Assembly: GCA_041946855.1 (NCBI GenBank) | Contig: JBHGBE010000003.1 | Coordinates: 47,662-111,661 of the forward strand | Length of the DNA: 64,000 nt | Source of the DNA: Phycisphaerae bacterium | Lineage (GTDB): Bacteria; Planctomycetota; Phycisphaerae; SM23-33 | Reading direction: 5' to 3' | Shown here: in pieces, positions 1 through 64,000 of the stretch | Layout: each line of letters starts with the position of its first letter | Position numbering within the stretch: position 1 is the first letter of the stretch | The notes under the pieces: model-generated | What the model saw: only the letters and a program-made list of their open reading frames with translations | Told to the model about the DNA's origin: nothing | The model's database searches: none | Position numbers and translations under genes: made by a program

Positions 1-1
1 C

Positions 2-607
2 GTTGCGATGCCGGGCGCCGTGAACTTCTTTCCGTCCTGGCGCGCCAACCTCCTGAAATACACGGGCGGCTACAGTGCGTTCAACTGCCCGGCCGGCAAG
101 GACCCCACCGAGATGCTCCGCTCCAACGATGACATCAACGACGCCACCGGAAAGTGTACCGACAAGGTGGGCGGCGGAAACAGCGGAGGCGTCGGCATAG
201 TGGTCCAATACTCGCTGCCGGCGTTCCAGACCCTCTGGTACACCGGCGACACATACTCCGGCACTCCCGAGGCGTGCGACGCCTTCCCGACCGCGCCGCA
301 TCTGGCCTGGGACGACTGGGTCAACAGCGTCTACGTGGCCGACTGCCGGCGCGCGGCCTCCAATTCGTGCCTGGCCTATCCGACCCAGGCGCCGTACAAG
401 TCCGGCTCGGCCTACCTCTATGCGCCCAACGACTCTCGCTATGCCATAAGCGCCCGGCGGTTCGCGGACAGGCACCTTGGCGTCAACTGCCTTTTCGGCG
501 GCGGATACGTCCTGAGCTACCGCGCGCAGGACCTCGACGCGATGGAACCAGCCAGGCCCGACTGCGTCTGGAGCACCTTCCGCACCACCGAGTGGGTCGA
601 TCAGTGA
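2..607 (+). CDS. C-terminal fragment (5'-partial) of a DUF1559 / H-X9-DG-like protein of the planctomycete prepilin-type family
   Basis: The reading frame is open from the window edge. The C-terminal motif HLGVNCLFGGGYV resembles the H-X9-DG signature of DUF1559 proteins. Confidence 0.4.
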   Translation, partial: VAMPGAVNFFPSWRANLLKYTGGYSAFNCPAGKDPTEMLRSNDDINDATGKCTDKVGGGNSGGVGIVVQYSLPAFQTLWYTGDTYSGTPEACDAFPTAPHLAWDDWVNSVYVADCRRAASNSCLAYPTQAPYKSGSAYLYAPNDSRYAISARRFADRHLGVNCLFGGGYVLSYRAQDLDAMEPARPDCVWSTFRTTEWVDQ

Positions 608-821
608 CTTGCGCCCGCCGCCTGGCGCAAGGCGTTCCCCCGCCGGCCGATTCCTCCGCGTTATTCCTTGCCCTTGGCCCCGGCGCGCCCTATGATATTC
701 CTGCCGTGCTAGGCGGGGCGCTAGCGGTGCCCTGAGTCCCGAAAGGGATGACCCGCAATCCGCTTCAGCGGGGCCGATATCCGCCGCGGGTTGCTGTCCG
801 CGGGATCATCCGTCTTGCCGG

Positions 822-956
822 CGGCGATGAAGGTTGGGTCCTCTGCAACGTCGTGCCGTGAACCTGGTCAGGTCCGGAAGGAAGCAGCCATAAGCGTGCC
901 AGCGACGTGTGCCGGAGGGTCGCCTGACTGGAGCCGTTCGACCTGGCGGACCCCGT
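822..956 (+). ncRNA. ffs: Signal recognition particle RNA (4.5S/ffs-type)
   Basis: The conserved domain IV motif GGUCAGGUCCGGAAGGAAGCAGCC lies at about 869-892. GCAACG and GUGUGCCGG blocks and the terminal pairing GGGUCC...GGACCC match E. coli 4.5S RNA. The RNA sits immediately upstream of dnaX, as in the conserved ffs-dnaX-ybaB-recR arrangement. The ends are approximate. Confidence 0.75.
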
Positions 957-990
957 GGAAAGCAATTCCAAGCGGAGTGCACGGCATTTT

Positions 991-1117
991 TTGTTGTCGA
1001 TTGACGATTTTCGATTGGCGATTGAACCGCGCGGCCGGCCTCTGGATAATCATCTCCGCGCCGGTTCAAGCGGCGGCATAGGTCAATCGAAAATCGACAA
1101 TCGTAAATCGGCAATCG
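991..1117. repeat. Inverted pair of 7-nt-periodic tandem arrays (GATTGNN units at 991-1027, CAATCNN units at 1079-1117) flanking a roughly 50 bp spacer
   Basis: Direct reading gives tcgattgacgattttcgattggcgattg and, downstream, caatcgaaaatcgacaatcgtaaatcggcaatcg, which is its reverse complement. The element lies between ffs and the dnaX start codon. Confidence 0.8.
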
Positions 1118-1119
1118 CT

Positions 1120-3036
1120 ATGGCCGGATATCTCGTCCTCGCCCGCAAGTACCGCAGCACCACCTTCGACGAAGTCGTGGGCCAGGAGCCCATCGCGCGG
1201 ACGCTGACCAACGCGATCAAGACCGGCCGGGTCGCCCACGCGTACCTTTTCACCGGGACGCGCGGCGTCGGCAAGACGACGATGGCCCGCATCCTGGCCA
1301 AGGCCCTCAACTGTCTGAACTCCGACGGGCCGACCGTCAAGCCCTGCAACAAGTGCGAGTCCTGCCAAGCGATCATGCGCGGGGATGACATCGACGTCAT
1401 CGAGATGGACGGCGCATCGAACCGCGGCATCGACGAGATTCGCGACCTTCGCGCGAACTCCATATTCCGACCGGCGCGCAGCCGCTTCAAGATCTACTAC
1501 ATTGACGAGGTCCACCAGGTCACCAGGGATGCCTTCAACGCACTCTTGAAGACGCTGGAGGAGCCGCCGGAGCACGTGAAGTTCATCTTCGCCACCACAG
1601 AGGCGGAGAAGGTCCCCGCGACGATCCTCTCGCGGTGCCAACGGTACGACTTCCGCAACATCCCGTCGCGCAAGATCGCCGCGCACCTGAAGGAGCTGTG
1701 CAAGGCCGAGAACGTCGAGGTGGACGATGACGCCCTCTTTCGCGTGGCGCGAGCGGGGGCCGGGTCGATGCGGGATGCCCTGAGCCTGCTGGACCAGCTC
1801 ATCGCGGCCGGCGCTGGAAAGGTGGCCGACGCCGACGTGGTGCGACTCCTGGGCACGCCGGCGGAGGAAAAGACGCTGGCCATCGTGACGGCCATCGCCG
1901 CTAGCGACGCGGCCGCGGCGCTTAAGGGACTCAACGAGGTGATCGAAAGCGGCATTTCGCTGGCCAGCGCGGCTGCCGCAATTGGCGACATCTTCCGCAA
2001 CATGATGCTGGCCTCCACGTGCGGCGCGGACAGTGATCTGATCGAGCTGCCGGACACGCAGCGTGCGGCCGTCGGAGAGCTGGCGAAGAAGTTCACCACG
2101 CCGGCCATCGTGCAGATGGTCGGCCTGTGGCAGTCGCTACAGTACAAGTTGCGCGGCACGAGCGTCGCGCGGGCGCTGATGGAGGCGGCGCTTGTGCGGC
2201 TGGCGATGGCGGACAAGTTCGTGGACCCCGCGAGCCTGCTCGAGCGCCTGGAGGCGATCGGCGGTGGCGTGGGCGTGCCGCCCGCGAGTCGAGCCGGCGT
2301 CTCGCCGGCTTCCGGGCCGGCCGCGGCGCCGACACGATACGGCCTGTCGCCCTCCTCGGCGGCGAACTTAAAAAGAAACTTCGCGGTGAGCCTGGCCGCG
2401 GGACTTAGCGCGCCCCCGGTCGGCGCAGGCCCCAGCGTCTCCACGCCGGCCCCGTCCGCCGGCCCGCTCCCGTCGACGACAACTCCTCCCCTGCCTTCAA
2501 GCGCGCCGGCGACGCCGATCCAGTGGAACCTGGCCTGGCTGGCCGCCAACTGGCCGCGGGTGATCGAAGGTCTGACCGCCGCTCGTCAAATGCAGGTGGC
2601 GGGCCTCTTGCGCGTGGCGACGGTGAAGTCGTTCGATGGCGCGGCGCTGGCGCTAGGCTTCGACGTGGCCAACGAGACGCTCCGCCAGCGCGCCGCCGCG
2701 ATGGCCACAACCGTCAACGCTGCGCTGTCCGCAATGGCGGGCCGAGACATCCGCTGCGATTTTCTAAGCACGGTCAACGGGACCGCGCCGGGCGCCGCGC
2801 GTCCCGCCATGGCCGGCGCATCGCCTGCCGGAGGCACCGGCTTCTCTACCGGCGCAGCGGGCAATGGGGCGGGCTTCGCCAACGGCCGGCCCGCCCGCGC
2901 CATGCCCGTCCTAAGCACGGCCGAGAAGGCCGAGATCATGAAGGACCCCGCAGTCCAGGCTGTACTATCCGCCTTTGGCGGGGAGGTGGTTGACATCCGC
3001 AAGGACGCGGCAGTCGCCGACGCTCCGGAAGAGTGA
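1120..3036 (+). CDS. dnaX: DNA polymerase III subunit gamma/tau
   Basis: The N-terminus MAGYLVLARKYRSTTFDEVVGQE, the Walker A motif GTRGVGKTT, the Zn-finger cysteines CNKCESC and the full AAA+ clamp-loader domains are present. The 955 start in the ORF track is an upstream artefact that reads through the repeat and the 3' end of ffs. Confidence 0.95.
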   Translation: MAGYLVLARKYRSTTFDEVVGQEPIARTLTNAIKTGRVAHAYLFTGTRGVGKTTMARILAKALNCLNSDGPTVKPCNKCESCQAIMRGDDIDVIEMDGASNRGIDEIRDLRANSIFRPARSRFKIYYIDEVHQVTRDAFNALLKTLEEPPEHVKFIFATTEAEKVPATILSRCQRYDFRNIPSRKIAAHLKELCKAENVEVDDDALFRVARAGAGSMRDALSLLDQLIAAGAGKVADADVVRLLGTPAEEKTLAIVTAIAASDAAAALKGLNEVIESGISLASAAAAIGDIFRNMMLASTCGADSDLIELPDTQRAAVGELAKKFTTPAIVQMVGLWQSLQYKLRGTSVARALMEAALVRLAMADKFVDPASLLERLEAIGGGVGVPPASRAGVSPASGPAAAPTRYGLSPSSAANLKRNFAVSLAAGLSAPPVGAGPSVSTPAPSAGPLPSTTTPPLPSSAPATPIQWNLAWLAANWPRVIEGLTAARQMQVAGLLRVATVKSFDGAALALGFDVANETLRQRAAAMATTVNAALSAMAGRDIRCDFLSTVNGTAPGAARPAMAGASPAGGTGFSTGAAGNGAGFANGRPARAMPVLSTAEKAEIMKDPAVQAVLSAFGGEVVDIRKDAAVADAPEE

Positions 3037-3087
3037 CATTGTTTGGGGTCCGGTGGCTATAATCCAACCGAACCTGTGAGGTAACCT

Positions 3088-3411
3088 ATGTTCGGCGACA
3101 TTGGAAAGATGTTCAAGCTGGCCGGCGAGATGAAGCGGAAGATGCCCGAAGTGCAGGCGAGGCTGGCCTCCAGCACTTACACGGCCGACGCCGGCGGCGG
3201 GGCGGTGTCGGCCACAGTCAACGGCAGGCTGGCCCTGGTGGATGTGAAAATCGCCCCGGCCGTCCTGGCCGACTGCGACGCCGCCATGCTCGAGGACCTG
3301 GTCAAGGCCGCCGTGGCGGCCGCTCAGGACAAGGCCGCTCGCGCCGCCGCGGAGGCCATGAAGGAACTGACCGGCGGTATGCCTCTGCCTGGGCTGGAGG
3401 GGATGTTCTGA
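3088..3411 (+). CDS. ybaB: Nucleoid-associated protein YbaB/EbfC
   Basis: The protein is 107 aa with the typical YbaB sequence and lies between dnaX and recR. Confidence 0.85.
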   Translation: MFGDIGKMFKLAGEMKRKMPEVQARLASSTYTADAGGGAVSATVNGRLALVDVKIAPAVLADCDAAMLEDLVKAAVAAAQDKAARAAAEAMKELTGGMPLPGLEGMF

Positions 3412-4011
3412 TTGGCCGGATATCCGCACATAATAGAACGTCTCATAGCGGAACTCGGCCGCCTGCCCGGCATAGGGGCGCGGTCCGCCGAGCGGCTGGC
3501 GTTCCACATCCTCAAGACGACGGATGTCGAGGCGCTGGGCCTGGCCGACGCCATCCGCGACGTGAAGACCAAGGTTCGCCCATGCACGCGGTGCTTCAAC
3601 ATCGCCGAGGGCGAGCTTTGCGACATCTGCGCCGACCCGCGGCGCGACACGAGCGTCTTGGCGGTGGTCGAGCAGCCCAAGGACCTGCTTGCGCTGGAAT
3701 CGACCGGGGCGTACCGCGGCCTCTACCACGTGCTGATGGGCCACATCGCACCGCTTGAGGGCGTGGACGCCGAGCACCTGACCATCGACGCGCTGGTGGC
3801 CCGCGTCAAGGCCGGCGGCGTCAGCGAGATCATCCTCGCCACCAACCCCAACGTCTCCGGCGACGGCACGTCGCTGCACATCGCCTCCCTGCTGGAGCCG
3901 CTGGGCGTGAAGATCACGCGCTTGGCCCGCGGCCTGCCCGCCGGCGGACAGATCGAGTACGCCAGCAAGTCGATACTCACAGACGCGATCACGGAGAGGA
4001 AGAAGCTGTGA
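3412..4011 (+). CDS. recR: Recombination protein RecR
   Basis: The HhH motif, the C4 zinc finger CTRCFNIAEGELCDIC and a Toprim domain are present. The start is TTG, overlapping the ybaB stop. Confidence 0.95.
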   Translation: MAGYPHIIERLIAELGRLPGIGARSAERLAFHILKTTDVEALGLADAIRDVKTKVRPCTRCFNIAEGELCDICADPRRDTSVLAVVEQPKDLLALESTGAYRGLYHVLMGHIAPLEGVDAEHLTIDALVARVKAGGVSEIILATNPNVSGDGTSLHIASLLEPLGVKITRLARGLPAGGQIEYASKSILTDAITERKKL

Positions 4012-4016
4012 ACTGC

Positions 4017-4048
4017 CGATTGTAGATTGCAGATTGCAGATTGAACTG
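4017..4048. repeat. 7-nt tandem array (gattgta gattgca gattgca gattgaa)
   Basis: Direct reading shows the array between the convergent recR and XRE genes. Confidence 0.8.
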
Positions 4049-4052
4049 CGGG

Positions 4053-4325
4053 TCACTTCCCCGCCAACGCCCGCTCAATCTTCAGCAAGGTTTCCTGCCG
4101 AGGAACATGCTTTCCCGACTCGATGCGGCTGATCGTCTCCAGGCGGACGCCGGCGCGGCGGGCCAGTTCGGTCTGCGTCCAGCCGCGACGGATGCGGGCC
4201 TCGGCCAAGTCGCGTGCGATTGAGACATTTATGGCCTCGCGCGCTGGAAAGTTGCCGTTCGCGTCGGCGCGCGGATATTGGGGCAACGCCTTGGCCATTG
4301 GCACAATGATAGCAATAGCATCCAA
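4053..4325 (-). CDS. XRE-family helix-turn-helix transcriptional regulator
   Basis: The HTH_XRE core WTQTELARRAGVRLETISRIESGKHVP is present. The gene diverges from the methyltransferase-UbiA gene. Confidence 0.7.
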   Translation of the reverse strand: MDAIAIIVPMAKALPQYPRADANGNFPAREAINVSIARDLAEARIRRGWTQTELARRAGVRLETISRIESGKHVPRQETLLKIERALAGK

Positions 4326-4441
4326 AGCTATAACACACGCAGATTATAATCCCCCGCGTGGAATCTGCGGAGAGACCTTGTGAGCATTCTGGCAACAACA
4401 AAAGGCACTGGCCCGCCCTCGCGTTCCGCATCGTCTCGATC

Positions 4442-6205
4442 ATGTTCCGCCATCCGCAGCGGACGGACGAACTGGTCAGCCGCAGCTATGATCGCATCGC
4501 GAGCGGGTATGAACGCGCGTGGACGGACCACAACCGCGGCCTGTCAGTCGAGATGCTGGACCAGCTCGGAGTCCAGCAGGGCGCGGAATGCATCGACCTG
4601 ACGTGCGGGACGGGGTCTGTGGCCGGCGAGCTCAAGCGGCGCGGTGCCGGCCGTGTCGTCGGCGTGGATGCCTCCGAGGGGATGCTCGCCGAGGCAAGGA
4701 AGAACCACCACGACTGCACGTTCATCCAGAGCGACGCGGTTGACTACCTGCGGTCCTGTCCGGCGCAGAGCGCCGACGTCGTGACGTGCGCATGGGGCCT
4801 GGGCTACACACGGCCGTGGGCGGTCATCAGGCAAATCGCCCGCGTCCTCCGACCCGGCGGCCGGGTGGGCATTATCGACAACGGCCTGTTCTCGCTTGCC
4901 GAGGTGCTTTGGTCGGCGATGCTCGCCTTCGCCGAGCGCCCATCCTCCCTGGCTCACGTGATGAACTTCCGCTTTTTGCCGACCTCCGGCGCGATGGCGA
5001 CACTGATGCGCCTCGCCGGCTTTTCGGTGCGGAGGCAATGGAGCGGCAAGTGGACCTACTTCGTTCGCGACGGCCGGGCGGCCATCGAGCGCCTCACCGC
5101 GACCGGCGCGGCCGCCGGCTTCGAGTTCGCCGCGACGGACAGCGAGCGCGACGCAGTCTTCGACCGCTTCGCCCAGATCCTCGAGGCACGGTTCGCAACG
5201 TCGCACGGAGTGCCGATTACGCATCGGTACATTGCGGCAATCGGGCAGAAGCCGATTTCGGATTTCGGAATTCGGATTTCGGATTCCTGCGGTTGGCGGA
5301 CAAGGCGCCGTGCATGGCAATCCGAAATCCGAAATGGTGGTCGGAGGAATCTCTCGATGAAGGCAGGGCCGCTCTTCAATCTGGCGCGCCTCTGCCGCCT
5401 GTACTACGCAGCGCCCATGTCATTGGCATACCTGCTGACCGTCTACTACGCCCGCGGAGGGGACATGGCCGGCCAGTGGCCCGCCGCGGCCCTTTCGACG
5501 GCCTTGCTGGCGATGGTCATAGCGGGCGGCTACGCGCTCAACGACTACTACGACCGCCGGGTGGACCTCGCCAACGCCCCCGCACGGCCGATACCTGCCG
5601 GGCGGGTCAGCCCGCGCGCCGCGATGCTGACGGGCGTGCTGCTGATAGTGGCCGGCGCAGGCCTGGCGCGGCTGTGCAGCCTGTGGTTCTTTGTCGGCTT
5701 GACGTGGCTTGCCGTGGCGCTGACCGTGTACGACATCCTCTCGAAGCGCCTGGGCCCGGCCAAGCAGGTCGCCGTCGCGGCGCTGATGACGAGCATCTAC
5801 CCGTTGGCGATCGCGCAGGCAGGCACGGCCGCCGGGCCGCGTGCGGCGACGCTGGCGGTCTTCCCCGCGTGGCTGTTCCTGACGAGCCTGGGCTACGAGA
5901 CGCTCAAGGACATCCGCGACGTCTCCGGCGATCCGCTCATCGCCGGCCGGCCCTCGCCCATCCGCCGCAGGCCGGGCATGTGGCGGGCAATCTCCCGCAT
6001 CGCCGTCCTCTGCGGCGCGGCGCTCCTCGTCGGGCCGTTCATACTCGGCTGCAAGTGGGTCTACATGGCCGGCGCGGGCGTCGCGATGGCGCTGGCCGTC
6101 GCTGCCGCCTTCGTCCCCGTGCGGACCGCGATTCGCCTGGTCTACGCGGAGTGCTTCATCGTCGGCCTCGCCGCCGCCTTGGACGTGCTTGTTTTTGGGG
6201 TCTGA
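4442..6205 (+). CDS. Class I SAM-dependent methyltransferase fused in frame to a UbiA-family prenyltransferase
   Basis: The N-terminal part carries a Rossmann methyltransferase motif (IDLTCGTGSVAGEL...VLRPGG). The C-terminal part carries the UbiA motifs NDYYDRRVD and YETLKDIRDVSGD plus several TM helices. The two halves are joined by the 7-mer repeat at 5254-5337. There is no in-frame stop, but an internal ATG at 5357 is preceded by GGAGGA, so separate expression of the UbiA half is possible. The upstream start is uncertain (4358 or 4442). Confidence 0.55.
   Translation: MFRHPQRTDELVSRSYDRIASGYERAWTDHNRGLSVEMLDQLGVQQGAECIDLTCGTGSVAGELKRRGAGRVVGVDASEGMLAEARKNHHDCTFIQSDAVDYLRSCPAQSADVVTCAWGLGYTRPWAVIRQIARVLRPGGRVGIIDNGLFSLAEVLWSAMLAFAERPSSLAHVMNFRFLPTSGAMATLMRLAGFSVRRQWSGKWTYFVRDGRAAIERLTATGAAAGFEFAATDSERDAVFDRFAQILEARFATSHGVPITHRYIAAIGQKPISDFGIRISDSCGWRTRRRAWQSEIRNGGRRNLSMKAGPLFNLARLCRLYYAAPMSLAYLLTVYYARGGDMAGQWPAAALSTALLAMVIAGGYALNDYYDRRVDLANAPARPIPAGRVSPRAAMLTGVLLIVAGAGLARLCSLWFFVGLTWLAVALTVYDILSKRLGPAKQVAVAALMTSIYPLAIAQAGTAAGPRAATLAVFPAWLFLTSLGYETLKDIRDVSGDPLIAGRPSPIRRRPGMWRAISRIAVLCGAALLVGPFILGCKWVYMAGAGVAMALAVAAAFVPVRTAIRLVYAECFIVGLAAALDVLVFGV
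5254..5337. repeat. Inverted pair of 7-nt arrays (cgatttcggatttcggaattcggatttcggattc ... caatccgaaatccgaaatgg), located intragenically in frame
   Basis: Direct reading shows the element at the methyltransferase/UbiA domain junction. Confidence 0.8.
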
Positions 6206-6231
6206 AGACTCACCACAAAGGGCACGAAGTC

Positions 6232-7472
6232 TCAAAGGAGCTGCTTACTACTTTGGTGTTCTTCGTACCCTTTGTGGTGAATCCTTTTCTTATCCTTCAG
6301 CAGTCTCCGGTACACCTCCGGCATTGGCTCGCCAGGCCCGCGCGCCGGGCACATGACCTCGCTCCGCTCGCGAGGCAGAGGAAGCCCGCACGCCCCGTCG
6401 AACTTGCCCGCGATGCGGCCCATGAGGCACCCGCAGCGCGGGCGCGAGAACCACTGGCCCATCCGCCGCCAGATTTCGGCCAGCGGCTCGGCCGTCGCGT
6501 TCCCGAATGAAAGCGGCGTCAGGTCGCAAGGGCAGACCTCGCCGCCAGAGTCGATGAACAGGTGGTGGTAGCCCGCCCCGCAGCCGAACATCGCGTCCGA
6601 CTCCAGGTACGCGAAGCTCGCGACGGCCGGCCGCCCGCGCCCGCAGTTGTGCCGCACGTGAAAGTCGTACAGCGCCTGCCGCTCGTCGCCCGTGAGCATA
6701 AGCGCCGCGCACCCGGCCGCCTGCCCTGTCGCCACAGGCGCTAGCAGCCGGAACTCGACAGCGCCCCAGCCATCGGCCAGCTTGTACATCGTGTCCAGTT
6801 CGCCCGAGGCGATCTTCTCGCGCGTGCCGATAGTCGATATCGCGGCATACAGGCCCGCGTCGCGGCAGGCACGCACCGCGTCCATCGCTTCCGTGAACGA
6901 TCCGCGCGCGCCGCGGACCTCGTCGTGCCGCAAGGGGTCGGCCGACTCTATGCCCACGGTCACGCACGCCACGCCCGCCTCGGCCAGCCGGCGGGCACGG
7001 GCCGCATCCAGGCGATGGCCGGTGGTGAAGACAATCGTCGCCATCTCCGGCCGGCACGCGGAGGCGAGTTCCTCCAGGTCATCGCGCAGGAGCGGCTCGC
7101 CGCCCGTGAATCCAAGCGTGCAGGTCCCAAGGGCCTTGATCTGCGATATCAGGTCGAGCATTTGGCCGCGCGTAAGCTGGCCGCCGCGCCGCCGGCCGTA
7201 GGAGCAGTGGGGGCAGCGGAACGGGCAGCCCGATGTCGCCGCCAGGTACGTCGAGAACGGCACGCGCCTCCGCCCGATGACCGCGCGGAGGAACCGCCCG
7301 AACGCCTCCGACGGGTGCGGCGGGAAAAACGTGTTGATCCGCATCTGCCCGCCGAAGTGGTGCGGCTTCTCGTTCCGCATCCGCCGCAGAAGATACCACA
7401 GGTGCCTCGCCGGCAGCCTCCCGACGGCCGGGAGGAACATCCGGGCGATGTGGAAATAGTCACGGAGCTTCA
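6232..7472 (-). CDS. Radical SAM protein with a C-terminal SPASM/twitch-like Cys-rich domain
   Basis: The CxxxCxxC motif appears as CPFRCPHCSY. The C-terminal Cys cluster is CGAGYHHLFIDSGGEVCPCD...PRCGC. The ATG start at 7472 overlaps the stop of the upstream membrane-protein gene (ATGA). Confidence 0.8.
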
Positions 7473-8015
7473 TGTGGGCCCTTCGGGCATCGCGCTCGTC
7501 TTGAACGCGACCTTTACAGCCAGTTGCAGTGCGATGCCGAACAACGTGCCGACGATCGCGCCTGCGGGCAGACCTAGGACTATCGCGAACATCGCCAAGC
7601 ACCAGACCTCGACATCCTGGCCGATAACTGATTGCAGGACCCAGTGAAGGATGATAGTAGCGGCCACCCCGACCGAGGCGCCGGCGGCCGCGCCGGCCCA
7701 CGTGAGCTTACCTTCGGTGCTTCTTGCCTTCCTCTCGCGCCTGACCGCGAAGGGGACCATGATGATGCACCAGAGCGAACTCGCAAGGAGGCCCAGGCAA
7801 AGCCCAGCCCTGACCCCTGTGTCATCGAGTGCCTGCTCAAATGATACCGGATCGTCGAAAGTCGCCGTGTGTGATGCGTAGGGAATGTAGAGGGTGATCC
7901 TGTAGTAGGCGGATGCGAAGGATCCGATCAGCCCGGTTATCGGCGTAACGACGACAACCACCGCCGCAACAAGGAACGCCAGCGGCCAGCGGCGGAATGC
8001 CTGTTGCTGATCCAC
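7470..8015 (-). CDS. Small polytopic membrane protein (paralog of the upstream gene)
   Basis: The protein has about 4 TM helices. A GTG start at 8015 overlaps the stop of the upstream paralog, and the stop overlaps the radical SAM start. The start codon is uncertain. Confidence 0.4.
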   Translation of the reverse strand: MDQQQAFRRWPLAFLVAAVVVVVTPITGLIGSFASAYYRITLYIPYASHTATFDDPVSFEQALDDTGVRAGLCLGLLASSLWCIIMVPFAVRRERKARSTEGKLTWAGAAAGASVGVAATIILHWVLQSVIGQDVEVWCLAMFAIVLGLPAGAIVGTLFGIALQLAVKVAFKTSAMPEGPT

Positions 8016-8497
8016 TATCCCCTTCTCCGCACCGCCAGCCACGCCGCCAATGCACAGAGCCCGCCGCACACCAATCCCACGACCACGCCCGCCGGCGCGC
8101 CGAAGACCAGCGCGGCAAGCAGGCCATTGGCCCTGACTTGCCCCAGGAATGCCCACAGCCCCACATGGACGCACAGTGCGCTTGCGCTGCCGACGGCCGT
8201 GCCCCAGCCAAGGCCAAGGACCATGACGACGCCCGCCCTTCCTTGGCTCACCAGGCGCAGCGAGGCGCGGAACATCAGCCGGCACCAGACAAGGCCCGCT
8301 GCCAGGCCAAGCAGGCCGCCGATCAAGCCCCCGAAGTGGGCCAGGCCAAGGGCACGGCCATCCGGCGCATCGTATATGGCTGTTGCCAGCATGCCGAAGA
8401 ACGCGCCGGTGAGCGTTCCTGCGAAGCAAACGAAGACGCCCAGTATTGTCAACGGCCACATGCTGTGCCTGGACGTGATATCAGCCGATGGTTCCAT
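8015..8497 (-). CDS. Small polytopic membrane protein (paralog)
   Basis: The protein has about 4 TM helices and is Gly/Ala/Leu-rich. Its WPL...GxxxG pattern is shared with the 7470-8015 product. It is the first gene of an apparent three-gene operon. Confidence 0.4.
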   Translation of the reverse strand: MEPSADITSRHSMWPLTILGVFVCFAGTLTGAFFGMLATAIYDAPDGRALGLAHFGGLIGGLLGLAAGLVWCRLMFRASLRLVSQGRAGVVMVLGLGWGTAVGSASALCVHVGLWAFLGQVRANGLLAALVFGAPAGVVVGLVCGGLCALAAWLAVRRRG

Positions 8498-8558
8498 GGA
8501 TCACCTCTGGCCGCGCTAGGCGCGCGACGGTACTCTACCGCGCCAAGGGCGCTACTTC

Positions 8559-8677
8559 TATGGAGTGCGGCGGCACAGTCCCGGAGGGACTCGACGCCGC
8601 TTTCGTATTCTCCGTCGTTCAGGAGGCGAGTCATAGCGGCGTCGCGTCGCTTCGCGTCTTTGCCGCCGCACTCCATA
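8559..8677. repeat. GC-rich palindromic element, copy 1 (intergenic)
   Basis: The terminal inverted repeats are ATGGAGTGCGGCGGCACAGTC ... TTTGCCGCCGCACTCCATAG, with an internal imperfect palindrome CGACGCCGCTTTCG/CGAAGCGACGCGACGCCGC. The copy lies in the divergent promoter region between the membrane/radical SAM operon and rpoN. Confidence 0.8.
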
Positions 8678-8766
8678 GGAATGCCCCTTGTGATCTTCGT
8701 GCCCTTTGTGGTGAAGCATCCCCGGCCGTTGTCCGATTCTGATTCAAGGCGTAGAATGGAATCGTC

Positions 8767-10260
8767 ATGAGGCTCGATACGTCGCAACAACTTCGCCTTG
8801 AGCAGTCGATGAGGCTCTCGCCGCGGATCATCCAGGCGATGGAGATACTCCAGCTTCCGACGATGGCTCTGCTGGAGCGGATCGAGGCGGAGATGCAGGC
8901 CAACCCCGTCTTGGAGCTTCGCGAGGGCGGCGACGAGGAGCCTTCCACCACGCCGGCCGAGACGGGCGGTGCGGCGGAGCAGGACGCCACCGACGGCGAG
9001 CGGCCGCTGGTGGTCAAGGAGGGCGACGGCCACACGGAGGACTTCCAGCGCCTGGCCGACTACGAGGAGGAGTTCGACCCGTGGGCCGGTCCCGGCGGCG
9101 GTCAGCCACGCGCGTCCGCGGCTCCCGGCGAGCGCGACAGGAAGATGGACGCGATGGCCAACACGCCCGCGCCAGAGCAGCCGCTCGACGAGTACTTGAT
9201 GGGCCAGTGGGCGTTCGTCGAGGTCCCGCCGGCCGTAAAGGAGGCGGGCAGGCTCATCATCAACCGCATCGAGGATGATGGTTACCTCAAGACGCCGCTG
9301 GAAGACATCGCCAAGGAGACCACCCCGCCGACGGACCTTGCGGTGCTCGGCGAGGCCCTGCGGCTGATTCAGACGCTGGACCCTATCGGCGTGGGCGCTC
9401 GCGATCTGAAGGAGTGCCTCCTTATCCAGCTTGCGGCCGAGGAGACGGCCGGGCGCAACGTGGAGCTTGAGCGGCTGATCGTGGAGCGGTACCTCCGCGA
9501 CATCGAGATGAACCGCCTGCCTGCCATCGCCGCGCGGACGGGCAAGACCATCGAGCAGGTCAAGGCGGCGCTGGAGACGATCTCGCACCTGAACCCGCGG
9601 CCGGGCACGCTGGTCGGCCAGCGGGCGGCGCCGGTGATCGCCCCGGACATCACAGTGCGGCTGGGCGACGACGGCGAGCCGGTCATCACGATGGACGACG
9701 GCGCCGCGCCTGCCATGCACATCTCGCGGATGTACCGCAAGCTGGCCAAGGACCGCCGCACCGCCCGCGAGGCCCGCGCGTTCCTCCAGCGCAACATCCG
9801 CTCGGCCCAGTGGCTCATCTCGGCCATCCAGCTCCGGCGGCAGACCGTCCGCCGCGTGGCCGAGGAGGTGTTCAAGGCCCAGCGCGACTTCCTGGCCGAA
9901 GGCCCGCAGGCCCTGCGGCCGCTGCCGATGATGGATGTGGCCAACAAGGTAGGCGTACACATCGCGACCGTCTCGCGCGCGGTGGCGGGCAAGTACGTCC
10001 AGACTCCCTGGGGCATCTTCCCGCTGCGGATGTTCTTCGCCGGCGGCACTACCACCGCGGGCGGCGAGGACATCGCCTACGAGGCCGTCCGCGTCCGGCT
10101 CAAGGAGCTGGTCGACGCCGAGGACAAGTCCGCGCCGCTTGATGATGACAAGCTCGCCAAGGAGCTCGAGAAGCACGGCATCAAGATCGCCCGGAGGACG
10201 GTGGCGAAGTATCGCGACCTGATGGATATCCCGCCGGCGAGGAAGCGAAGGCAGTTCTGA
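8767..10260 (+). CDS. rpoN: RNA polymerase sigma-54 factor
   Basis: The N-terminal Gln/Leu-rich activator-interacting region, a core binding domain, the HTH and the RpoN box ARRTVAKYR are present. Confidence 0.95.
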   Translation: MRLDTSQQLRLEQSMRLSPRIIQAMEILQLPTMALLERIEAEMQANPVLELREGGDEEPSTTPAETGGAAEQDATDGERPLVVKEGDGHTEDFQRLADYEEEFDPWAGPGGGQPRASAAPGERDRKMDAMANTPAPEQPLDEYLMGQWAFVEVPPAVKEAGRLIINRIEDDGYLKTPLEDIAKETTPPTDLAVLGEALRLIQTLDPIGVGARDLKECLLIQLAAEETAGRNVELERLIVERYLRDIEMNRLPAIAARTGKTIEQVKAALETISHLNPRPGTLVGQRAAPVIAPDITVRLGDDGEPVITMDDGAAPAMHISRMYRKLAKDRRTAREARAFLQRNIRSAQWLISAIQLRRQTVRRVAEEVFKAQRDFLAEGPQALRPLPMMDVANKVGVHIATVSRAVAGKYVQTPWGIFPLRMFFAGGTTTAGGEDIAYEAVRVRLKELVDAEDKSAPLDDDKLAKELEKHGIKIARRTVAKYRDLMDIPPARKRRQF

Positions 10261-10331
10261 AGTCCGTGATGTGATTTCCAGCCAGAGCCGGTACAATCAT
10301 TTCCCTTGCGGATTACCTTCAAGGAGGTCCC

Positions 10332-12653
10332 GTGTTTGGGTTATGCCATGAGCTCGGACGGATTGCTTCCAAGGCAGCAATCCTCGGCATAGCGGGCCTG
10401 CCGGCGCTGCCGGCCATTGCCGCGCTGTCGCTTGCCATTCACGTCGCACTCGCGCAGGACGCCGCCGCACCCGATGCTCCTGCCGCTCCGGCCGCCGCGC
10501 CGGCACCCGCCATGGGCCGGCCGGCGACAGCGCCTGAGGGCGGAGCGAAGGCAAAGGGGGGCAACGGCGATGCGCTGCTCGGCTCCGCGGACTTCCAGCC
10601 GTCGCCCGAGCATCCATTTGGTTGGCGCGGGGACGGAAACGGCCGGTTTCCGGCCGCCAAGCCGCCACTGACCTGGGGCCGCGAATCCGCAGTCGTGAAA
10701 GGCCTATCCGCGCAGGCGAAAAAGCCCAAGCCGTCGGACAAGGGCCAGCCGGTTCAGGAGGGGGTGATCCGGGGGTGGCTGACGCTCGGCCCTGTTCCCA
10801 TCCCTGCCGGAAAGACGGCAAAGGACGATTTCGAGACGGGGGAAGACAAGTGGGAGCCGGATGAAGGCACGGAGGCCGGCGACCTGAAATGGAGCCCCGT
10901 CGCCCCGGACGGAAGCTGGCTCCACTTCTGGCCCATGTACAACAAGGCCGCTCCGGACGCCAAGGGCGTCGTCGCTTACGCTCACGCCTGGATCCATTCC
11001 GCCCAGGCCAAGCCGGTCTTCATCGATGTCATGGCCTCCGACACGACGCGCATCTGGCTCAACGGCAAGCCAGCCGGCAGCATCAACTCAAACGGACTGG
11101 ACGCGGCCGGCCACTTCAAACTGGACCTCCCCCAGGGATGGAACCGGCTGTTGCTGCGCGTCGCGCCTCATCTGGACACGGGGTGGGCCAAGGGCGTGAT
11201 CCAGTGGCATTTCACCGCCGCGCTCTACGGAGCCGATCCGAACGAATACGAGAGCAAGAACATCCTCTGGTCACTTCGGATGCCGGACAACGGCCCGGGC
11301 GTCGGTTCGCCGGTCCTGGCCGGGGATAAGCTTTTCCTCGAGGCGGATGCCGGCGTCTTGTTGTGCGTCAGCGCCAGCGACGGCAAGCCCCTCTGGGCGC
11401 GATCCAGCACCTATGCCGACGCCGCCAGCGCCCAGGAGCGAAAGCAGAATGCGGCGGTCTTCACCCAGATTGAGCCAATGGCGGCCAAGATCAAGGCCGC
11501 CTTGGACGCCTACTGCGCCGATCCGGGGAAGTACCCGGACGACGTCAAGGCGAAAAACGAGCGAGTCCAACTGGAGAAGAAGATCAATGCTTTCATGAGG
11601 ACGATGGACAGCGAGAAGTATTGCGGCCAGAGCGACAGCGAGGCGGGTGAGTCGGCGCCGACGCCGGTGACCGATGGCCAGAACGTCTATGCCGTGTTCG
11701 GGTCGGGCGTGGTCGCCTGTTTCGACCTGAACGGCAACCGGAAATGGACCACGGCGCTGGACCTGAAATACAAAGAGCACGGGTATTGTGCCTCCCCCTG
11801 CCTGATCGACGGATATCTCGTCCTGGTCGCGAAGAAATATGCTGGCGCCGTCGCGCTGGATGCCAGGACGGGCGAAGTCGCAACGCCGATAGCGTTGTGG
11901 AAGAGCACGCCAAAGGATGAAGCAGATCCTTACAGACACGCTATGTATGGTACCGCGTTGGCGGTGACGGTCGGCGGGCAGAAACTAGTGGCTTTCGCCG
12001 GGAGTGTCATGGCGAGACCCAGCGACGGAAAGGTCGTCACGAAAGGTTTCAAGATCCCCGACTACCAGAGCTTTCTCTCCGCGACGGTGGAGGGAAGGGC
12101 GTTATGCAGCAGCGGTGGAGCCCCCTCCGAAGGCGCCATGGACTTCGTGTTTCACACGCTGCCCGAGGCCTTCACTGAGCCCCTGAATATGCAGGAGGCG
12201 AAACAGGCCCAGTACAACGTCAAGGCGTTTCCCACCTGGTTCGCCTACAACCATTGCGCTTCGCCGCTTCTCTACCAGGGGCTGGCGTATGTCGTCAGCG
12301 TCGATGGCGTCCTGACCGTCATCGATGCCGCGAAGGGAGAGGTCGTGTACCAGAAGCTCCTGGACCTGTCGCCGTTCATGAACCACAGCGGAGTGAAACG
12401 GTGCGGGTGCAGTTCCAGCCCGGCCCTCGGCGGCAAGCATATCTACATCTGGGGCGATCAGGGCGCCGCGGTGGTGATCGAACCTGGGCGCGCGTTCAGA
12501 CAGATCGCGAAGAACAGGATTGAGCAGGGCGTCCACTCCGGGGGGGCGTCGGCCCGCAACGAGTGCTCGATCAGTTGCCCCGTTTTCAGCGGAAGCAGGA
12601 TCTATTACCGGGGCGAACTCAACCTGTATTGCATCGGTGAGAAGCCACGATAG
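10332..12653 (+). CDS. Secreted PQQ-like/BamB-like beta-propeller repeat protein
   Basis: A signal peptide is followed by repeated beta-propeller blades (DGKPLWARS, VACFDLNGNRKW, VIDAAKGEVVYQ). The protein is 773 aa. Confidence 0.55.
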   Translation: MFGLCHELGRIASKAAILGIAGLPALPAIAALSLAIHVALAQDAAAPDAPAAPAAAPAPAMGRPATAPEGGAKAKGGNGDALLGSADFQPSPEHPFGWRGDGNGRFPAAKPPLTWGRESAVVKGLSAQAKKPKPSDKGQPVQEGVIRGWLTLGPVPIPAGKTAKDDFETGEDKWEPDEGTEAGDLKWSPVAPDGSWLHFWPMYNKAAPDAKGVVAYAHAWIHSAQAKPVFIDVMASDTTRIWLNGKPAGSINSNGLDAAGHFKLDLPQGWNRLLLRVAPHLDTGWAKGVIQWHFTAALYGADPNEYESKNILWSLRMPDNGPGVGSPVLAGDKLFLEADAGVLLCVSASDGKPLWARSSTYADAASAQERKQNAAVFTQIEPMAAKIKAALDAYCADPGKYPDDVKAKNERVQLEKKINAFMRTMDSEKYCGQSDSEAGESAPTPVTDGQNVYAVFGSGVVACFDLNGNRKWTTALDLKYKEHGYCASPCLIDGYLVLVAKKYAGAVALDARTGEVATPIALWKSTPKDEADPYRHAMYGTALAVTVGGQKLVAFAGSVMARPSDGKVVTKGFKIPDYQSFLSATVEGRALCSSGGAPSEGAMDFVFHTLPEAFTEPLNMQEAKQAQYNVKAFPTWFAYNHCASPLLYQGLAYVVSVDGVLTVIDAAKGEVVYQKLLDLSPFMNHSGVKRCGCSSSPALGGKHIYIWGDQGAAVVIEPGRAFRQIAKNRIEQGVHSGGASARNECSISCPVFSGSRIYYRGELNLYCIGEKPR

Positions 12654-12691
12654 CAGGCCTTGCGAAAGATGATCTCCATTAAGGAGCATGC

Positions 12692-13603
12692 ATGTTCGAG
12701 CCCAGACGCGAACTTGGCAAGACAGGTTTCAAGGCAACGGTCCTCGGCATCGGCGATGTGGCCGACAGGTCGGTGCCCATAGAGCAGTGCGTCGCGACGG
12801 TGCGGCGGGCTATGGACGCCGGGCTGAACCTCATCGACACCGCGCCGGGCTACGAAGATGGGTACAGCGAAGAGATCGTCGGCCGGGCCTTGCGCGAGTC
12901 CGGCCGGCGGGACAGCATGTTCGTCATCGACAAGATCGACCACCTCGACCGCCCGGTCGCCGATCAGGTGGATGGGAGCCTGGCGCGCCTGGGCATCGAG
13001 GCGGCCGATGCGTTCGTCTTCCACGGCCCATCGACGAGCAAGGCCTGGCGGATGATCGAGGGCGGACTAATGGCCCAGCTCGACGCCTGCCGCAAGGCGG
13101 GCAAGTGCCGGTTCGTGGGCATATCCAGCCACCACCCGAAGGTGCTGGACGCCGCGATCAAGTCGGGCCTGTGCGATATAGTGCTCTTTCCCATCGGCCC
13201 CTGGTGCGACAAGCGGTACGCCAGGAAGATACTCCCGCTGGCCCGCTCGCGCGGCGTGGGGACGGTGTGCTTCAAGACATTCGGGGCGGGCAAGCTGCTG
13301 GGCGACACGACCGGCTACGGCCGGCCGCTGGAGGCCCGCCCGCGCGGCAAGTTCTCAAGCGGCGGGCACGAGCCGCCCGCGCCGACGCTGCCGCACCTGA
13401 CGGTCAGCGAGTGCGTCCGCTACACGCTGAGCGTCGATCCCGACGTGGCGCTGCTGGGCATGAGCTTTCCCAACGAGCAGGATGCGGCGTTCGCGGCGGC
13501 CGCCGACTTCAAGCCGCTTACCCCGGCCGAGATGGCCGAGATTGAAGCCCGCGCCGCCAGGGCCATCGAGGGCAAGGGCAACTGCTGGTGGAACCCGGAG
13601 TAG
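12692..13603 (+). CDS. Aldo/keto reductase family oxidoreductase
   Basis: The AKR motifs LIDTAPGYEDGYSEEIVGRAL and a TIM-barrel core are present. Confidence 0.85.
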   Translation: MFEPRRELGKTGFKATVLGIGDVADRSVPIEQCVATVRRAMDAGLNLIDTAPGYEDGYSEEIVGRALRESGRRDSMFVIDKIDHLDRPVADQVDGSLARLGIEAADAFVFHGPSTSKAWRMIEGGLMAQLDACRKAGKCRFVGISSHHPKVLDAAIKSGLCDIVLFPIGPWCDKRYARKILPLARSRGVGTVCFKTFGAGKLLGDTTGYGRPLEARPRGKFSSGGHEPPAPTLPHLTVSECVRYTLSVDPDVALLGMSFPNEQDAAFAAAADFKPLTPAEMAEIEARAARAIEGKGNCWWNPE

Positions 13604-13680
13604 CAGGAAGTGTTGATTTGTTGCCTTGTTACTTCGCAAAGCGCCACAGGCTGCCAGGGACCGTCCATCTCTCTTCGCGC

Positions 13681-13712
13681 CAATCCGAAATCCGATCTCC
13701 ATAATCCGAAAT
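13681..13712. repeat. 7-nt tandem array (aatccga units)
   Basis: Direct reading shows the array in the intergenic region. Confidence 0.7.
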
Positions 13713-13770
13713 GCCCTTCGCCTGCGCATAAGATTTGATGGATGGGAGAAGCGGAAAGAGGAGTGTAGTC

Positions 13771-14145
13771 ATGGACAAGAGCAGCACAGGCACGGCCGTG
13801 AGCGAGCTGGGCCGCAAGCAGTGCCAGCCGTGCGCCGCGGGGACGGCGGCCCTGTCGGGCGAGCGGCTGGATGAGATGCTGGCCCAGGTGCCGCAGTGGC
13901 AGTGCGTCGAGAACTCCACCAAGATCACCCGCACGTACAAGTTCGCCGACTGGGGCGGGGCGGCCGACTTCGCCTGCCGCGTCGCCGACCTGGCCGACCG
14001 CGAAGGCCACCACCCCGACATTCACCTGTCGTGGGGCAAGGTCACCATCGACCTGTCGACCCACAAGATCAAGGGACTCAGCGAGAACGACTTCATTCTG
14101 GCCGTCAAGATCGACCAGATGCTCGAGGGCTCCGACCTGGAGTGA
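13771..14145 (+). CDS. 4a-hydroxytetrahydrobiopterin dehydratase (pterin-4-alpha-carbinolamine dehydratase, PCD/DCoH)
   Basis: The signature EGHHPDIHLSWGKVTIDLSTHKIKGLSENDFILAVKID is present. A GGAG ribosome-binding site lies upstream of the ATG at 13771. Confidence 0.8.
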   Translation: MDKSSTGTAVSELGRKQCQPCAAGTAALSGERLDEMLAQVPQWQCVENSTKITRTYKFADWGGAADFACRVADLADREGHHPDIHLSWGKVTIDLSTHKIKGLSENDFILAVKIDQMLEGSDLE

Positions 14146-14400
14146 AGTGCATCAACGCAGGGGCCGGGATGGACGCAGAGACATCGCTGGCGGACCAGCA
14201 AAGCTCGAAAATTCCTTTGCGCCCTCTGCGATCTCTGCGTTGAGAGCGGCCTCAATAATCGAAAAATCTTGCCATGATCGGGCGTCATGCAGCTCGAGGA
14301 AAGGGCGGCGCTTGACGCCATCGCAGGCGCGCGACACCATTATGCATGTGGCGAGCGCCTGCTTTTTTGCGCATTGGCGGAGATGACGAATGGCTGGACG

Positions 14401-14512
14401 CAGAATGCCCAATGTCTAATGCCAAATGTCTAAGGAAGGCCAAAGGGCAAGCGTCTCAATGCTCGCCATCGGTGATTGGTTAGACATTAGGCATTTGGCA
14501 TTAGACATTGAG
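14401..14512. repeat. Inverted pair of 7-nt arrays (AATGNCN units: cccaatgtctaatgccaaatgtctaa ... ttagacattaggcatttggcattagacattg)
   Basis: Direct reading shows a perfect inverted arrangement flanking a 45 bp spacer. Confidence 0.85.
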
Positions 14513-14564
14513 CAAGGCGCCTGGAATGGGTAGACGGAAGAAATCCGGTTGAAGGGAGATCGAA

Positions 14565-15386
14565 GTGAGCAAACTGACCATCGGCGTGCTGGTGGGCGTG
14601 TCGAAGACTCCCGCGAAGGAACTTGCCAAGGTCACGGGCCTGGGCCTGCATAGCTGCCAGGTCTCGTCGTGGGACCCGGCCGTGTGGACGGATGAAGTCG
14701 GCAAGGCCCTCATCACGGCCGCGCGCGAGATGGGCGTGACCATCACCACGTTCTGGGCGGGCTACACCGGGCCGCGGGTGTGGAACTTCACCGAAGGCCC
14801 GAAGACCATCGGCCTGGTGCCGCCGCAGTTCCGCGCGCAGCGCCTGGCGGAACTGAAGCAGGCGGCGCGCTTCGCGGCCGCGCTGAAGCTGCCTTCGATC
14901 ACCACGCACGTCGGCTTCCTGCCGGAGGATCCCAACGACGCCCAGTACATCGGCACCGTTGATGCCCTGCGCGAATTGGCGACGCTGTGCCGCGAGCTCG
15001 GCATCGAGTTCTGGTTCGAGACCGGCCAGGAGACGCCCGTGAACCTGCTGAGGACCATCGAGCTGATCGGCACTGGCAACGTCGGCATCAACCTCGACCC
15101 GGCCAACCTCATCCTCTACGGCAAGGCCAACCCGATCGATGCGCTGGACGTCTTCGGCCGGTACGTCCGCGGCGTCCACGCCAAGGACGGCCTGTATCCC
15201 ACCGACGGCCGGCACCTGGGCAAGGAAACGCCGCTGGGCCAGGGCAAGGTCAACTTCCCCGCGCTCGTGCCCAAGCTCAAGTCGCTGGGCTTTTCCGGGG
15301 CGCTGACTATCGAGCGCGAGATCGGAGGAGAGCAGCAGATCAGAGACATCAAATCGGCGATAGAGCTTCTTCGACCGCTGTGCTGA
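14565..15386 (+). CDS. Sugar phosphate isomerase/epimerase (xylose isomerase-like TIM barrel)
   Basis: The Xyl-isomerase-like TIM-barrel sequence is present. A GTG start is preceded by GAAGGGAG. Confidence 0.75.
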   Translation: MSKLTIGVLVGVSKTPAKELAKVTGLGLHSCQVSSWDPAVWTDEVGKALITAAREMGVTITTFWAGYTGPRVWNFTEGPKTIGLVPPQFRAQRLAELKQAARFAAALKLPSITTHVGFLPEDPNDAQYIGTVDALRELATLCRELGIEFWFETGQETPVNLLRTIELIGTGNVGINLDPANLILYGKANPIDALDVFGRYVRGVHAKDGLYPTDGRHLGKETPLGQGKVNFPALVPKLKSLGFSGALTIEREIGGEQQIRDIKSAIELLRPLC

Positions 15387-15420
15387 GGGGCTCGGGCGGG
15401 AACCCGCGGATGACCAGAAA

Positions 15421-15549
15421 GAAAATGGCAGAATGCAAAATGCACAATGAATAAGGCGGAAGTCAGATGATCACTGCACGGCGAGTTCCTGCCTTGACCC
15501 TATGATTCCGCCTCTTGCCTTCTGCACTATGCCTCTTGCCTTCATTTCT
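15421..15549. repeat. Degenerate inverted 7-nt arrays (aatgcaa/ttgcctt units)
   Basis: Direct reading shows them between the convergent isomerase and rsgA genes. The right arm is imperfect. Confidence 0.45.
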
Positions 15550-16696
15550 TCCCTTCCAGTGTCTGGGCCATCCGCAGATAGCTTTCGTATCTTGAGGGCT
15601 GGATCTGGCCCGCCTCGACAGCCGCGATTACGGCGCAGTCCGGCTCGTGCGTGTGGGTGCAGTCGTTGAAGCGGCAGGCGGGGGCGAAACGCTCGAACTC
15701 GGAGAAGTACCACGGCAGCTCGGCGATGTCCATCTCGACGGCCAGCTCGCGGACGCCGGGCGTGTCGACCAGGATTCCGCCCGCGCCGCCGGGCTTGCCC
15801 TCTGTTGTGGGCAGGTCATATACGGCCGCAGCGGCCGTGGTGTGCCGGCCGCGCTGGTCCTTCATGCGTATCTCGCGGACGGCCGCTGACGCGCCGGGCA
15901 CCAGCGCGTTGACCAGCGAGCTCTTGCCCGCGCCGGACGGTCCGGCGAGCACGGTCTTCCTGCCAACAAGGTGCGGCAGGAGCACGTCCAGCCCTTCGGG
16001 CGTGACCACCGATGTGAGGATGGGCTTGAGGCCAAGCTCAGCTATCCGCTCAACCTTCTCGGTATCGGGCGGGCCGAGGTCGGTCTTGTTGATAACCAGG
16101 ATCGGCCGCAGGTCGCCGCGCTCGGCCACGATCATGAACCGCTCGACGAGCGCGGGCCTCAGCTCCGGCTGGCGCGTCGAGGCGACAATGAGTAGCTGAT
16201 CCATGTTGGCGGCGATGACCTTGAGGAAGCCCTCGTCGTCGTACCGGCCGTGATGCTTGCCGGAGCGGGGCTGGGGGCGGGCAAGGAGCGTTTTGCGCTT
16301 TGCGCGAGAGACGATCATGCCATCCGCGCGGAGCTTGTCGCCGTCGTGCGGGCCGGCCAGGGCCCCAGTGACGGCCACCGTCACCGTGTCGCCGACCGCA
16401 AGCGCGCTGGAGCCTTCGGGCGGGCGGAAGGTGCCCGAGATGCCGCAGATGAGCTGCCCCGCACGATCCGGCGACCGGACTATCGCTCCGCCGGGGAAAA
16501 GTCCCACGACCATTCCATCCAGACGCGGCAGGCCCTCGACGTTGTCGGGAACCCCCTCCGGCCGCCAGGCGGGGAGCTTGGTGGCCTTGGCGGTGACGCG
16601 CTGGCGGCGCGGGGCGGCCTCGCCCATCTCCTCGCCTTCGCGGTACACCCGCTGCCAGCCGTGCCGCTTAGCCGACTTGCCCTTCCGTTTGAACAT
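15542..16696 (-). CDS. rsgA: Ribosome small-subunit-dependent GTPase A
   Basis: The circularly permuted GTPase motifs (NKTDL, GPSGAGKSSL, DTPG) and the C-terminal zinc-finger cysteines CxxxxCxHxxxxxC are present. Confidence 0.85.
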   Translation of the reverse strand: MFKRKGKSAKRHGWQRVYREGEEMGEAAPRRQRVTAKATKLPAWRPEGVPDNVEGLPRLDGMVVGLFPGGAIVRSPDRAGQLICGISGTFRPPEGSSALAVGDTVTVAVTGALAGPHDGDKLRADGMIVSRAKRKTLLARPQPRSGKHHGRYDDEGFLKVIAANMDQLLIVASTRQPELRPALVERFMIVAERGDLRPILVINKTDLGPPDTEKVERIAELGLKPILTSVVTPEGLDVLLPHLVGRKTVLAGPSGAGKSSLVNALVPGASAAVREIRMKDQRGRHTTAAAAVYDLPTTEGKPGGAGGILVDTPGVRELAVEMDIAELPWYFSEFERFAPACRFNDCTHTHEPDCAVIAAVEAGQIQPSRYESYLRMAQTLEGKK

Positions 16697-16750
16697 CGAG
16701 CGGGATTATAGCCCCGAAGTGGCGCGGGGGGCAGGGAGGACCGGCGCAAT

Positions 16751-16854
16751 GGAAGACTGGAGGACGGGAGGAAGGGAGGACTAAAGGAAGGGCATCGGTC
16801 TCCAGTAGATTCCTCCTCCCCTCTTCCCTTCCTCCCGTCTTCCCCTCCCTCTCT
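16751..16854. repeat. Inverted purine-rich / pyrimidine-rich low-complexity arms (gggaggaagggagga ... tcctcccctcttcccttcctccc)
   Basis: Direct reading shows them in the intergenic region between rsgA and nfo. Confidence 0.7.
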
Positions 16855-16870
16855 AGTATTCAGCATCGAC

Positions 16871-17830
16871 TCAAAGCTGTCGCCGCACAAGCGACCTGAT
16901 CGCCCTTCCGTTGACAGCGTCCCAGTCCCGGCCGTCGGACTTGCGGATGCCCTTGGGTGTCTCCAGGATCATGGGCACTTGCGCCAGGCGCGGGTCGTTG
17001 ACGAAGTTGCGGAAGCCCTCGCGGCCGATGAGGCCCTTGCCGATGTGGGCGTGGCGGTCCACGTGCGAACCCAACTCGCGGACCGAGTCGTTCAGGTGGA
17101 TCGCCATGAGATTCGCCAGGCCGATGATGCGGTCGAACTCGCACATCGTCCGCGCGTAAGCATCCGGCGTGCGGATGTCGTAGCCGGCCGCGAATATGTG
17201 GCAGGTGTCCAGGCAGACGCCGACGCGGGATTTGTCGCTCAACTGCGCGAGGATTTCCGCGATCTGGTCGAACGTGCCGGCGAGGATGCTTCCCGCCCCG
17301 GCCGTCGTCTCGACGAGAATCTTCGGGAAGCCGACCGCGAAACTGGCACGGGCATCCTGCCCGTGAGTAGCAGGGGCATCTTGCCCCTGCACTTCCACGG
17401 GCGGGACGCCCGTGGTACTCATAAGCGAGACGCCCATGCCACGGTTGGACAGAACCTGGTTCAGGGCGTCGGCGATGAGCCGCAGGCCCACGCGGACATC
17501 GCGATTGCCGCCGGGATGTATCACGAGGTATTCGATGCCGAACGCGCGGCATCGCTCCAGGTCGGCCGCGACGGCCGCGATGGACTTGGAGCGCACCGGC
17601 TCCGTCCCGGCCAGGTTCACCAGGTACGAGCCGTGCGCCACCACGGGCGAGATGCCGAGCCGCCGGCGGGTCGCCTTGAACATCTCCACGGCCGTCTCAG
17701 CGAGCGGCGGCACGTGCCACTGCCTCTGGTTGCGGACGAAGACGGCGACCGTGTCGAAGCGGAACCGGCGGGCCTTCTCCAGCGCCGTGTGCATCCCGCC
17801 GGCGATGCTCAGGTGCGAACCGAGAAGCAT
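16871..17830 (-). CDS. nfo: Deoxyribonuclease IV (endonuclease IV)
   Basis: The protein is a TIM-barrel AP endonuclease with the motifs HGSYLVNL, HPGG and CLDTCHIFAAGYD. The 17932 start in the ORF track reads through the 7-mer repeat; the ATG is at 17830. Confidence 0.85.
   Translation of the reverse strand: MLLGSHLSIAGGMHTALEKARRFRFDTVAVFVRNQRQWHVPPLAETAVEMFKATRRRLGISPVVAHGSYLVNLAGTEPVRSKSIAAVAADLERCRAFGIEYLVIHPGGNRDVRVGLRLIADALNQVLSNRGMGVSLMSTTGVPPVEVQGQDAPATHGQDARASFAVGFPKILVETTAGAGSILAGTFDQIAEILAQLSDKSRVGVCLDTCHIFAAGYDIRTPDAYARTMCEFDRIIGLANLMAIHLNDSVRELGSHVDRHAHIGKGLIGREGFRNFVNDPRLAQVPMILETPKGIRKSDGRDWDAVNGRAIRSLVRRQL
17347..17414. repeat. Three tandem GC-rich mini-hairpins inserted in frame in nfo (CACGGGCAtccTGCCCGTG, CAGGGGCAtctTGCCCCTG, CACGGGCGggaCGCCCGTG)
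   Basis: Direct reading shows the hairpins. The encoded segment GMGVSLMSTTGVPPVEVQGQDAPATHGQDARA is absent from E. coli Nfo at this position. Confidence 0.75.
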
Positions 17831-17837
17831 GAAGACA

Positions 17838-17868
17838 TTGTGGATTGCGAATTGCGAATTGTGAATTG
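17838..17868. repeat. 7-nt tandem array (gattgcg aattgcg aattgtg aattg)
   Basis: Direct reading shows the array in the divergent nfo/archease promoter region. Confidence 0.8.
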
Positions 17869-17924
17869 AAAAGGCGATGAGAGAAGAGGGAAGAGCGAAG
17901 AGAGGGTAGAATCGCCGGGCAATC

Positions 17925-18476
17925 ATGGCCAAGTCTTGCGAGACATTCGATCACACGGCCGATGTTGGCCTGGCGGCGCGGGCGGACACGCCGGGGGAGC
18001 TGTTCGAGGCGCTGGGCGAAGGATTGGCCGATTACATCTGCCCGCGCACGACCGTCCGGCCGCGCGAGAAGCGGACACTGACGGTCGAGGCCGAGGACGT
18101 CGAGGCGTTGGCGGTCGATTTCCTGGCGGCACTGCTCAACGTGATTCAGGCGGACAGGTTCATGGTGACGGCCGTGAGCGTCATGGAGTGCGGCGGCACA
18201 GTCGCGCAGCGACACGGCGCCGCTCTGGCTGGCGCCGATGAAGGTGATTCTCCACGCAAGAGAGACTCGGCCGGTGCAGCCAAAGCGGTGTCGCGTCCCT
18301 TCGGGACTTTGCCACCGCACTCCAAAGTCAAAGTGACGGCCGAGTTGACGGGTGAGCCGTTCGATGCGTCCCGCCACGAGATTCACACGGAGGTCAAGGC
18401 CATCACCTACCATTTGCTGAAGGTTTCGCAGGAGCAAGACGGCACTTGGATAGGCCGGGTGATACTGGATCTGTGA
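17925..18476 (+). CDS. Archease (RtcB activator) carrying an in-frame palindromic-element insertion
   Basis: The N-terminal FDHTADVGL, EAEDVEALAVDFLAALL and the C-terminal EVKAITYH are archease hallmarks. The segment MECGGTVAQRHG...PPHSKV is encoded by palindromic element copy 2. Confidence 0.8.
   Translation: MAKSCETFDHTADVGLAARADTPGELFEALGEGLADYICPRTTVRPREKRTLTVEAEDVEALAVDFLAALLNVIQADRFMVTAVSVMECGGTVAQRHGAALAGADEGDSPRKRDSAGAAKAVSRPFGTLPPHSKVKVTAELTGEPFDASRHEIHTEVKAITYHLLKVSQEQDGTWIGRVILDL
18183..18326. repeat. GC-rich palindromic element, copy 2 (inside archease, in frame)
   Basis: The termini ATGGAGTGCGGCGGCACAGTCGCG ... TTTGCCACCGCACTCCAAAG match copies 1 and 3. Confidence 0.8.
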
Positions 18477-18517
18477 ATTCGCTAGCCGCGATTCGCCACT
18501 CGCGATTTGCGGTTCAT
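18475..18517. repeat. 7-nt tandem array (gattcgc units)
   Basis: Direct reading shows the array between archease and rtcB. Confidence 0.6.
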
Positions 18518-18525
18518 CGAGGTGC

Positions 18526-19985
<1,460 letters not shown>

Positions 19986-19989
<4 letters not shown>

Positions 19990-20167
19990 TTGACGATTTA
20001 CGATTGCCGATTCAGAGCCGCAACTCCCCTTCGCCTCGCCCGGCGCAATCATGTTCAATGCCCTTGCAAAAACCGGCCCAGCGGATAATACTGGTTCGAT
20101 TGTGCCTGCGGCGACGGCGCCGGTGGGCCGTGTGAATCGTCAATCGACAATCGTCAATCTGCAATAG
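19986..20167. repeat. Inverted pair of 7-nt arrays (gattgacgatttacgattgccgattc ... gaatcgtcaatcgacaatcgtcaatc) flanking a roughly 115 bp spacer
   Basis: Direct reading shows the pair. Confidence 0.85.
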
Positions 20168-20181
20168 CCTTAGGAGCTTTC

Positions 20182-22671
20182 ATGGCACTGGGATTCTTCC
20201 GCCGCCACCAGAAGGGAGTGATGATCATCATGGTCTTCCTGATGGTCAGCTTCCTGGTCAGCACTCTCGGGTGGGAGTACATAGGCAGGCGCATCGCGGA
20301 CCTGTTTCACCTCAATCCCGAGTTCAGGGAGGTGGGCACATCGGTCTACGGCCCCGTACAGGCCGGGCGCCTTCAGTCCCTGAAGGCCGAGCTGTACATC
20401 CTGAGGCAGACGGCCCTGTCGGAAGGACTTCGGAGGACGAGCAGGTACCGCGTGCCGGGCGCGGACGAATTCGCCCTGCTCGAGCAGAACGGCGACAACG
20501 ACGCCCTGGCCTTCGCGCTGCTGCTACAGGAGGCCGAGCACAACGGCGTCAAGGTCGCCGGCCAGGAAGTCCAGAACGAGATGGAGATGATCGGCCTGAC
20601 GGGGGAGTACTACAAGAACCTGCTGTCCAGGCTCCAGGGCGACCGCGAGGCCGGCCGGGTCACCGACGCCGAAGTCCGCCAGGCCGTCCGCGACTGGCTG
20701 ATGGTCTACAAGTCGGCGCAGGAAAACGCGTACGACGTGCCGCCCTCGGAGACGGAGGTCGCGCACCTCTACCAGGATATCTCCGAGCGGATCAACCTCC
20801 GCGTGGTCAAGGTCTCCGCGGAGGAGCTGGTGGCCAAGGCCCTGGCCACGACCATGCCCACGACCGCGCCCTCGTCGTCGCCGGCGAGCGCCCCGTCCGA
20901 AGCGGCGCTCAAGAGGATAGCGGCCGTCCCCAGCGAGGCGGAGATCAACGCCCAGTTCATGAGCTTCCGCGGCGTCGCGCCGGGCACGCTGCCCGACAAG
21001 AGCGCCTTCGGCTTCGGCTACAAGCTGCCCGACCGGGCGAAGGTGGCGTACCTGTTCATCAGCCAGCGCGTGCTGGACAGGGCGGTCCGCCCCAGCCCCG
21101 ATGAACTGATGCAGTACTACAGGGATCATCGCAAGGACAAGGTTCGGGTGCCCGAGGGGGCCTCCGCCCAGACCAGGCCGGAGTCGGCTCCCTCGACGGC
21201 ATCCGCCCCGGCCAGCCGATCCGCCGAGGAGGCGCCGAAGGAGAAGGAGGTCGTCCTGGGCAGCCTGCCGTTCAGCCAGGCCAAGCCGATCATCGTCAAG
21301 CTCCTTGCGCCCGAGGCCGCCGACAAGAGGAAGAACGACCTTGTCAACCGCGCCGCGGAGATCGAATTGAGACTCGCCGGCCGGCAACTGCCGACAGGCA
21401 TGAACATCTACGAGGCCATTGTGCGCGGGCTGCCGGCGGCCGGGCCGGAGCCCGAAGTGCCGGGCCTGATGCAGACCGGGCCCGCCGAGATGAAGCTCGC
21501 CGCCACCATCAGGTCCCCCATCAGGAACGTGCCGTTGGACCGCGCGATGGACATGCTGGCGGAGGATGTGGGCCTGACCGCCATCTGCTACCCGTGGGGC
21601 AGGCACGGCAGCGAGACCTACAGCCAGTCGCTGCTTGTCTCGGTCAACGTGCCCGAAGGGCAGCAGATCACGCTTGAGGCCGCACTGAAGCAGATAGCGA
21701 TGCAACTCAAGATGACCGCGATGATCGGCGGATGGCGGATGTGCGACCAGGTCGACAACGTACTGTTTCCCATCCCGGCCTCAGACGTGGACGATCTTGA
21801 GATGTTCCCCGTCTCCGCCCGCCAGACGCCGCTGGAGGACCTCGACGCCTTCCGCAAGGATGATGTCCTGGGCAGCAGCTACGTAATTGGCGGGGGCGGG
21901 CGGACGCTGATCCAGGAGGCATTCACCGCCCAGCCGTTCGGCGGCGATCCTCGCATGCCGCACATGAAGGTGGGCGACAAGGGCTCTCAGATGCAGGTCA
22001 TGGGCGCCACGCCCGGCTGGCTGCTGTGGCGGCTGCTGGACGCCGCGCCGGCCGCGGACCCCGAGCCATCCGCCATCAACACCGACGCGGAGCTTCGCAA
22101 GAAGGTCATCCACGACATCAGGATCACCGTCGCGATGGCCGTGGCCCAGCAGGAGGCGCTGGCCATCGAGCGGGCGGCGGTCAAGGACGGGCTTGAGAAG
22201 GCCGCCGCGGCCGCCGGCTTCGAAAGCTACGAAACAGGCATGTTCTCCCGGAAGAACTTCAACCTACAGTGGAACGACGTGCCGAAGCTGGACCTGGACG
22301 CCATCGAGAACGCCAAGATGAGGGAGTCCTTGAAGGAGTCCGTCATCGGCCAGGTCTTCTCGCTGGTCCCCAAGAACGTCGAGCCGACCACGCAAGGTTA
22401 TGGAACCAGCGGCATCCTGTCCCTGCGCCTGCCGCCGAAGCGCGAGGTCGTGCTGGTGCAGCGGATCGGCTACTCGCCATCGGTGAAGAGCGAGTTCGAG
22501 TCGTTCGGCCGGCGGGTGATCGCCGGCTACCTGGCCAACAACCGGCTGGCCAGCGGGCTCCAGCGCTGGTTCTTCCTGGGCATGACCGAGCAGGGAATGT
22601 TTCCGTTCGGCATCGCCAAGCGCGTGGACTACAAGAAGAAGCTGGAAGAGGGCGGCCCGCGAGCGCCTTGA
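20182..22671 (+). CDS. Membrane-anchored periplasmic protein with a SurA-N-like/PpiD-like chaperone domain
   Basis: An N-terminal TM helix is followed by a SurA_N-like region. The protein is 829 aa. The assignment is tentative. Confidence 0.35.
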   Translation: MALGFFRRHQKGVMIIMVFLMVSFLVSTLGWEYIGRRIADLFHLNPEFREVGTSVYGPVQAGRLQSLKAELYILRQTALSEGLRRTSRYRVPGADEFALLEQNGDNDALAFALLLQEAEHNGVKVAGQEVQNEMEMIGLTGEYYKNLLSRLQGDREAGRVTDAEVRQAVRDWLMVYKSAQENAYDVPPSETEVAHLYQDISERINLRVVKVSAEELVAKALATTMPTTAPSSSPASAPSEAALKRIAAVPSEAEINAQFMSFRGVAPGTLPDKSAFGFGYKLPDRAKVAYLFISQRVLDRAVRPSPDELMQYYRDHRKDKVRVPEGASAQTRPESAPSTASAPASRSAEEAPKEKEVVLGSLPFSQAKPIIVKLLAPEAADKRKNDLVNRAAEIELRLAGRQLPTGMNIYEAIVRGLPAAGPEPEVPGLMQTGPAEMKLAATIRSPIRNVPLDRAMDMLAEDVGLTAICYPWGRHGSETYSQSLLVSVNVPEGQQITLEAALKQIAMQLKMTAMIGGWRMCDQVDNVLFPIPASDVDDLEMFPVSARQTPLEDLDAFRKDDVLGSSYVIGGGGRTLIQEAFTAQPFGGDPRMPHMKVGDKGSQMQVMGATPGWLLWRLLDAAPAADPEPSAINTDAELRKKVIHDIRITVAMAVAQQEALAIERAAVKDGLEKAAAAAGFESYETGMFSRKNFNLQWNDVPKLDLDAIENAKMRESLKESVIGQVFSLVPKNVEPTTQGYGTSGILSLRLPPKREVVLVQRIGYSPSVKSEFESFGRRVIAGYLANNRLASGLQRWFFLGMTEQGMFPFGIAKRVDYKKKLEEGGPRAP

Positions 22672-22740
22672 CCTCGCACGCGGCGGGCGATAAAGTATTT
22701 GTTTGCCTCCCGGGCGCGGTGAAGGCCCCGGCCGGCATAC

Positions 22741-22813
22741 GGGTAGGTAGCTCAGCTGGTAGAGCGCGGCACTGAAAATGCCGAGGTCGCCGGTTCAATC
22801 CCGGCCCTACCCA
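22741..22813 (+). tRNA. tRNA-Phe (anticodon GAA)
   Basis: The cloverleaf runs from the acceptor stem GGGTAGG, through the D-arm TAGCTCAGCTGGTAGAGC, the anticodon loop CTGAAAA and the T-arm GGTTCAATCC, to ...CCCTACCCA. Confidence 0.9.
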
Positions 22814-22846
22814 TTTTCCGTTCCTCCGCCAGGCGGTGGTGAGGCC

Positions 22847-24292
22847 ATGCCGAAAAGAAACCTGCTCCTGATCCTGGCCGCCATCGTCGCGGCGACGGCC
22901 GTCGTGATGATGACGCGGACGCCGTCGACAATCTACGTCACGAACGACGAGCTGGCCCGCTACCGCGGCGTCGCCGAGGCCGCCCACAAGATCCGCAGCG
23001 AGTGGTACCCCATCCCGACGCCGGAGGACAAGCGCCGCAACGGCCAGGCCGCGACTGTCCCAAGTGAGGAGGAGCTGCGGCGCGAGATGGTCCGCGGCAT
23101 GATCGAGAGGCTTGACAAGTTCTCCAGCTACATACCGCCATCCAGGTCCGATGACTTCTCGCACCGGGTGATGGGCAAGGCCCGCGGCGTCGGCCTGGAA
23201 GTGGAGTGGGCGGGCGATGAGCTTCGCGTCATAGGCGCGATGGTCAACTCGCCGGCCCAGGCCGCGGGCCTGGTCGCCGGCGACGTGATAGCGTCAATCG
23301 ACGGACTTCCCGTCGCGGGCAAGACGATCCATGAGGTCCGGCGGATGCTCGACGGCAGGCCGGGCACCACGGCCGTGCTCACAATCCTCCGCCAAGGCAA
23401 GCCGGAGGAGAGTGTCCCGGTGACGCGGGCAGAGTTCGCAGTCGAGAGCGTGTACGGCCTGTTCCGCGACGCCGACGGCAGGCCGGCATACCTGATCTCG
23501 CCCCAGGATGGCATCGCGTACCTGCGGATCAAGGAGTTCGTCCCCGACACGCTGGAGAAGGTCCAGGCGGCCCTGCGGTCCGTCGAGCCGCTCAGCGCCC
23601 TGGTGCTCGACCTGCGCGACAACCCCGGCGGCGAGTTCAAGTCGTCGCTGGGCGTATCCGGCCTGTTTCTCCGCGAGGGGACGATCGTCACCGTGTTCAG
23701 CCGCAACGCCCCGCCCCAGAAGTTCGCCGCCGAGAAGAAGGCCGCCTGTCTCGACGTGCCGGTGGTGGTGCTGGTGAACGGCCGCAGCGCGTCGGGCGCG
23801 GAGATCGTCGCCGGCTCGCTGAGCGTCAACGACCGCGCGGTGCTGGTCGGCACGCGGACGCTGGGCAAGGGATGCATGCAGCGGATAATCAAGCTCGACG
23901 ACGACCCCGGCGGCGAGCTGAACCTGACGACCTCGGAGTACTACGTCGGCGACGACACGCCAATCGCCATGCGCGGCATCGAGCCGCACGTGGTCGTGAC
24001 CATCACCGACAGCCTGCACGACGTCCTGTACCGCATGAGGCTGGAGTCGGAGCTTGCCCCTCCGCCGCGTTCTACCACCGCGCCGGCCGCAACCGAGCCG
24101 GCCGCGGCGCGGGCCGAACGCATCCAGATTTTGCTCGACATGGATCCCCAGCTCGCAACGGCCGTCAAGCTGCTCCAGACGCCGCAGGACATGCAGGACA
24201 TCATCAATGGCGCGCGCAAGGCGCGCCTGGCCGCCAAGGCCGCCAAGACACAACCGGCCACCACACGGGCGACGACGGCCGCGCCGCACTAG
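22847..24292 (+). CDS. ctpA: S41-family C-terminal processing peptidase with a PDZ domain
   Basis: The PDZ domain (GLVAGDVIASIDGLPVAG) and the S41 catalytic region (GPGGEF...VLVNGRSASGAEIVAG...GKG) are present. The start is moved to the ATG at 22847, outside the tRNA. Confidence 0.85.
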   Translation: MPKRNLLLILAAIVAATAVVMMTRTPSTIYVTNDELARYRGVAEAAHKIRSEWYPIPTPEDKRRNGQAATVPSEEELRREMVRGMIERLDKFSSYIPPSRSDDFSHRVMGKARGVGLEVEWAGDELRVIGAMVNSPAQAAGLVAGDVIASIDGLPVAGKTIHEVRRMLDGRPGTTAVLTILRQGKPEESVPVTRAEFAVESVYGLFRDADGRPAYLISPQDGIAYLRIKEFVPDTLEKVQAALRSVEPLSALVLDLRDNPGGEFKSSLGVSGLFLREGTIVTVFSRNAPPQKFAAEKKAACLDVPVVVLVNGRSASGAEIVAGSLSVNDRAVLVGTRTLGKGCMQRIIKLDDDPGGELNLTTSEYYVGDDTPIAMRGIEPHVVVTITDSLHDVLYRMRLESELAPPPRSTTAPAATEPAAARAERIQILLDMDPQLATAVKLLQTPQDMQDIINGARKARLAAKAAKTQPATTRATTAAPH

Positions 24293-24294
24293 GC

Positions 24295-25377
24295 ATGCCC
24301 GACCGGACGATCATCCTCGGCATCGAATCGAGCTGCGACGAGACCGCCTGTGCCCTGGTGGCCGGCGGGCGCGCGGTGCTCTCCAGCGTCGTCGCCAGCC
24401 AGATCGACCTGCACGCGCGGTTCGGCGGCGTCGTGCCGGAGATCGCGTCGCGGGCGCACATCGAGGCGATCAACACGGTCATCGAGCAGGCGATAGCGGC
24501 CGCCGGCGTGTCTCCCGGCCACATCGCGGCCGTCGCCGTGACGCACGAGCCGGGGCTGATAGGTTCGTTGCTGGTGGGCCTGATGGCCGCCAAGACGCTG
24601 GCGTGGGCGTGGGACAAGCCGCTTGTCGGCGTGAACCACGTCTACGCCCACGCCTATGCGGCCGCGCTGGAGGCGCCGGCTATTGACTACCCGGCGGCGG
24701 CCCTCATTTGCAGCGGCGGCCACACCGCTCTATACCGGTGCGATTCCCCGACGCGACTGGAGCTGCTTGGCACGACCATCGACGACGCCGCGGGCGAGGC
24801 CTTCGATAAGGTGGCCGCGATACTGAACCTGGGCTATCCCGGCGGGCCTGCCATCGACAGGATTGCCCGAACGGGCAACGCCAAGGCCGTCGATTTCCCT
24901 CGCACGCTCCTGCGGGGACAGTCGCTGGACTTCTCGTTCAGCGGCATCAAGACGGCCGTGCTCTACCACGTCAACGGCGTGCCGGGAGCGGTCCGGCGGC
25001 GCGCGACCGGCAAGGGAAGAACGCCTTCCTCAGGAGGCGCGGGCAAGGGCGCGGGCGGCCTTTCGCCCCAGGAGGTCGCGGACATCGCCGCCAGCTTCCA
25101 GGCGGCCGTCGTCGATGTGCTGCGTATCAAGCTCCGCCGGGCCGCCAGGCTCATCGGCGCAAAGACGCTCATCCTCGGCGGCGGCGTGGCCGCCAACTCC
25201 GCCCTCCGCGCCGCCCTGACCGATCTGGCCGCCAGGCTCCGCATCCCACTCCGCATGCCCGAACTGCGCTTCTGCCTGGACAACGCGGCCATGACCGCCG
25301 GCCTGGCATTCCACTACCTCCGCGAAGGCAAGGTCGACACGCTGGACCTGGAGGCGAATGCGACCGTGCGACGTTGA
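24295..25377 (+). CDS. tsaD: tRNA N6-adenosine threonylcarbamoyltransferase
   Basis: The Kae1/TsaD N-terminus ILGIESSCDETACALV, with His/Asp metal ligands, is present. Confidence 0.9.
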   Translation: MPDRTIILGIESSCDETACALVAGGRAVLSSVVASQIDLHARFGGVVPEIASRAHIEAINTVIEQAIAAAGVSPGHIAAVAVTHEPGLIGSLLVGLMAAKTLAWAWDKPLVGVNHVYAHAYAAALEAPAIDYPAAALICSGGHTALYRCDSPTRLELLGTTIDDAAGEAFDKVAAILNLGYPGGPAIDRIARTGNAKAVDFPRTLLRGQSLDFSFSGIKTAVLYHVNGVPGAVRRRATGKGRTPSSGGAGKGAGGLSPQEVADIAASFQAAVVDVLRIKLRRAARLIGAKTLILGGGVAANSALRAALTDLAARLRIPLRMPELRFCLDNAAMTAGLAFHYLREGKVDTLDLEANATVRR

Positions 25378-25518
25378 CAGAAGGCAAAAGGGGCGAGGGA
25401 CTAGCGACCAGGTGTCGCGGAGAGCGCTCACGTCTCGCATTCCAGCCGAACATCGATACCCCAAGTCGCTAATCGCTAATCCCTAGTCCCTTGCCCTCCA
25501 TGGCCATATAATTCCGGC

Positions 25519-26331
25519 ATGAACGCCAAGCTCCTCCGCGAACTCTTGGTCCAGGTTTCCGCCGGGCGGATGGATGTCGATGCGGCCGTGGCGCGGCTGC
25601 GGCACATGCCGTTCGAGCAGGTGGGCTTCGCCAACATCGACCACCACCGGGCGATCCGCTGCGGCTTCCCGGAGGTGATCTACTGTCCCGGCAAGTCGAT
25701 CGAGCAGATCGTAGGCATCTTCAGTCGCCTCGCGGCCGCCAGCGCCAACGTGCTGGCCACGCGTGCGACGCGCGAGGCGTATCAGGCCATCGCGGCAGAA
25801 CATCCCAAGGCCGAGTTCCACGAGTTGGCGCGTGCGATCACGCTGCGCCAGTGCGACCACAAGCCTGTGGGCCACATCGCGGTGGTGACGGCCGGGACGA
25901 GCGACCTTGCCGTGGCCGAGGAGGCCCGCGTGACGGCCGAGATCATGGACCAGCGCGTGACGACGCACTACGACGTGGGCGTGGCCGGCCTGCACCGGTT
26001 GCTCGCCCGGAGCGAGCAGCTCCAGCAGGCCAACGTCATCGTCGTGGCGGCCGGCATGGAGGGTGCGCTGGCCAGCGTGGTCGGCGGCCTGGTGGCGGTG
26101 CCGGTGATCGCCGTGCCGACCAGCGTGGGCTACGGCGCGAGCTTCGGCGGCCTTGCGGCCCTGCTGACCATGCTCAATAGCTGCGCATCGGGCGTGAGCG
26201 TGGTGAACATCGACAACGGCTTCGCGGCCGGTTACATCGCGGCGATGATAAATCGGCAGACGGCAGGCAACGGGCAACGGGCAACTGGCAACACAAGAAA
26301 GCAACAAGTGCGAAGGGGACGGAACGCATGA
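25519..26331 (+). CDS. larB: Nickel-pincer cofactor biosynthesis protein LarB-like (PurE/AIR carboxylase-related)
   Basis: A PurE-like fold (HIAVVTAGTSDLAVAEEA...VIVVAAGMEGALASVVGG) with an N-terminal extension is typical of LarB. Confidence 0.65.
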   Translation: MNAKLLRELLVQVSAGRMDVDAAVARLRHMPFEQVGFANIDHHRAIRCGFPEVIYCPGKSIEQIVGIFSRLAAASANVLATRATREAYQAIAAEHPKAEFHELARAITLRQCDHKPVGHIAVVTAGTSDLAVAEEARVTAEIMDQRVTTHYDVGVAGLHRLLARSEQLQQANVIVVAAGMEGALASVVGGLVAVPVIAVPTSVGYGASFGGLAALLTMLNSCASGVSVVNIDNGFAAGYIAAMINRQTAGNGQRATGNTRKQQVRRGRNA

Positions 26332-26390
26332 AGACGAAAGATTCTCTTGCTTGTCGCTACGGCTTGACGCCCTTATAATTGAGTGTTGAT

Positions 26391-26582
26391 ATGGGAAACG
26401 CAATCGTAATCAAGGTTCCGAGCCGCAGAAGCCGCATCCTTGCCATGCGCTCGCCGATGGATACGGAGGTCGTCGCCCACGGAAATGATCTGGATAAGGT
26501 TCTTGAGAAAGCCGCGAAGGCCGGGGTAAAGGACCCGATCATCATGTTCGTACCCAGGCCTGGCAGACGGCACACCTACTGA
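26391..26582 (+). CDS. Small DUF5678-like protein
   Basis: The protein is 63 aa with EVVAHGNDLDKVLEKAAKAGVKDPIIMFVP. The likely promoter is TTGTCG-17-TATAAT, 11 nt before the ATG, so the transcript is nearly leaderless. The gene lies in the low-GC islet. Confidence 0.35.
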   Translation: MGNAIVIKVPSRRSRILAMRSPMDTEVVAHGNDLDKVLEKAAKAGVKDPIIMFVPRPGRRHTY

Positions 26583-26587
26583 CAAAC

Positions 26588-27049
26588 ATGCCTAGTTACA
26601 AGTACTCCTTCGTCAAGTGTCGTTACGCCAATGGCATAGTTGACGAGAGAGGCCAGACGTTTGTCCCCGTTCGCATCACGAATCCGTCAACAGGCGTCTG
26701 GCGAATGGCATGGGGATTGATAGACACGGGCGCGGAGTCCTGTCTGTTTCCCGCCAATCTGGCCGCAAAGCTTGGACATGTCCTGAAGGCCAAGGGCGTC
26801 AAGGCAAGCGTAGCCAGCGGGATTGAGGAAAGGCCTGTCACCACGTAAAAGCATACCTTCCGGGTCGAGCTTATGTCGAAGGACCTGCAAAGGGTGGTCT
26901 GGCGGTCCGGCAAAATGGAAGTAGACTGCGCCGAATGCAACTCCCTAGTCATACTTGGCGTGGACAACCTGTTCGCATCGTTCAGGTTAACGATAGACTA
27001 CCCTAAGGAAGTCATGCGTTTCCAGTGGCAGCGGGCGATAGGGAAGTGA
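26588..27049 (+). pseudogene. Retropepsin-like (clan AA) aspartic protease interrupted by an in-frame TAA at 26846-26848
   Basis: The D-T-G active site LIDTGAESCLF is present. A C-terminal motif LVILGVDNLFASFRLTIDYPKEV continues in the same frame after the stop. The region has low GC. Confidence 0.55.
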
Positions 27050-27063
27050 GTCGAGTTCTTCCG

Positions 27064-28020
27064 ATGGGCGTCGAGAGAGTAACCTCTGTTCCCAGACTTC
27101 CAGCGCGTGCCGCCGACGCAAACAAGGGCAGTTTCGGGCGGGTGCTGATCGTCGGCGGGTGCAGGAAGATGTCCGGCGCGGTGGCGCTGGCGTCGAACGC
27201 GGCGCTGCGCGGCGGGGCGGGGCTGGTGGAGTTCGCGGCGCCGGCCGTCGCGCACCCGATCATCGCGGGCCTGTGCCCCTGCGCGGTGTCGCTGCCGCTG
27301 GAGTGCGACGAGCACGGCGAGATTTCTCCGGCCGCTCTGCCGCAGGTCCGCGAGCGTTTCGAGAAGGCCACGGTCCTGGCCGTCGGGCCGGGGTTCGGCG
27401 TGGGAGTTGTCCAGCGGAATATCGTGCAGGCGGCGCTGGAGCAGGAAAAGCCAGCCGTCATCGACGCCGACGGCCTCAATAACCTGGCGAAGATCGAGGA
27501 CTGGCCTTTGCTGCGCAATTGCCCGCTGATCCTGACGCCCCATCCGGGCGAGTTCTCGCGCCTGACGGGCAAGACGATCCGGGAAATCCAGGACGATCGG
27601 GAGAGAATCGCTGTAGAGACCGTCAGGAAATGGACTGCTCGTAGTGTGCCCGTAAGGGCATCCGCTCGCAGCGTGCCCGCAAAGACATCGAAGAACTCCT
27701 TACGGCGTCACTACGAACGCGGATGCGAAGTCGTGCTCGTCCTCAAGGGCGCTGGCACGGTCGTCACCGACGGCCGGCGCGTCTACATCAACAAGACCGG
27801 CAACCCCGGCATGGCCACCGGCGGCACCGGCGACGTGCTGACCGGCCTGACGGCCGCCCTTATCGCCCAGCACCTCGAACCGTTCGACGCCGCGTGCCTG
27901 GCCGTTCATCTCCACGGCCGTGCGGGCGACCTGGCGGCGGAACAGCTCGGCCAGACATCACTCATCGCCTCGGACCTGATAGACTTCCTGCCCGCCGCGA
28001 TCAAAGAAGTTCTGCTATAA
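27064..28020 (+). CDS. nnrD: ADP-dependent NAD(P)H-hydrate dehydratase (YjeF C-terminal family)
   Basis: GSFGRVLIVGG, LKGAGTVV and GMATGGTGDVLTG are present. Confidence 0.8.
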   Translation: MGVERVTSVPRLPARAADANKGSFGRVLIVGGCRKMSGAVALASNAALRGGAGLVEFAAPAVAHPIIAGLCPCAVSLPLECDEHGEISPAALPQVRERFEKATVLAVGPGFGVGVVQRNIVQAALEQEKPAVIDADGLNNLAKIEDWPLLRNCPLILTPHPGEFSRLTGKTIREIQDDRERIAVETVRKWTARSVPVRASARSVPAKTSKNSLRRHYERGCEVVLVLKGAGTVVTDGRRVYINKTGNPGMATGGTGDVLTGLTAALIAQHLEPFDAACLAVHLHGRAGDLAAEQLGQTSLIASDLIDFLPAAIKEVLL

Positions 28021-28042
28021 TCGGCCCAGGAGAAATTCCGTC

Positions 28043-29326
28043 ATGAGTTCCACGAGCGTTATCGGTACGGGCGGCCCGCAGGAGTCACTCTCACAGGCGA
28101 AGGTCCGCGAGATCATCGCCCAGGCCGTGGGCCGTCTTGCCCCGGATGGCAAGAGCATACTGGCGATTATCCCCGACCACACGCGGACCTGCCCCCTGCC
28201 GATGTTCCTCCGCGAGCTTCACTCGGCCGTCGGCAAGAGGGCCAAGCGGCTGGACTTTCTCGTGGCCCTTGGCACGCACCCGCCGATGAGCGACTCGCAA
28301 ATCGACCACCTGCTCGGCGTGCCCGATGGCAAGCGCGGCGAGGTATTCCCCGGCGTCAAGGTCTTCAATCACACGTGGAAGGACCCCAAGTCCCTGGCCC
28401 GCGTTGGCTCGCTCAGCGCCGACAGGATCAACGAGATTTCCGGCGGCCTGTTCTCGATGGATGTCGAGGTCACGGTCAACAAGCTGATCTTCGACTACGA
28501 CATAGTGCTGATCGTCGGGCCAGTCTTCCCGCACGAGGTGGTGGGGTTCTCCGGCGGGTGCAAGTATTTCTTCCCGGGCATTTCGGGGCCGGAGCTGCTG
28601 AACTTCTTCCACTGGCTGGGCGCGGTGATCACCAACCCGCGGATCATCGGCACAAAGCACACACCTGTGCGGGCCGTGGTCGATGCGGCCGGCGACATGC
28701 TCAAGGTCAACAAGTACGCATTCTGCATGGTCGTCCGCGGCGAGGAGCTTGCGGGCCTTTACTTCGACGAGCCAAAGGCGGCGTGGTCGGCCGCCGCGGA
28801 CCTGTCGGACAAGATTCACATCATCTACGTGGAAAAGCCCTTCTCGTCGGTGCTTTCCAAGGCGCCCAAGATGTACGACGACCTGTGGACCGGCGGCAAG
28901 TGCATGTACAAGATGGAGCCGGTCGTGGCCGATGGCGGCGAACTCATCATCTACGCCCCGCACATCACCGAGATTTCCGTCACGCACGGGGCGATCATCG
29001 AGGAGATCGGCTACCACGTCCGCGACTACTTCCGCACGCAGTGGGACAAGTTCAAGCACTACCCCTGGGGCGTGCTGGCGCACTCGACGCACGTCCGCGG
29101 CATCGGCACGATGACGGACGGCGTGGAAAAGCCTCGCATCCGCGTGACGCTGGCCACCGGCATCCCCGAAGCCCTCTGCCGCAAGATCAACCTGGGCTAC
29201 CGCGACGTGGCCTCCATCCGCGTCGAGGACTGGCAGGGCAAGGAATCGCAGGGCAGGCTCTACGTTCCCAAGGCTGGCGAGATGCTCTACAAGCTCCAGG
29301 ACCCGCCGGCGTGGCAGAAGTTCTAG
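28043..29326 (+). CDS. larA: Lactate racemase LarA-family protein (DUF2088)
   Basis: The IIPDHTRTCP motif, LarA-like N- and C-domains and a length of 427 aa support the call. Confidence 0.7.
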   Translation: MSSTSVIGTGGPQESLSQAKVREIIAQAVGRLAPDGKSILAIIPDHTRTCPLPMFLRELHSAVGKRAKRLDFLVALGTHPPMSDSQIDHLLGVPDGKRGEVFPGVKVFNHTWKDPKSLARVGSLSADRINEISGGLFSMDVEVTVNKLIFDYDIVLIVGPVFPHEVVGFSGGCKYFFPGISGPELLNFFHWLGAVITNPRIIGTKHTPVRAVVDAAGDMLKVNKYAFCMVVRGEELAGLYFDEPKAAWSAAADLSDKIHIIYVEKPFSSVLSKAPKMYDDLWTGGKCMYKMEPVVADGGELIIYAPHITEISVTHGAIIEEIGYHVRDYFRTQWDKFKHYPWGVLAHSTHVRGIGTMTDGVEKPRIRVTLATGIPEALCRKINLGYRDVASIRVEDWQGKESQGRLYVPKAGEMLYKLQDPPAWQKF

Positions 29327-29368
29327 ACGCGTATCGCGCCATTGCGCCACGACATCGGACCAGTTCGC

Positions 29369-30169
29369 ATGATCGTTGACCACGACGTCCACGTACACAC
29401 CGTTCTGTCGGCCTGCTGTTCGGATGAGAGGGCGACGCCGGCCAACATCATCGCCCGCGCGGCCGAGGTCGGGCTAAAGACCATCGGCTTCGCCGATCAT
29501 CTGTGGGATTCGGCCGTGCCTGGCGGCAGCAACTGGTACCGGCCCCAGGATGTGGCCCACGTGCTGCGCACGCGGGATGCGCTGGCTAATGACGCGCGCA
29601 GTGTGCGAGTGCTCGTCGGCTGCGAGAGCGATTACTGCGGCGGCGGCAAGGTGGGCATCACGCCGGAATCGGCGCGGCAGTTCGACTTCGTCCTGCTCCC
29701 CATGTCGCACTTCCACATGAGGGGATTTGTCGTGCCGGAGGGGCTCGCCGACCCAGGCCAGATCGCGCACCTCCTCGTCCAGCGTTTCAACGAGGTCGTC
29801 GAGCTTGGCCTTGCCACCGGCATACCCCACCCGTTCCTGCCAGTAGGCGATGCGGAGCGCGTTGACGAGATAACGTCGCACCTGAGCGACGATGACCTGA
29901 AGGCCTGCTTCGGCCGCGCGGCCCAACGGCACGTCAGCGTCGAGGTCAGCACGGCCATGTTCCCATCCTGCGAGCAAGGCGAAGAGGATGGGTTCCACGA
30001 TGAGTCATTCCTCCGCATCCTGCGGATCGCCAAGCGCAGCGGGTGCCTGTTCCACTTCGCCAGCGACTCGCACAGCCTGGCCGGCATCGGCCGGGTGCTG
30101 AAGCTCGCGCCAATCGCGGATGACATCGGCATCACGCCTGATGACATCCACCCTCTCTTCCGAAGCTGA
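29369..30169 (+). CDS. PHP-domain (polymerase/histidinol phosphatase-like) metal-dependent phosphoesterase
   Basis: The His/Asp metal ligands DHDVHVHT...ADH...H are present. Confidence 0.6.
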   Translation: MIVDHDVHVHTVLSACCSDERATPANIIARAAEVGLKTIGFADHLWDSAVPGGSNWYRPQDVAHVLRTRDALANDARSVRVLVGCESDYCGGGKVGITPESARQFDFVLLPMSHFHMRGFVVPEGLADPGQIAHLLVQRFNEVVELGLATGIPHPFLPVGDAERVDEITSHLSDDDLKACFGRAAQRHVSVEVSTAMFPSCEQGEEDGFHDESFLRILRIAKRSGCLFHFASDSHSLAGIGRVLKLAPIADDIGITPDDIHPLFRS

Positions 30170-30217
30170 AGGGCCGTTTGCTGTTGTCCGCCTGAATCCC
30201 GGCTACTATGATTCGCT

Positions 30218-32078
<1,861 letters not shown>

Positions 32079-32080
<2 letters not shown>

Positions 32081-32200
32081 TTGTGGATTGTGAATTGTGG
32101 ATTGTGGATTGTGTATTTCCCCGTGCCAGCATTGACCCGCGGATAGCCGGCCGAGCCCGTCGATGGAAATCCACAATACGCAATTCACAATTCACAATAT
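32079..32200. repeat. Inverted pair of 7-nt arrays (gattgtggattgtgaattgtggattgtggattgtg ... cacaatacgcaattcacaattcacaat)
   Basis: Direct reading shows the pair between hscA and fdx. Confidence 0.85.
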
Positions 32201-32222
32201 CCCGCTGCTAGAATTCAGCGCA

Positions 32223-32573
32223 ATGACCCACAAGCTCACATTCCTCCCCGCCAACGTGACCGTTGAGGTCGATCCGGCCCACCTGCCGCCTAACCATTTC
32301 GGCAAGGAGGGCAGCATCCTCGACATCGCGCTGGCCAATGGCGTCCAACTGGAGCACGCCTGCGGCGGCGCGGGCGTGTGCGGCACGTGCCACGTGATCG
32401 TCAACGCCGGCATGGAGAACCTGTCCGCTCCGGAGGATGACGAGATGGACGTGGTCGACCAGGCCCCCAACGCCACGCTCACCAGCCGCCTGGCCTGCCA
32501 GGCGGTCGTCAAGGGCGACGTGACGGTCACGGTACCGGGCTGGAACCGGAACGCCGTGTCGGAGAAACATTAG
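32223..32573 (+). CDS. fdx: ISC-type [2Fe-2S] ferredoxin
   Basis: The Cys ligands CGGAGVCGTCHV...C are present, with an adrenodoxin-type fold. Confidence 0.8.
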   Translation: MTHKLTFLPANVTVEVDPAHLPPNHFGKEGSILDIALANGVQLEHACGGAGVCGTCHVIVNAGMENLSAPEDDEMDVVDQAPNATLTSRLACQAVVKGDVTVTVPGWNRNAVSEKH

Positions 32574-32578
32574 CAGGG

Positions 32579-32800
32579 ATGACAGGGATGCCGGATCTGA
32601 AGTGGTCAGACGCGGATGAAATTGGCTTCTTGTTGAGCCAGAAGTTCCCCGACACCGACCCCCTGTCAGTTCGATTCACGGACCTGCGCGATTGGGTGAC
32701 GCAGTTGGAGGGTTTCGCCGACAAGCCCGACGGCTCCAGCGAGCAGATTCTCGAGGCGATCCAGATGGCGTGGCTGGGCTACTACAAGGACACGCACTGA
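32579..32800 (+). CDS. iscX: Fe-S assembly protein IscX (YfhJ)
   Basis: The sequence LKWSDADEIGFLL...VRFTDLRDWV...EQILEAIQMAWL matches IscX closely. Confidence 0.8.
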   Translation: MTGMPDLKWSDADEIGFLLSQKFPDTDPLSVRFTDLRDWVTQLEGFADKPDGSSEQILEAIQMAWLGYYKDTH

Positions 32801-33537
32801 CGGTAACGTCCCGTTCTCCAGGCGAATCGGACAACCGAAGCAACGGCCGCGCCTACTGACATCGCCACAGCCGCGACGCCGGCGGCGCCGATCACCGCCC
32901 AGAACCACCAGCCCAGGCCGCCAAGGACGTCGAACGCGGCCGCGATCGCCGCCAACGCAACCGGCGCGGCGATGGCCCGAAGTGCGTTACCCAGTACGCG
33001 AGGAACCCATGTGGAGTGCGGCGGCCGTGACGCCGCTTTGGATGTTCGATGTGTCGCGGCAAGTGAAAGCGGCGTCGTGTCGCTTCGCGACTGTGCCGCC
33101 GCACTCCATAGGCACTCCCGCCACAGATACGCGCTCGCGCCGATAAGCCACAGCACGGCGACGTGGCCGGTCCACAAACCGCAGAGCATCCGCCAGCGCG
33201 GGCCGATGTCGATGATGTGCAGGCCGCCGAGCATCGCTGCCGCCAGGCAAAGGATGTTGACCGCCAGCACACTCGCGCTCAGCGGCCACCGCAGCTCCAG
33301 CCCACGCGGCTCCGCCCCGCTCCGCCGCAGGCCGCTTCGCCAACGGCCGCGCCGCGCCAGGCCCCCTTGCGCCAGGCCGCTCCGCCAGATCCAAGACGCG
33401 ATCAGCCACGCCATCGTCAGCGCCGCGCCGGCGTACAGGCCCAGACACCGCTGGCAGACCGGCAGCGCACGGCCGTCGACGACGAAGCACCGCCCCTGGC
33501 CGCACAGGTGGGAGAAGATGTCCGCAATCAGGTCCAC
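32782..33537 (-). CDS. DUF2085-family membrane protein carrying an in-frame palindromic-element insertion
   Basis: The N-terminal motif CGQGRCFVVDGRALPVCQRCLGLYAG is present. Palindromic element copy 3 lies inside the ORF and is translated as SAAAQSRSDTTPLS.... Confidence 0.5.
   Translation of the reverse strand: MDLIADIFSHLCGQGRCFVVDGRALPVCQRCLGLYAGAALTMAWLIASWIWRSGLAQGGLARRGRWRSGLRRSGAEPRGLELRWPLSASVLAVNILCLAAAMLGGLHIIDIGPRWRMLCGLWTGHVAVLWLIGASAYLWRECLWSAAAQSRSDTTPLSLAATHRTSKAASRPPHSTWVPRVLGNALRAIAAPVALAAIAAAFDVLGGLGWWFWAVIGAAGVAAVAMSVGAAVASVVRFAWRTGRYRQCVSL
33009..33110. repeat. GC-rich palindromic element, copy 3 (inside the DUF2085 gene, in frame)
   Basis: The termini TGGAGTGCGGCGGCCGTGACGCCGCTTT ... 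GCGACTGTGCCGCCGCACTCCATAG match the other copies. Confidence 0.8.
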
Positions 33538-33545
33538 CTCGTCGG

Positions 33546-34913
33546 CTACTCCTTCGTCGCGGGTTCCGACCCAGCCGGCAGCGCGGGCGCCTTTGGGATC
33601 GGCGTGCGCGAGACCTCCTTGCCGGCCGTGTCGAGCGTGACAATGGCAGTGGCGTACGAGTCCTTGTCGCCGCGGTACTTGAAGGCGAAGCCCTTGGAAT
33701 CGGGTGTGGCTGTCGGGCTGTAGTAGTTGTAGTTGGTATCGACCTTGCCGGTCACCTTGCCGGAAGAGTCGAGGATCAGCAGGTTCTTCGGCCCGCAGAT
33801 GACCGTATGCTTGCCATCGGGTGCGAAGGCCATCTCCATGACGTCGGTCTTGTCCTTGTCGAGCGTGATGTCCAGCTTCTGCCGCGTGACCTTGCCGTTG
33901 AGGTCCATCACGGCCAGGACGAACTCAGTCTTGTCCTGGTCCTTTTTGGACTCCGCCGACAGGACGGCAGCCTTCTCGTTGCTGAGCCACCCGACGCCCC
34001 ACGCGTCGGGCTCAGCCACCGGCGCGGACACCATCCGGCCGTCCATCTGCCAGATGGCCAGCCTGTCGTTGTATGCGCCCGCGACGCTCTTGCCATCCGG
34101 CGACCAACGCGCTCCGGCGGCCGGGCCGGCGATGACCTTCACACATGGCTTTTCGGGGTCCACTATCAGTCCCTGGTAAAGGGCAGACACGCACACGCTC
34201 TTGCCGTCGGGGGCGAACTGCGTCCGCATCAGGCTGTACGCCATCACGATGCCGGTGCCCAGCCGCTTGTCGTCATCGCCGTACTGGAACAGCGGCGTCG
34301 CGAAGGGCGTCTCCGACACGACGCGGTCCGCCTTCAAGTCGCGGATCACCAGCGTCATCGGGTAGCCGGGCGTGCTTGTCAGCCCCGCATACTCGCGCCC
34401 GGCCTTTGCGGCATCCGCGGCGAGGTCCTCCGTGACCGGCGCGGGCTTGAGGTTGAGCATAGCCGTAAGGTCCGGCGGCGACTCCTGCGTGGCCGTCTCG
34501 CGCGGCTTGGCCTGATCGATGCGGGCCTTCTGGTAATCGATGAACTTGTCCTCCTGCTCCTGCGTCATCAGCGGCACGCGGAGGTAGGCCAGCAACTGGC
34601 CGTCCTTGCTGAAGGATGGCGCGGCCAGGAGCGCCGTTGTGCTGGCCTCGACGGTCTTGTACTTCTTGAGCCCCTTGTCCTCTTCGAGGATAAGAATTCG
34701 CGAGGTCTGCTTGCCCGAAACCAGCGGCGGCAGGTCCTTCGCCTCCTGGGGCCACGGGTCCACGGCCGCGAAGGCCAACTTCTTGCCGTCGGGGGAGAAC
34801 GCCATCGGGCTTTCCGTGCAGGCCAGGACGTGCCACAGGACGGCCGCCGCCGCGACGGACATCAGCGCGAAGGCCGGCCAGCCGCGCTTCAGCGGACTCA
34901 ATCGTCGTACCAT
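33546..34913 (-). CDS. Secreted WD40-like/TolB-like beta-propeller repeat protein
   Basis: A signal/TM segment is followed by repeated SPDGK motifs (FSPDGKKLAF, WSPDGKSVAG, FAPDGKHTVI). Confidence 0.55.
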   Translation of the reverse strand: MVRRLSPLKRGWPAFALMSVAAAAVLWHVLACTESPMAFSPDGKKLAFAAVDPWPQEAKDLPPLVSGKQTSRILILEEDKGLKKYKTVEASTTALLAAPSFSKDGQLLAYLRVPLMTQEQEDKFIDYQKARIDQAKPRETATQESPPDLTAMLNLKPAPVTEDLAADAAKAGREYAGLTSTPGYPMTLVIRDLKADRVVSETPFATPLFQYGDDDKRLGTGIVMAYSLMRTQFAPDGKSVCVSALYQGLIVDPEKPCVKVIAGPAAGARWSPDGKSVAGAYNDRLAIWQMDGRMVSAPVAEPDAWGVGWLSNEKAAVLSAESKKDQDKTEFVLAVMDLNGKVTRQKLDITLDKDKTDVMEMAFAPDGKHTVICGPKNLLILDSSGKVTGKVDTNYNYYSPTATPDSKGFAFKYRGDKDSYATAIVTLDTAGKEVSRTPIPKAPALPAGSEPATKE

Positions 34914-36517
34914 GATGGTCTCCTTGAGTAGAGTGTCGGTTGTCTGTCGCCGGGGTGGAGAATCGCCCGCAGGAAGCTGCGTGCGGCTATCGCCGTGCCC
35001 CGCCTGAAAAGCGCCATGTTCACCCGCCGCTTGCGCCTGTCGCGCTGGCGGAACATCTGCGCCAGCAGGACCGCCGCCCGCCGCCGGCCGGGCTTAAGAG
35101 ACAGCCGCCAGTAGACGCTCTCAAGTTCGCGCAGGCCCATGGACTCGGTTCGGCAGACGGGCGTATGAAAATTGTAGCTGGCCAGGTCCTCGTTGGCCAC
35201 AAGCCCTTCGCGGAGGGCGTTTTCGGCGACGGCCGTGCCGGGGTTGGGCGTCAGCGGCATGATGAAGCAGTAATCCATCCCCATGCGGTACTGGCAATCG
35301 ACCAGCCGCATGAGGTCCTCGCGCGTGTCGCCGGGAAGGCCGAAGATCATCGTGCCGATGGTGTACACTTTGGGATGCCGCTCGCGGAGGATCGCGAAGG
35401 CCTCGGCCGACACGTCGGCGGAGTTGTTGTGCTTGCCCAGCGCCGCCAGGCCCGCCGCGTCGTCCCGCTCGACGCCGATCATCACCTGCCGCAGCCCGGC
35501 GCGGACGAGCTTGTCGAGCACGCCGAGCTTCTGGTCGCGGATGATGCCATCGGCCCGCACCCAGGCGGTGTGAAGCGTCCGCGGTTGGCCGCGGCCGTCC
35601 ATCATGTCCGAGCAGAGCATCAGCTCTGCCCATCGGTCGGACCAGGCGGGCGAGCCGTTGAACGTCGGGTCAACCCAGCCGAACGTCCGCCGGCCGAAGC
35701 GCCGGTGGAGCCACGCCACCTCCTCGAAGCTGCGCTGGGCGCTCTTTGTGCGGTACACCGGCCGGACCCGCCCGTTGTTGTCGATGCTGCTGCCCATCTG
35801 CTTCCAGAGGATGCAGAAGTTGCAGTTATCGGTGCAGCCGCGGGAGTGCTCGACGCTCACAAGCGCCGGGTGGTTCCGCGAAGAGCGGCCGTAGAGGGAC
35901 ATGTCGAGCAGGACATACGCGGGCATGGGCAAGGCGTCCATGTCCTCGATCAGGGGCCGGGCGGGGGTGATGACAAGCCCGCCCGACGAATCCCTGAATG
36001 CGATGCCTGGGATCGTTGCCCACCTCGCGCGATCGTGCAGGTTGCGGAGCAACTCGACAAACGTCGCCTCCCCCTCGCCGCGGACTATGACATCTACTGA
36101 GCCGGGCTCGCCCGCGGCGCATTTGGAATTTCGGACCGAAGCTCCCTTCGGGATTGCGGATTTCGGACTGGCGCCAAGCGTACCCTCGATTGCATGCGCA
36201 AAGTACACGCCGCCCGCCACTACGACGCAATCCGGCCAGAGCCGCTTGACCAGGGCGGCCGCCCGGATCGCCTCGTGTGCGCTGACCGTCTCCTCGCCGA
36301 CGCCCAGCACGTCGATCCGCTCCGCCGCCAGGCGCTGCTCAAGTGTCCGCCACCCGCACTTCTGGCCTGGGCAGTCCCACACCTCGACCTGGGCTCCCGG
36401 CATGTCCCGCAGCACGGCCGCCGCCAGGCACAGAAGGCCCAGCGGCTGCCAGAATGCGGAGGTCTCGCTGTTGAATGGCCAGACGTATCGCGGCGGCCGA
36501 AGGAGCAGGATCCGCAT
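34898..36517 (-). CDS. B12-binding domain-containing radical SAM protein
   Basis: An N-terminal cobalamin-binding domain is followed by the radical SAM motif CNFCILW. The 7-mer repeat at 36121-36172 is in frame within the B12 domain. Confidence 0.8.
   Translation of the reverse strand: MRILLLRPPRYVWPFNSETSAFWQPLGLLCLAAAVLRDMPGAQVEVWDCPGQKCGWRTLEQRLAAERIDVLGVGEETVSAHEAIRAAALVKRLWPDCVVVAGGVYFAHAIEGTLGASPKSAIPKGASVRNSKCAAGEPGSVDVIVRGEGEATFVELLRNLHDRARWATIPGIAFRDSSGGLVITPARPLIEDMDALPMPAYVLLDMSLYGRSSRNHPALVSVEHSRGCTDNCNFCILWKQMGSSIDNNGRVRPVYRTKSAQRSFEEVAWLHRRFGRRTFGWVDPTFNGSPAWSDRWAELMLCSDMMDGRGQPRTLHTAWVRADGIIRDQKLGVLDKLVRAGLRQVMIGVERDDAAGLAALGKHNNSADVSAEAFAILRERHPKVYTIGTMIFGLPGDTREDLMRLVDCQYRMGMDYCFIMPLTPNPGTAVAENALREGLVANEDLASYNFHTPVCRTESMGLRELESVYWRLSLKPGRRRAAVLLAQMFRQRDRRKRRVNMALFRRGTAIAARSFLRAILHPGDRQPTLYSRRPSWYDD
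36121..36172. repeat. 7-mer/hairpin element (aatttcggaccgaagctcccttcgggattgcggatttcggac), intragenic and in frame
   Basis: Direct reading shows the element. It encodes EGTLGASPKSAIPKGASVRNSKCAAGEPG, inserted in the B12-binding domain. Confidence 0.65.
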
Positions 36518-36547
36518 AGGGCGCCCCAATCCGTTTACGCAATCATA

Positions 36548-37696
36548 CTACGCAAACAGGCCTCCCGCCCGCTCGGGGGGAATGTATCCGCCATCGTGGA
36601 AGAAGCGAACGGCCTCGTCGGCCGTGCGAAATACCCGCGTGGCGGTCTCGGTGACAAACGGCGACGGCGCCGCCGCCGGCCGCCATATCACGAACACGTC
36701 CTTCGCCGCCTCGTGGGCGTGCTGAAGCTCGCGCTCGACCCCGCTTGACAGCGCCGGCCGGCCCTCCGGCATCTGCGGGACAAGCGACACGATCATGTCC
36801 GCCTGGTCGATGAGCTTGAAGTCGCGGGCGTAAATCTGTCCATCGATATCCGCGATGATGTCCAGGAGCTGGCTGGTCTCCATCGAGGCCCTTGCCCCCG
36901 GCGGGCCGACCTCGACCGTCCGCCGGCCCTCCTGCGCGGCCGCCAGCGCCAGGTCGCACAGGTTCTTCTCCTCCAGGTCGCCGGGGTCGAAGCAGACGAA
37001 GTGCCGCTTCATCAGCGCGCGGAAGGCCTCGATCTCCGCGAGAACGCCCGCGGCCGCGCCGCCGTTGACGTGCGTCATGGGGAAGCTCAGGTACGCCTTC
37101 TTGAGCTGCGGGCGGAAGATGAGCCGGCACATGGCCTGCACGGCCGCGTCGCCGGGATCGACCTGCCGGTCATCGGCCATGCCGCGGGCCATGATGTAGA
37201 ACCGGCCGTGCCCGCGGACGATCTGCGCCAGCAGCTCGGTGGCCAGTATCTCCTCCTCGCGCCAGACCATGAGGTCCTTGAGGGTGTGGTCGGCGTGGCC
37301 ATCCCGCGCCAGGCGGTAGTGAACGCGATCCACGCCGTCCACCAGCGCCACGTAGAGGTCCGCGTTGAGGGCCTTCATCTGGTCGTAGTCGAAGGCGTAG
37401 AACAGGCCGTGCCGCCAGCGGAACGTGGCGTGCGTGTTAACCAGCACGTTCGCGTGGGCCTCGCACGCGGCCAGCACGTCCTTGAACACGCTGCGGCGCA
37501 GGCTGTTGAGGCGCGACAGCGGAAGGTCGAGTATTCTGCCGGCCGCCACGTCGGGGGCCTCGGCGTACATCATTCGCCCGACGTTGCACGTGATGATGTC
37601 CAGCCCCTTGCCCAGGAGCGCCACCGCCGCCTGCTCGACCGCGGCCAGAAACGGCTTCTTGTCCAGCCCGACCTGTCCCGTCACGACCACGCGCAT
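36548..37696 (-). CDS. Hypothetical two-domain protein
   Basis: The protein is a 383 aa ORF immediately upstream of, and on the same strand as, the B12-radical SAM gene. It has no confident family match. Confidence 0.4.
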   Translation of the reverse strand: MRVVVTGQVGLDKKPFLAAVEQAAVALLGKGLDIITCNVGRMMYAEAPDVAAGRILDLPLSRLNSLRRSVFKDVLAACEAHANVLVNTHATFRWRHGLFYAFDYDQMKALNADLYVALVDGVDRVHYRLARDGHADHTLKDLMVWREEEILATELLAQIVRGHGRFYIMARGMADDRQVDPGDAAVQAMCRLIFRPQLKKAYLSFPMTHVNGGAAAGVLAEIEAFRALMKRHFVCFDPGDLEEKNLCDLALAAAQEGRRTVEVGPPGARASMETSQLLDIIADIDGQIYARDFKLIDQADMIVSLVPQMPEGRPALSSGVERELQHAHEAAKDVFVIWRPAAAPSPFVTETATRVFRTADEAVRFFHDGGYIPPERAGGLFA

Positions 37697-37882
37697 GGCG
37701 ACAATGTATCTGCGGAAAACCGGACATTCTACTCTTTGCCCCAAGTTCGCGGAAGAACGCACTCGGGCGTCGTGAATCCGCTTGCCGGAGCGCGACGGCG
37801 AGATAGAATCGTCGAAACCGCTGACGGCCGTCGTCAGCGGGAAGTCATGCTGGAAATGTCGGTCCATAGGAGCAAGATCGCG

Positions 37883-38989
37883 ATGCGACGGATTGCCTTA
37901 CGCTACAAGAAGTGCATGGGCGTCCTGTCTATGGCCGTTGCGGCGTTCCTCGCGCCCGGCTGCGCGCCGTCTTCGACTTCCGCGGTAGTGAACCCGGAAG
38001 CGGGACGGGAAGGGCCGCCGTCGATCCACGTGTGGTACGGGGACCAACAGGATTTCGGGCGCCTTGGCGTGCCGCAGAAGTGGGTCAACGTGCTCGGCGG
38101 CGTGACTGGCCAGCGCCCGCTGAAACTCCTGTATTCGCTCAACGGCGCCGCGCCGAGCCCGCTTTCGCTCGGCCCCGACGGCAAACGGCTCGCCCGCGAC
38201 GGCGACTTCAACGTCGAGATCGATCCCGCAGCGCTGCGCGAGGGCGCGAACACTGTGACGCTCGTGGCCACCGATGCCGCCGGCCGTCGCGCCGAACGCA
38301 CGGTCACGGTGAACTACCGAAGCGGCAAAGCCTGGCCGTTGCCCTACACGGTCGACTGGAGCAAGGCGCGGTCGATAGCCGACGCCGTGCAGGTCGTCGA
38401 CGGCCACTGGAGGCTCGAGGCGGATGGCGTGCGAACCGCAAGCCCCTACTACGACCGTGTCCTGGCCTTCGGCGATCGCACATGGAAGGACTACACCGTG
38501 ACCGCGGCGGTCACGATCCACGGTATCCGGCCGACGCACAAGGGACCGCGAGTTCACGGCTCGGCGGTCGCCATCGCCGCACGCTGGCTTGGTCACGCCG
38601 ATGACGGGCTGCAACCGCGGGTGAAGTGGTATCCCCTGGGCGTGGCCGCTATGTTAGACCTCCCGGAGGACCTCGACCGGTGCTCGTGGCACGTGTTGCA
38701 CGGCGGCGACGAGAAGAACATGCCCGCAGGCACCATCGAGAAGGACGCCCGCAAGATCGAGCTCGGCGTCCGCTACATGATGAAGCTGCGCGTCGACAAG
38801 CTTTCGGGCGCCATCGCCCGGTACCGCGCAAAGCTGTGGAAGGACGGCGAGCCGGAGCCTGGCTGGTGGCAAGTGGACGCGGAGGAAGCACATAACAGCA
38901 TTCAGGCTGGCGGCGCTCTGCTCATCGCGCACAATGCGGACGTGACATTCGGCAAGATCACCGCCACGTCCAACGACCCGCGCGAATGA
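37883..38989 (+). CDS. Putative secreted lipoprotein
   Basis: A signal peptide with the lipobox LAPGC is present. There are no recognisable domains. Confidence 0.4.
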   Translation: MRRIALRYKKCMGVLSMAVAAFLAPGCAPSSTSAVVNPEAGREGPPSIHVWYGDQQDFGRLGVPQKWVNVLGGVTGQRPLKLLYSLNGAAPSPLSLGPDGKRLARDGDFNVEIDPAALREGANTVTLVATDAAGRRAERTVTVNYRSGKAWPLPYTVDWSKARSIADAVQVVDGHWRLEADGVRTASPYYDRVLAFGDRTWKDYTVTAAVTIHGIRPTHKGPRVHGSAVAIAARWLGHADDGLQPRVKWYPLGVAAMLDLPEDLDRCSWHVLHGGDEKNMPAGTIEKDARKIELGVRYMMKLRVDKLSGAIARYRAKLWKDGEPEPGWWQVDAEEAHNSIQAGGALLIAHNADVTFGKITATSNDPRE

Positions 38990-39044
38990 CCCTGTCCAAC
39001 CATGGCCGAGGGCGCGCGAATGCGACGGCAAACTGATCGGCGCG

Positions 39045-39560
39045 CTATTGGTCCGCGGGTAGCTCGACTGGGGCATGGCTGGTTGTCGGGGCCGGGTGAG
39101 AGGCGGCCGGCGGGGTGATCCCCGGTGAAGCGCCTTTCCGGAACGCCTCTGTCAGTCTCTTGAGTTCAGCGACCTGCACGGATAGCGCGTCCCTTTCCGT
39201 TGCCAGCCGGTCCGCGCGCGACTTCTGGAAGTCGCGCTCCTTGGCGGCGTCGCCGAGGTCCTTGAGCGCCTTGGCCTGCTGCTCGTTGATGAACTTCTGC
39301 TTGCGGAGCTCGGCGGCCATGGTCTCCTCGCGGCGGCTAAGGTAGACCTTGTCCTCCTGGAGGATCTTGATCTCATCCTTGAGCGTGGCGATATCGGCCT
39401 CGAGGTCCTTGATCTGAGCGGCCATGGGGTCGTTCGCGGCCGGCGGCGGGGCGGGAGGCGGGGTTGGCGGCTGTTGTTGCTGCTGGGGCGGGGGGCCGCA
39501 ACCCGCCGACAGCAGCAGAAGGACCGCTACTGCGAAATTCCTCGCGTGATGCACATTCAT
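39045..39560 (-). CDS. Lipoprotein with a Pro/Gln-rich linker and a coiled-coil segment
   Basis: A signal peptide and lipobox LSAGC are present, followed by a heptad-rich region. Confidence 0.4.
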   Translation of the reverse strand: MNVHHARNFAVAVLLLLSAGCGPPPQQQQQPPTPPPAPPPAANDPMAAQIKDLEADIATLKDEIKILQEDKVYLSRREETMAAELRKQKFINEQQAKALKDLGDAAKERDFQKSRADRLATERDALSVQVAELKRLTEAFRKGASPGITPPAASHPAPTTSHAPVELPADQ

Positions 39561-39645
39561 GACATTGGTGCTGCGATCATTGGTGCTTGTCTAGGATCTC
39601 TTGTTTCGAACTTCGGTTTCGGACGCCGTGGCATTTCACGACGAC

Positions 39646-40770
39646 TCATCTTGCCTCTTTGGTCGTCGGCTCGCCCTTGAGGGCCTTGTCCAGGGCCTCG
39701 GGGAAGCTCTTTTCGAGCTCTTCGAGCGTCTGCATCTCGATGCCATCCACGATTACCTTGCCGTCCTTGCCGATGATCCACAGGCTGGGAATCGCGTCGA
39801 CGCCATAGCGCTTGGCCGTCGGGTCGTCCCAGAACCTGCCGGCGTACGTCTGCGGCCAGTCCATCCCCTGCTCCTTGACGAACCTGGCGACCTGGTCCTT
39901 CTGGCCCTCCTGGTCCAGGCTGACGCCGACGAACTCGACGCCCTTGGCCTTGTACGCGGCGTACATCTTCTTCATAAACGGGACTTCCTCGCGGCACGGC
40001 GGGCACCACGTGGCCCAGAAGTCGATCACCACCACCTTGCCCAGCAGGTCCTTGGGCAAGGAGAGCTTCTTGCCGTCGAGGGTGGTCAGTTCGGCTGCAA
40101 AGGGCTGCCCCTTGTCCGGGTGCAGCACCTGGCGCAACAAACCGCGAGCTCCCTCGACGTCGAGGTACTTGTCCTTGACGATGCTGGCGAACTTCTTCGC
40201 CACGTCGCCTTGGTCCATCTGTAGCCCCAGCACGGCCGCCATCATGGCGCCCTTGGCCGCCGCGTCGGTCTTCTCGTACTTGTCGTAAAGGGCCTGCGCC
40301 TCGGCGGCGACATCATCCTTCTTCGGCTCGCCCTTGGCCTGGAGCCGGTTGAGCGCCAGGCCGAAGTCAACCTGGACCTTCACCGAATCCGGCGCGTTGG
40401 ACGCCAGGACGCGCGCGGAGATGTCAGCCACCTGCTTGCGGCTGGCGGGGTCCTTCTTGACGGAGGCGATGTACCCAGCCGCCTCCAGCATCTGCAACTG
40501 GACCTTGTACAGGTCGCCGGCTCGCTCGTAGCGTTTTTCGGCGTCGGCGCCGAGCTTGAGCACTGTCTCCATCTGCGCGATGGCCGCCTCCTCCGTCGCC
40601 GGCTCAACGGCGAACGGCTGCTCAATCCTCTTCATCACCGAATCGGGGATCATGTAAGGCGCGGTCGTGGTGGTGGGCCTGCTGGCGGGGGACGTGGTTC
40701 CCTGCGCAATGACCACGCCAGCGAATAGGGCAAGGGCCACGGCAAGTGTCAGAACGGATGTCAATCGCAT
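39646..40770 (-). CDS. TlpA-family thiol:disulfide oxidoreductase (thioredoxin fold) with an N-terminal periplasmic domain
   Basis: WATWCPPCREEVPFM is present, with a signal peptide. The ATG at 40770 is preceded by AGGAGAA. Confidence 0.75.
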   Translation of the reverse strand: MRLTSVLTLAVALALFAGVVIAQGTTSPASRPTTTTAPYMIPDSVMKRIEQPFAVEPATEEAAIAQMETVLKLGADAEKRYERAGDLYKVQLQMLEAAGYIASVKKDPASRKQVADISARVLASNAPDSVKVQVDFGLALNRLQAKGEPKKDDVAAEAQALYDKYEKTDAAAKGAMMAAVLGLQMDQGDVAKKFASIVKDKYLDVEGARGLLRQVLHPDKGQPFAAELTTLDGKKLSLPKDLLGKVVVIDFWATWCPPCREEVPFMKKMYAAYKAKGVEFVGVSLDQEGQKDQVARFVKEQGMDWPQTYAGRFWDDPTAKRYGVDAIPSLWIIGKDGKVIVDGIEMQTLEELEKSFPEALDKALKGEPTTKEAR

Positions 40771-40873
40771 CGTGTTCTCCTGGGCGCGGCCAAGCCAATG
40801 CCAGATACGGAGTGTCTGAATAACAAGAGAATTATAAGCCCCCAAAGCAAAAATGTCCCGCGGATGCGGAATT

Positions 40874-41839
40874 CTACTCGCGGTCAGGCCATTGGCCCGA
40901 GAACACCTCGACCGCCGGGCCGGTCATGTACACGCGGTTGTCGGACTGCCGCCATTCCAGTTCCAGTCCGCCGCCGGGCAGGTGGGCGACGATCCGCCGG
41001 CCGGTCCGCCCGGTGAGCACGCCCGCGACGCAGACGGCCGATGCGCCGGTCCCGCAGGCCAGCGTCACGCCGCTGCCGCGCTCCCACGTCCGCATCGTCA
41101 CTTCGCTCGCGGATTGCACCTGGACGAAGTGGACATTGACCCGCTTCGGGAATACCGGGGCGCGCTCGATAACAGGGCCGACCATTTCCAGGGGCACCGC
41201 CGCCACATCCTTGGAGTAGATCACCACGTGCGGATTCCCCATTGAGACGCAGGTCATGCGGGTAATCGGTGAATCGGTCAACTGGTCAATCGGTGAATCG
41301 GTGAATCGCTTGACCGGGGAACCCTCGACCATGGCCCCCCGACTAACCGATTCACCGATCAACCGATCAACCCTGACGTACTTGTCAAGCGGCAGGTCCA
41401 CTATCTTGTCCAAGGACTCAGCGCCCGGCAGCACGACGGGAATGTCGGCCGGCTTGAGCACCGGCTCGCCCATATCAACCGTGGCTGCCGTGACCTTGCC
41501 GTCGGGACCTAGCCTCAGGTCGATGGTCTTGACGCCGCTGGCCGTCTCGACGCGCATCGGGTTGGCCCGCGACAGTCCGTGGTCGTATGCGTACTTGGCC
41601 AAGCACCGGATGCCGTTGCCGCACATGAGGCCCTCGGACCCGTCGGCGTTGAACATCCACATGCGGACGTCGGCGGTGCGGCTTGGCATGATGAGGATCA
41701 GGCCGTCGGACCCGACGCCGAAGTGCCTGTCGCTGACCGCCCTGGCCAGCGCGGAGGCGCCCTTCGGGTCGATCTGCTGGTTGAAGCAGTCGACGTAGAC
41801 ATAATCGTTGCCCGCGCCTTGCATCTTCGTGAAGCGCAT
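40874..41839 (-). CDS. dapF: Diaminopimelate epimerase carrying an in-frame 7-mer repeat insertion
   Basis: GAGNDYVYVD, the catalytic Cys motifs MCGNGIRC and ACGTGASA, and SMGNPHVV are present. A roughly 33 aa insert encoded by 41262-41378 sits where E. coli DapF has about 9 aa. Confidence 0.9.
   Translation of the reverse strand: MRFTKMQGAGNDYVYVDCFNQQIDPKGASALARAVSDRHFGVGSDGLILIMPSRTADVRMWMFNADGSEGLMCGNGIRCLAKYAYDHGLSRANPMRVETASGVKTIDLRLGPDGKVTAATVDMGEPVLKPADIPVVLPGAESLDKIVDLPLDKYVRVDRLIGESVSRGAMVEGSPVKRFTDSPIDQLTDSPITRMTCVSMGNPHVVIYSKDVAAVPLEMVGPVIERAPVFPKRVNVHFVQVQSASEVTMRTWERGSGVTLACGTGASAVCVAGVLTGRTGRRIVAHLPGGGLELEWRQSDNRVYMTGPAVEVFSGQWPDRE
41262..41378. repeat. Inverted pair of 7-nt arrays (aatcggtgaatcggtcaactggtcaatcggtgaatcggtgaatcg ... 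aaccgattcaccgatcaaccgatcaacc) inside dapF, in frame
   Basis: Direct reading shows the pair. Confidence 0.85.
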
Positions 41840-41949
41840 GCGGTCCCTTTCATCCGGGGCAGGCGATTATACCCTCGTCCGCGCCGGCCGAAAATGCCCC
41901 TTGGCCCAAGTAATCCGCCGCTGGCGTCAGGTCGATACAGAAGCAAGAG

Positions 41950-43494
41950 GTGAGCGCGGGCCGCGCGGACATGCAAACCATCACACAGGACAACCTGGCC
42001 ATCCAGTTTTCCCGGGCGCTGCACGGCCTGAACGTGTCATCCCCCGGCCCGACCGAGTTCGACGACCTGCGCCAGCGTATGGCCTCGGTGCTGGAGCTTT
42101 CTACCCGCGAAGTGGCCATCGCCTCCATCGCGGGCGCGCCGGCGGTGACGTCGGTTCTCAGCGACCGCCTGCCGAACGGCAAGTGCAGGCTCCTGCTGGC
42201 GATAGTCCAGCACGGCAGCGAGCTGACCAACTGCGCCAAGGCCATCGCCCAGTTCATCGGCCAGGGCCGCAACCTCGACTGCGCGGCCATGTGTACGCTG
42301 TCCAGCTACAACGACTGGTACATCCCCATCATCATCTGCCGCAGCAGCGACGGCCTGGGGGCCAGGATCAAGGACCTGCTTTCCCCGTCGGCGCAGGTGG
42401 TGCAGCCGGCCACCGCCTCGCCGGGGGCGGCCAGAGGTCCTGGCTCCGCCGCCGCAGGACCGATCGTCATGGATGAGCGAATCATGCGCATGGCCCGCCT
42501 GGCGCTTGCGTCATCCTCGGCCGTCATCCTGGTCGGCCCGCCCGGAACGGGCAAGACCACGATCATCAAGCAGCTCCTCCAGGAGGTCGCCAGGAACCCC
42601 GCGGCGTTCGGCCTGAGGAACATCCCGCGCGAGCCCAAGTGGGTCACGCCGTCGGAGAACTGGACGCTGGCCGACCTGGTTGGCGGGCAGGGGATCGACG
42701 AGAAGGGCCGCCGCCGCTTCCGCATGGGACACGTCCTGGAGGCCATCCACGAGGACCGCTGGCTGGTGCTCGACGAGGCCAACCGCGCCAACATGGACAG
42801 GATCTTCGGGGGCCTGTTGACCTGGCTGTCGGACCAGCGGGTCGAGCTTGGCAAGGCGTGTACCGACATGAACTCGCCGTCGGTGATGCTCGACTGGAAC
42901 GACGCGCCCCCGTGCAAGACCGCTCGCCTTGAGCTGCTGGACGCCGACAAGATCGTCACGTCGGACCCGATCCTGTTCCAGGCGGGCCTGGAGTGGCGGC
43001 TGATGGGCACGTACAACGTCCAGGACTCACACAAGGTGTTCAGCTTCGGCCAGGCGCTGGGGCGGCGGTTCGTCCGCGTGCCCATACCAGTGATCGAGCC
43101 GGAGCAGTTCAGGCACGCGCTGGCGCCGCTGGCCAAGGAACTGCCCGAGGAAGTCCGGAAGGCGGTGCTTTGCCTGTACGCGGCCCACCGCCAGAGCAAA
43201 GGGGCGCAACTGGGGCCGGCGATCTTCCTCAAGATCGCCTCCTATCTGACGGCCGGGCTGAAGCTGCCGCAACTGGCTAACATCTCAGTCGTCCGCAACA
43301 AGGCCCGGCCGGCCGATGCCGGCGACGACTTGCTCATGCAGCTCGTCGCCGAGGCCTACGTCTCATCGGCGGGGATGTACCTGGGCGGGCTGTCGCCGGA
43401 GGACCTGGCCGGCCTTACCAAGGCGGTCCTGGCGGGGGGGTTCCCCGAGGAGCAGTGGCGGTGGGTGCTGGCGCTGGCGCCGTCGCTGGGGTGA
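41950..43494 (+). CDS. McrB-like AAA+ (AAA_5) GTPase with an uncharacterised roughly 180 aa N-terminal domain
   Basis: Walker A appears as VILVGPPGTGKTT, the McrB-type motif as LVLDEANRANMDRIFGGLLTWL, and a downstream RRF motif as YNVQDSHKVFSFGQALGRRFVRVPIP. No McrC-like gene is adjacent. Confidence 0.55.
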   Translation: MSAGRADMQTITQDNLAIQFSRALHGLNVSSPGPTEFDDLRQRMASVLELSTREVAIASIAGAPAVTSVLSDRLPNGKCRLLLAIVQHGSELTNCAKAIAQFIGQGRNLDCAAMCTLSSYNDWYIPIIICRSSDGLGARIKDLLSPSAQVVQPATASPGAARGPGSAAAGPIVMDERIMRMARLALASSSAVILVGPPGTGKTTIIKQLLQEVARNPAAFGLRNIPREPKWVTPSENWTLADLVGGQGIDEKGRRRFRMGHVLEAIHEDRWLVLDEANRANMDRIFGGLLTWLSDQRVELGKACTDMNSPSVMLDWNDAPPCKTARLELLDADKIVTSDPILFQAGLEWRLMGTYNVQDSHKVFSFGQALGRRFVRVPIPVIEPEQFRHALAPLAKELPEEVRKAVLCLYAAHRQSKGAQLGPAIFLKIASYLTAGLKLPQLANISVVRNKARPADAGDDLLMQLVAEAYVSSAGMYLGGLSPEDLAGLTKAVLAGGFPEEQWRWVLALAPSLG

Positions 43495-43499
43495 CGGGG

Positions 43500-44561
43500 T
43501 CAGGTCGGGCCGCCTGACATGTCCGGCCGGTCCGGCTCGATGGTCGCGCGCGGCGTGACACGCGGGGCCCTGGTCGGCGCGGCGGTGGGCGAGGTCCCGC
43601 CGCGTACCGGGCGTGTGGTCGGCGCCCTGGCGCCCTCGATCGCGGGCAGGTGGAGCGTCGTACCGGCCTGGAGCGTATCGCTGGTCAGGCCGTTGGCCGC
43701 CATGATCGTGGTCCAATACTTGTCGTCTCCGTAGTGCTTCCTGGCGATGGAGTGCAGCGTATCGCCTGCCACGACCGTGTAATCGACCGCGGCGATCGGG
43801 CCTGTGCCGCCGGGGCGCGTGGTGGACAGCGGCGTGGGCTTGGGCGGGATGACCAGCTTCATGCCGGGCTTGAGCGAGTCATTGGTGACGCCCGGGTTGG
43901 CCTTGGCGACGGTCGGCCAGAGGCTGCCGTTGCCGTACATGGCCTCGGCTATCCTCCAGAACCCGTCGCCCTCCTTGACCACGTACTCCTTAGCGCCGGC
44001 CGGCAGGGGCGGCGCGCCGCCGGGCGGGGTGGGCGTGGGCGAGACCTTGGGCAGCGGAGGGACGATGAGCGTCTGCCCGACTCTGAGCGCGTTGGCGTTG
44101 GACGCCGGGTTGGCCTTGGCGATCAGGTCCCAGTACTGGCTGCTGCCGTACATCTTCTGGGCGATGGAATGAAAATTGTCGCCCGCGAGCACGACGTACT
44201 TCCGCTCCTCACCGGCGCCGGCCGGAGTGGGCGAAGGCGCGGGCGTAATGGGAATGACGACTATCGTCGGCAGGGGGGACGGCGTGGCAGTAGGCGCGGG
44301 CGTCGATGACACGTCTATGGTCGGCAGCGGCGGCGCAGTCGGCGACGGCGTGGCCAGAGGGGTCGGCGTGGCCGTCGGCGGACGGGTGGGGGTGCGCGTC
44401 GTTCGGGGCGTGGCCGTCGGCGCGACGCTGTTGGTGGGCGTGGGCGTCGTTTGGGCCACCTTGTCGTCGGGCTTTGGGTGCTTGAACACGACGAGGTACA
44501 CCACGACGACCAGGAGGACGAAGACCGAGACCGCGATGCCGATTTTCACGTCCGTGCGCAT
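43500..44561 (-). CDS. LysM-repeat peptidoglycan-binding membrane protein
   Basis: An N-terminal TM helix and a Pro/Thr-rich linker are followed by three LysM domains (YTVVAGDTLHSIA..., YVVKEGDGFWRIA..., YVVLAGDNFHSIA...). Confidence 0.8.
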   Translation of the reverse strand: MRTDVKIGIAVSVFVLLVVVVYLVVFKHPKPDDKVAQTTPTPTNSVAPTATPRTTRTPTRPPTATPTPLATPSPTAPPLPTIDVSSTPAPTATPSPLPTIVVIPITPAPSPTPAGAGEERKYVVLAGDNFHSIAQKMYGSSQYWDLIAKANPASNANALRVGQTLIVPPLPKVSPTPTPPGGAPPLPAGAKEYVVKEGDGFWRIAEAMYGNGSLWPTVAKANPGVTNDSLKPGMKLVIPPKPTPLSTTRPGGTGPIAAVDYTVVAGDTLHSIARKHYGDDKYWTTIMAANGLTSDTLQAGTTLHLPAIEGARAPTTRPVRGGTSPTAAPTRAPRVTPRATIEPDRPDMSGGPT

Positions 44562-44708
44562 GAGCTTGCTCCTTACCGCCTCGGCGCCGTACCCGTTGAC
44601 ACTGACCGGCGGGCATTCTCACGCGCGCCGGGGCAATAGGCAAATAAAAACCGCTAAAGGCGAAGTCTTCCGGAAAGACGAAGTCGTCCGGCGTTAGTGG
44701 GGAGGAGA

Positions 44709-44912
44709 ACACGGATTTCACGGATTCCTGGGATTTCGTGCAGGCGCGTCTGACGGACCAGCGGCTTCGCCGGGGGTCACGCGGAGACAAGAATCAAGCA
44801 TGAAGGGCCGTATCTCTCGGTCTCATGTCTTCCTGCTGGGTCAATCCAGGGGCTCGCACCGGATCGCCAACAACACTCCATGAAATCCCCCCGAATCCGT
44901 GAAATCCGTGTT
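44709..44912. repeat. Inverted pair of 7/8-nt arrays (acacggatttcacggattcctgggatttcgtg ... catgaaatccccccgaatccgtgaaatccgtgtt) flanking a roughly 130 bp spacer
   Basis: Direct reading shows the pair in a divergent promoter region. Confidence 0.85.
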
Positions 44913-45009
44913 CCCTTGTCCGGTGTGCGCCTGGCCGGGCGCCAATATCGAATCATTTGGGAAGGACCACCGGCCGATATTAGAATGAGTTGGTTGTGAA
45001 GGAGCCTGC

Positions 45010-46785
45010 ATGATTGTCGTGCATGTGACGCACGAGGCGGTTGAGAAAGTTGGCGGCATCGGGGCGGTCATAGCGGGGTTGATGACCGCAAAGTCTTACG
45101 AGCAGTCTGTCTCGCGCACGGTCCTTCTGGGACCGCTACTTACCACTGACAAGCCGGTAAACCTGCGGCTGGGCGAGGGCGGCCACGTCATCTACAGCTC
45201 GCTGGACGCAGTCTACACGCCGCCGTGGCGGGAGAAGTTCCTGCCCATCGAACGGACCTACGACGTCGGGATCATCTACGGCACGCGCAAGGTCCACGAC
45301 CCGTGCTGCGGGAAGACCGTGGACGCCGAGGTGCTCCTGATCGACGTCTTCCACGCCAACAAGAACAGGCTCAACCTGTTCAAGGGGGAACTGTACAGGA
45401 AGTTCAACGTTCCCAGCGCCGACTTCGAGAAGATCTGGGAGTACGAGCAGTACGTCCGCCTGGCGGAGCCGGGTTTCGAGGCCCTCAAGGCCATCGGGTG
45501 CAACGGCGGCTCGCAGCAGGTGGTCATACTGGCGCACGAGTACATGGGCATGCCCGTCGCCCTGAAGGTCGTGCTGGCCGGTTCCGCCAACACCCGCACC
45601 GTGTTCTACGCCCACGAGGTGGCGTCGGTCCGCCCGATCGTCGAGAAGACCCCCGGCCACGACACGATGTTCTACAATGTCATGGTTCAGGCGGCCGCGG
45701 AGGACAAGACGATGGAGGAGATATTCCCCAGCGTCTTCAACAACTATAAGCACGCGCTTGTCAAGGCCGCACGGTACTGCGACCACGTGTTTGCCGTGGG
45801 CGACTATATCGAGGAGGAGCTTCGGTTCCTGGACCCGCACTTCCGGACGATGGACATCGACCTGGTGTACAACGGAGTGCCCGCCTTCCCGCTGGCGATG
45901 GCCGACAAGAAGGCCAGCCGGGCGAGGATGCGCGCCTACTCCAGGAACCTGTTCGGGCGCGAGCCGACGTGGATATTCACGCACGTCTGCCGGCCGGTGC
46001 TTTCCAAGGGCCTGTGGCGCGACCTGCGCCTGCTGCACGAGCTTGAGCCGTACCTGGCCCAACGCGGCGAAACGGCCGTCTACTTCCTCCTGGGCACCCT
46101 CGCCGGGCAGCGCCGGCCGCAGGACATCCGCCACATGGAGCGAGTCTACGGCTGGCCGGTCTCCCACGAAAAAGGCTACCCCGATCTATGCGGCGGCGAG
46201 GAGGAGCTCGGCTCGATAATCAACTACTTCAACCGCGACCACCGCTGCACGCGCGGCGTGCTGGTCAACCAGTGGGACTGGAACCAGCGGTTCTGCGGCG
46301 AGCGGATGCCCGCCGACATGACCTTCGCCGACATCCGCTGCGGCACGGACGTCGAGCTGGGCATGAGCATCTACGAGCCGTTCGGGATAAGCCAGTTCGA
46401 GGCGCTGTGCTTCGGGGCGATCTGCGTGGCGTCGAACATCTGCGGGTGCATGGGCTTCGCCCGCAAGGCGGCCGGGCTTGCCCGGTTCGAGCCGCCGGAT
46501 GACCCCGACGCGCCGCTGCCGTGCCCGAACATCATTGAGGCCAACTTCCTCAACGCGGGCAACCTGTCCGTCGAGAAGCTGCTGGCCCTGTCCATCGAGG
46601 ACCGCGACAAGATCGAATCGGCCGAAGGGGCCCGCATGGCCAGGGCGCTGATCCGAGCGCTGCCCCGCAGCGACAAGGAGATGGAGGCGCTCATCGCCTC
46701 CGGCTACGAACTGGCACAGAAGATGAGTTGGGAACATGTCGTCCAGGACTACTTCCTGCCCAGCCTCGGACGCACCGTTCAGTAG
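45010..46785 (+). CDS. Glycogen synthase-like glycosyltransferase (GT3-like)
   Basis: The N-terminal VVHVTHEAVEKVGGIGAVI resembles the GT3 glycogen synthase motif (EVAWEVANKVGGIYTV). The fold is GT-B-like. The call is moderate. Confidence 0.45.
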   Translation: MIVVHVTHEAVEKVGGIGAVIAGLMTAKSYEQSVSRTVLLGPLLTTDKPVNLRLGEGGHVIYSSLDAVYTPPWREKFLPIERTYDVGIIYGTRKVHDPCCGKTVDAEVLLIDVFHANKNRLNLFKGELYRKFNVPSADFEKIWEYEQYVRLAEPGFEALKAIGCNGGSQQVVILAHEYMGMPVALKVVLAGSANTRTVFYAHEVASVRPIVEKTPGHDTMFYNVMVQAAAEDKTMEEIFPSVFNNYKHALVKAARYCDHVFAVGDYIEEELRFLDPHFRTMDIDLVYNGVPAFPLAMADKKASRARMRAYSRNLFGREPTWIFTHVCRPVLSKGLWRDLRLLHELEPYLAQRGETAVYFLLGTLAGQRRPQDIRHMERVYGWPVSHEKGYPDLCGGEEELGSIINYFNRDHRCTRGVLVNQWDWNQRFCGERMPADMTFADIRCGTDVELGMSIYEPFGISQFEALCFGAICVASNICGCMGFARKAAGLARFEPPDDPDAPLPCPNIIEANFLNAGNLSVEKLLALSIEDRDKIESAEGARMARALIRALPRSDKEMEALIASGYELAQKMSWEHVVQDYFLPSLGRTVQ

Positions 46786-46884
46786 GTCCCCGGCCGCCGG
46801 AAGGCGTGTTTCCTCATTCTGGCTTTTGCCTTCCGCACTGTGCGCTCTGCCTTTCTGTTAGAATCCAGGAAGGCAGAGCGCGGA

Positions 46885-49032
46885 ATGCGGAAGGCGAAAG
46901 GAAAATCGAACGGCGGATTGCGGACGGCGGAACGCGGACGCGCGCCTGCATTCCTGGCCGCTGCCGTCGTGACCGTCGCGGTCGTCGCGGCATACTGGAA
47001 CAGCTTCGGCGGCTCGCTGCTCTTCGACGACCGGGCGTTCATCCTGAAGAACCCCAACATCGGCAAGCTCTGGCCGCCGGGCGAGGCATTCGATCACCTC
47101 TGCGCCGCCATGCGGCCGACCGTCGATTTCACATTGACGCTCAACTGCATATTCAGCAAGGCGGTTGACACGGGCCTGGATGTCCACAAGCACCAGCCTG
47201 GCTACCACGAATGGAGCTACCACACCGTCAACCTGGTCATCCATCTGCTGGCGGCGCTGACGCTGATGGGGATCGTGCGGCGGACGCTAATGACGCCGAA
47301 GATGATCGGCCGGTTCGGCCGGGCCGCCTTCTGGCTCGCGCCGGCCGTCGCCGTGCTGTGGGCGGTACACCCGGTCCAGACCGAGTCGGTCACCTACATC
47401 ATCCAGCGGGCCGAGTCGTTGATGGGACTGTTCTACCTGCTGACTCTGTACTGCGTGATACGTGGCGCTGGCGCAACGCGCGAAGACGCGAAAAGGGGAG
47501 GAGGGGAGGAGGGGAGGATTCCGGACACGAGACCGGCCCGTCTTTCCTCCTCTCCTCCCGTCCTCCCGTCCTCCCGTGCTTCGGCCCCCCGGTCCTCCCG
47601 AAGCTCGGCGTGGTACATCCTTGCCATCACCGCGTGCGCGCTGGGAATGGGCAGCAAGCAGGTGATGGTGACCGCGCCTCTTGTGGTGCTGGCCTACGAC
47701 AGGATGTTCCTGGCCGGGTCGTTCGGCGAGGTCTTCCGCCGGCGATGGAGGCTCTATGCCGGCCTGGCGGCCACGTTGGGCATCGTGATTGCGCTGCTGG
47801 CTGTCTACCCCACGGGCGAATCCGTCGGATCGGCGCTGGCGGCGTCGGGCATCACGCCTATCACCTATGCGGCGACGCAGTTCGGCGTCGTCGTCCACTA
47901 CCTGCGCCTGGCGGTCTGGCCCCATCCTCTGTGCCTGGACTACGGCTGGCCCGTGGCGGGCACGCCATGGGCAGTCCTACCGCCGGCATTGCTCATCGTC
48001 GCCCTGCTCGGCCTGACGGCCTGGGCGCTGGCCAAGGGCAGGCCCGCGGGCTTCGCTGGCCTGTGGTTCTTCCTGATCCTCGCCCCTACCTCGACCATCC
48101 TGCCGATCCAGGACCTTATCTTCGAGCACCGCGTGTACCTGTCACTGGCGGGCGTGATCGCGTTTGCGGCCATTGGCGGATACTGGCTGGCGACCTTGCT
48201 GGCAGGCCGAATGAGCCGGCGGAGGGCGGGCCAAGGCAGCCAGTCGTCCGGTCCCGCACAGTCCGAAATCCGAAATCCGAAATCCGAAATCGCCTCCACG
48301 CCCCGCGCCGTTCGCATAGGGTGCATCGCCGTGACCACGGCTCTGGTAATTGTCTTCGTCGTCCTGACCCATCTCCGCAATCGCGCCTACGCCGATGACG
48401 TGGCGATGTGGTCGGATGTGGCCGCCACCCACGGCCATCACGCCCGCGGCCACTACCAGTATGGCAAGGCGCTGTCCAACCTCGCCGACGACCTGGCCGC
48501 CGAGAACAGGGCGGGCGATGCGCAGCGAGTCTATCGCCAGGCCGCCGATGAGTACCGCGCGGCCGTCAGGATCGACCCGAACTACGCTGACGCCCACTAC
48601 AACCTGGCCAACATGCTCCTCCAGCGGCCCCACGAGCGTGACCCGCAGGCGCGGAAGAGGGATCGGGAGGAGGCCAAGGAACACTACCGGCAGGCGTTGC
48701 GAGTGTGGCCCACCCGCGCCGAGGTCTGGGACAACTGCGGCATCGCCTACTACCTGGACGGGCAGTTCGACGAGGCGATCCCGCGCCATCGGAAGGCCAT
48801 TGAGCTTGATCCGCATTTCGCCAACCCGCACAACAACCTGGGCGTCGTGCTGATGGCGAAGGCGCAAGGAACCGCCGACCCGGCCCTGAGGAAGTCACTT
48901 CTGAACGAAGCCCTGAGGAACTTCGAAGGGGCCGCCACATTGCCCAAGGCCAGCGGTGACATCGCCAAGGTTCGCCGCAGCGCGGAGGCCAACGCCCAGG
49001 AGGTCCGCCGCCTTCTTGCCTCCTCACCCTAG
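46885..49032 (+). CDS. TPR-repeat membrane protein (DUF1736/TMTC/PMT-like N-terminal TM domain plus C-terminal TPRs)
   Basis: AYWNSFGGSLLFDD is followed by multiple TM helices and C-terminal TPR repeats (AHYNLANMLL, AEVWDNCGIAYYLDGQFDEA, HNNLGVVL). Two low-complexity repeat elements are in frame. The start is uncertain (46840 or 46885). Confidence 0.6.
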   Translation: MRKAKGKSNGGLRTAERGRAPAFLAAAVVTVAVVAAYWNSFGGSLLFDDRAFILKNPNIGKLWPPGEAFDHLCAAMRPTVDFTLTLNCIFSKAVDTGLDVHKHQPGYHEWSYHTVNLVIHLLAALTLMGIVRRTLMTPKMIGRFGRAAFWLAPAVAVLWAVHPVQTESVTYIIQRAESLMGLFYLLTLYCVIRGAGATREDAKRGGGEEGRIPDTRPARLSSSPPVLPSSRASAPRSSRSSAWYILAITACALGMGSKQVMVTAPLVVLAYDRMFLAGSFGEVFRRRWRLYAGLAATLGIVIALLAVYPTGESVGSALAASGITPITYAATQFGVVVHYLRLAVWPHPLCLDYGWPVAGTPWAVLPPALLIVALLGLTAWALAKGRPAGFAGLWFFLILAPTSTILPIQDLIFEHRVYLSLAGVIAFAAIGGYWLATLLAGRMSRRRAGQGSQSSGPAQSEIRNPKSEIASTPRAVRIGCIAVTTALVIVFVVLTHLRNRAYADDVAMWSDVAATHGHHARGHYQYGKALSNLADDLAAENRAGDAQRVYRQAADEYRAAVRIDPNYADAHYNLANMLLQRPHERDPQARKRDREEAKEHYRQALRVWPTRAEVWDNCGIAYYLDGQFDEAIPRHRKAIELDPHFANPHNNLGVVLMAKAQGTADPALRKSLLNEALRNFEGAATLPKASGDIAKVRRSAEANAQEVRRLLASSP
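47494..47578. repeat. Inverted purine/pyrimidine heptamer arrays (ggggaggaggggaggaggggagga ... tcctcctctcctcccgtcctcccgtcctccc), intragenic and in frame
   Basis: Direct reading shows the arrays. Confidence 0.8.
48262..48292. repeat. 7-nt tandem array (tccgaaa x4), intragenic and in frame
   Basis: Direct reading shows the array. It encodes SEIRNPKSEI. Confidence 0.8.
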
Positions 49033-49085
49033 CGGGCCGGCATGCCCTCCTGTAAGATTGGCCCGACGCATTCAGGAAAATCCCT

Positions 49086-49472
49086 ATGAAGATCGAACAC
49101 GTCGCGCTGAACGTGCCCGATGCGCGGGCGATGGCCGCGTGGTACATCCAGCACCTGGGCCTGGAGGTCGTCCGCCAGGGTGGGCCGCCGGTCTGGGGCC
49201 ACTTCATGGCCGACGCCGGCGGGCAGGCCATCGTGGAGATATACACGAACACGAAGGCCGTCATTCCCGATTACTTCGCTGTCGATTCGCTGAACTTCCA
49301 CCTGGCCTTCGTGTCCGAGGATGTGCCGGCGGACCGCGCCCGCATCATCGCGGCCGGCGCAACGCCCGTCGGCGAGATCGAGCACCTGGCCAGCGGCGAC
49401 GAGGTCGCCACCCTCCGCGACCCCTGGGGCGTCCCCATCCAGTTCGCCAGGCGGAAGACGCCTATGCTGTGA
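49086..49472 (+). CDS. VOC-family (glyoxalase/bleomycin-resistance fold) protein
   Basis: MKIEHVALNVPD... is present, with paired beta-alpha-beta-beta-beta modules. Confidence 0.7.
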   Translation: MKIEHVALNVPDARAMAAWYIQHLGLEVVRQGGPPVWGHFMADAGGQAIVEIYTNTKAVIPDYFAVDSLNFHLAFVSEDVPADRARIIAAGATPVGEIEHLASGDEVATLRDPWGVPIQFARRKTPML

Positions 49473-49687
49473 GGATGGCTGTTCTTCACTCTTGCAGATC
49501 GAGTTCAAGGGATTCCTGACGTAGTTTGAGGAAGAGGTAGTCTGTAGGGCGTGCAACTTGGCCCGACAGGGCGTTGCGCGCGGAACAATGGTGGTGGGAG
49601 ATGAGACATAGCCTTGGTATAGCGGCAAGCCGGTTGCGTAGCGCGGCTCGGAAGCGCCAAAGGTCAGCGGACGCAATCCGCTTCGAC

Positions 49688-49741
49688 CCCAACATCCACC
49701 CCGTATTCCGCGTGCAACCCGCTCCGCCAAGTTGCACGCGC
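49688..49741. promoter_or_regulatory. Palindrome CGCGTGCAAC-N12-GTTGCACGCG about 35 bp upstream of the flavoprotein gene
   Basis: Direct reading shows it. Related half-sites occur at 49541-49556 and 50498-50553. Confidence 0.4.
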
Positions 49742-49775
49742 TACCAACTGAGAGATCATTGACGAAGGAGCCAAA

Positions 49776-50447
49776 ATGAAGATCACCGCCATTCTCGGAA
49801 GTCCGCACGGCATGAAGGGCGCCACGGGCATGCTGCTCAACGAGGTCGTCTCCGCCGCCCGCGCGGCCGGCGCGGAGGTCGGCGTGTTCTCGCTGACCGA
49901 GTACGAGGTCAAGCCCTGCCGCGCGTGCGACGTCTGCCACAAGACGGGCTCGTGCTCGATCAAGGACGACTTCCCCAAGCTCCGCGACGCGATGGCGGCG
50001 GCCGACGGCATCATCCTGGCCAGTCCCAACTACATCTTCAGTGTCTCGGCGCAGCTCAAGGCGGTGCTGGACCGCTGCTGCGGGCCGCTGCACTGCCAGC
50101 TATTCGCCGACAAGTACGCGGCCGCCGTGGTCAGTTCCGGCGGGGCCGGCCACGAGGAGGTGCAGGAGTACATGCTCCGCTTCCTCCAGTCCACCGGATG
50201 CTGGACGGTGGGGAGCGTCGGTGCGGCCGCGTTCGAGTTGCACCAGGACGCCCTCCGCGCGCAGCAGCTCAAGGCGGCCGTCGAGCTGGGGGCGAACCTC
50301 TGCCGGGCCATCGCCGCCAGGGAGTCCTACCCGCAGCAGCAGACCCGCCGCGGCGCGTTCGTCGAGCGGATGAAGCAGCTCATCACCGCACGCAAGGCCG
50401 ACTGGCAATTCGAGTACGAGCACTGGAAGGCGAAGGGGTGGCTGTGA
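49776..50447 (+). CDS. NADPH-dependent FMN reductase / iron-sulfur flavoprotein-like (flavodoxin fold)
   Basis: MKITAILGSPH...GIILASPNYIFSVSAQLK and the Cys cluster CRACDVCHKTGSC are present. Confidence 0.65.
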   Translation: MKITAILGSPHGMKGATGMLLNEVVSAARAAGAEVGVFSLTEYEVKPCRACDVCHKTGSCSIKDDFPKLRDAMAAADGIILASPNYIFSVSAQLKAVLDRCCGPLHCQLFADKYAAAVVSSGGAGHEEVQEYMLRFLQSTGCWTVGSVGAAAFELHQDALRAQQLKAAVELGANLCRAIAARESYPQQQTRRGAFVERMKQLITARKADWQFEYEHWKAKGWL

Positions 50448-50565
50448 AGAAGCGTGGGGAGTAGAGAGTGGGGAGCGGGGTGTGGCCAGCGGTAGCGTTA
50501 GGGCGTGCTACCTAGGTCCGAAGGACCGGGTTGCACGGGGGGAATTTCGCGTGCAGAACCTACAA

Positions 50566-51612
50566 CTACAGGCCGTATCGCTCGGCGAGGTAGGCCAGCC
50601 AATTCCGATCTGCTCGCTGACTCGCCTTGATGCGTTCCATTATCGTCTCAACGTTGATGTGCTTCATGGGCGAAACGCCTCGCAGAGACGCGTTCCAGGC
50701 ATCCTCCACGGTGGGACCAAGGCAGCGATGGGCGGCAGGGAGTTCGTGAAGCGATTCATTCCCCGCAAACCCGACCGAGGCAACATAGACTTCATCCGCG
50801 CCTTCATGTTCTCGGCAGTAAGCAGCCAAGACGTACTGGCGCATCAACTGGTAGAAAGGCCCGATGAACGGGCAGCCCTTCAGGCCCCGGAACGCCGAAA
50901 GGTCTATGTGCGCATCCTTGAGATGCTCCCAATAGCGTCGCGTGTTCCTGCCGTGAACAAGATAGCAGACTGACGCTGGATCACCCGACGCGTCTAGGTT
51001 CTCGCAAAGATGCTTCTCCATGTTGCCGTCGGAGGAATACCCGCCGCACGTGCCGTAATTGCGTTCCGTGTATTTCCATTCGATGAACGTCAGAAGTCGC
51101 TGACTGCCGTTAGTCCACCAGACGGCGGCGTCTATGCTCGTGCGGTTCTGGCCGCGTTGGCCGCCAGTTGGTTCACCAAGCCATTGCGTGGCCCCGTCGC
51201 CGTCAGGCCCGGTGTACTCGAACTCGATCCGGGATACCTCTCTTACCCCTGGAAGTGCTGGCTCCAAGGCGGTTCCGGCAAGCTCCAGGTCCAGGTGGAG
51301 CGGGAACAACACATTGAAGCAACATGCCTGCGAACTTCTGAGGTTGGAGAACTCGGAGTGTACTGCGATATTGCTGGTACGGCAGTACTCCATTGCCTTG
51401 TCGGCTATGCCTGAGTATAGAGCGTTGTCAATATCGGGCAGGATGTGCGGATAAGTGTCGTTCTTCCTCTTGGCCCAAGCGCCATCGGGTAGGTCGGGCC
51501 AGTGTTTGCGCTTGAACCTTATCTGCCTGCGCGTTTCTTGTTGCTCAAAACCGTTCAGTCGCCCAAACCAATCGCTGGGGCCATCTTCGCCCGGCAGAAC
51601 GTGCTTTGTCAT
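50566..51612 (-). CDS. Hypothetical protein with a possible PD-(D/E)xK-like motif
   Basis: The ORF is 348 aa. TSIDAAVWW...TFIEWKYTE resembles D...ExK. GC is lower (about 57%) than the surroundings. There is no confident family match. Confidence 0.3.
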   Translation of the reverse strand: MTKHVLPGEDGPSDWFGRLNGFEQQETRRQIRFKRKHWPDLPDGAWAKRKNDTYPHILPDIDNALYSGIADKAMEYCRTSNIAVHSEFSNLRSSQACCFNVLFPLHLDLELAGTALEPALPGVREVSRIEFEYTGPDGDGATQWLGEPTGGQRGQNRTSIDAAVWWTNGSQRLLTFIEWKYTERNYGTCGGYSSDGNMEKHLCENLDASGDPASVCYLVHGRNTRRYWEHLKDAHIDLSAFRGLKGCPFIGPFYQLMRQYVLAAYCREHEGADEVYVASVGFAGNESLHELPAAHRCLGPTVEDAWNASLRGVSPMKHINVETIMERIKASQRADRNWLAYLAERYGL

Positions 51613-51639
51613 GTATGTGTGCTCCTATCCTGTCCTTAT

Positions 51640-53088
51640 TCATCTGGAAGTCTGCTCTGTTGTCACGATCATCGCAACAGCACACGCCGCGAGGACTATC
51701 AACGGCACTTCCGTCATGGGGAATCGGAATCGCTGGTGGAATACGAACGGCAGCGCGGCCGCCAGGTTGGCCGCTACGCAGAGCAGGACGGGCGCGCCGG
51801 TTGACCACGACACGCCCCGGCGGATGAACCACCACGCCGCCAGCACGAACGTCAGGCCGTTGACGATCCCCAGCACGGCCGCCTGCCAGGCCGGCATGAT
51901 GAACACCGTCGGCCAGGGGCGGACGAAGTGCCACAGCCGGTACGCCCATATCGCGGCCGCGTCGCTCGGATGCTCGCGGAGCCAGTCCATCGCCAGCGCG
52001 GTCCATTCACGGCCGGTCTGCCGGGGATCGAACAGGCCGTCGCGCTGCATCTTGGCGACGTGCTGGGCCGAGTCCTCGTCGTAGAGTGCCTTCTGCTCGC
52101 GGTCGAACGTCGCCTTGTCGGCCGCGCGGTAGGAGGCAAGGATGCGGGCGTTATTGCCCAGCCAGAAGTTGTACGGGCCGAAGGCCGTCGTCGGAGTCCA
52201 GCCCGCGCCGGTGATGCCCTGGCGGATGGTCCATGGCGCAAGCACCACCGCCATCGTCAGCACGGCCGGCAGGATCGCGGCCCGCGCCCAGCGCCTCTTC
52301 CCGACCGCCAGCACGGCCAACGCCGCGACGATCAGCGCGCAGAAGGCCAGGCCGTTGGGCCTTGCCAAGCAGCACAAGGCCATCGCAGCGCCGCAAAGTG
52401 CTCCCATTCGCCCCGGCCGTGCCAGGCCGTGTTCTTGTGGCGTGGGCCTCTGGCCCGCGTGTCTCGCGGCCGTCTCGGCCGCGACCGCAGGCGAGACGCC
52501 TGCGGGACGCACGGGCGGGACGCCCATGCCACGTTCATCCAGCCGGCCCGGCCGTGCGACGGCGGGCAGCCTCACCAGCAGCCACAGGGCCGCAAGGATG
52601 CACAGCGCAAAGAGCGTCTCGCTGCTCCACATCCGGCTGTAGTGGATGACGGCCGGATGGAAGCCAAGCGCCAGCGCCGCCAGCGGCCTGGCCCACCGCA
52701 CTCCGGGCGCGACGGCCCCCGCAAGCCCAATCCCCGCCAGCACCAGGGCCATAGCCATGACCCACGCCGCCACCTTCGCGCAGATCAGCCACGCCCGCGG
52801 CGCGGACTGGCCGCCCACCCACCAGAGCGGCGCGCCGATCAGGGGCAGCAGCGGCGGACGGTACACATCGGCGTGGAAGGCAGGGGGATTCGGCGGCGCC
52901 GGCTCGTACCAGCGGTAGAAGCTCACCGCGAACCCGCGCCCCGCGGCCAGATTGCGGGAGATGTCGCGGTATTCCGTGCCGTCATCGTGCAGGAAGGCAT
53001 CTTCACTTGTCACGGCCAGCGCGGCGACGCGGACCGCGCCGGCCAGCACGATCGCCAGGACCGTGACGATCGCGCGAAGGTCCGCCAT
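51640..53088 (-). CDS. ArnT/PMT-family (GT39/GT83-like) membrane glycosyltransferase
   Basis: N-terminal TM helices with HDDGTEY...RPPLLPL are followed by many TM segments. The triple-hairpin repeat lies in frame at 52490-52533. Confidence 0.6.
   Translation of the reverse strand: MADLRAIVTVLAIVLAGAVRVAALAVTSEDAFLHDDGTEYRDISRNLAAGRGFAVSFYRWYEPAPPNPPAFHADVYRPPLLPLIGAPLWWVGGQSAPRAWLICAKVAAWVMAMALVLAGIGLAGAVAPGVRWARPLAALALGFHPAVIHYSRMWSSETLFALCILAALWLLVRLPAVARPGRLDERGMGVPPVRPAGVSPAVAAETAARHAGQRPTPQEHGLARPGRMGALCGAAMALCCLARPNGLAFCALIVAALAVLAVGKRRWARAAILPAVLTMAVVLAPWTIRQGITGAGWTPTTAFGPYNFWLGNNARILASYRAADKATFDREQKALYDEDSAQHVAKMQRDGLFDPRQTGREWTALAMDWLREHPSDAAAIWAYRLWHFVRPWPTVFIMPAWQAAVLGIVNGLTFVLAAWWFIRRGVSWSTGAPVLLCVAANLAAALPFVFHQRFRFPMTEVPLIVLAACAVAMIVTTEQTSR
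52490..52533. repeat. GC-rich hairpin element (ggcgagacgcctgcgggacgcacgggcgggacgcccatgccacg), intragenic and in frame
   Basis: About 31 nt are nearly identical to the reverse complement of 62193-62240 and related to 17347-17414. Confidence 0.7.
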
Positions 53089-53937
53089 GCCGCGAGATGA
53101 GGGCGAGCGATGCACGAGGCGAGTATATCGCCGCCGCTCGGGCGGCTTCAACTTCCGCGGCGATGAAGCGCAAGTGCTTCGCGCGCATCCGCGTCAAGCC
53201 GAAGCATAAAGCGCCGGCCGGATTTTCCCCGGCGCAACGTTCAGCGCCGCCGTGCGTTGGGCAGGCGCGGGCGCGAAGCCTCAAGTTTTCCCGCCCGCGC
53301 GCCGATAAATGCGGTGGTATAATGGCGGTGGAAAAGTGAATAAGAGTTGATCACACGCCTCTGCCGTGCCCGGCGGGCGCGTCATGTGAAAAGAACCGAT
53401 AAACCCATTAAGGGAAGCCTGGTCCGAATCGCTCCGGCGGTTGGCAGCTACCCACTTGAACTAATGGGTTCTTTCTCCTGACCGCCACCGGCATTCGCGG
53501 AGGCTTCTTTTTGCGCACACGGCTGAAGGGCTTCGACAGCGGAGGTACCTGAGGAACGGAGGGAGACTACCTGCGTGTCGCGGTAGTCCGAGGTCCTGGC
53601 TGCCGAACGAGGCCGCCAAATGCGGCAGGGCCATTATACTTGCCTCAGTTCCTCCGGTTCCTCCGTTGTGAGAAGAAACCGATTACAGTCCCAAAGCCCC
53701 GGCACCTGGGACAGTCCCCGCGCCGGCTTTTCGCTTGAAAAATCCCGCGCCTCGCCGCCATAATGCTTCGTCTGGCTGGGCCTTGACCCGCCTTGGCGGG
53801 TCGTGTTGCGCACAGGCCCCAGACGTGCGAGCTATCATGGAGGATGGATTTCGGCCGGACTGCCCACGGATGGACGGCAGGTGGATGCTTCCTCGCTTCT
53901 GTGCTTTTTGCCTCGGCCGTGATGCGGAGCAACGGAC

Positions 53938-56900
53938 ATGCGTTGTTACGTCGGGATTGACATAGGCGCGGTCAGCGCCACGGCGGCCCTGCTGGTGGAG
54001 GGCGACGGCGAGGGCCTGCTGGCGCGGTTCGGCGGCCAGTTCGCGGAGGCGGATGCGGCCGTGCCGGGTCGCCGCCTGTACCTCAGCCAATATCGCCGCA
54101 CCAAGGGTAAGCCCCTGGCGGCCGCCACGGAACTCCTCGAGCAGATCATCGCCGCGCTGGGCGCTGACGCCGTAGCGGGTATCTGCATGACCGGCAGCGG
54201 CTCGAAGCTGGCGGCCGACAAACTCGGCTCGGCCGTCGTCAACGAATTCAAGGCCATCGCGGCGGGCCTGTCGGCGGTGGGGTGCAATCCACGGACGGTC
54301 TTCCAGATGGGCGGGGAAAGCTCCAAGTACCTGCGCCTCTCGCGCGGCGGACCCGGCTCGCCGGAGGTCGGCATCGTCGATTACTCCACCAACGGGGATT
54401 GCGCCGCCGGGACAGGCTCGTTTCTCGACCAGCAGGCCGGGCGGCTGAAGTTCGCCGTCGAGGACATCGGGCGGATCGTGCTGGCTGCCGACCGTGCGGC
54501 CCAGGTCGCCGGGCGGTGCAGCGTGTTCGCCAAGAGCGACATGATCCACGCCCAGCAGAAGGGCTACACGCCGGCCGAGGTGCTCCGCGGCCTGTGCAAC
54601 GCGGTGGCGCGGAACTTCAAGACCGCCGTCGTGCGTTCGCACCCGGTCGAGGCGCCGGTGGCGTTCATCGGCGGCGTGGCGGCCAACGCCGCGGTCGTCC
54701 GCGCCATGAAGGAGATGTTCGACCTGGGCGATTCCGATTTCATCGTGCCCGCGGCGTTCGCGCACACGGGCGCGATAGGGGCGGCCGTGGCGGCCTCAAA
54801 GGCGCAGGCGCCGGTCGGCCTGTCGCGCATGGGCGAGCTTCGGGCCGCAAGCGACACCGCGCACGGCGCATTCCCCCGCCAGGCGCCGCTGGTGATGGAC
54901 AACGTGCTGCTCCTGCGCGACCGCGTCGACGCCTACGAGGCGCCCTACGGCGACCAGAAGATCGACGCCTGCCTGGGCCTCGATGTCGGCAGCGTCTCAA
55001 CGAACGTCGTGGCCGTCGACGAGGACGGCCGGGTCATCAAAGAGATCTACGTCCGCACGCAGGGCCGGCCCATCGAGGTAGTGGCCGATGCGCTGGAGGA
55101 GGTCCGGCGCGAGTGGGGCGAGCGGCTCAACATCCGCGGCGTGGGCACCACCGGCAGCGGGCGCGAGCTGATCGGCGAGCTCGTCGGCGCGGACACGGTC
55201 AACGACGAGATCACCGCCCACAAGACCGGCGCCATGTCGGTCGGGCAGAAGATGCTCGGCGGCCGCGTGCCCGACACGATCTTCGAGATCGGCGGGCAGG
55301 ACGCGAAGTTCATCTCGCTCCAGGACGGCATCGTCGTGGACTTCACGATGAACGAGGCGTGCGCGGCCGGCACGGGCAGCTTCCTGGAGGAGCGGGCCGA
55401 GGAGCTGGACATCTCCATCATCGGCCAGTTCGCGGAGATGGCGCTTTCCAGCCCCGCGCCCATCCGCCTGGGCGAGCGATGCACCGTGTTCATGGAGCGG
55501 GACGTCAACAGCTACCTCCGGCGCGGCGCGAACAAGGCGGACCTGGTGGCGGGCCTGGCGTACTCGGTGGTCTACAACTACATCAACCGCGTGGTGCGGG
55601 GGCGGAAGATCGGCGACTGCATCTTCTTCCAGGGCGGCACGGCGTACAACGACGCCGTGGCGGCCGCGTTCTCGGCCGTCACGGGCAAGCAGATCATCGT
55701 TCCACCGTACAACGGCGTCATCGGCGCAATCGGCGCGGCGCTCCTGGCGTGGGACAAGATGAACGGCAATTGCCGATTGCCGATTGCCGATTCTCGATTG
55801 GCCGGCGGAGGCAACGGTGACAAGGCCGCCAAGACTTTGAAAGATGTTCCGCCAGACGGTGGCAGGAACCTGGGCGTCTACGTCTCCGAACTGGCGAAGG
55901 CGGCTGGAGCGACGAGCAATCGTCAATCGCCAATCGTCAATCGCCAATCTCGTTTCCGCGGCTACGACATGTCCAAGGTCGATTACAAGCTGCGGGAGTT
56001 CATCTGCAAGGGCTGCTCCAACGCCTGCCAGATACAGGAATTCGACGTCGAGGGCGAGAAGACCTACTGGGGCGACAAGTGCTCCGACCGCTACCGTAAG
56101 CGGGCCAAGGCCGCGACCAAGCCGGTCATCGAGGACCTGCTGGCCCTGCGGATGAAGCTGCTGCTCGATGAGTCGGCCCTGCCGCCCGCGCCAGCGGCCG
56201 CGCCCGCGGTCGGCATCCCCATGACGATGTTCGCGTGGGAGACGCTGCCGTTCTGGCGGACGTTCCTGGCGCACTGCGGCTATCGCACCGTCCTGTCGGA
56301 CCAGACCAACAAGAAGATCACGCAGGCCGGCCTTGAGAGCGTGGTGGCCGAGCCGTGTTTTCCCATCATCGTCGCCCACGGGCATGTCCTGGACCTGGCC
56401 GGCAAGGCCGTGGACTTCATCCTGCTGCCCAACACGCTGTCGATGGAGACACGCTGGCTGTACACCGAGTCGCACCTGTGCCCCTGGCACCAGACGATGC
56501 CCTTTGTCATCCGCCAGGCGCCGGCCATCCAGGGGCACAGCGCGAAGTTCCTCGCGCCCACTGTGCGCTTCCGCGAGGGCCGCGGGAACGTGCTGAAGGA
56601 GCTTGGCGAGTACTTCGCGCCGCGGGGCATCTCCTACGCCGCGCTGGAGCGCGCGGTGACGGCCGGGTTCGAGGCGCAGGACAAGTTCCGCGAGGCGGTG
56701 CTGGCCGCCGGACGGCAGGCACTCGAGGCGCTCGACCGCGCCGGAGCGCCGGGGATCGTCCTTGCGGGCCGGCCGTACAACGTGCATGACGCCGGGGTCA
56801 ACCTCTCGGTGGGGCGCAAGCTGCGGGATACGTACGGCGTCAACTGCGTGCCGATGGACTTCCTCGACACGGCCGGCATCGACGTCCGCGACATCAACGA

Positions 56901-57180
56901 CAGCATGTACTGGGAGCTCGGCCGGCGAATCCTGGCCACGGCCAAGCTCGTCGGGACCAGGCCCAACCTGCACATCATCTACATCACCAACTTCAAGTGC
57001 GGGCCGGACTCGTACATCAAGCACTTCATCCGCCCCGCCAGCGGCAAGCCGTTCCTGAGCCTCCAGTTCGACGGGCACTCGAACGACGCGGGCATGATGA
57101 CCCGCTGCGAGGCATACCTGGACTCCAAGGGCATCCTCCGCCCGTGGCGGCGCGAGCCGATGGCCGCCAGCATGGCGTGA
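53938..57180 (+). CDS. CoA-substrate-specific enzyme activase fusion (two BadF/BadG/BcrA/BcrD-type ATPase domains plus a C-terminal 2-hydroxyacyl-CoA dehydratase D-component-like domain)
   Basis: GIDIGAVSATA and LGLDVGSVSTNVV start two acetate/sugar-kinase-fold ATPase domains. The C-terminal region resembles HgdB/YjiM. An inverted 7-mer repeat at 55766-55952 forms the linker. Confidence 0.75.
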   Translation: MRCYVGIDIGAVSATAALLVEGDGEGLLARFGGQFAEADAAVPGRRLYLSQYRRTKGKPLAAATELLEQIIAALGADAVAGICMTGSGSKLAADKLGSAVVNEFKAIAAGLSAVGCNPRTVFQMGGESSKYLRLSRGGPGSPEVGIVDYSTNGDCAAGTGSFLDQQAGRLKFAVEDIGRIVLAADRAAQVAGRCSVFAKSDMIHAQQKGYTPAEVLRGLCNAVARNFKTAVVRSHPVEAPVAFIGGVAANAAVVRAMKEMFDLGDSDFIVPAAFAHTGAIGAAVAASKAQAPVGLSRMGELRAASDTAHGAFPRQAPLVMDNVLLLRDRVDAYEAPYGDQKIDACLGLDVGSVSTNVVAVDEDGRVIKEIYVRTQGRPIEVVADALEEVRREWGERLNIRGVGTTGSGRELIGELVGADTVNDEITAHKTGAMSVGQKMLGGRVPDTIFEIGGQDAKFISLQDGIVVDFTMNEACAAGTGSFLEERAEELDISIIGQFAEMALSSPAPIRLGERCTVFMERDVNSYLRRGANKADLVAGLAYSVVYNYINRVVRGRKIGDCIFFQGGTAYNDAVAAAFSAVTGKQIIVPPYNGVIGAIGAALLAWDKMNGNCRLPIADSRLAGGGNGDKAAKTLKDVPPDGGRNLGVYVSELAKAAGATSNRQSPIVNRQSRFRGYDMSKVDYKLREFICKGCSNACQIQEFDVEGEKTYWGDKCSDRYRKRAKAATKPVIEDLLALRMKLLLDESALPPAPAAAPAVGIPMTMFAWETLPFWRTFLAHCGYRTVLSDQTNKKITQAGLESVVAEPCFPIIVAHGHVLDLAGKAVDFILLPNTLSMETRWLYTESHLCPWHQTMPFVIRQAPAIQGHSAKFLAPTVRFREGRGNVLKELGEYFAPRGISYAALERAVTAGFEAQDKFREAVLAAGRQALEALDRAGAPGIVLAGRPYNVHDAGVNLSVGRKLRDTYGVNCVPMDFLDTAGIDVRDINDSMYWELGRRILATAKLVGTRPNLHIIYITNFKCGPDSYIKHFIRPASGKPFLSLQFDGHSNDAGMMTRCEAYLDSKGILRPWRREPMAASMA
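55766..55952. repeat. Inverted pair of 7-nt arrays (caattgccgattgccgattgccgattctcgattgg ... gcaatcgtcaatcgccaatcgtcaatcgccaatc) flanking a roughly 115 bp spacer, intragenic and in frame
   Basis: Direct reading shows the pair. Confidence 0.85.
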
Positions 57181-57304
57181 ACGGCAGCGGCTGTAATTCG
57201 TAATTCGTTGACTCGATACTCCGTGGCAAGTCAAGCAACTGTGGCTAGCGAACGGATCAGCGAGGTAACGGGTTTACGCCGTTCGTGATTGAAAGGGCAA
57301 CCAC

Positions 57305-58195
57305 ATGGGTCACTTCAGAACCGCGGCGTTACTGGCAACGGCCTTCTTGGCGACGCTGCCGGCCCTCGGTCAGGCCATCCGCCCCATCAACCCCGACGGC
57401 GTGGACGCACCCGCGCCCACGGCCGCCCCCAAGGCCGACCTGGCCGCCAAGTTCAAGCAGGGCGACATACTGTTCGTCGCCACCGTCGACAAGGCCCGGC
57501 AGGTGGCGATGACATCCAGCATCCCGCCGACCATCCTCATGGAGATCACGTTCAAGGACCTCCAGATGCTCCGCGGCAAGGCGCCGGGGAACCTGTCGCT
57601 CCACTACAGCGCTCGCGGTCGAACCGATCCCGCCCTGGCGGCCGGCAAGAGGGCGATCGTCGCCGCCAACGTCGCGGGCAACAACGGCGTCATCGTGGCC
57701 GTCGCGGAGGCGACGGATGAGAACCTTAAGGCCATCGGCGCCGGCGCTATGAGTCAGCCCACCAGTGGACCGGCAAGCAGACCCGCCAGCGGACCGGCCA
57801 TCGAGCCGGTAGCGGTGGACAATGCCCGCGTCGCGCAGCTCACGGCCGAGCTCAAGAAATCGCCCATCCTGTTCACCGCGAAGATCAAGGCGTCCAGACT
57901 CAGAGGCGCGGCCAAGAGCATGCCGCCGATCTACTTGATGGACGTTGAGCTGGAGGACATCAAGGCCCTCCGCGGGGCGGCGCCCAAGGCCGGCAAGTAC
58001 TTCTACGCCGTCAGGCAGGAGGCGACGCCGCAGTTCCCGGATGGGAGCACCTGGCTGGTCGGCGCGGACAACGCTGAAGGCACGGTCGTCATCAAGGCCA
58101 TGCTTGAGGCCACGGATGGGAACCTACAGAACGTAGGCGCGCCCACCGCGACGTCCAAGCCGGCCGCCACGGGCAAGGTCAACGACGGCGCCTGA
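57305..58195 (+). CDS. Secreted hypothetical protein with an internal tandem duplication
   Basis: A signal peptide is followed by two roughly 120 aa repeats (ILFVATVDKA...LMEITFKDLQMLRGKAPG and ILFTAKIKAS...LMDVELEDIKALRGAAPK). Confidence 0.35.
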   Translation: MGHFRTAALLATAFLATLPALGQAIRPINPDGVDAPAPTAAPKADLAAKFKQGDILFVATVDKARQVAMTSSIPPTILMEITFKDLQMLRGKAPGNLSLHYSARGRTDPALAAGKRAIVAANVAGNNGVIVAVAEATDENLKAIGAGAMSQPTSGPASRPASGPAIEPVAVDNARVAQLTAELKKSPILFTAKIKASRLRGAAKSMPPIYLMDVELEDIKALRGAAPKAGKYFYAVRQEATPQFPDGSTWLVGADNAEGTVVIKAMLEATDGNLQNVGAPTATSKPAATGKVNDGA

Positions 58196-58321
58196 GCCGG
58201 GGCAAGGAAGCATTTGTCATTGAGTCATTTGGAATTCCTTCGTCATTCCTAATTCCGCACTTGTAATTCCGCTAGGCGGGCCTTCTAATCAGCGGGGCAA
58301 AGCGACGCGGGAAACGGAATC

Positions 58322-59719
58322 ATGTCAATGAAGACACGCACGGAAACCGACTCGATGGGCCCAATGGAGGTCCCCGCCGATGCCCTCTACGGGGCCTCTA
58401 CCGCGCGGGCGGTGGAGAACTTCCCCATCTCCGGCTGGACCATGCCGCGCGAGTTCATCGCCGCTCTGGGGGCGATCAAACTCGCCTGCGCGGAGGTGAA
58501 CAAGAAGGCCAAGCGCCTGCCGGCGGATATCGCCGACGCGATCGTCGCCGCCGCGAAGGAAGTGATGGACGGCAAGCTCGACGAGCACTTCCCAGTCGAC
58601 GTCTTTCAGACCGGCAGCGGCACGTCGACCAACACGAACGCCAACGAGGTGATCGCCAACCGGGCGAATCAGCTTCTGGCCGAGCGAGGCAACACTCACA
58701 GGGCCCACCCGAATGATCACGTCAATATGTGCCAGTCCTCAAACGACGTGATCCCCGCGACCATTCACGTTGCGGCGTACATAGCCATTCGCGACTTCCT
58801 GAAGCCGCCGTTTGGGATCCTCGTGCAGGAGCTGGATTCCCACAGTAGGGAGTTTGATGCGGTAGTGAAAATCGGGCGCACCCATCTCATGGACGCTGTC
58901 CCGATTCGGCTTGGACAGGAATTCGCGGGTTACACAGCGCAGGCCAAATGGGTGAGCGACCGGGTGACCGACGCCATCCTGCTGCTTTGGGAACTGCCGA
59001 TCGGCGGCACCGCGGTTGGAACAGGTCTGAACGCGCCGAAGGACTTCGGCCAGGAAGTTTGCCACAGACTGACTGTGCACATCCCAGGACAGTGGCGTGA
59101 AGCGGATAACCACTTCGCGGCCCAAGCCGCAAAGGACGCCGTCGTCTACACTAGCGGCGTCCTCAGGACGGCCGCAATCGCCCTTGGCAAGATCGCCTCC
59201 GACATCCGCCTGATGGGTTCCGGGCCGCGGTGCGGCATCGGCGAGTTGATCCTGCCGGCCACCCAGCCCGGCAGCTCCATGATGCCCGGCAAGGTCAACC
59301 CGGTGATATGCGAGTCGGTCATCCAGGTCGCCTGCCAGGTCGTCGGCTGCGACGCCGCGATCACGGCCGGCGCTACCGGCGGCGTCGGCTCCATACTGGA
59401 ACTCAACGTCGCCATGCCGATGATCGCCTGGAACCTGCTCACGTCCATCCGCCTGCTGGCCAACGCCGCCCGCGTTCTGGAGGAAAAGTGCATCCGCGGC
59501 CTGAAGGCCAACGAGGCACGATGCAAGGAACTTGTAGAGCAGTCGCTTGCGATGATAACGGTGCTAGCCCCGCGGATCGGCTACGACGTGGCCGCCGCAA
59601 TCGCCAAGGAGGCCCACGCCACCGGCAAGACCATCCGCGAAATCTGCCTGGAGAAGAAGCTCCTTCCCGCCAAGGAGCTGGCCTCGCTGCTGGACCCGCG
59701 AAAACAGACCGGCAAGTGA
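58322..59719 (+). CDS. fumC: Class II fumarate hydratase
   Basis: GSSMMPGKVNP and VKIGRTHLMDAVP are present. The protein aligns with FumC over its whole length and is closer to fumarase than to aspartase. Confidence 0.8.
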   Translation: MSMKTRTETDSMGPMEVPADALYGASTARAVENFPISGWTMPREFIAALGAIKLACAEVNKKAKRLPADIADAIVAAAKEVMDGKLDEHFPVDVFQTGSGTSTNTNANEVIANRANQLLAERGNTHRAHPNDHVNMCQSSNDVIPATIHVAAYIAIRDFLKPPFGILVQELDSHSREFDAVVKIGRTHLMDAVPIRLGQEFAGYTAQAKWVSDRVTDAILLLWELPIGGTAVGTGLNAPKDFGQEVCHRLTVHIPGQWREADNHFAAQAAKDAVVYTSGVLRTAAIALGKIASDIRLMGSGPRCGIGELILPATQPGSSMMPGKVNPVICESVIQVACQVVGCDAAITAGATGGVGSILELNVAMPMIAWNLLTSIRLLANAARVLEEKCIRGLKANEARCKELVEQSLAMITVLAPRIGYDVAAAIAKEAHATGKTIREICLEKKLLPAKELASLLDPRKQTGK

Positions 59720-59728
59720 AAGGAAATG

Positions 59729-59831
59729 ACGAATATCGAACAGGGAATATCGAACATCGAACTTGACTCAGACCTGAGAAGGCATCATCACTTCGTTATT
59801 CGAGATTCCCTGTTCGATATTCGATATTTCC
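59729..59831. repeat. Inverted pair of 7-nt arrays (gaatatcgaacagggaatatcgaacatcgaac ... gttattcgagattccctgttcgatattcgatat)
   Basis: Direct reading shows the pair between the convergent fumC and ROK-kinase genes. It could act as a bidirectional terminator. Confidence 0.85.
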
Positions 59832-60758
59832 CTAGGTGCAGCACGGCGCGATGGCCGACAGGTCCTGAAGGTCCTTGCCGAGCGCCGCCGGGACGATCCG
59901 AGCGTGGCGGGCGTTCTCCGGCAGGGCCTCGCGCGCGAACTCCTCGCGGATCGCCTCGATCCACCACTGCTCGAAGTACCTGGCGAGCGAACCCAGCACG
60001 ATGACCTGTGGGGCGAACGTGTCCGCCAGGATCGCGCATAGCTGCCCGGTGCGCCTGGCGGCCTCGGCCAGCACAGCGCGGGCATCCACGTCGCCCTCGC
60101 GCGACAGCTTGTCCAGCACGCGGGCATCGGTCGGCAGCGCGAAGCGACTGGGGAACATCCAGTGCGCCAGTTTGCTCATCCCCTCGCCGCCGCAGAACGA
60201 TTCGACGCAGCCGGGCTTGCCGAACATGTCCGGCCCATCCTCCGCCAGGCGGATGTGCCCGACCTCCGGCGACTGGCCGTCGGGGCCACGGACGATCCGG
60301 CCGTCGATCATCAGGCCCGCCCCGATCCCCGTGCCGCAGGTCAGGTAGGCCGCGTGCGTCATGCCGCGGGCGGCGCCCCAGAGCCACTCGGCCAAGAGGC
60401 ACGCGGCCGCGTCGTGCTCGATCACGACCGCCAGGCCCAGCTCCTCGCGGAGGATGTCCGCCAGGGGGACGTTGTTCCAACCGGGCAGGTGCGGCGGGGC
60501 GATGACCAGGCCCTTGGCCGCGTTGAGCGGGCCCCCTATGCTCACGCCGACGGCCGCGATGCCCTCGTGCCTCTTGAGCATCGCCTTGGCGTGGCCGACA
60601 AACTCGTCGATCATCCCACGAGAGCCCTTGGCCGCCGAGTTCGACGGGTACTCGACTCGGTCAACGATCGCGCCGGCGGATGTGCCGACCACCGCGGCAG
60701 ACTTCGTGCCGCCGACGTCCCAGCCGAGGATGAGCCTGTCCGCCTTCTTCCGGCCCAC
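59832..60758 (-). CDS. ROK-family sugar kinase (glucokinase-like)
   Basis: LGWDVGGTKSA and the ROK Zn motif CGTGIGAG...GHIRL...CVESFCGG are present. Confidence 0.8.
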   Translation of the reverse strand: MGRKKADRLILGWDVGGTKSAAVVGTSAGAIVDRVEYPSNSAAKGSRGMIDEFVGHAKAMLKRHEGIAAVGVSIGGPLNAAKGLVIAPPHLPGWNNVPLADILREELGLAVVIEHDAAACLLAEWLWGAARGMTHAAYLTCGTGIGAGLMIDGRIVRGPDGQSPEVGHIRLAEDGPDMFGKPGCVESFCGGEGMSKLAHWMFPSRFALPTDARVLDKLSREGDVDARAVLAEAARRTGQLCAILADTFAPQVIVLGSLARYFEQWWIEAIREEFAREALPENARHARIVPAALGKDLQDLSAIAPCCT

Positions 60759-61454
60759 TCAGCCACCTCTGTCCTTCAGCCATGCCGTCAGTTCCCGCAG
60801 GTCGTTGCAATAGCGCGTCGCACGCTCGTGCGGGCGGCGGACGAGAATGCCTTCGATACCCGCCCGCCTGGCGCCCTGGAGGTCGGCCTCGAAGCTGTCG
60901 CCGATCATCCAGCGGATGCTCTCCGCGCCGAGGGCGTCGATTGCGATGGCGTATGCCCGCGGGTGCGGCTTCTCGAACCCGGTCTGGGCCGAGTTGAACA
61001 CGCGGGCAAACCAGCCCGCGATATCCAGCCGCTGGAGTATCAAGTCCAGCTCCGGCACGTTGTTCGTCAGTATGGCGTGCGTCCACCCCCGCGAGGTCAG
61101 CGTATCCAGTGCCCAGGCCGTTTCGTCGAACAGCCGGAACGCATCCGGCCGGAGATAGGCCCCGCGCACGAGCCGCGCGGCCTCGGGCGCGCGTGCTGGC
61201 TCGACGCCGACGGCCGTCATCGCGGATGCGAAGACACCTTCCATTGCCGCCCACCACTCGTCGGCCGTGCGTAGGTCCGTGTGCGGGACATCCGGCGTGT
61301 GCCAGGGAAAGCCCGACTGGAGATGCTGGCGGACCTGCTCCCGCGTCACCGCCAGGTGGGGGAACTGGCGGGTGATCACATCGAGCAACGCCCCCGTCCA
61401 GCCGCCGTCGCGCCGGGCGAGCGTTCCGTCGAAGTCCCAGAGCAGATATCGCAT
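60759..61454 (-). CDS. HAD-superfamily hydrolase
   Basis: LWDFDGTL (motif I), ILTNN, and K...GDSFEAD are present. Confidence 0.75.
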   Translation of the reverse strand: MRYLLWDFDGTLARRDGGWTGALLDVITRQFPHLAVTREQVRQHLQSGFPWHTPDVPHTDLRTADEWWAAMEGVFASAMTAVGVEPARAPEAARLVRGAYLRPDAFRLFDETAWALDTLTSRGWTHAILTNNVPELDLILQRLDIAGWFARVFNSAQTGFEKPHPRAYAIAIDALGAESIRWMIGDSFEADLQGARRAGIEGILVRRPHERATRYCNDLRELTAWLKDRGG

Positions 61455-61463
61455 TTGCCGCCT

Positions 61464-63653
61464 CTACCTGTCCATTTCCCCCCGGTATTGGGCGATGTAC
61501 TTCCTGAGCCGGGCGAGATAGTCCTCCAGGCCCAGGAGCTTCTCGTCGAGAATGAGGTAGGTCATATCGGGCGTGCGGTTGGCGAAGTGCCTGGCGCGGT
61601 CGCGGGCGAATACGTAGGGCTTGCCAGGAAGCGACATGCCCTTCGGCAGGCGTGTCCGCTCCCACAGCTTCACCAGTTCGGCGAAGACGCGGCGGCGGTC
61701 GGCCAGATGGTCCTCAATCAGCTTCGCCGCACGCTTGAGGTGGCCCAGGGCCGCGGGGCGGTTGGAGTAGTGCTCGCTCGACGCCAGGCATACGGCGTAC
61801 TCAAGCTCCCCGAGCATCGGAAAAAGCTCCGCGTTGTGGCGCATCAGCTCCACGCAGGACCGCATTATCTCCAGGTCGTAGCTGTTGGCCGCGCCGCGGG
61901 CGAGATTGTCGTCGATGATGGCCGTCGCGCGGGCCAGCTTGATCCTCTGCTCGCCGGCAAGGTTCACAAGCTGCCGGTATCGCCGCCGCCAGTAGTTGCT
62001 GATCTCCAGGTCGCCGCGCGGGAAATCGGGCAGGTGGACCTTGCCCACGTCGCCGCTGTGCCAGACCTTGCGCTGAAGCGTGTCGTAGTAGAACTCGGCC
62101 GTCTCCTGGAGGATGGCGAAGAGCTCGTGCATGTCCCGCGAACGGGGGCCGAAGTAGTTGCGGAAGAACCGGCGCGTCCATGCCTCCACGTCGCGCTCGC
62201 CGCGTGGCATGGGCGTCTCGCCCGTGCGTCCGGCGGGCATCTTGCCCGCCTTCCACGAGAACTCGGCCGCGCATACGAACCGCGGCAGCCACATCTGCGT
62301 GTGCAGGCCCGAGTCGTCCCATGACGTGGTGATGGAGCCTTCGACCAGCTTCTCGGCCGCCGCGGCCGCGATGGTCGGCCCGGTCTGGCCGAACACGCCC
62401 TCGCGCCTGCGGCCCGGCTCTTCCTGCCACATCGACCGCTCGATCCATGGGAAGTGCGGCAGGAACAGCGGCGTGATGCCGGGGTTGGGCCCGTAGACCC
62501 AGTAGATGTGCCCGGCCTTGTTGGCGGCGCGGAGGTAGCTCACGTCGCTGAAGTCAACGCACCGCATCGTCCGCGGCGGCGCGTGCGGCGAAGAGGGCTT
62601 CCACTGGCCGCCCCACGAGATGACCTTACGGCCGCGCTTTTCCAGGCGCTCGACGCAGCGGCGGATGAAGACCTGCATCAGGCCGTCCTTGCCGACGGCC
62701 TCGGCCCGCGCCTTGCACCCGCAGGCCTCGCCAAGGCCAAGCTCGTACGTCTCGTCGCTGCCGATGTGGATTAATTCGCTGCCCGGCGTGGCGTCGATGG
62801 CCTCATCCCACAGGTCAAAGAGCAGCTCGTACGTCCCATCCTTGAGCGGACAGAACTCCCAGTTTGAGTCGGCGATCTCGCGGAGGCGGCGGTGCCTGGG
62901 GTGCTTGAGTATGTACGAGACGTGGCCCAGGCCCTGCACCAGCGGCACGATCTGGACGTGGTGCTGCCGCGCGAAGCGGGCAAAGCCGCGCATTTGCTCA
63001 GGCGCGAACGCGCCGGGGGCGCCGACTTCCGGATGGCTGCGGTATGCGAACTTGTCCTCCCATTCCCAGACCAGCACGTTGACCTTGTACGAGGCAAGCT
63101 GGCGGATGAGCGACTCGACATAGCCGGCCGTCGGCTGGTGGTGCTTGGTATCGTAGTGTATGGCGCGGTACTGGACATCCGGCCAGTCGCGAATATCCAA
63201 ACACGGCGCGACTGCCGTGCCGTCGTCGCCGCGCTGAACGCACTGCCGCAGCGTTTGACAGGCGTAGTAGATGCCGGCCGCATCCGCGCCTTCGATAGTG
63301 ATCCGCCGCGGCGCGATGGTCAGGCGGTATCCGTCCTGCGGCAGTCCGGCCCGCCGCGATATGTCGATTGTCACAGCCCGCCCGCGCGGCCCGGCGCTGG
63401 CGACCTTCGCGTCGACACCCATTTCCGCCTTCAGTGCCTGCGCCAGGCATCTGGCCGCGAACACATCCTCGCGTGGCGCTCCCCTGTGCTGGATGATGGC
63501 CGCGCCATTGGCCAGGTCGCAGACGCCTTTGAGCGGCTTGATGACTTGCGGTTCGGGGATGAGGGAAAGCCCAAGCGATTCCAAGGTGTCTGTTGCCACT
63601 GGTTCTCTCCATGACGGCCGTGACATTACACACGGATGCACGCCGGCTGGCAA
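61464..63653 (-). CDS. Glycoside hydrolase family 20 (beta-N-acetylhexosaminidase-like) protein
   Basis: RDWPDVQYRAIHYDTKHH and HIGSDE (the GH20 catalytic pair) are present. The hairpin repeat lies in frame at 62193-62240. Confidence 0.75.
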   Translation of the reverse strand: MPAGVHPCVMSRPSWREPVATDTLESLGLSLIPEPQVIKPLKGVCDLANGAAIIQHRGAPREDVFAARCLAQALKAEMGVDAKVASAGPRGRAVTIDISRRAGLPQDGYRLTIAPRRITIEGADAAGIYYACQTLRQCVQRGDDGTAVAPCLDIRDWPDVQYRAIHYDTKHHQPTAGYVESLIRQLASYKVNVLVWEWEDKFAYRSHPEVGAPGAFAPEQMRGFARFARQHHVQIVPLVQGLGHVSYILKHPRHRRLREIADSNWEFCPLKDGTYELLFDLWDEAIDATPGSELIHIGSDETYELGLGEACGCKARAEAVGKDGLMQVFIRRCVERLEKRGRKVISWGGQWKPSSPHAPPRTMRCVDFSDVSYLRAANKAGHIYWVYGPNPGITPLFLPHFPWIERSMWQEEPGRRREGVFGQTGPTIAAAAAEKLVEGSITTSWDDSGLHTQMWLPRFVCAAEFSWKAGKMPAGRTGETPMPRGERDVEAWTRRFFRNYFGPRSRDMHELFAILQETAEFYYDTLQRKVWHSGDVGKVHLPDFPRGDLEISNYWRRRYRQLVNLAGEQRIKLARATAIIDDNLARGAANSYDLEIMRSCVELMRHNAELFPMLGELEYAVCLASSEHYSNRPAALGHLKRAAKLIEDHLADRRRVFAELVKLWERTRLPKGMSLPGKPYVFARDRARHFANRTPDMTYLILDEKLLGLEDYLARLRKYIAQYRGEMDR
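62193..62240. repeat. GC-rich hairpin element (cgtggcatgggcgtctcgcccgtgcgtccggcgggcatcttgcccgcc), intragenic and in frame
   Basis: It is the reverse complement of the ArnT copy. Confidence 0.7.
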
Positions 63654-63720
63654 CAGGACGGCCGTTTCCTCCCGGCGGCGATCCTGCTAGACTGTCGCCT
63701 CACTCTGCAAGGAAAACGCG

Positions 63721-64000
63721 ATGAAATGGAAACCCGATTGGGAGCAGACCAAGGAGCATTTCGTCAAGTGGTGGGACCGCAAGGGGCTCTTGGCGCAGGT
63801 TTTCGCGCCGGCCGACAAGCCGGTGGCGGATATTGCCAAGCCCGCTGAGCCGGCCGACATGCTGGTCCGCTGGCTCGACCCCAAGTACCGCCGCGCCAAG
63901 GCCGAGTACGAGATGTCGCGGACGTTCTACGGCGGCGACGCCTTTCCGTACTTCGACACCTACACCGGCCCGGGGGGCCTGGGCACTTTCCTGGGCGCCA
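63721..64000 (+). CDS. Hypothetical protein, 3'-partial
   Basis: An ATG follows AAGGAAAA. The frame is open to the window end. Confidence 0.3.
   Translation, partial: MKWKPDWEQTKEHFVKWWDRKGLLAQVFAPADKPVADIAKPAEPADMLVRWLDPKYRRAKAEYEMSRTFYGGDAFPYFDTYTGPGGLGTFLGA

Follow-up and report, generated by a model that had tools for sequence, protein, structure and literature searches.

What do the genes between positions 4053 and 8497 of the window, the 64,000-nucleotide stretch of Phycisphaerae DNA analysed here, make together, and do they form a unit at all? The first-pass annotation had read them as a small biosynthetic locus, and re-reading of the sequence recovered all the features it described, at the positions first given or a few bases off. 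The segment 4442-8497 is one copy of a module of four families: a soluble class I SAM methyltransferase (MT), a UbiA-superfamily prenyltransferase, one or more proteins with four transmembrane segments (4-TM) and a radical SAM enzyme. The MT gene, followed by the UbiA gene, converges on one to four tandem 4-TM genes and then the radical SAM gene, and the catalytic motifs of the module enzymes are intact. None of the curated families and none of the literature accounts for this MT/UbiA/radical SAM/4-TM module, in agreement with the initial impression that it matches no characterised pathway, and no module component reaches the cut-off of a curated equivalog model. Our best explanation as a whole, a conserved module acting on a membrane compound and carrying an accidental MT-UbiA fusion, has in our judgement somewhat better than even chances.

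Loci were sampled via the radical SAM gene in GTDB genomes and, independently, via UbiA in metagenomes. Among radical SAM-sampled loci with enough sequence, 28/44 display both MT and UbiA, 7/44 MT only and 9/44 neither nearby; the 4-TM family occurs in 41 of 56. UbiA-sampled loci hold MT in 56/56 cases, the radical SAM gene in 50/53 and 4-TM genes in 44/46. Co-occurrence of UbiA and 4-TM genes follows a 28/0 versus 2/13 pattern (Fisher p = 3e-9, with kinship of loci ignored), and 13 loci with a radical SAM gene are without 4-TM proteins. At the level of gene content, these loci show UbiA and 4-TM proteins to be gained and lost together. The radical SAM enzyme and MT are found without UbiA in other lineages: in MAGs labelled Victivallales, Lentisphaerae and Clostridium, MT lies 5' of the radical SAM gene on the same strand, and in P0014 (Sumerlaeota) the same two families are fused. 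Gene content likewise shows these two enzymes as the core pair of the module, and since some lineages hold only this pair, the core chemistry may do without a prenylated substrate.

The module recurs amid unrelated flanking genes (for example at L009 versus L007). The proposed functional link of MT, UbiA, both membrane paralogues and radical SAM enzyme in one biosynthetic unit is borne out by very strong co-conservation and by the independent radical SAM-MT fusion of P0014, and comparative sequence evidence marks the module as a genuine conserved unit across many uncultured, mostly anaerobic Planctomycetota. All carriers are MAGs, with taxa as given by the MAG labels, and derive mostly from dark anoxic habitats (anaerobic digesters, sediments, groundwater), which argues against phototrophy.

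The XRE regulator that had been counted in the locus is present (4053-4325, - strand; 90 aa, HTH_3 E 7e-16), but its membership of the unit did not stand, as a homologue is found at 0/159 related loci. In relatives, recR lies immediately 5' of MT, and the XRE gene appears to be a lineage-specific neighbour outside the conserved unit. Between the convergent UbiA and radical SAM genes lies a hairpin with a 23-bp stem (6207-6283; 91% complementary), whose RNA folds with -37.7 kcal/mol on the + strand (z -4.7, U-rich tail) and -48.4 kcal/mol on the - strand (z -9.3). In form it resembles a terminator working in both directions, and the C-terminal tail of the radical SAM protein (residues 399-413, pLDDT <50, not conserved) is encoded by the right arm of the hairpin. 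A third copy of the terminator 20-mer is located at 8696-8715, in the upstream region (8498-8766) that the membrane-protein/radical SAM operon shares with the divergent rpoN and for which Rfam holds no family. A dispersed palindromic element (8558-8678; 44-nt arms, RNA fold z -6.2) lies in the same region, with further copies at 18181-18327 and 33009-33111.

MT and UbiA form a single uninterrupted ORF of 587 aa (4442-6205, + strand), without an intervening stop as first described, with Pfam domains Methyltransf_25/11 at about residues 50-142 and UbiA at residues 344-557 (91.6 bits against a cut-off of 34.2). The MT portion (4442-5254, + strand; 271 aa, Methyltransf_25/11 and Ubie_methyltran) is equivalent to the whole MT gene of relatives, where a terminal ...THRYLAAIGxK(x) is followed by a stop, and the UbiA portion (5357-6205, + strand; 282 aa, PF01040) has its own SD and ATG. 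Between them, a linker of 34 codons (5255-5356, + strand) comprises a heptamer-repeat hairpin and then the SD GGAGGA (5343-5348), 8 nt before the ATG at 5357; the internal start noticed earlier is indeed there. The hairpin element spans 5254-5335, and its tandem GATTTCG (x4.6, 5254-5285) and inverted AATCCGA (x2.4, 5319-5335) arrays confirm the linker as one of the heptamer elements, which recur along the window. As RNA, the linker folds with -53.2 kcal/mol (z -3.5). The reading frame through the junction depends on the heptamer copy number: deletion of one heptamer places the MT stop within the ATGA at the UbiA start, restoring a stop/start overlap.

For comparison, 113 other pairs were available, 44 from loci sampled via radical SAM or MT genes and 69 via UbiA. 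None is fused (0/113), each MT has its own stop codon, and the hairpin element is present in none of their junctions (44 + 69 pairs). In relatives, UbiA is a separate gene after MT; the two mostly overlap or abut, an arrangement suggestive of translational coupling. The doubt voiced alongside the initial reading, that the halves might be separate in sister genomes and show no co-conservation with the radical SAM operon, proved right in its first part only, since the co-conservation holds. The fusion thus appears to be a one-off of the present genome: a repeat hairpin would have inserted at the point where the MT gene normally stops and a separate UbiA gene starts, leaving the single ORF as a by-product. 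The notion of one polypeptide that both prenylates and methylates has to be dropped, with the fusion confined to this genome and its frame hinging on the heptamer count. As an independent assembly of the same reads reproduces the identical fused ORF, it is probably real in the sampled population, and it could be functional.

We regard it as unlikely that the fusion is instead an adaptive bifunctional enzyme. The ORF is uninterrupted and the same in both assemblies, albeit of one read set, and co-acting partner genes do fuse, as in P0014; an N-terminal cytoplasmic fusion also fits the topology of UbiA-family proteins. However, an adaptive origin sits poorly with 113 unfused pairs, with a linker that is a window-recurrent repeat hairpin and no conserved peptide, with a frame set by repeat copy number and with a UbiA half that retains its own SD and ATG.

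The UbiA half contains both Asp-rich motifs originally reported, NDYYDRRVD (5540-5566, + strand) and YETLKDIRDVSGD (5894-5932, + strand), and alignment A6 gives N62, D63, D66, D70, K184, D185, D188, G191 and D192 as invariant. Its highest NCBIfam scores are to archaeal DGGGPS-type models (95 bits for PRK12884, 80 for DGGGPS, and 62), followed by ChlG/BchG (54 and 51 bits) and heme O synthase (32 bits), and the MenA, UbiA (4-HB) and MqnP models are not matched. By these scores the half groups with the archaeal DGGGPS and chlorophyll-synthase families, apart from MenA/UbiA. The suggested MenA/UbiA-like aromatic prenyltransferase for a quinone head group does not agree with matches confined to the DGGGPS, ChlG/BchG and heme O branch. 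The MT portion stays under every NCBIfam cut-off. Its best matches are the UbiE and MenG models (66 and 65 bits; UbiE cut-off 216), with the UbiE match spanning the Rossmann half only; full-length alignments are obtained with the carboxyl O-methyltransferases Tam and BioC (44 and 40 bits), and the BchM model gives only 27 bits. The C-terminal half is family-specific (alignment A4).

The radical SAM enzyme (6232-7473, - strand; 413 aa, Radical_SAM 79.5 bits, SPASM 33.5 bits against 21.5) carries the CX3CX2C motif CPFRCPHC (7204-7227, - strand) and a conserved, family-specific N-terminal extension of 70 aa. The Cys cluster first called SPASM/twitch-like is present in the C-terminal domain (codons between 6427 and 6582, - strand). 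As only four auxiliary Cys (C298, C314, C316 and C349) are invariant or nearly so in alignment A1, the call can be refined to a twitch-like or reduced SPASM domain, short of the full seven-Cys SPASM. The best NCBIfam matches are AhbD (101.6 bits against a cut-off of 500) and NirJ2 (96.6 bits), and MqnC and MqnE are absent among the 25 best curated matches. The AF2 model (pLDDT 89.5) has SkfB, SuiB, PqqE and BlsE as nearest structures, with TM scores of about 0.5-0.6; the sugar-modifying BlsE, DesII and BtrN are among its structural and sequence neighbours. That the top structural neighbours are peptide maturases, at generic TM scores, speaks against a lipid reading.

Paralogue 1 of the 4-TM proteins (8015-8497, - strand; 160 aa) overlaps with its stop the GTG start of paralogue 2 (TAGTG, 8013-8017), and the stop of paralogue 2 (7470-8015, - strand; 181 aa, called identically in an independent assembly) overlaps in turn the ATG of the radical SAM gene (ATGA, 7470-7473). 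Both overlaps, and with them the three-gene operon, are as originally stated; across loci, the 4-nt ATGA overlap is also the commonest 4-TM/radical SAM gap. The pairwise similarity of the two proteins is weak (32% over 102 aa, E 7e-4), but profiles seeded with either converge on one family, confirming them as paralogues. This family, with 126 representative clusters among 1.84 billion proteins, has no Pfam or NCBIfam model and matches no flippase family, and by these searches appears to be a new protein family. Members are polytopic proteins of 150-190 aa in one to four tandem, rapidly diverging copies per locus. Two Gly and one transmembrane His are invariant in family alignment A2 (His codons 8165-8167 in paralogue 1 and 7644-7646 in paralogue 2, both - strand); the five further positions conserved to at least 90% are all Gly.

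Most likely, the module makes, anaerobically, a membrane compound that is both prenylated and methylated. On the cytoplasmic side of the membrane, UbiA would O-prenylate an acceptor with a hydroxyl or carboxyl group, like its nearest relatives; we infer O-prenylation solely from the best-scoring branch, far under the cut-off (95 vs 269). MT would methylate the molecule that UbiA acts on, and the radical SAM enzyme would modify it too, by a radical reaction that needs no oxygen (oxidation or C-C/C-H chemistry). The 4-TM proteins may be membrane partners of UbiA that bind, scaffold or move the product. This product would be a membrane lipid or a lipid-anchored cofactor that carries prenyl and methyl groups, with an isoprenoid ether- or ester-type lipid as the leading guess.

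By analogy to BchM, BchE and BchG, the module might instead tailor a tetrapyrrole, with MT methyl-esterifying a propionate and the radical SAM enzyme modifying a side chain. The ChlG-like UbiA would then attach a prenyl tail to a carboxylate as an ester, and the lipophilic tetrapyrrole would be bound by the 4-TM paralogues, which carry the His. The AhbD and NirJ2 matches, the ChlG, BchG and heme O synthase scores, the full-length alignment of MT with carboxyl O-methyltransferases and the single invariant transmembrane His of the tandem paralogues all point this way. Yet these scores are far under cut-off and no better than those to peptide-maturase or DGGGPS models, the BchM score is low, no tetrapyrrole genes are conserved nearby, and the logic itself is an analogy, which makes the tetrapyrrole quite unlikely.

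We consider quinone tailoring decidedly unlikely. Here a MenA/MenG-like pair would prenylate and C-methylate a naphtho- or benzoquinone whose ring the radical SAM enzyme builds or modifies. Prenyltransferase and methyltransferase are the classic late menaquinone pair, and the UbiE/MenG models are the best curated matches of MT, although through the generic Rossmann half only. The link is kept alive by the archaeal-labelled locus L062, which holds a MenA-like gene (139 bits) three genes from MT; this gene, however, belongs to a different UbiA family and is seen at one locus only. The UbiA half itself falls in the DGGGPS/ChlG branch, and the radical SAM enzyme is of twitch/SPASM type, with neither MqnC nor MqnE among its 25 best curated matches.

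Similarly, an envelope pathway for polyprenyl-phosphate-linked sugars, as for mycobacterial decaprenyl-phospho-arabinose, is very unlikely. UbiA would join a sugar phosphate to polyprenyl phosphate, the radical SAM enzyme and MT would tailor the sugar, and the 4-TM pair would flip it. This would fit the sugar-modifying enzymes near the radical SAM protein in structure and sequence, and in size the small paired paralogues resemble ArnE/ArnF- or GtrA-type flippases, but the decaprenyl-phosphate phosphoribosyltransferase model gives the UbiA half only 18.5 bits, flippase families go unmatched and no glycosyltransferase is conserved nearby. Protein or RiPP modification, with the tandem 4-TM proteins as radical SAM substrates and MT and UbiA as tailoring enzymes, is highly improbable despite the maturase-like structures and the one to four fast-diverging copies directly 5' of the radical SAM gene, because the supposed precursors are polytopic membrane proteins with two Gly and one His as invariant residues, track UbiA rather than the radical SAM gene, leave no conserved small ORF upstream of it where they are missing and have no protease or exporter conserved nearby, and because the 57-72% identity among the best 120 of 1147 radical SAM homologues looks like primary metabolism.

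Compared with known systems, the radical SAM enzyme is closest in sequence and fold to SkfB, PqqE, SuiB and BlsE, with which it shares CX3CX2C and a C-terminal Cys-rich auxiliary-cluster domain. It differs from them in its four conserved auxiliary Cys and its N-terminal extension, with about 20% identity or lower, and no precursor peptide or RRE partner was found at the examined loci. As in the MenA/UbiA and MenG/UbiE pairs, a prenyltransferase adjoins a UbiE-like methyltransferase, but no similarity of the UbiA half to the MenA, UbiA and MqnP models can be detected, and MT departs from UbiE in score and C-terminal half. A class I MT, a radical SAM enzyme and a UbiA-family prenyltransferase also act on one molecule in (bacterio)chlorophyll synthesis (BchM/ChlM, BchE and BchG/ChlG), and ChlG and BchG are the next-best UbiA matches. 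However, BchE is a B12-binding radical SAM enzyme whereas that of the module is twitch-type, and MT barely resembles BchM, so that the likeness would be one of logic only.

Lipid-modifying radical SAM enzymes include Tes/GDGT-MAS, Mss, Gms, GrsA/B, Cds, HpnH and others, of which Tes and Gms carry SPASM-type domains (PMC13459092). They share with the module radical chemistry in anaerobes, there on membrane lipids (PMC13459092), although GDGT-MAS aligns over the radical SAM core only (26.6 bits) and for none of the enzymes reviewed there is a partner of the class I MT, UbiA or 4-TM type described. Archaeal DGGGPS-type enzymes (PRK12884, PRK12882, PRK12883; PDB 6M31) provide the best curated families and the best UbiA-family PDB match for the module UbiA, which is like them in its NDxxDxxxD and KDxxDxxGD motifs and its length of ~280 aa. 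In contrast to DGGGPS, it scores about a third of the cut-offs or lower (95 vs 269, 80 vs 296), is hosted by bacteria in a module without a GGGPS or G1P dehydrogenase gene, and pairs invariably with MT and a radical SAM enzyme.

The real finding at this locus is a conserved module of four protein families, namely a class I SAM methyltransferase (MT), a UbiA-type prenyltransferase, a membrane protein with four predicted helices (4-TM family) and a radical SAM enzyme. The superfamilies are familiar; their conserved combination is uncharacterised and includes a new membrane-protein family. In the window, the locus is flanked by dnaX-ybaB-recR (955-4011, + strand) on one side and rpoN (8767-10260, + strand) on the other. 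It holds a 90-aa XRE protein matched by Pfam HTH_3 (4053-4325, - strand) and an uninterrupted ORF of 587 aa (4442-6205, + strand), with the methyltransferase N-terminal and UbiA C-terminal. Convergent with this ORF, on the - strand, lie the radical SAM gene (6232-7473), which carries CPFRCPHC and matches Pfam SPASM, and two 4-TM genes (7470-8015 and 8015-8497). The former shares an ATGA stop/start overlap with the radical SAM gene and the latter a TAGTG overlap with the former. Direct reading of the DNA, which located both UbiA motifs (NDYYDRRVD and YETLKDIRDVSGD) in the 587-aa ORF, together with scans against Pfam and NCBIfam, bore out every sequence feature that the first-pass annotation had listed here. 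The window comes from a Phycisphaerae MAG; both the fusion protein and the first of the two membrane proteins are deposited at NCBI as MAG proteins.

Scanning GTDB with the radical SAM enzyme, at one genome for each species, gave 68 loci, nearly all from Planctomycetota MAGs. Carriers are found in Phycisphaerae, Sedimentisphaerales, Pirellulales and Thermoguttaceae, with one labelled Brocadiaceae and a few bearing other labels. The radical SAM-sampled set comprised 60 loci at an identity of at least 40%, and 44 of them had enough downstream DNA. MT and UbiA were both convergent in 28 of these 44, MT alone was present in seven, and neither in nine. When metagenomes were instead entered through UbiA, MT accompanied it in 56/56 cases, the radical SAM gene in 50/53 and the 4-TM family in 44/46. 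The module was found again amid unrelated flanking genes, and all-against-all clustering of neighbouring ORFs yielded no fifth conserved family. The gene neighbourhood is conserved across Planctomycetota loci as a four-family unit. The first-pass annotation had joined an XRE regulator, an MT-UbiA fusion and a membrane/radical SAM operon in one biosynthetic locus; the linked MT, UbiA, membrane-protein and radical SAM set, with no characterised match, survives, whereas the fusion and the XRE gene do not.

The XRE gene has no homologue at any of 159 other related loci, and in relatives recR abuts MT directly. Despite its HTH_3 domain, this gene shows no co-conservation; it lies outside the conserved unit and is incidental. 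A search of 3900-9000 for riboswitches and known RNAs gave just sub-threshold chance matches on a repeat, and promoter and terminator scans found no more sites than in shuffled sequence. Between the convergent UbiA and radical SAM genes lies a hairpin with a 23-bp stem (6207-6283), a probable terminator for transcripts from either side, which also codes for the radical SAM protein's non-conserved tail. The membrane-protein operon is preceded by a copy (fold z = -6.2) of a dispersed palindromic element that is present three times in the 64 kb (8558-8678, 18181-18327 and 33009-33111). Its two arms of ~44 nt begin CTATGGAGTGCGGCGGCA, and no Rfam family matched it. The 20-mer TTCGTGCCCTTTGTGGTGAA has three copies in the window, all around the locus. 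Two of them, 6209-6228(-) and 6262-6281(+), make up the intergenic hairpin just described, and the third, 8696-8715(+), precedes the membrane-protein operon by ~200 nt. The 20-mer was found in none of the related loci; it may be what is left of a repeat, or else a local site for protein binding.

The pairing of MT and UbiA in a single polypeptide had been taken as meaningful. In a search with the 587-aa protein, the sole fusion found was the query itself, and close relatives of the MT half were all stand-alone. Across every related locus holding both genes, MT and UbiA are separate, MT having its own stop, in 44 loci reached through radical SAM/MT and 69 reached independently through UbiA. In these loci MT ends ...THRYLAAIGxK(x) followed by the stop, and the UbiA frame differs from the MT frame in all except two pairs. 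On close relatives' contigs recR is followed by MT and then by UbiA, whose start codon the MT stop overlaps. The window's MT instead reads through (...IGQKP) into 34 codons that are not protein-like. This linker consists of a tandem GATTTCG array (5254-5285) and an inverted partner (5319-5335), and its RNA folds at -53 kcal/mol (z = -3.5). Removal of one heptamer in silico places the MT stop at the TGA of the ATGA at the UbiA start codon, as in relatives, and addition of one heptamer carries MT into a long out-of-frame ORF. UbiA retains the internal GGAGGA-N8-ATG noted in the first-pass annotation. The Logan assembly of run SRR29307520 is identical over 5461 bp; it is an independent assembly of the same reads, so the fused state is not an artefact of one assembler. 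A metagenome scan for MT/UbiA junctions with variable repeat length returned no heptamer copy-number variants. The fusion is a one-off and incidental. In our reading, insertion of a repeat hairpin into a junction with translational coupling removed the stop, and the resulting fusion is tolerated rather than selected.

As had been proposed, the linker belongs to a set of elements that dot the window. Each is a short tandem array in which a unit of 7 or 8 nt is repeated four to six times, and most have an inverted counterpart at a distance of 40-150 nt. They lie at 994-1117, 4014-4043, 14404-14509, 16735-16848, 19988-20159, 32079-32198, 41264-41372, 47494-47600, 55769-55949 and 59730-59833. The unit sequence differs from site to site and the architecture is constant. 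The two arrays compared with the ORF list (994-1117 and 4014-4043) lie outside real coding sequence. As mechanically listed, the dnaX ORF starts at GTG 955 and crosses the array at 994-1117, giving a second instance of an ORF lengthened through a repeat element; translation probably begins close to the MAGYLVLARKY... segment (window 955-1120). The MT-UbiA fusion is a small, clear case of intergenic repeat hairpins welding neighbouring genes, and it cautions that such fusions in MAGs can hinge on short-repeat copy number.

Pfam models for all four expected domain types (UbiA, Methyltransf_11/25, Radical_SAM and SPASM) matched the locus. The UbiA half (5357-6205) scores 91.6 bits against PF01040 (gathering threshold 34.2), and its Asp-rich Mg/diphosphate motifs are invariant among 16 family members (N62, D63, D66, D70, K184, D185, D188, G191 and D192). 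Its NCBIfam matches, all far under cut-off, are to PRK12884 (95 bits), DGGGPS (80 and 62), ChlG/BchG (54 and 51), EboC and heme O synthase (32). Assignment as a DGGGPS fails on these scores (80.4 bits vs 296, 61.6 vs 353, and 95 vs 269 for PRK12884). In a PDB search, DGGGPS and chlorophyll synthase were the sole UbiA-family matches. Judged by profile scores, DGGGPS is the nearest branch and the UbiA half is not a member of it. None of the 17 NCBIfam matches at E <= 0.01 was to a MenA, UbiA (4-HB) or MqnP model, which leaves the earlier MenA/UbiA-like assignment unsupported. Known acceptors in the DGGGPS/ChlG/heme O branch are hydroxyl groups, carboxyl groups or vinyl carbons; phenolic rings are not known to serve as acceptors there.

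The MT half (4442-5254) is a class I SAM methyltransferase (Methyltransf_25, 66.8 bits; Methyltransf_11, 63.6 bits), in which the DxGxGxG-type SAM site DLTCGTG is invariant across the family alignment. Its top match, UbiE (66 bits), spans the Rossmann half only, and identity as UbiE/MenG was rejected (66.4 bits vs 216 and 65.1 vs 158, aligned at residues 15-146 only). Full-length alignments were obtained only to the carboxyl O-methyltransferases Tam and BioC, and these are weak. Against the PDB, the family profile matched only the generic Rossmann half, and hence it does not tell O-, N- and C-methylation apart.

The two 4-TM copies in the window share 32% identity over 102 residues, and profiles seeded from either converge on one set. 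Between one and four of these genes stand in tandem immediately before the radical SAM gene, usually joined to it by an ATGA overlap. Members show glycine-zipper patterns and have four predicted helices, the third with one invariant histidine. The family matched no Pfam or NCBIfam model, a word-indexed search for homologues returned the protein itself alone, and just 126 representative clusters were found among 1.84 billion proteins. Weak, scattered Pfam matches to FtsX (5/36 members, best E 6e-4) were dismissed as noise. The AF2 model (two sequences) has a pLDDT of 64.6, too poor for a fold search. The family tracks UbiA rather than the radical SAM gene (co-occurrence with UbiA 28/0 vs 2/13, Fisher p = 3e-9, phylogeny ignored). 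In lower-GC relatives, one paralogue is a protein of 430-450 aa, in which extra helices and a DUF1559/H-X9-DG pseudopilin-like domain (e.g., NLSGLGKA...H-x9-DG) precede the 4-TM domain; examples include L042:6189-7544, L055:6248-7558, L061:5804-7234, L043:6092-7438 and L039:4410-5756, among others.

The radical SAM enzyme matches PF04055 at 79.5 bits, with CPFRCPHC at residues 83-90 and C83, C87 and C90 invariant, and its AF2 model (pLDDT 89.5) has radical SAM fold neighbours. More than 1000 homologues were found, the best 120 of them 57-72% identical. The expected SPASM/twitch-like cysteine cluster stands in part. Pfam SPASM (PF13186) matches at 33.5 bits vs 21.5, and the conserved auxiliary cysteines, only C298, C314, C316 and C349, leave room for one auxiliary cluster; the domain is therefore twitch-like, or a reduced SPASM. 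The full SPASM subfamily, with two clusters and the seven-Cys motif CX9-15GX4C...CX2CX5CX3C...C, was rejected. The best curated matches (AhbD, TIGR04053, NirJ2, GeoRSP, PqqE and MftC) reach ~90-100 bits vs cut-offs of 265-500. Characterised equivalogs (AhbD, NirJ, PqqE, MftC, anSME-like and others) were rejected, the best being AhbD at 101.6 bits vs 500 and all 25 matches listed falling far under cut-off. The nearest solved structures (SkfB, SuiB, PqqE and BlsE) align at TM 0.5-0.6, which points to a generic twitch/SPASM fold and to no specific family. The family's hallmark is a 70-residue N-terminal extension with INTFFPPxPS. A RiPP maturase system was rejected as well: the genes upstream encode polytopic membrane proteins whose occurrence follows UbiA instead of the radical SAM gene, and no conserved small ORF precedes the latter. 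A 38-aa ORF called upstream of a stand-alone homologue (L010/L011:6706-6822) has no conserved counterpart at other loci without the 4-TM family.

The core pair of the module is the radical SAM enzyme and the MT. The two occur without UbiA and 4-TM in seven Planctomycetota-type loci, four of which are labelled Thermoplasmatales or Thermoplasmatota. More distant homologues in Victivallales, Lentisphaerae and Clostridium MAGs are ordered MT then radical SAM on one strand, and a 670-aa Sumerlaeota protein is a radical SAM-MT fusion with the signature motifs of both families. At two loci from MAGs labelled Thermoplasmatales (L062:3297-10056 and L047:8001-12862; 29-34% GC), which have the pair and lack the module's UbiA and 4-TM genes, the neighbouring genes encode a class I/II aminotransferase and a conserved, uncharacterised protein of 225 aa; beyond these, L062 has genes for a MenA-like prenyltransferase (139 bits) and an NDH-2-like flavoprotein. 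In a Victivallales MAG (L073:4234-6834), two tandem paralogous 429-aa membrane proteins without a Pfam match lie directly upstream of a distant MT-radical SAM pair, an arrangement reminiscent of the tandem paralogues in the planctomycete module.

Co-conservation, operon structure, fusions and intact catalytic motifs are observed directly. Regarding mechanism, we infer that all three enzymes work on a single molecule, at the cytoplasmic side of the membrane. UbiA would supply an isoprenoid anchor via O-prenylation, MT would add a methyl group and the radical SAM enzyme would carry out an oxygen-independent radical step, with the 4-TM proteins as putative membrane partners of UbiA. We lean, with moderate confidence, towards synthesis of a prenylated, methylated lipid or lipid-anchored cofactor in anaerobic Planctomycetota; that the product is specifically an isoprenoid ether- or ester-type lipid is held with much lower confidence. 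More tentatively, the product might be a so far undescribed membrane lipid or lipid-anchored cofactor of this kind, typical of anaerobic Planctomycetota, such as archaeal-style isoprenoid ether chemistry in a bacterial phylum or a prenylated tetrapyrrole carried by the His-bearing 4-TM proteins. With either product, the radical SAM enzyme and the MT would together constitute a new tailoring unit of two enzymes, common to a few other anaerobic lineages.

Among other explanations, tetrapyrrole tailoring would by analogy follow BchM/BchE/BchG-like logic and is unlikely. Quinone tailoring finds some favour in the MenA-like neighbour at one locus (L062) and is doubtful overall, and participation in a polyprenyl-phosphate sugar pathway seems improbable. 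Modification of the 4-TM proteins themselves is disfavoured, as their family tracks UbiA and the radical SAM gene has no conserved small ORF upstream.

If the product is indeed a distinctive isoprenoid lipid or cofactor, the module would provide genetic access to an unknown side of the membrane biochemistry of anaerobic Planctomycetota in sediments, groundwater and digesters, a large group with few cultured members. Two wider questions that it might inform are the overlap of bacterial and archaeal lipid chemistry and the source of orphan biomarkers. Three families are newly defined, the 4-TM protein and the radical SAM and MT enzymes, the latter two joined by fusion in another phylum, and all are ready for heterologous expression.

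No module enzyme reached the threshold of any curated equivalog model. We found no description of the module in the literature on UbiA and radical SAM enzymes in Planctomycetes/Phycisphaerae, nor in that on DGGGPS in Planctomycetes, ladderane clusters and butanetriol lipids. The lipid-modifying radical SAM enzymes listed in a 2026 review (PMC13459092) are Tes, Mss, Gms, GrsA/B, Gmm, Cds, HpnH/J/P/R, Jaw5 and ladderane candidates; the module differs from all of these in both its architecture and its partners.

Follow-up and report, generated by a model that had tools for sequence, protein, structure and literature searches.

Three palindromic elements and their gene context

Three copies of a palindromic element were identified in the window, that is, the whole 64-kb stretch of DNA that was analysed, at positions 8559-8677, 18182-18326 and 33010-33110. 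Copy 1 lies between a membrane ORF on the minus strand and rpoN, copy 2 within the archease gene and copy 3 within a gene encoding a DUF2085 membrane protein. Every copy is composed of two inverted REP units flanking a variable spacer of 22-51 nt. The features are as follows, with unit scores from a covariance model (R1) that was trained only on 14 RAYT-flanking units from other genomes.

8015-8497, minus strand: membrane ORF
8559-8605, plus strand: copy 1 left REP unit, with tag TATGGAGT, hairpin GCGGCG..(inner GTCCC-GGA-GGGAC)..CGCCGC and tail TTT (39.6 bits, E 6.9e-07)
8606-8630: copy 1 spacer, 25 nt, unlike the other spacers in the alignment
8631-8677, minus strand: copy 1 right REP unit, inverted (34.5 bits, E 9.4e-06)
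8767-10260, plus strand: rpoN, with three sigma-54 domains
17925-18476, plus strand: archease (PF01951, 115 bits), hosting copy 2
18182-18228, plus strand: copy 2 left REP unit, inner hairpin GTCGC-GCA-GCGAC (28.1 bits, E 2.6e-04)
18229-18279: copy 2 spacer, 51 nt, of which the outer ~13 nt on each side prolong the palindrome
18280-18326, minus strand: copy 2 right REP unit, inner hairpin GTCCC-GAA-GGGAC (42.9 bits, E 1.2e-07)
18526-19989: rtcB, following archease
32782-33537, minus strand: DUF2085 membrane-protein gene (PF09858, 26.1 bits, cut-off 25), hosting copy 3
33010-33041, plus strand: copy 3 short-loop REP unit, GGAGT GCGGCG GCCGTGA CGCCGC TTT (34.4 bits, E 9.8e-06)
33042-33063: copy 3 spacer, 22 nt
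33064-33110, minus strand: copy 3 long-loop REP unit, inner hairpin GTCGC-GAA-GCGAC (38.3 bits, E 1.4e-06)

A motif search and a scan with R1 revealed no further copies in the 64-kb window; R1 retrieved exactly the six arms, at 28-43 bits, the next match scoring 13.8 bits (E 0.43). The motif GGAGTGCGGCGGC has five exact matches and one with a single mismatch in the window, always in inverted pairs 100-145 nt apart, and the core common to the arms is TGGAGTGCGG(C/T)GGC. The initial annotation had described three copies of a dispersed palindromic repeat with defined ends, and these were found where it had placed them, with minor edge shifts (to 18182 and 33010). The shared 21-nt termini that it assigned to them are exact on some ends, whereas the 3' arms of copies 1 and 2 and the 5' arm of copy 3 deviate, and its description of the lengths as roughly multiples of 3 does not hold for the intergenic copy, which is 119 nt long.

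The REP unit consists of a T-GGAGT tag (GGACT in some genomes), a GCGGYG...CRCCGC hairpin and a TTT tail, and the local form carries a second small hairpin, GTCSC-GNA-GSGAC, in the loop of the unit. In the doublets, which are REPIN- or BIME-like, the tags face outward. Alignment showed tag, hairpin and tail to be common to all six arms and the spacers to be mutually unrelated; arm similarity between copies was ~84-91%. The inner hairpins of the six arms are preserved by compensatory GTCCC/GGGAC versus GTCGC/GCGAC changes. Folding energies, to which the initial annotation had pointed, were calculated as -87.3, -91.2 and -65.3 kcal/mol for copies 1, 2 and 3, far below those of shuffled sequences in all three cases (z of -11.8, -7.9 and -6.4, respectively). 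A second REP cluster, of the GTAG type, is located at 17344-17443 and encodes the peptide HGQDARA.

The genes on either side of copy 1 are divergent, placing it away from any gene 3' end, and a sigma-70-like match is found at 8729-8757, downstream of the copy and before rpoN. No terminator-like site was detected in 8300-8900, where the copy 1 tail is only TTT without a U-tract. A terminator role for copy 1 was rejected on the basis of the missing U-tract and the divergent gene context, the stem-loop being without the U-tract and 3' position of an intrinsic terminator. The copy upstream of rpoN is an ordinary extragenic REP doublet.

In-frame insertions in archease and the DUF2085 gene

Copy 2 is read through without a stop in the archease gene, its left unit as MECGGTVAQRHGAAL and its right unit as AVSRPFGTLPPHSK. 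The resulting protein is 183 amino acids long, compared with 138-139 for most homologues, a net gain of 44 amino acids (183 against 139) and not the ~48 estimated initially. The insert sits between the beta strands at 79-91 and 135-145. In an AF2 model of the protein the core had pLDDT values above 90 and the insert values of ~50 with no secondary structure; as modelled, the insert forms a loop of low confidence at the tip of a beta-hairpin. Archease homologues lacked the insert except for P0002 and, in part, P0073, and the suggestion that orthologues might share the segment was thereby not borne out.

The stop-free reading proposed for copy 3 in the DUF2085 gene was confirmed. It is translated as LWSAAAQSRSDTTPLSLAATHRTSKAASRPPHSTW in a linker that is variable among DUF2085 homologues, which are mostly 187-210 amino acids long and, with the exception of P0122, without the insert.

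Taken together, ~100 archease and DUF2085 homologues were without inserts in a comparison that the initial annotation had proposed, and one relative of each protein had an insert at the same site. These relatives share 66% and 58% protein identity, and the interiors of their inserts have been remodelled. Since the same sites are occupied in relatives of only 58-66% identity, the insertions are old. Neither insert had coding GC3 bias: values were 0.62 in archease, where the flanks had 0.86 and 0.76, and 0.56 in the DUF2085 gene, where the upstream part had 0.90; flank values reached up to 0.91. By sequence comparison the inserts are secondary additions and not new domains, and once translated they are probably neutral. 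The 'RPE-like' in-frame behaviour ascribed to the elements was seen in two copies, both within otherwise normal genes. With three doublets per 64 kb and one of them extragenic, counted in this window only, the two copies inside genes are an unusually high share for palindromes termed 'extragenic'.

A REP family associated with RAYT genes

A scan of genome contigs with a 14-mer was unspecific, over half of the hits being chance matches in GC-rich genomes, and gave a sample of at least 120 loci, not a census. Among the matches listed, the same tagged hairpin was present in ~40 of 120 sampled loci, along with 13 full doublets, from Acidobacteriota, Verrucomicrobiota/Kiritimatiellia, Planctomycetota, Hydrogenedentota and others. 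These many copies with the same termini set aside the possibility, raised initially, that the element has neither further copies nor defined ends. Behind the tag, hairpins of 18-34 nt were found in all six arms of the window and in 83 distinct units outside it, the latter with T-GGAGT (70) or GGACT (13) tags and, in 72 of 83, a TTT tail. In 28 units chosen solely by the spacing of tag and tail, paired cells amounted to 87.9%, changes on both sides occurred in five of eight pairs, and none of 500 shuffles reached the covariation score. Spacers in other genomes ranged from ~2 nt to >100 nt and were conserved only in the arrays at locus L101; most doublets of other genomes had no coding frame spanning them. 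The exact local subfamily, marked by its inner hairpin, did not turn up in other sources, a 20-mer scan of metagenome contigs giving one chance match in a coding region, and searches of PLSDB plasmids with the consensus doublet gave only partial matches at chance level. No Rfam family was matched by a window copy or by eight family loci at gathering and permissive thresholds; the sub-threshold matches, to miRNA-precursor models, are generic long-hairpin similarity.

REP units of this family directly flank a RAYT-type (HUH-Y1) gene in four independent loci (L101, L125, L126-129 and L130). At L101, in a Limisphaerales MAG, five doublets surround an ORF of 189 amino acids, which was identified by phmmer with E. 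coli RayT as the query (E 3.7e-07); a regular expression for HUH/Tyr motifs with Y[IVL], a pattern that excludes YTHQNP, had no match over all loci. The ORF scored just under the cut-offs of NCBIfam NF047646, 'REP-associated tyrosine transposase' (77.9 bits, E 6.7e-22; cut-off 80), and of Pfam Y1_Tnp (20.3 bits; cut-off 23). Its sole PDB match was 4ER8 (TnpArep), with which the HUH and Tyr motifs align. Homologues at L125 ('Ca. Acidoferrum'), L126-129 and L130 are likewise bracketed by these REPs. The RAYT carries the motifs NHYH and YTHQNPVKHG and is highly conserved, with 70-79% identity among the best 120 matches; its homologues number more than 6,000. No RAYT gene was found in the 64-kb window, nor was a RAYT found in viral contigs.

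REPs beside the Chloroflexus aurantiacus RAYT ABY36092.1 read GGAGTGCGGCAGCCATGCTGCCG (PMC6006769, Table S1), and for this RAYT a tag GGAGTG with the stem CGGCAGC is listed (PMC6006769). RAYTs of the HYH type (subclass 2.8) are associated with REPs having a GTAGT foot (PMC6006769, Table S1). Their distribution in Planctomycetes/Acidobacteria made class 3 HuH-Y1 proteins, whose foot is 'CnGA' (PMC6006769), a candidate, which was rejected as neither the tag nor the protein motifs fit.

Origin of the copies and comparison with known systems

Judged by their match to R1, the six arms belong to the RAYT-flanking REP family. The genome probably has, or had, a RAYT, which presumably moved these copies. 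We regard it as likely that the copies are inverted REP doublets mobilised by RAYT and that those in genes are surviving in-frame insertions in tolerant loops. The RAYT would recognise tag and hairpin on single-stranded DNA and would cut and rejoin there, and as a result REP units or doublets would be scattered in trans with no target-site duplication. Most insertions into genes would be lost; those that preserved the reading frame, brought in no stop codon and fell in structurally tolerant loops would survive and then be inherited. The copies at the beta-hairpin tip of archease and in the variable linker of the DUF2085 protein may be such survivors.

The three copies could also be immobile fossils, REP doublets present by descent that merely persist after the RAYT was lost or inactivated. 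The divergence of the arms between copies, with their unrelated spacers, the remodelled same-site counterparts in distant relatives, a subfamily not found elsewhere and a window without RAYT are consistent with such persistence, but tags and hairpins are nearly intact in all six arms, the inner hairpins have been kept by compensation, and three copies per 64 kb suggest a sizeable population in a view limited to 64 kb of the genome. We consider this possible without thinking it probable. A structured signal selected by the host, for example one that terminates or attenuates transcription, stabilises mRNA, forms an RNase III hairpin or binds a protein, is improbable given spacers that are unconstrained, two copies inside ORFs at non-homologous positions, a sole intergenic copy between divergent genes and not at a 3' end, the absence of a terminator-like U-tract and no Rfam family beyond generic long-hairpin similarity. 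The hairpins are nevertheless very stable on either strand and the tag is conserved across phyla; moreover, REPs of E. coli affect mRNA stability and bind gyrase and IHF, roles that are compatible with RAYT mobilisation. The initial annotation had read TA/AG junctions as those of a transposed MITE, but a MITE of the classical type (derived by deletion from an IS with a DDE transposase, and TIR-mobilised with a TA or similar duplication), while in keeping with small, dispersed copies that have inverted termini and no coding capacity and with the TA on both sides of copy 1, is largely refuted and hardly credible, because there is no target-site duplication (in 29 doublets the bases beyond the tag prolong the palindrome, 44 of 58 positions being complementary, with a 2-nt direct repeat in 4 of 29), each terminus is itself a hairpin with a tag and a covarying stem, no gene other than the Y1 HUH RAYT, at four loci, was found between such termini, and no DDE transposase was seen beside any copy.

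Doublets of this kind, lying in frame within genes, are a new example of known REP behaviour, intragenic REP dimers having been described already, for instance in Opitutus terrae, and the understanding of REPs is unchanged. The family explains recurrent peptides of the 'MECGG...PPHSK' type and spurious small ORFs in assemblies of Planctomycetota, Verrucomicrobiota and Acidobacteriota, and it allows length anomalies in archease and DUF2085 proteins to be flagged as REP insertions rather than new domains. Known REPs are extended by a family whose tag is not of the GTAG type and whose RAYT partner is strongly conserved in several phyla, and by two clean cases of a REP doublet carried in frame through speciation, material for the study of selfish hairpins turning into protein sequence. 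A more far-reaching proposal, which we think unlikely, is that GGAGT REPs and the NHYH-type RAYT form one lineage that spread horizontally among Acidobacteriota, PVC phyla and others, its doublets recurrently yielding long-kept disordered loops. If true, this would contradict the prevailing view of vertical, lineage-specific REP-RAYT pairs, and the long-kept loops would include those of archease, the activator of the RNA ligase RtcB, and of a DUF2085 membrane protein, at insert sites common with diverged relatives.

REP, BIME and REPIN elements are reportedly mobilised by RAYT (TnpA_REP) tyrosine transposases, as the work of Nunvar in 2010, Bertels and Rainey in 2011 and Ton-Hoang in 2012 is said to describe. 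Such RAYT-linked elements are also treated by Di Nocera 2013 (PMC3733652) and Quentin 2018 (PMC6006769). The present family resembles them in its short GC-rich hairpin with an unpaired conserved 5' tag and a 3-nt tail, in the inverted pairing of units into a long hairpin without target-site duplication, and in the 'REPtron' arrangement, here seen in related genomes, with units on both sides of one HUH-Y1 RAYT gene. It differs in its GGAGT or GGACT tag in place of the usual GTAG, in being nearly unchanged across several phyla and, for the local subfamily, in the extra inner hairpin in the loop. As in REPINs, two inverted REPs with a short spacer fold as one hairpin; the spacers (25, 51 and 22 nt), however, are unconserved in length and sequence, and movement of the doublet as one replicating unit is therefore not supported, unlike in the classical REPINs of Pseudomonas.

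Intragenic REP singles and dimers have been documented in O. terrae, a PVC bacterium, and others (PMC3733652). Those of O. terrae lie wholly inside ORFs and add 7-30+ residues in frame (PMC3733652, Additional file 3). The peptide of the GTAG-type cluster in the window resembles HGRHARAT of O. terrae, whereas the doublets described here are of another REP family (GGAGT tag), give longer inserts (34-48 amino acids) in other hosts (archease and DUF2085) and have been kept at the same site in a diverged relative. The RPEs of Rickettsia, attributed to Ogata and colleagues in 2000, are reportedly palindromic repeats in frame within genes, translated and surface-exposed; the likeness is confined to in-frame translated insertion, and no sequence relationship is expected. 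RPE-4 and RPE-6 have been classed as CGTC-tagged REPs for which a dedicated transposase is not known (PMC3733652), in contrast to the GGAGT tag and the RAYT partner in related genomes found here. With the IS200/IS605 family the present elements would share HUH-Y1 chemistry on single-stranded hairpins, and both are without target-site duplication; those insertion sequences carry their own transposase between asymmetric ends, whereas the REP doublets are non-coding and symmetric, and the protein associated with them matches the RAYT model and PDB 4ER8 rather than IS200 TnpA.

Structure of the palindromic copies

The three GC-rich palindromic copies claimed by the initial annotation are real and were correctly placed. 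Their surroundings, together with RNA genes detected in the window, are as follows:

8559-8677, copy 1, in the divergent intergenic region between a membrane ORF and rpoN
8015-8497 (-), membrane ORF beside copy 1, GC3 0.78
8767-10260, rpoN, with three sigma-54 domains
17925-18476, archease gene (PF01951), host of copy 2 (18182-18326), with rtcB directly downstream
32782-33537 (-), DUF2085 gene (PF09858), host of copy 3 (33010-33110)
704-984, SRP RNA; 22741-22813, tRNA; 53355-53507, 6S RNA (Rfam gathering scores)

The window contains five exact occurrences of the 13-mer GGAGTGCGGCGGC and a sixth with a single mismatch, always paired as inverted repeats 100-145 nt apart; no further copy was found in the 64 kb by broader tag searches or by a covariance-model scan with filters off. 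Alignment of both strands of the three copies resolved each element into two inverted half-units, or arms, separated by a spacer that is unrelated from copy to copy and measures 25, 51 and 22 nt in copies 1, 2 and 3, respectively. Each half-unit follows the pattern T-GGAGT / GCGGYG ... CRCCGC / TTT, and five of the six arms carry a second small hairpin inside the loop (GTCCC-GGA-GGGAC, GTCGC-GCA-GCGAC, GTCCC-GAA-GGGAC or GTCGC-GAA-GCGAC, and in one arm a mismatched form), the stem of which is preserved by a compensatory C:G to G:C swap. In the remaining arm (33010-33041) the loop is short and plain. All three copies fold far better than dinucleotide shuffles, with energies of -87.3, -91.2 and -65.3 kcal/mol (z of -11.8, -7.9 and -6.4) for copies 1, 2 and 3. 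A sigma-70-like match lies downstream of copy 1 and no terminator-like site was found in its intergenic region. A host function of the elements as RNA or DNA signals may exist but is not called for by anything seen.

Other repeats were also observed in the window. A second REP family, of GTAG type (for example, GTAGCAGGGGCATCTTGCCCCTGC and CCACGGGCGGGACGCCCGTGG), is present at 2264-2314, 17344-17443, 52437-52533 and 62203-62271. The 17344-17443 cluster is in frame within an AP-endonuclease/xylose-isomerase-like ORF (16871-17932, -) and encodes the peptide ..VQGQDAPATHGQDARAS.., resembling the intragenic REP peptide HGRHARAT of Opitutus terrae. Arrays with a 7-nt period (GATTGNN / AATCGNN) occur at 993-1132, 4012-4043, 5250-5286, 13682-13719, 17837-17868, 19982-20168, 32066-32198, 41252-41372, 48257-48295, 55762-55951 and 59722-59831, many as inverted pairs forming hairpins; those checked for context lie outside coding ORFs, for instance beside the SRP RNA or upstream of a ferredoxin gene.

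A REP family and its RAYT gene in other genomes

One genome per species was scanned for TGGAGTGCGGCGGC, giving at least 120 loci, many of them chance matches. About 40 of the 120 loci listed contained a tagged hairpin of the window type, and 13 full doublets were among them (tGGAGT-GCGGnnnn-loop-nnnnCCGC-TTT ... AAA-GCGGnnnn-loop-nnnnCCGC-ACTCCa). The main hosts were Acidobacteriota (Blastocatellia, Pyrinomonadaceae, Terriglobia and Thermoanaerobaculia), Verrucomicrobiota/Kiritimatiellia and Planctomycetota, including a Phycisphaerales MAG, with one case each in Hydrogenedentota and a Zoogloeaceae MAG. Stem sequences varied among units with complementarity kept (GCGGCGGC/GCCGCCGC, GCGGGAGC/GCTCCCGC, GCGGTGCC/GGCACCGC, GCGCCGGC/…GGCGC). 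In an alignment of 28 units selected solely by tag and tail spacing, 87.9% of cells paired and five of the eight stem pairs had changes on both sides, a covariation equalled by none of 500 shuffles. Complete doublets of this family were also observed on five IMG/VR contigs classed as viral (L133, L135, L137, L141, L143); that collection yielded no RAYT relative.

When every ORF in the fetched loci was searched by phmmer with E. coli RayT, a REP-associated tyrosine transposase (RAYT), a single ORF matched (E 3.7e-07), in a Limisphaerales MAG (L101). The encoded protein of 189 amino acids has the motifs NHYH and YTHQNPVKHG, matched the whole length of NCBIfam NF047646 ('REP-associated tyrosine transposase') with 77.9 bits (E 6.7e-22; cut-off 80) and Pfam Y1_Tnp with 20.3 bits, under the cut-off of 23, and had E. 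coli TnpArep (4ER8) as its sole PDB match, in which the HUH and Tyr motifs align. The gene has two and a half doublets on one side and two on the other. These doublets are near-identical tandem repeats with a period of ~157 nt (L101 3087-3445 and 4127-4400), within which the spacer is conserved, in contrast to the dispersed copies. The protein had 6,124 matches, the best 120 of which (P0237-P0356) were 70-79% identical and included Verrucomicrobiota and 'Ca. Acidoferrum' entries; such identity among MAGs labelled as Verrucomicrobiota and Acidobacteriota means unusually strong conservation or horizontal spread.

Three further independent RAYT loci were fetched by exact protein, from an NCBI Acidobacteriota MAG (L125), ENA metagenomes (L126-129) and a 675-kb JGI contig (L130). 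In all three, tagged REPs of the GGAGT family directly adjoin the RAYT gene on both sides, as single REPs in inverted orientation in L130 and as complete doublets abutting the start and stop of the gene in L126. A covariance model built from 14 RAYT-flanking units (L101, L125, L126 and L130), excluding window sequence, was run unfiltered against the entire window and recovered the six arms at 42.9, 39.6, 38.3, 34.5, 34.4 and 28.1 bits (E 1e-07 to 3e-04), the best other match scoring 13.8 bits (E 0.43). The loop core GCGAAGCG is common to the window arms and the L125 and L130 units.

Insertions in archease and DUF2085

Both intragenic copies are secondary insertions at tolerant sites, and most archease and DUF2085 homologues do not have the segment. 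Most of the best 120 archease homologues have 138-139 amino acids; only the window protein and P0002, a 66% identical archease from a 949-bp contig (L122), reach 183. The P0002 insert occupies the same loop and retains the termini GTGGAGTGCGGCGG ... GCGCACTCCAAAG, and its interior (L122 354-503) is a different palindromic repeat, CCCTCTCCCTCGAAGGGAGAGGG ..., within the kept outer tags, which suggests that one repeat was inserted into another or that the interior was replaced. Another archease, P0073, has a 27-amino-acid insert in this loop. AlphaFold models the core of archease with pLDDT >90 and gives residues ~92-134, between strands 79-91 and 135-145, pLDDT ~50 and no secondary structure.

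DUF2085 homologues mostly have 187-210 amino acids. A same-family doublet lies in the same linker of P0122 (58% identical; L123 1533-1650), with the short-loop unit on the gene's 5' side there and on its 3' side in the window, apparently in opposite orientation; this suggests either that the palindrome was inverted or that the two insertions were independent. Several other homologues have unrelated repeats in that linker. A further GC-rich segment of 30 amino acids (AQGGLARRGRWRSGLRRSGAEPRGLELRWPL; 33279-33372, -) was seen only in the window protein among 17 aligned homologues. GC3 is 0.62 in the archease insert and 0.56 in the DUF2085 insert, against 0.86-0.91 in adjoining coding sequence, and the inserts have therefore not acquired coding composition. 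Both genic copies appear old. Direct reading of the arms shows the REP consensus to be free of stop codons in all six frames, and because of this the intragenic copies are read through in both orientations.

Dispersal and comparison with known REPs

In 29 doublets, the two bases beyond the conserved T...A were complementary at 44 of 58 positions and formed a 2-nt direct repeat in only four doublets; the flanks therefore belong to the palindrome (typically TTTGGAGT...ACTCCAAA) and no target-site duplication is present. This makes a MITE that leaves such duplications very unlikely, and the earlier reading of a transposed MITE with TA/AG-like junctions gives way to REP/RAYT. The best-supported explanation is that a RAYT, working in trans on single-stranded tag-plus-hairpin DNA, would have spread these non-autonomous REP doublets, with selection filtering genic copies such that only in-frame, loop-located ones would be kept. 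No RAYT gene was found in the 64-kb window, and for this genome we infer the dispersal by a RAYT. With spacers unrelated between copies, either doublets or single units may have moved, and the copies, of which the two genic ones appear old, may no longer be mobile.

We found no publication describing the GGAGT REP family as such. Its interest lies in the non-GTAG tag, the conservation of REP and RAYT across phyla and the long retention of inserts in archease and DUF2085. For the Chloroflexus aurantiacus RAYT ABY36092.1 the flanking REPs are given as GGAGTGCGGCAGCCATGCTGCCG, and REPs of the GTAGTGCGGGCA... type accompany other RAYT subclasses (Quentin et al., 2018, PMC6006769, Table S1); subclass 2.8 comprises HYH-motif RAYTs with the REP foot GTAGT and has close relatives in other phyla (Quentin et al., 2018, PMC6006769). 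REPs and RAYTs have been described in PVC phyla, as have REP dimers whose spacers vary and whose tails are 3 nt long, many REPs, dimers included, lying inside ORFs, above all in O. terrae (Di Nocera et al., 2013, PMC3733652). The RPE-like in-frame behaviour proposed in the initial annotation is supported, and Rickettsia RPE-4 and RPE-6 have been counted among intragenic REPs (Di Nocera et al., 2013, PMC3733652).

Follow-up and report, generated by a model that had tools for sequence, protein, structure and literature searches.

GTGG/GTAG-tagged palindromic units in frame within dnaX, nfo and two further genes of a Phycisphaerae bacterium: probable REPs of the Opitutus terrae type

According to published criteria (PMC6006769), a REP has a stem of 7–20 bp that is paired throughout, a loop of 2–5 nt and, 0–2 nt before the 5' side of the stem, a GTAG or GTGG tag. 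GTGG-tagged REPs were described in the verrucomicrobium Opitutus terrae by Di Nocera, De Gregorio and Rocco (2013, BMC Genomics 14:522; PMC3733652), whose account of this organism credits it with the most intragenic GTAG REPs, many of them in replication and repair genes. Additional file 3 of the same paper gives GTGVPPV, HGRDARAT, HGQDARAT, MGGTPMPRGTGVPPV, WHGRPAR and TGGTPVP as peptides encoded by intragenic copies of the family GTAG-19; the text attributes the GTGG tag to most elements of one O. terrae family, called "GTAG-20", which conflicts with the numbering in the supplement. In Pseudomonas and Enterobacteria, inverted REP pairs form one long hairpin, the REPIN (Bertels and Rainey 2011, PMC3116915; Nunvar et al. 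2010, PMC2817692). REPINs, which are confined to particular lineages and lie almost entirely outside genes, are non-autonomous; a Y1 transposase encoded by a single-copy gene, RAYT, is presumed to move them in trans.

Palindromes within genes are also associated with Rickettsia, for which Ogata et al. reportedly described the Rickettsia palindromic elements (RPE) in 2000. RPE-1-type elements have a length of roughly 100–150 bp, are AT-rich and are restricted to Rickettsia. They would be comparable to the repeats considered here as selfish palindromes inserted in frame into functional genes, translated as surface loops and surviving in permissive sites; however, their sequence is unrelated and has no GTGG tag, whereas the present repeats consist of a 23-nt unit in GC-rich clusters of 47–99 nt and reside in a member of the Planctomycetota. 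Very small hairpin-forming mobile repeats which can land in genes are likewise represented by the small dispersed repeats (SDR) of cyanobacteria, said to have been reported by Elhai et al. in 2008, and by bacterial MITEs, but SDR belong to other sequence families and taxa, and MITEs, with 70–300 bp, possess terminal inverted repeats of 15–30 bp and target-site duplications, none of which were present here, where the units have sharp 23-nt borders. In the text of Di Nocera et al., RPE-4 and RPE-6 are equated with CGTC-tagged, not with GTAG-tagged, REPs (PMC3733652).

The DNA analysed here, a stretch of 64 kb from a Phycisphaerae (Planctomycetota) MAG, in the following called the window, was searched with a covariance model, R1, which had been trained on 64 units, all from genomes other than the source. 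Exactly 12 units were obtained, with 21.9–35.3 bits and E ≤ 0.0065; the next-best match had an E value of about 0.9, and nothing beyond the 12 units exceeded 13 bits. At four loci (Table 1) they are joined head to tail in pairs, giving six dimers whose period is exactly 24 nt (8 codons); the nfo and ArnT-like genes each contain two dimers in inverted orientation, with the tags on the outer sides.

Table 1. Host genes, tagged units and dimers, and the nnrD duplication, in positions of the 64-kb window
Feature	Position	Strand	Tag, arm, loop, arm	Remarks
dnaX (DNA polymerase III tau/gamma), host gene	ORF 955–3036	+		Pfam DNA_pol3_delta2, DNAX_ATPase_lid, DNA_pol3_gamma3; start codon uncertain
dnaX head-to-tail dimer	2264–2310	+		coding strand; R1 21.9 and 25.0 bits, E 0.0065 and 0.0012
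dnaX unit	2264–2286	+	GTGG CGTGGGCG TGC CGCCCGCG	
dnaX unit	2288–2310	+	GTCG AGCCGGCG TCT CGCCGGCT	
nfo (endonuclease IV, 319 aa), host gene	16871–17830	-		Pfam AP_endonuc_2; REP-coded residues about 130–163
nfo-1	17343–17365	+	CTGG CACGGGCA TCC TGCCCGTG	perfect hairpin; R1 28.8 bits, E 1.4e-4 (match 17344–17365)
nfo-2	17367–17389	+	GTAG CAGGGGCA TCT TGCCCCTG	R1 33.1 bits, E 1.3e-5
nfo-3	17396–17418	-	GTAC CACGGGCG TCC CGCCCGTG	R1 34.7 bits, E 5.3e-6
nfo-4	17420–17442	-	GTGG CATGGGCG TCT CGCttatg	R1 26.6 bits, E 4.7e-4
nnrD 27-nt tandem duplication (ARSVPVRAS/ARSVPAKTS), outside the family	27637–27689	+		TRF period 27, 2 copies
"ArnT-like" membrane glycosyltransferase-like host gene	51640–53085	-		homologues with PF13231/PF02366
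ArnT-like dimer, antisense to gene	52437–52483	+		R1 28.8 and 26.9 bits
ArnT-like unit	52437–52459	+	GTGG CGTGGGCC TCT GGCCCGCG	
ArnT-like unit	52461–52483	+	GTCT CGCGGCCG TCT CGGCCGCG	
ArnT-like dimer, coding strand of gene	52486–52532	-		R1 35.3 and 25.2 bits
ArnT-like unit	52510–52532	-	GTGG CATGGGCG TCC CGCCCGTG	
ArnT-like unit	52486–52508	-	GTCC CGCAGGCG TCT CGCCTGCG	
GH20 beta-N-acetylhexosaminidase, host gene	61464–63626	-		PF00728 ends at residue 459
GH20 head-to-tail dimer, antisense to gene	62204–62250	+		R1 34.6 and 24.9 bits
GH20 unit	62204–62226	+	GTGG CATGGGCG TCT CGCCCGTG	
GH20 unit	62228–62250	+	GTCC GGCGGGCA TCT TGCCCGCC	

The consensus unit has 23 nt, i.e., a GTGG tag followed without a gap by CAYGGGCR-TCY-YGCCCRTG (8-bp stem, 3-nt loop). 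Window tags were GTGG (five times), CTGG, GTAG, GTAC, GTCG, GTCT and GTCC (twice), all at 0 nt from the stem; the first unit of a dimer carries GTGG (once CTGG) and the second GTMN. Seven stems were perfect, four had one mismatch (three T.G, and the dnaX unit with the TGC loop) and one had a decayed 3' arm; the loop was TCY in 11 of 12 units. Since the window copies show only 62–85% pairwise identity, copy identity gives no support for recent mobility in this genome. In other genomes, conservation among 138 copies was limited to the block GTGGCAYGGGCRTCYYGCCCRTG, the flanks being devoid of it; G and T of the tag, at positions -6 and -5, which the search pattern did not contain, were found in 131 and 121 of these copies, respectively, and the complete GTGG tag in 123 of 234 units from other genomes. 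The loop was TCY or RGA in 119 of 162 copies, although its positions were free in the pattern. A covariation count on the unit alignment is not independent evidence, because units had been pre-selected for at most one stem mismatch.

The similarity reported by the earlier note exceeds, by a wide margin, what shuffling yields. The window contained 9 perfect hairpins of 8 bp with 3-nt loop, 8 of them with a TCY or RGA loop, compared with 2.3 ± 1.4 (maximum 6) in 100 dinucleotide shuffles, and three hairpins within 100 nt were found in none of the shuffles (maximum 2, once). Coincidental resemblance caused by high GC content, or an artefact of MAG assembly, could be considered on the grounds that the 21-nt pattern has chance matches in Actinomycetota, Proteobacteria and Firmicutes, and that a single shared 17-mer taken alone is only marginally significant; yet all of those matches were without tag and TCY loop, whereas the pattern matches from PVC bacteria and Acidobacteriota carried both, and the R1 scores separate cleanly. 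Moreover, every insert is flanked on either side by sequence in which the reading frame and the homology are kept up, which argues against misassembly. This explanation is refuted, and its probability is negligible.

The Nfo protein of the window is 100% identical to an NCBI deoxyribonuclease IV of a MAG Phycisphaerae. Three consecutive hairpins had been noticed before in its gene and were recovered at 17347–17365, 17371–17389 and 17396–17414, each with a perfect 8-bp stem and a 3-nt loop; however, what had been taken for a "triple mini-hairpin" element consists of 23-nt tagged units in dimers of 24-nt period, four of them in nfo. Unit nfo-1 is antisense to the gene and encodes ...HGQDARAS, and nfo-2 starts exactly 24 nt after it, completing a head-to-tail dimer. 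On the coding strand, nfo-3 encodes TTGVPPV and nfo-4, with its decayed 3' arm, GMGVSLM; the exact 19-mer GCGAGACGCCCATGCCACG is common to nfo-4 and the GH20 copy. The insert, with the peptide GMGVSLMSTTGVPPVEVQGQDAPATHGQDAR, is situated directly before the beta-strand KILVETTAG and amounts to about 32–39 aa in comparison with solved (PDB) Nfo structures and the closest homologues, which are without it, in agreement with the previous estimate of about 35 aa. In the AlphaFold model a pLDDT below 50 was obtained only at residues 132–165, coinciding with the REP-coded residues 130–163; thus, the insert is predicted to be an unstructured loop ahead of this strand. The insert is not conserved in Nfo of unrelated phyla, being absent from 115 of 120 homologues; the other five carried such peptides in the same loop. 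REP units are present in this loop in at least three lineages.

The remaining loci are similar. The dnaX dimer follows directly on Pfam domain III of DnaX and encodes GGVGVPPASRAGVSPA. For the ArnT-like gene, whose product in the window had itself no Pfam match, an in-frame relative had been reported and was found at 52437–52532; alignment of homologues showed an insert of about 45 aa in a variable loop, with AAETAARHAGQRPTP encoded by the antisense dimer and GMGVPPVRPAGVSPA by that on the coding strand. The latter is identical in 40 of 47 nt to the GH20 dimer, i.e., the reverse-complement relative pointed out earlier, which is in frame at 62204–62250 and encodes KMPAGRTGETPMPRG. In the GH20 enzyme it constitutes a clean 15-aa insertion with respect to 30 of 30 homologues, starting at about residue 460, the C-terminal edge of the catalytic domain. 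All four loci are in-frame insertions relative to homologues, at loops or domain boundaries. Unit 17420–17442 of nfo, unit 52437–52459 of the ArnT-like gene and the whole dnaX locus, 2264–2310, had been overlooked.

The consensus unit is free of stop codons in all six frames, and three of the four window clusters were open in all six, as compared with 21% (47 nt) and 4% (96 nt) of random window segments. Because of this property and the frame-preserving length of the dimers, copies in permissive loops would simply be translated. As had been proposed, the peptides are of two types depending on orientation, GMGVPPV-like in one direction and TGETPMP/HGQDARAT-like in the other. Selection at the level of the protein, in which GTGVPPV or HGQDARAT would have a role as linker or short linear motif while the palindrome would be a by-product, would be compatible with inserts lying always in loops or linkers at domain boundaries and with the recurrence of such peptides in the Nfo loop of 5 of 120 homologues. 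Nevertheless, one DNA unit yields unrelated peptides in several frames and orientations (TGVPPV, HGQDARA, GMGVS, TGETPMP), it is the nucleotide sequence that is conserved, loop and tag being fixed and stem changes compensated, most copies elsewhere lie outside coding-like ORFs, and disorder is predicted for the insert of Nfo. This reading is already disfavoured and appears very improbable.

Another explanation would regard the hairpins as selected cis-acting RNA structures in mRNA (translational pausing, stabilisation, processing), kept for their function. For nfo and the ArnT-like gene, folding of the four-unit insert on its sense strand gave one three-way junction in which the outer units pair with each other, with energies of -74.2 and -77.4 kcal/mol, respectively (z -8.9 and -8.1; 0 of 200 shuffles as stable); all four window clusters are inside genes, and Di Nocera et al. 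propose, in their text, many REPs as RNA elements (PMC3733652). The dnaX dimer, however, did not exceed its shuffles in stability (z -0.8), the host genes, unrelated to one another, carry units in either orientation, and for each of them there are functioning orthologues that lack the insert. A strand-specific excess of G.T wobbles as a sign of RNA selection was rejected, single mismatches being without strand asymmetry (10 of G.T type versus 8 of A.C type, p 0.8). No Rfam family was matched at these loci, either by its gathering score or by the E-value threshold; what miRNA models gave were chance matches below threshold. A retained RNA function seems improbable as the explanation.

The repeats of the window are, with good probability, GTAG/GTGG-tagged REPs of the type named GTAG-19 in O. 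terrae, copied by a RAYT and tolerated without a required function. Tag and stem-loop of the units agree with published descriptions of REPs (PMC6006769), as does their organisation in dimers and inverted pairs (BIME/REPIN-like); a predominantly extragenic location was found in the related genomes and not in the window, where four of four clusters are intragenic, an atypical situation for REPs, but published REP families also have intragenic copies, and hence this does not bar membership. Shared with GTAG-19, as far as it is documented in the text and supplement of the 2013 paper, are the unpaired 5' tag abutting a short, perfect GC-rich hairpin, the occurrence in dimers and clusters, in-frame intragenic copies with the same peptides (GTGVPPV, HGRDARAT/HGQDARAT, MGGTPMP, WHGRPAR), and host genes of replication and repair as well as for glycoside hydrolases, among them a GH20. 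The corresponding window peptides are TTGVPPV, HGQDARAS, GMGVPPV and TGETPMP, and the match of encoded peptides argues for a known REP type; the putative assignment to GTAG-19 is drawn from these peptides and from the mention of a GTGG tag in that text. Differences concern the host, the intragenic position of all clusters in the 64-kb window, and the arrangement, since GTAG-19 elements are described as typically tail-to-tail dimers 1–2 bp apart (PMC3733652), in contrast to the present dimers, which are head-to-tail with a strict period of 24 nt and may be paired in inverted orientation. Literature searches by peptide strings gave no match, and those by 12-mers only unrelated primer sequences. 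The proposal of a distinct family of translatable hairpin repeats was right in that the repeat family is real, although it is not new.

Mobilisation would presumably be due to a RAYT. Units may be copied into single-stranded DNA by the trans action of such a tyrosine transposase (Y1/HUH); units could persist inside genes by survivorship, with no required function, and those landing in permissive loops would be translated into linker peptides rich in Gly, Pro, Ala and Arg. In this respect, and in the inverted pairs which form one long hairpin, the repeats resemble the REPIN/RAYT system, from which they differ by a unit that is shared across phyla and lies inside genes. A tblastn search with the distant E. 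coli RayT in the window and 900 kb from 120 related loci gave only spurious matches, a weak test given this query and the 64 kb of the source genome that it covered. Weak ones in three related loci (L012, L102, L043) were rejected, since they overlap large unrelated ORFs on the opposite strand; a RAYT-like ORF was also absent from the REP-dense related locus L075.

Spread without a transposase, by replication slippage, quasi-palindrome template switching and gene conversion, with 24-nt tandem duplication building dimers and tetramers in situ, would accord with this outcome, with the exact head-to-tail period, with perfect stems in 145 of about 170 tagged units despite variable stem sequence, and with the absence of a target-site motif at the unit borders in copies from other genomes, which hold no information beyond the 23 nt. 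The GH20 insert comprises 45 and not 47 nt, so that the element and the host gene have 2–7 nt in common at the border. On the other hand, what RAYTs of characterised systems recognise is, according to the text of PMC3733652 and to PMC6006769, a sharply bordered element with a conserved, unpaired GTGG/GTAG tag, and one unit in unrelated genes and several phyla requires dispersal beyond local duplication. Second units of dimers differ in tag and stem as well, so that the dimers are not simple duplications. The probability of this explanation is low, a shade below that given to RNA function, and copying by a RAYT is preferred.

The same unit was found across Planctomycetota, Verrucomicrobiota and Acidobacteriota. 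In other genomes, as many as 5 matches to the pattern were counted within 8 kb. About 10% of the copies in other genomes were intragenic, most being outside coding-like ORFs, and clusters in related genomes were depleted from long open frames (17%, versus 52% of random positions). Inverted pairs 25–32 nt apart were the dominant arrangement, and related loci encoded GTGVPPV, HGRDAHAT, WHGRPARD and MGGTPMP. The core phenomenon was already described in 2013, and the window adds a clear instance of it rather than an element of a novel kind; the spread over three phyla, the use of the Nfo loop in at least three lineages and the intragenic position of four of four window clusters go beyond that description. 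Being stop-free in six frames and phased at 24 nt, the unit may be an unusually "coding-compatible" REP. A more far-reaching reading, rather doubtful at present, would be that one nucleotide-conserved unit of these three phyla, and probably of Hydrogenedentota, Sumerlaeota, Armatimonadota and Elusimicrobia, acts as a coding-compatible source of loops across phyla, in contrast to the usual restriction of REP families to one lineage, and survives mainly or only in genes in certain genomes, the present one included; if true, it would repeatedly hit the same permissive sites, e.g., the Nfo loop.

For annotation, the repeats account for odd disordered segments of low complexity (GTGVPPV/HGQDARAT-type) in conserved enzymes of PVC bacteria and Acidobacteriota, and for many spurious small intergenic ORFs encoding the same peptides. 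They provide a clean example of selfish palindromic DNA giving rise to protein loops. Two of the four hosts are replication or repair genes (dnaX, nfo), in line with the bias indicated in the text of 2013 (PMC3733652). Conservation of a REP across phyla, together with repeated insertions into the Nfo loop, would merit a systematic survey.

Templating of the second GH20 hairpin arm (GGCGGGCA) by the host sequence was rejected as the main explanation, as this stem variant, there with a GTAG tag, exists in another genome. A further hairpin at 20365–20387 (GCCTTCAG TCC CTGAAGGC) has no GT tag and no R1 match and was treated as chance. The sequences quoted by the earlier note as a weaker relative within nnrD are present, but there was no R1 match up to an E value of 10 and the order of the arms is GCCC..GGGC, as against GGGC..GCCC in the REP; membership in the family was thus ruled out. 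Compared with NnrD of the PDB, the protein has about 30 additional aa at this place, and the duplication falls within them.

The three consecutive hairpins which the earlier note had described in nfo (endonuclease IV) were found at 17347-17365, 17371-17389 and 17396-17414, all with perfect 8-bp stems and 3-nt loops, and the related sequences in the ArnT-like gene (membrane glycosyltransferase-like) and, reverse-complemented, in GH20 (beta-N-acetylhexosaminidase) were likewise present and in frame. Comparison with 100 dinucleotide-preserving shuffles showed an excess of such hairpins in the whole window (9 versus 2.3 +/- 1.4, maximum 6); a trio inside 100 nt occurred in 0/100 shuffles. The loop was TCY or its complement RGA in eight of the nine.

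The pattern GGCAYGGGCRNNNYGCCCRTG was scanned over one genome per species and returned at least 120 loci. Among the matches listed, the free loop positions were TCC/TCT or the complement GGA/AGA in 119 of 162. Alignment of 138 copies on the TCY loop, also among the matches listed, revealed a block GTGG-CAYGGGCR-TCY-YGCCCRTG with sharp borders, including two bases that the pattern had not specified, G at -6 (131/138) and T at -5 (121/138); beyond either end of the block these copies contained zero sequence information and no target-site motif. Since the block is sharply bordered, comprises untargeted tag positions and is followed by nothing conserved, the unit of this repetitive palindromic element (REP) is 23 nt long, i.e., a four-base unpaired tag and a 19-nt hairpin. 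The window hairpins could be parsed likewise, with a GT-type tag 5' of each on the TCY-loop strand. A covariance model of the unit (R1), trained on 64 distinct units, none of them from the window genome, detected 12 units and no more in the window, scoring 21.9-35.3 bits with E <= 0.0065; the best score beyond these was 13 bits (E about 0.9). The notion of a family of translatable hairpin repeats was right in substance, with 12 units in four host genes, but it had left out the dnaX locus entirely and a fourth unit each in nfo (decayed) and the ArnT-like gene, and behind the correctly recognized hairpins the tagged 23-nt unit, arranged in dimers, had been overlooked. A further hairpin with a perfect 8-bp stem (20365-20387, GCCTTCAG TCC CTGAAGGC) has no GT tag and no R1 match and is probably due to chance.

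Coordinates of repeat units and other features (window positions, except for loci L, which are from other genomes and have their own numbering)
Feature	Position	Strand	Remarks
dnaX REP units	2264-2286, 2288-2310	both +	R1
nfo	16871-17830	-	host gene
nfo REP units	17344-17365, 17367-17389, 17396-17418, 17420-17442	+, +, -, -	R1
nfo four-unit insert	17338-17447	-	folded as mRNA
ArnT-like REP units	52437-52459, 52461-52483, 52486-52508, 52510-52532	+, +, -, -	R1
ArnT-like four-unit insert	52432-52537	-	folded as mRNA
GH20 REP units	62204-62226, 62228-62250	both +	R1
Nfo orthologue P0053	L122 3374-3545		three REP units, same Nfo loop; R1
Nfo orthologue P0021	L123 3392-3479		two REP units, same Nfo loop; R1
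Nfo orthologue P0004	L124 585-611		one REP unit, same Nfo loop; R1
In-frame REP clusters, other phyla/classes	L022 1375-1476; L112 3809-3898; L079 1967-2014; L013 1361-1409
nnrD	27025-28020	+	carries duplication 27637-27689
Paired tandem arrays	994-1024/1084-1117
	5254-5285/5319-5335
	14404-14433/14480-14509
	16751-16792/16812-16848
	19988-20012/20135-20159
	32079-32117/32168-32198
	41264-41308/41345-41372
	47494-47518/47545-47600
	55769-55800/55917-55949
	59730-59762/59792-59833
Bacterial large SRP RNA	704-984		Rfam gathering score
tRNA	22741-22813		Rfam gathering score
6S RNA	53355-53507		Rfam gathering score

The 12 units are arranged head to tail in six dimers, whose period is precisely 24 nt, or 8 codons. 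In these, the first unit carries GTGG (once CTGG) and the second GTAG, GTAC, GTCG, GTCT or GTCC. Pairwise identity among the dimers is only 62-85%; therefore, they do not appear to be recent copies. The nfo and ArnT-like genes contain two inverted dimers each, with the tags outermost, and the sense-strand mRNA of either insert folds into a single three-way junction (-74.2 kcal/mol, z -8.9, for nfo; -77.4 kcal/mol, z -8.1, for the ArnT-like gene), in which each inner unit makes a hairpin of its own and the outer two are base-paired together, as is the case in a REPIN. These are very stable structures within coding sequence. Stem mismatches of the G.T and A.C types numbered 10 and 8, respectively, with no strand asymmetry pointing to selection at the RNA level. 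The units are compatible with translation: the consensus is free of stops in 6/6 frames; a GTAG tag would bring in a stop. Of the four clusters, three likewise lack stops in every frame, compared with 21% (47 nt) and 4% (96 nt) of segments drawn at random from the window.

For Nfo, GH20 and the ArnT-like protein, MAG proteins with 100% identity exist at NCBI. Comparison with homologues showed that the repeats are inserted; the sites are apparently permissive. GH20 has a 15-residue segment, KMPAGRTGETPMPRG, flanked by SWKAG and ERD at the C-terminal border of the Pfam catalytic domain; precisely this segment is absent from 30/30 of the closest homologues aligned. The insertion, in the region 62190-62255, measures 45 nt and the dimer 47 nt, so that 2-7 border nucleotides (GGC / G GCG GGC) match conserved host K-A-G codons, which may be due to microhomology where the dimer inserted, or to chance. 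About 32 residues of Nfo are missing from its closest homologues (59-60% identity, 281-290 aa), and alignment with solved Nfo/APN1 structures stops at query residue ~128/129 and restarts at ~168/171. With a mean pLDDT of 83, the AlphaFold model is of good overall confidence. Its sole long low-confidence stretch, residues 132-165, is flanked by helix 112-131 and by strand 170-174 (KILVETTAG) and coincides with the REP-coded residues 130-163; the disordered insert is thus predicted to directly precede this beta-strand. Judged by general TIM-barrel geometry, this end of the strand is presumably far from the catalytic face. The insert of about 45 aa in the ArnT-like protein occupies a loop that is variable among seven homologues and generally tolerant of insertions. 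Two homologues, P0243 and P0244, have in this loop (about columns 225-275 of the homologue alignment A2) a different Pro-rich insert of smaller size, PLTP...RPSPRWRE. The dnaX dimer lies directly after domain III, where the tau linker begins.

REP peptides were found at the Nfo loop in 5/120 homologues. At this position R1 detected units in the DNA of three Nfo orthologues (see Table), which are Planctomycetota-like and metagenomic; since they differ in unit number, and their gene neighbours differ from those in the window, we infer that at least three independent insertions probably took place. An old insertion with turnover is a possible alternative. Recurrent insertion, together with conservation across phyla, would be of modest added interest, both being beyond the 2013 description (PMC3733652).

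No Rfam family matched the units, yet the family is not novel but matches REPs of Opitutus terrae. Di Nocera, De Gregorio and Rocco (2013, PMC3733652) distinguish REP superfamilies tagged GTAG or CGTC; in one family of O. terrae, most copies have the tag changed to GTGG, and replication and repair genes host many intragenic REPs. Additional file 3 of that paper gives for intragenic O. terrae 'GTAG-19' copies the peptides GTGVPPV, GTGVSPV, HGRDARAT, HGQDARAT, MGGTPMPRGTGVPPV, WHGRPAR and TGGTPVP. Its host genes include uvrA and dnaE2 as well as genes for helicases and for glycoside hydrolases, a GH20 being one of the latter. Such peptides recur here, in the window (TTGVPPV, HGQDARAS, GMGVPPV, TGETPMP) and in related loci. 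According to Quentin et al. (2018, PMC6006769), a REP combines a completely paired 7-20 bp stem and a 2-5 nt loop with GTAG/GTGG placed 0-2 nt 5' of the stem, which agrees with the window units. Because of this agreement and the shared peptides, the element was filed as a putative 'GTAG-19' REP, matched by its encoded peptides. New are the host lineage, represented by a Phycisphaerae MAG, and the host genes.

Following the literature on REPs and REP-associated tyrosine transposases (RAYT; PMC3733652, PMC2817692, PMC3116915, PMC6006769), a Y1/HUH enzyme would copy units in trans into single-stranded DNA, and within genes only frame-keeping copies in tolerant loops would persist, to be translated as Gly/Pro/Ala/Arg-rich linkers. 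A tblastn search with E. coli RayT, covering the window plus related loci totalling 900 kb, returned spurious matches only, which is a weak test, since just 64 kb of the source genome were covered.

Among the matches listed, tagged units were present in Planctomycetota (43/57 loci), Verrucomicrobiota (24/33, including Kiritimatiellia and Lentisphaeria), Acidobacteriota (7/8) and at single loci in Hydrogenedentota, Sumerlaeota, Armatimonadota and Elusimicrobia. All listed matches in Actinomycetota, Proteobacteria, Firmicutes and Bacteroidota were without tag and loop and thus serve as chance controls. One REP unit common to several phyla is unusual and beyond the 2013 description (PMC3733652). 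In other genomes the family is mostly extragenic: among the matches listed, about 10% of clusters were within coding-like ORFs, and at least 300 nt were open on both sides at 17% of clusters versus 52% of random positions. In the window, 4/4 clusters are deep within genes and R1 scored no intergenic unit in the 64 kb; this intragenic location, too, exceeds that description. In-frame clusters also occur elsewhere, in genes judged by flanking motifs only: a MiaB/RimO-like radical-SAM gene from a Fimbriimonadaceae MAG contains four units, an AnmK-like gene from Opitutus sp. three, and a P-loop GTPase-like gene from a Planctomycetota MAG two.

The supposed weaker relative in nnrD proved to be a 27-nt tandem duplication with no R1 match and the opposite arm order (GCCC..GGGC), and it does not belong to the REP family. 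It encodes ARSVPVRAS/ARSVPAKTS and lies in another insert, of some 30 aa when compared with the solved NnrD structures 2ax3 and 3rph. A second repeat class consists of paired short tandem arrays, inverted and 30-120 nt apart, with a period of 7 or 8 nt and 3-7 copies; the heptamer is specific to each locus, hence the architecture is conserved and the sequence is not. This is presumably the first family which the earlier note implied. Some of the pairs are intergenic, one of them immediately 3' of the SRP RNA, and others lie within long ORFs.

Follow-up and report, generated by a model that had tools for sequence, protein, structure and literature searches.

The low-GC islet between larB and nnrD in this Phycisphaerae genome is a foreign two-gene cassette that sits, in operon orientation, in a junction that is normally tight. 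The cassette consists of a small DUF5678 gene followed by a gene for a retropepsin-like aspartic protease, and we conclude that the protease gene is a pseudogene created by a single-base nonsense change, while the DUF5678 gene stays intact. We regard this reading of the locus, an inserted cassette plus a nonsense pseudogene, as highly probable. The association of the two genes extends well beyond this locus, as DUF5678 and the protease family form a widespread, near-obligatory mobile pair. The analysis is based on a window of 64,000 nucleotides (positions 47,662 to 111,661 of contig JBHGBE010000003.1); all coordinates given below refer to this window, and the genes and sites of the locus lie on its plus strand.

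The inserted segment spans ~800 nt (positions 26262 to 27063, with approximate boundaries and no strand assigned) and extends from the point at which larB ceases to be conserved to the beginning of nnrD. Its native left flank is the larB core (25519 to 26250), which carries an AIRC domain and is 60-78% identical to LarB proteins of Planctomycetota, and its native right flank is nnrD (27064 to 28020), an NAD(P)HX dehydratase gene that is identified by a Carb_kinase match of 183 bits and by its synteny with larB, and that ends in a TAA stop codon. Pfam matches identify the larB neighbours downstream of the islet as nnrD (Carb_kinase) and genes for a Lar_N protein and a PHP protein, which agrees with the flanking genes named in the original prediction. 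Positions 26332 to 27063 have a GC content of 54.6%, as compared to a mean of 66.0% for the whole 64 kb, and they form its lowest-GC stretch (sliding windows of the same size have a standard deviation of 3.0%, and the islet ranks in the lowest 0.08%). The fall in GC that the original prediction described is real, but the value of ~50% that it gave was slightly too low. Codon usage deviates as well, a check that had been proposed with the prediction: GC3 is 0.70 in the DUF5678 gene, and 0.66 and 0.74 in the N- and C-terminal pieces of the protease gene, respectively, and all three values lie under the minimum of 0.788 found in a reference set of 45 long ORFs with high GC3 from the window (mean 0.865, standard deviation 0.040).

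Comparison with orthologous loci supports the reading that the segment is an insertion. A LarB search over one genome per species yielded 80 larB loci; the source genome is not among them, as the best LarB match is only 78% identical. In ~30 Planctomycetota loci nnrD directly follows larB with a gap of 10-120 nt, and neither a DUF5678 gene nor a protease of the cassette family is present in any of the 80 loci. Nucleotide homology to the closest three loci (L006, L005 and L007) amounts to 78-84% up to positions 26255-26264, and returns only at positions 27077-27122, inside nnrD. This break in homology, together with the empty junctions in relatives, indicates that ~800 nt are new here. The empty sites, the homology break and the outlying GC content thus bear out the claim that a horizontally acquired module lies between larB and nnrD. 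The left boundary is likely to fall within the 3’ end of larB, as judged from two properties of its terminal part. The last 27 codons of the ORF (26251 to 26331), a non-homologous tail ending in TAGNGQRATGNTRKQQVRRGRNA before the stop codon, have a GC3 of 0.52 as compared to 0.91 in the larB core, and the window copy of LarB extends 24 aa past an INR motif, whereas its relatives extend 5-19 aa past it. The tail therefore probably belongs to the inserted DNA or lies at its margin.

At the ends of the islet, a search for target-site duplications and terminal inverted repeats returned only short repeats at chance level, and no recombinase or integrase gene marking the insertion was found at the islet. 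The same junction carries other cargo in other genomes, including a BrnT/BrnA toxin-antitoxin pair (L034), a Fic gene (L057) and a tRNA-Asp gene (L007). At a further locus (L021) it contains a retropepsin-like gene on the opposite strand that is unrelated to the window protease. Evidently, the larB-nnrD junction tolerates insertions.

The first gene of the cassette (26391 to 26582, stop codon TGA) is intact and encodes a 63-aa protein that matches Pfam DUF5678 (PF18929) with 33.2 bits, over the gathering score of 23.2. The protein is deposited in GenBank as MFB3890687.1, from a Phycisphaerae metagenome-assembled genome (MAG), under the name DUF5678 domain-containing protein, so that the Pfam score and the database name both support the earlier description of a 63-aa DUF5678-like protein starting at 26391. 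It retains the invariant or near-invariant family residues G31, A18, A41 and P55. The DUF5678 partners found in related cassettes are ~62-66 aa long, have one invariant glycine and end in a conserved C-terminal motif of the form P-V-x-x-F-V-P-x6-I-Y. A single-sequence AlphaFold model of the DUF5678 protein reached a pLDDT of 61.6, and it was kept out of the fold search because this value is too poor. Profile matches of DUF5678 to TALE repeats in the PDB were rejected as spurious, as they arise from summed repeat scores.

Upstream of the DUF5678 gene lies a candidate sigma-70-like promoter (26351 to 26379) with the sequence TTGTCG-17-TATAAT, which matches the consensus at 10 of 12 positions; 11 nt separate its -10 hexamer from the ATG at 26391. 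The promoter-like site reported in the original prediction is thus present in the sequence. Two such promoter-like sites occur in 2.5 kb, as compared to 0.3 ± 0.5 in shuffled sequences. Among related loci, 16 of 48 have a promoter-like site at most 80 nt upstream of the DUF5678 gene, as compared to 95 of 960 shuffles (10%). In five related cassettes the arrangement is TTGAC[A/G], a 17-nt spacer, CATAGT, CATAAT or CATACT, 6 nt and then the ATG, which is the classical leaderless geometry. The claim that the DUF5678 gene is leaderless stands in part: the geometry is backed by these five cassettes, but in the window, with 11 nt past the -10 hexamer, a leader of ~4-5 nt that lacks a Shine-Dalgarno sequence is expected, and the leaderless label is plausible. 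No terminator-like site was found on the plus strand between 25500 and 28000. Given this result and the operon orientation of the cassette, its promoter may contribute to nnrD expression; transcription from it may now run into both nnrD and the Lar_N gene. Separately, a perfect 12-nt inverted repeat has one arm in the -35 region (26363-26374) and the other in the protease gene (26792-26803). Shuffling shows it to be rare (3 of 1000), but its absence from seven related cassettes led us to reject it as a functional element.

The protease ORF starts at 26588, five nt after the DUF5678 gene. Its N-terminal 86 codons and a premature TAA occupy positions 26588 to 26848, and a further 66 codons (26849 to 27049) continue in frame after the TAA. 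The C-terminal piece is coding from 26849 to 27046, ends in a TGA at 27047-27049 and has the conserved His, Trp, Cys and Leu-Gly residues, as well as an Asp-Tyr motif. The two pieces are 56% and 58% identical, respectively, to an intact 147-aa homologue (P0002). The catalytic Asp-Thr-Gly codons are at 26723 to 26731, and the DTGA sequence that they begin (residues 46-49, positions 26723-26734) is invariant across 68 aligned intact members; the motif reads DTGAE in the window and DTGAD in all 68 intact relatives. When the two pieces are joined, the protease matches Pfam Asp_protease_2 (PF13650) with 22.6 bits, just under the gathering score of 24.3, in an alignment that crosses the TAA. The intact homologue P0002 scores 21.7 bits against the same profile, which is matched by 22 of 40 family members (E ≤ 0.01). 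The AlphaFold (AF2) model of P0002 has a pLDDT of 95.4, and Foldseek aligns its whole chain, with a probability of 1.0, to APRc and to the proteases of RSV, HTLV-1 and HIV. As modeled, the intact homologue confirms a retropepsin fold. The sequence and the model of the homologue both uphold the description of a retropepsin-like protease in halves at 26588-26845 and 26849-27049 with one in-frame TAA between them.

Family members are typically 138-149 aa long and share the hallmarks Y6, NP32-33, DTGAD, H64, H89, C114 and LLG. The protease is best described as a member of an unnamed clan AA family that is retropepsin-like by motif and fold. Its best structural matches are to APRc (RC1339) of Rickettsia conorii (PDB 5c9b and 5c9f; Foldseek probability 1.0, TM 0.6-0.7), although the sequence identity is only 17-19%. 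Like the cassette protease, APRc and the Rlo enzymes of Pseudomonas aeruginosa are single retropepsin domains with a DTG(A) motif. APRc is reported to be embedded in the membrane (PMC4140852), and secretion is reported for the Rlo enzymes (PMC12239564). The cassette protease differs from both in its size of ~145 aa with no N-terminal extension past the protease fold, in its additional conserved residues His64, His89 and Cys114, and in its obligatory DUF5678 neighbour. It also shares its fold and catalytic motif with the retroviral proteases and the RVP domain of Ddi1 (RVP, gag-asp_proteas and Asp_protease_2, clan AA), and profile searches match Ddi1 and the proteases of HTLV-1 and RSV with E values of 2e-4 to 6e-3. 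Unlike these proteins, it occurs outside a polyprotein or ubiquitin-like architecture. The NCBIfam subfamilies TIGR03698 (DTGF) and TIGR02281 (DTGA) are also small prokaryotic clan AA proteases, but the cassette protease belongs to neither, as it scores only 12.7 and 12.3 bits, respectively, against cut-offs of 57.35 and 57.95.

How often the two genes occur together was determined from public sequence collections. A word-indexed search with the single proteins returned two matches for the protease and only its own entry for DUF5678. Exhaustive searching with a protease profile retrieved 399 representatives (E ≤ 1e-3), and a profile search of the 90% clusters yielded 944 (E ≤ 1e-5); the source names of the family include Planctomycetota, Bacteroidota and other groups, and thus span several phyla. 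The protease is preceded by 200 nt or more of sequence in 73 metagenome loci, and in 72 of these an ORF matching the DUF5678 profile lies immediately upstream on the same strand (the exception is L147). The Pfam DUF5678 profile is matched individually by 32 of 40 non-redundant partners, the window protein included. The gap between the two genes has a median of 4 nt, and in 12 pairs they overlap by 1 nt. The pairs that the original prediction proposed to search for in public genomes are therefore common, and their complete protease ORFs are intact.

The pair is found in varied surroundings. In the cultured bacterium Ferruginibacter lapsinanis (CP086063.1) an intact pair lies beside IS1595 transposase genes, and in Candidatus Euphemobacter it is part of an island with ParE, BrnT, M78-HTH, SMODS, and Vsr and methylase genes. 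In IMG/VR contigs, which are classed as viral, it is located between lambda-type portal and terminase genes, on the opposite strand. No tblastn match was obtained in a plasmid collection for the protease or for a DUF5678 member, or in a collection of cultured phages for the protease, and PHROGs contained nothing significant for the cassette. Literature searches on DUF5678, on the pair and on retropepsins with toxin-antitoxin systems returned nothing relevant.

The organization of the pair resembles that of type II toxin-antitoxin systems in several respects. The small gene comes first and the larger one second, with a 4-nt gap or a 1-nt overlap; the pair has a patchy distribution across phyla and is associated with defence and toxin-antitoxin islands, IS elements and phages; promoter-like sites lie upstream in some loci; and its larger gene can be lost in decay. 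In intact copies, the effector may be a dimer of the protease, with the DUF5678 protein, translated together with it, as cognate partner or regulator. The most likely arrangement would be a toxin-antitoxin-like one, in which DUF5678 inhibits the protease by offering it the conserved C-terminal FVP-x6-IY tail, and the module may spread as a selfish or conflict-related cassette. We consider a toxin-antitoxin-like or defence mechanism for the intact pair possible, at somewhat less than even confidence. The more specific proposal, that the pair is an undescribed class of toxin-antitoxin or abortive-infection system in which an aspartic protease toxin is held in check by a partner of 63 aa, and that the window contains a decayed copy with only the ‘antitoxin’ left, is more doubtful. 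To our knowledge, no toxin of a toxin-antitoxin system is an aspartic protease, and a literature search for such a toxin found none. Among defence-system profiles, PADLOC PDC-M52B (~139 positions) is matched weakly by three family members (E values of 4e-4 to 3e-3), in alignments limited to 30-60 residues near the N terminus and the DTG motif; DUF5678 has no match in PADLOC, and no publication on PDC-M52 was found.

An alternative that we hold to be no more probable than this specific proposal, and that is likewise rather unlikely, is that the pair is real but not toxin-antitoxin-like, with an accessory protease that is not toxic and for which DUF5678 serves as a substrate, cofactor, pro-peptide or assembly factor; such a protease could function, for example, in peptide processing, phage morphogenesis or regulation. 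Type II antitoxins typically have a DNA-binding domain, whereas no HTH, RHH or AbrB domain was matched in Pfam by the window DUF5678 protein or by its family partners, which is a point in favor of this alternative. It is also favored by the presence of the cassette inside phage structural regions, and by a locus (L136) in which DUF5678 has a 16-aa in-frame deletion that removes the invariant glycine, while the adjoining protease is intact and identical to that of another locus (L133); this deletion argues against strict essentiality of an antitoxin. On the other hand, many unrelated chromosomal contexts contain the cassette by itself, and in the phage contig it is encoded on the strand opposite to portal and terminase, as a moron would be. 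The tight, antitoxin-first layout and the defence-island neighbours also fit a conflict system better.

The copy in the window differs from these intact pairs by the premature TAA at positions 26846 to 26848, which replaces an ancestral TAC or TAT codon for tyrosine. The only close intact homologue, P0002 (147 aa, 56% identical), is represented by three JGI metagenome contigs. Its protein reads ATYKHT where the window reads TT-stop-KHT, and in the DNA ACG TAC AAG CAT (locus L001) corresponds to ACG TAA AAG CAT in the window. A single transversion at position 26848 is thus sufficient to produce the stop. In the family alignment, the interrupted column is a conserved Tyr/Trp within a T-Y-x-H motif, and all 76 complete homologous ORFs are uninterrupted (out of 80 metagenome loci; in the rest the ORF is cut by a contig end). 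The window protease also carries the substitutions D50E (in a column that is 100% Asp), P120L and F128L, at columns conserved in 94-100% of intact members. Over the 18 columns with at least 93% conservation, the window copy has three deviations; 48 of the 68 intact members have none, and one has three. These extra substitutions at near-invariant residues point to relaxed selection. In the model of P0002, residue 87, which corresponds to the TAA codon, is located mid-fold in a long central strand. A break at this residue of ~150 therefore leaves an 86-aa product that lacks half of the fold, the LLG segment and the last strands. The last strands of retropepsins form their dimerization region.

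Among the three origins that the original prediction offered for the TAA, an inactivating mutation is favored by the TAC of the homologue, the 76 uninterrupted ORFs, the three substitutions and the identity of a second assembly. The latter is the Logan assembly of SRR29307520, which is 100% identical to the window over 1730 nt, TAA included. The second proposed origin was a sequencing error; taken together with the related cases of a misassembly and of a minority allele in an otherwise intact gene with TAC or TAT, it is improbable, and the weight that remains for it is small. It draws on the source of the sequence, which is a MAG, on the single base that separates the TAA from the tyrosine codon of the homologue, and on the downstream half, which retains every motif residue. 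Against it stand the identical Logan assembly and the substitutions D50E, P120L and F128L, which would be unusual in a functional copy. Moreover, neither half of the protease has an NCBI protein accession in the collection, whereas the adjoining DUF5678 protein has one. The reads behind the Logan contig may be those from which the MAG was built, so that an assembly artefact is better excluded than a minority allele at the population level. The TAA is very probably not an error.

It is less probable still that the gene now encodes a split protease, in which the 86-aa fragment and a 58-aa fragment assemble non-covalently. An ATG-initiated ORF of 58 aa (26873-27049) does span most of the C-terminal half, and both pieces are predicted by gene callers. 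However, the break falls within a long β-strand of the model (E83-96), eight residues that include the invariant His89 are missing between the TAA and the ATG, and no other family member is split in this manner. Programmed recoding, the third proposed origin, or else read-through or an altered genetic code, any of which would yield a full-length protease, is the least credible reading: the frame is retained past the stop and the C-terminal half is not more diverged from P0002 than the N-terminal half (58% versus 56% identity), but none of the 76 complete homologues has an internal stop, no RNA family or structure signal is present nearby (no Rfam match was found near the TAA or in the islet), and TAA ordinarily terminates genes here, since nnrD ends in it, as does one other long ORF of the window. 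In bacteria, UAA followed by A is not known as a leaky stop context. We conclude that the TAA is not a recoding site.

Taken together, the explanation that best accounts for the locus, and that we consider likely as a whole, begins with the insertion of a promoter, a DUF5678 gene and a standalone retropepsin-like gene as a self-contained foreign cassette. A change from TAC to TAA at the conserved tyrosine codon would then have truncated the protease at residue 86 of ~150, while DUF5678 survived. Loss of the effector with retention of the small partner is the decay pattern that would be expected of such modules.

The original finding, that the islet was acquired horizontally and contains a gene broken by a nonsense codon, is correct but ordinary, and for the host genome a small acquired cassette whose larger gene is dead matters little. 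What is new extends beyond the islet, and lies in the recognition of DUF5678 and a retropepsin family as a mobile, near-obligatory pair, of which intact copies number in the hundreds to thousands. As a cultured organism with an intact pair, Ferruginibacter lapsinanis provides an experimental entry point. If the protease proves to be a toxin or defence effector, aspartic proteases would join the effector chemistries of prokaryotic conflict systems, and a domain of unknown function would gain a function.

Several metagenome contigs classed as viral (IMG/VR) carry the cassette of DUF5678 and retropepsin-like protease genes within phage structural gene clusters. At locus L166 (3788-4504) it lies between a lambda-family portal gene and a gpA terminase gene, on the opposite strand to them, and the same portal/terminase setting is found in L150, L165, L167 and L168. 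This placement, on the opposite strand between portal and terminase genes, resembles that of a phage moron. At a further cassette locus, L169, the neighboring gene encodes a PBECR2 nuclease-domain protein.

The chromosomal site between larB and nnrD appears to be a hot spot for repeated insertion. In other Planctomycetota lineages this junction holds small cargo of varied kinds, including a BrnT toxin gene with its partner (L034, 8444-8933, minus strand), a Fic protein gene (L057, 6761-7885, plus strand), a tRNA-Asp (L007, 6931-7017, plus strand) and a 130-aa retropepsin-like gene (L021, 3114-3506, minus strand; Asp_protease_2, 28.1 bits). The last is unrelated to the cassette protease, and it is a curious coincidence that a different retropepsin occupies the junction that also took the window cassette. 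Elsewhere in the window, the second-lowest GC (~0.56) occurs at 50566-51612 (minus strand), where a 348-aa REase-ARP / PD-(D/E)XK nuclease (127.6 bits) is encoded, and this gene is probably another horizontal acquisition. The pterin-4a-carbinolamine dehydratase gene at 13735-14145 (plus strand; Pterin_4a, 100.6 bits) forms a further low-GC patch (~0.58).

Repeats occur in and near the cassettes. In the window, a perfect 12-nt inverted repeat joins the cassette promoter's -35 region (CTTGACGCCCTT, 26363-26374) to the protease codons for KGVK (AAGGGCGTCAAG, 26792-26803); a repeat of such length arose in only 3 of 1000 shuffles, and none was present in seven related cassettes. In the L101 cassette the -35 region is CTTGACGCCCTTA, the same 13-mer as at the window repeat. 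Just 5' of the intact homologous cassette at L001, positions 630-720 hold about seven copies of a 14-nt tandem unit, GGGAATAGGTCGTA, and GGCAAC(G/T) heptamers are repeated in tandem just 5' of the window cassette, within the larB tail (26266-26292); the two repeats share no homology.

An ORF matching the DUF5678 profile is missing upstream of the protease only at L147 (2966-3400), the sole case among 73 metagenome loci with at least 200 nt upstream. Compared with its counterpart in L133 (691-885), the DUF5678 gene of L136 (674-820) has a 48-nt in-frame deletion that removes an invariant Gly, and the adjoining protease is identical in protein sequence to that of L133. Across the protease family (alignments A2 and A5), His64, His89 and Cys114, numbered as in the intact 147-aa protein P0002, are near-invariant; to our knowledge, these are not features of retroviral proteases, and they may constitute a metal site, a redox site or a regulatory feature.

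The NAD(P)HX dehydratase gene nnrD directly follows larB in ~30 Planctomycetota genomes (window 25519-28020; loci L005-L071), and the Lar_N ('larA') and PHP genes of the window adjoin nnrD in none of the 80 larB loci. The larB-nnrD adjacency hints that synthesis of the nickel-pincer cofactor from nicotinate nucleotide is functionally tied to NAD(P)HX repair.
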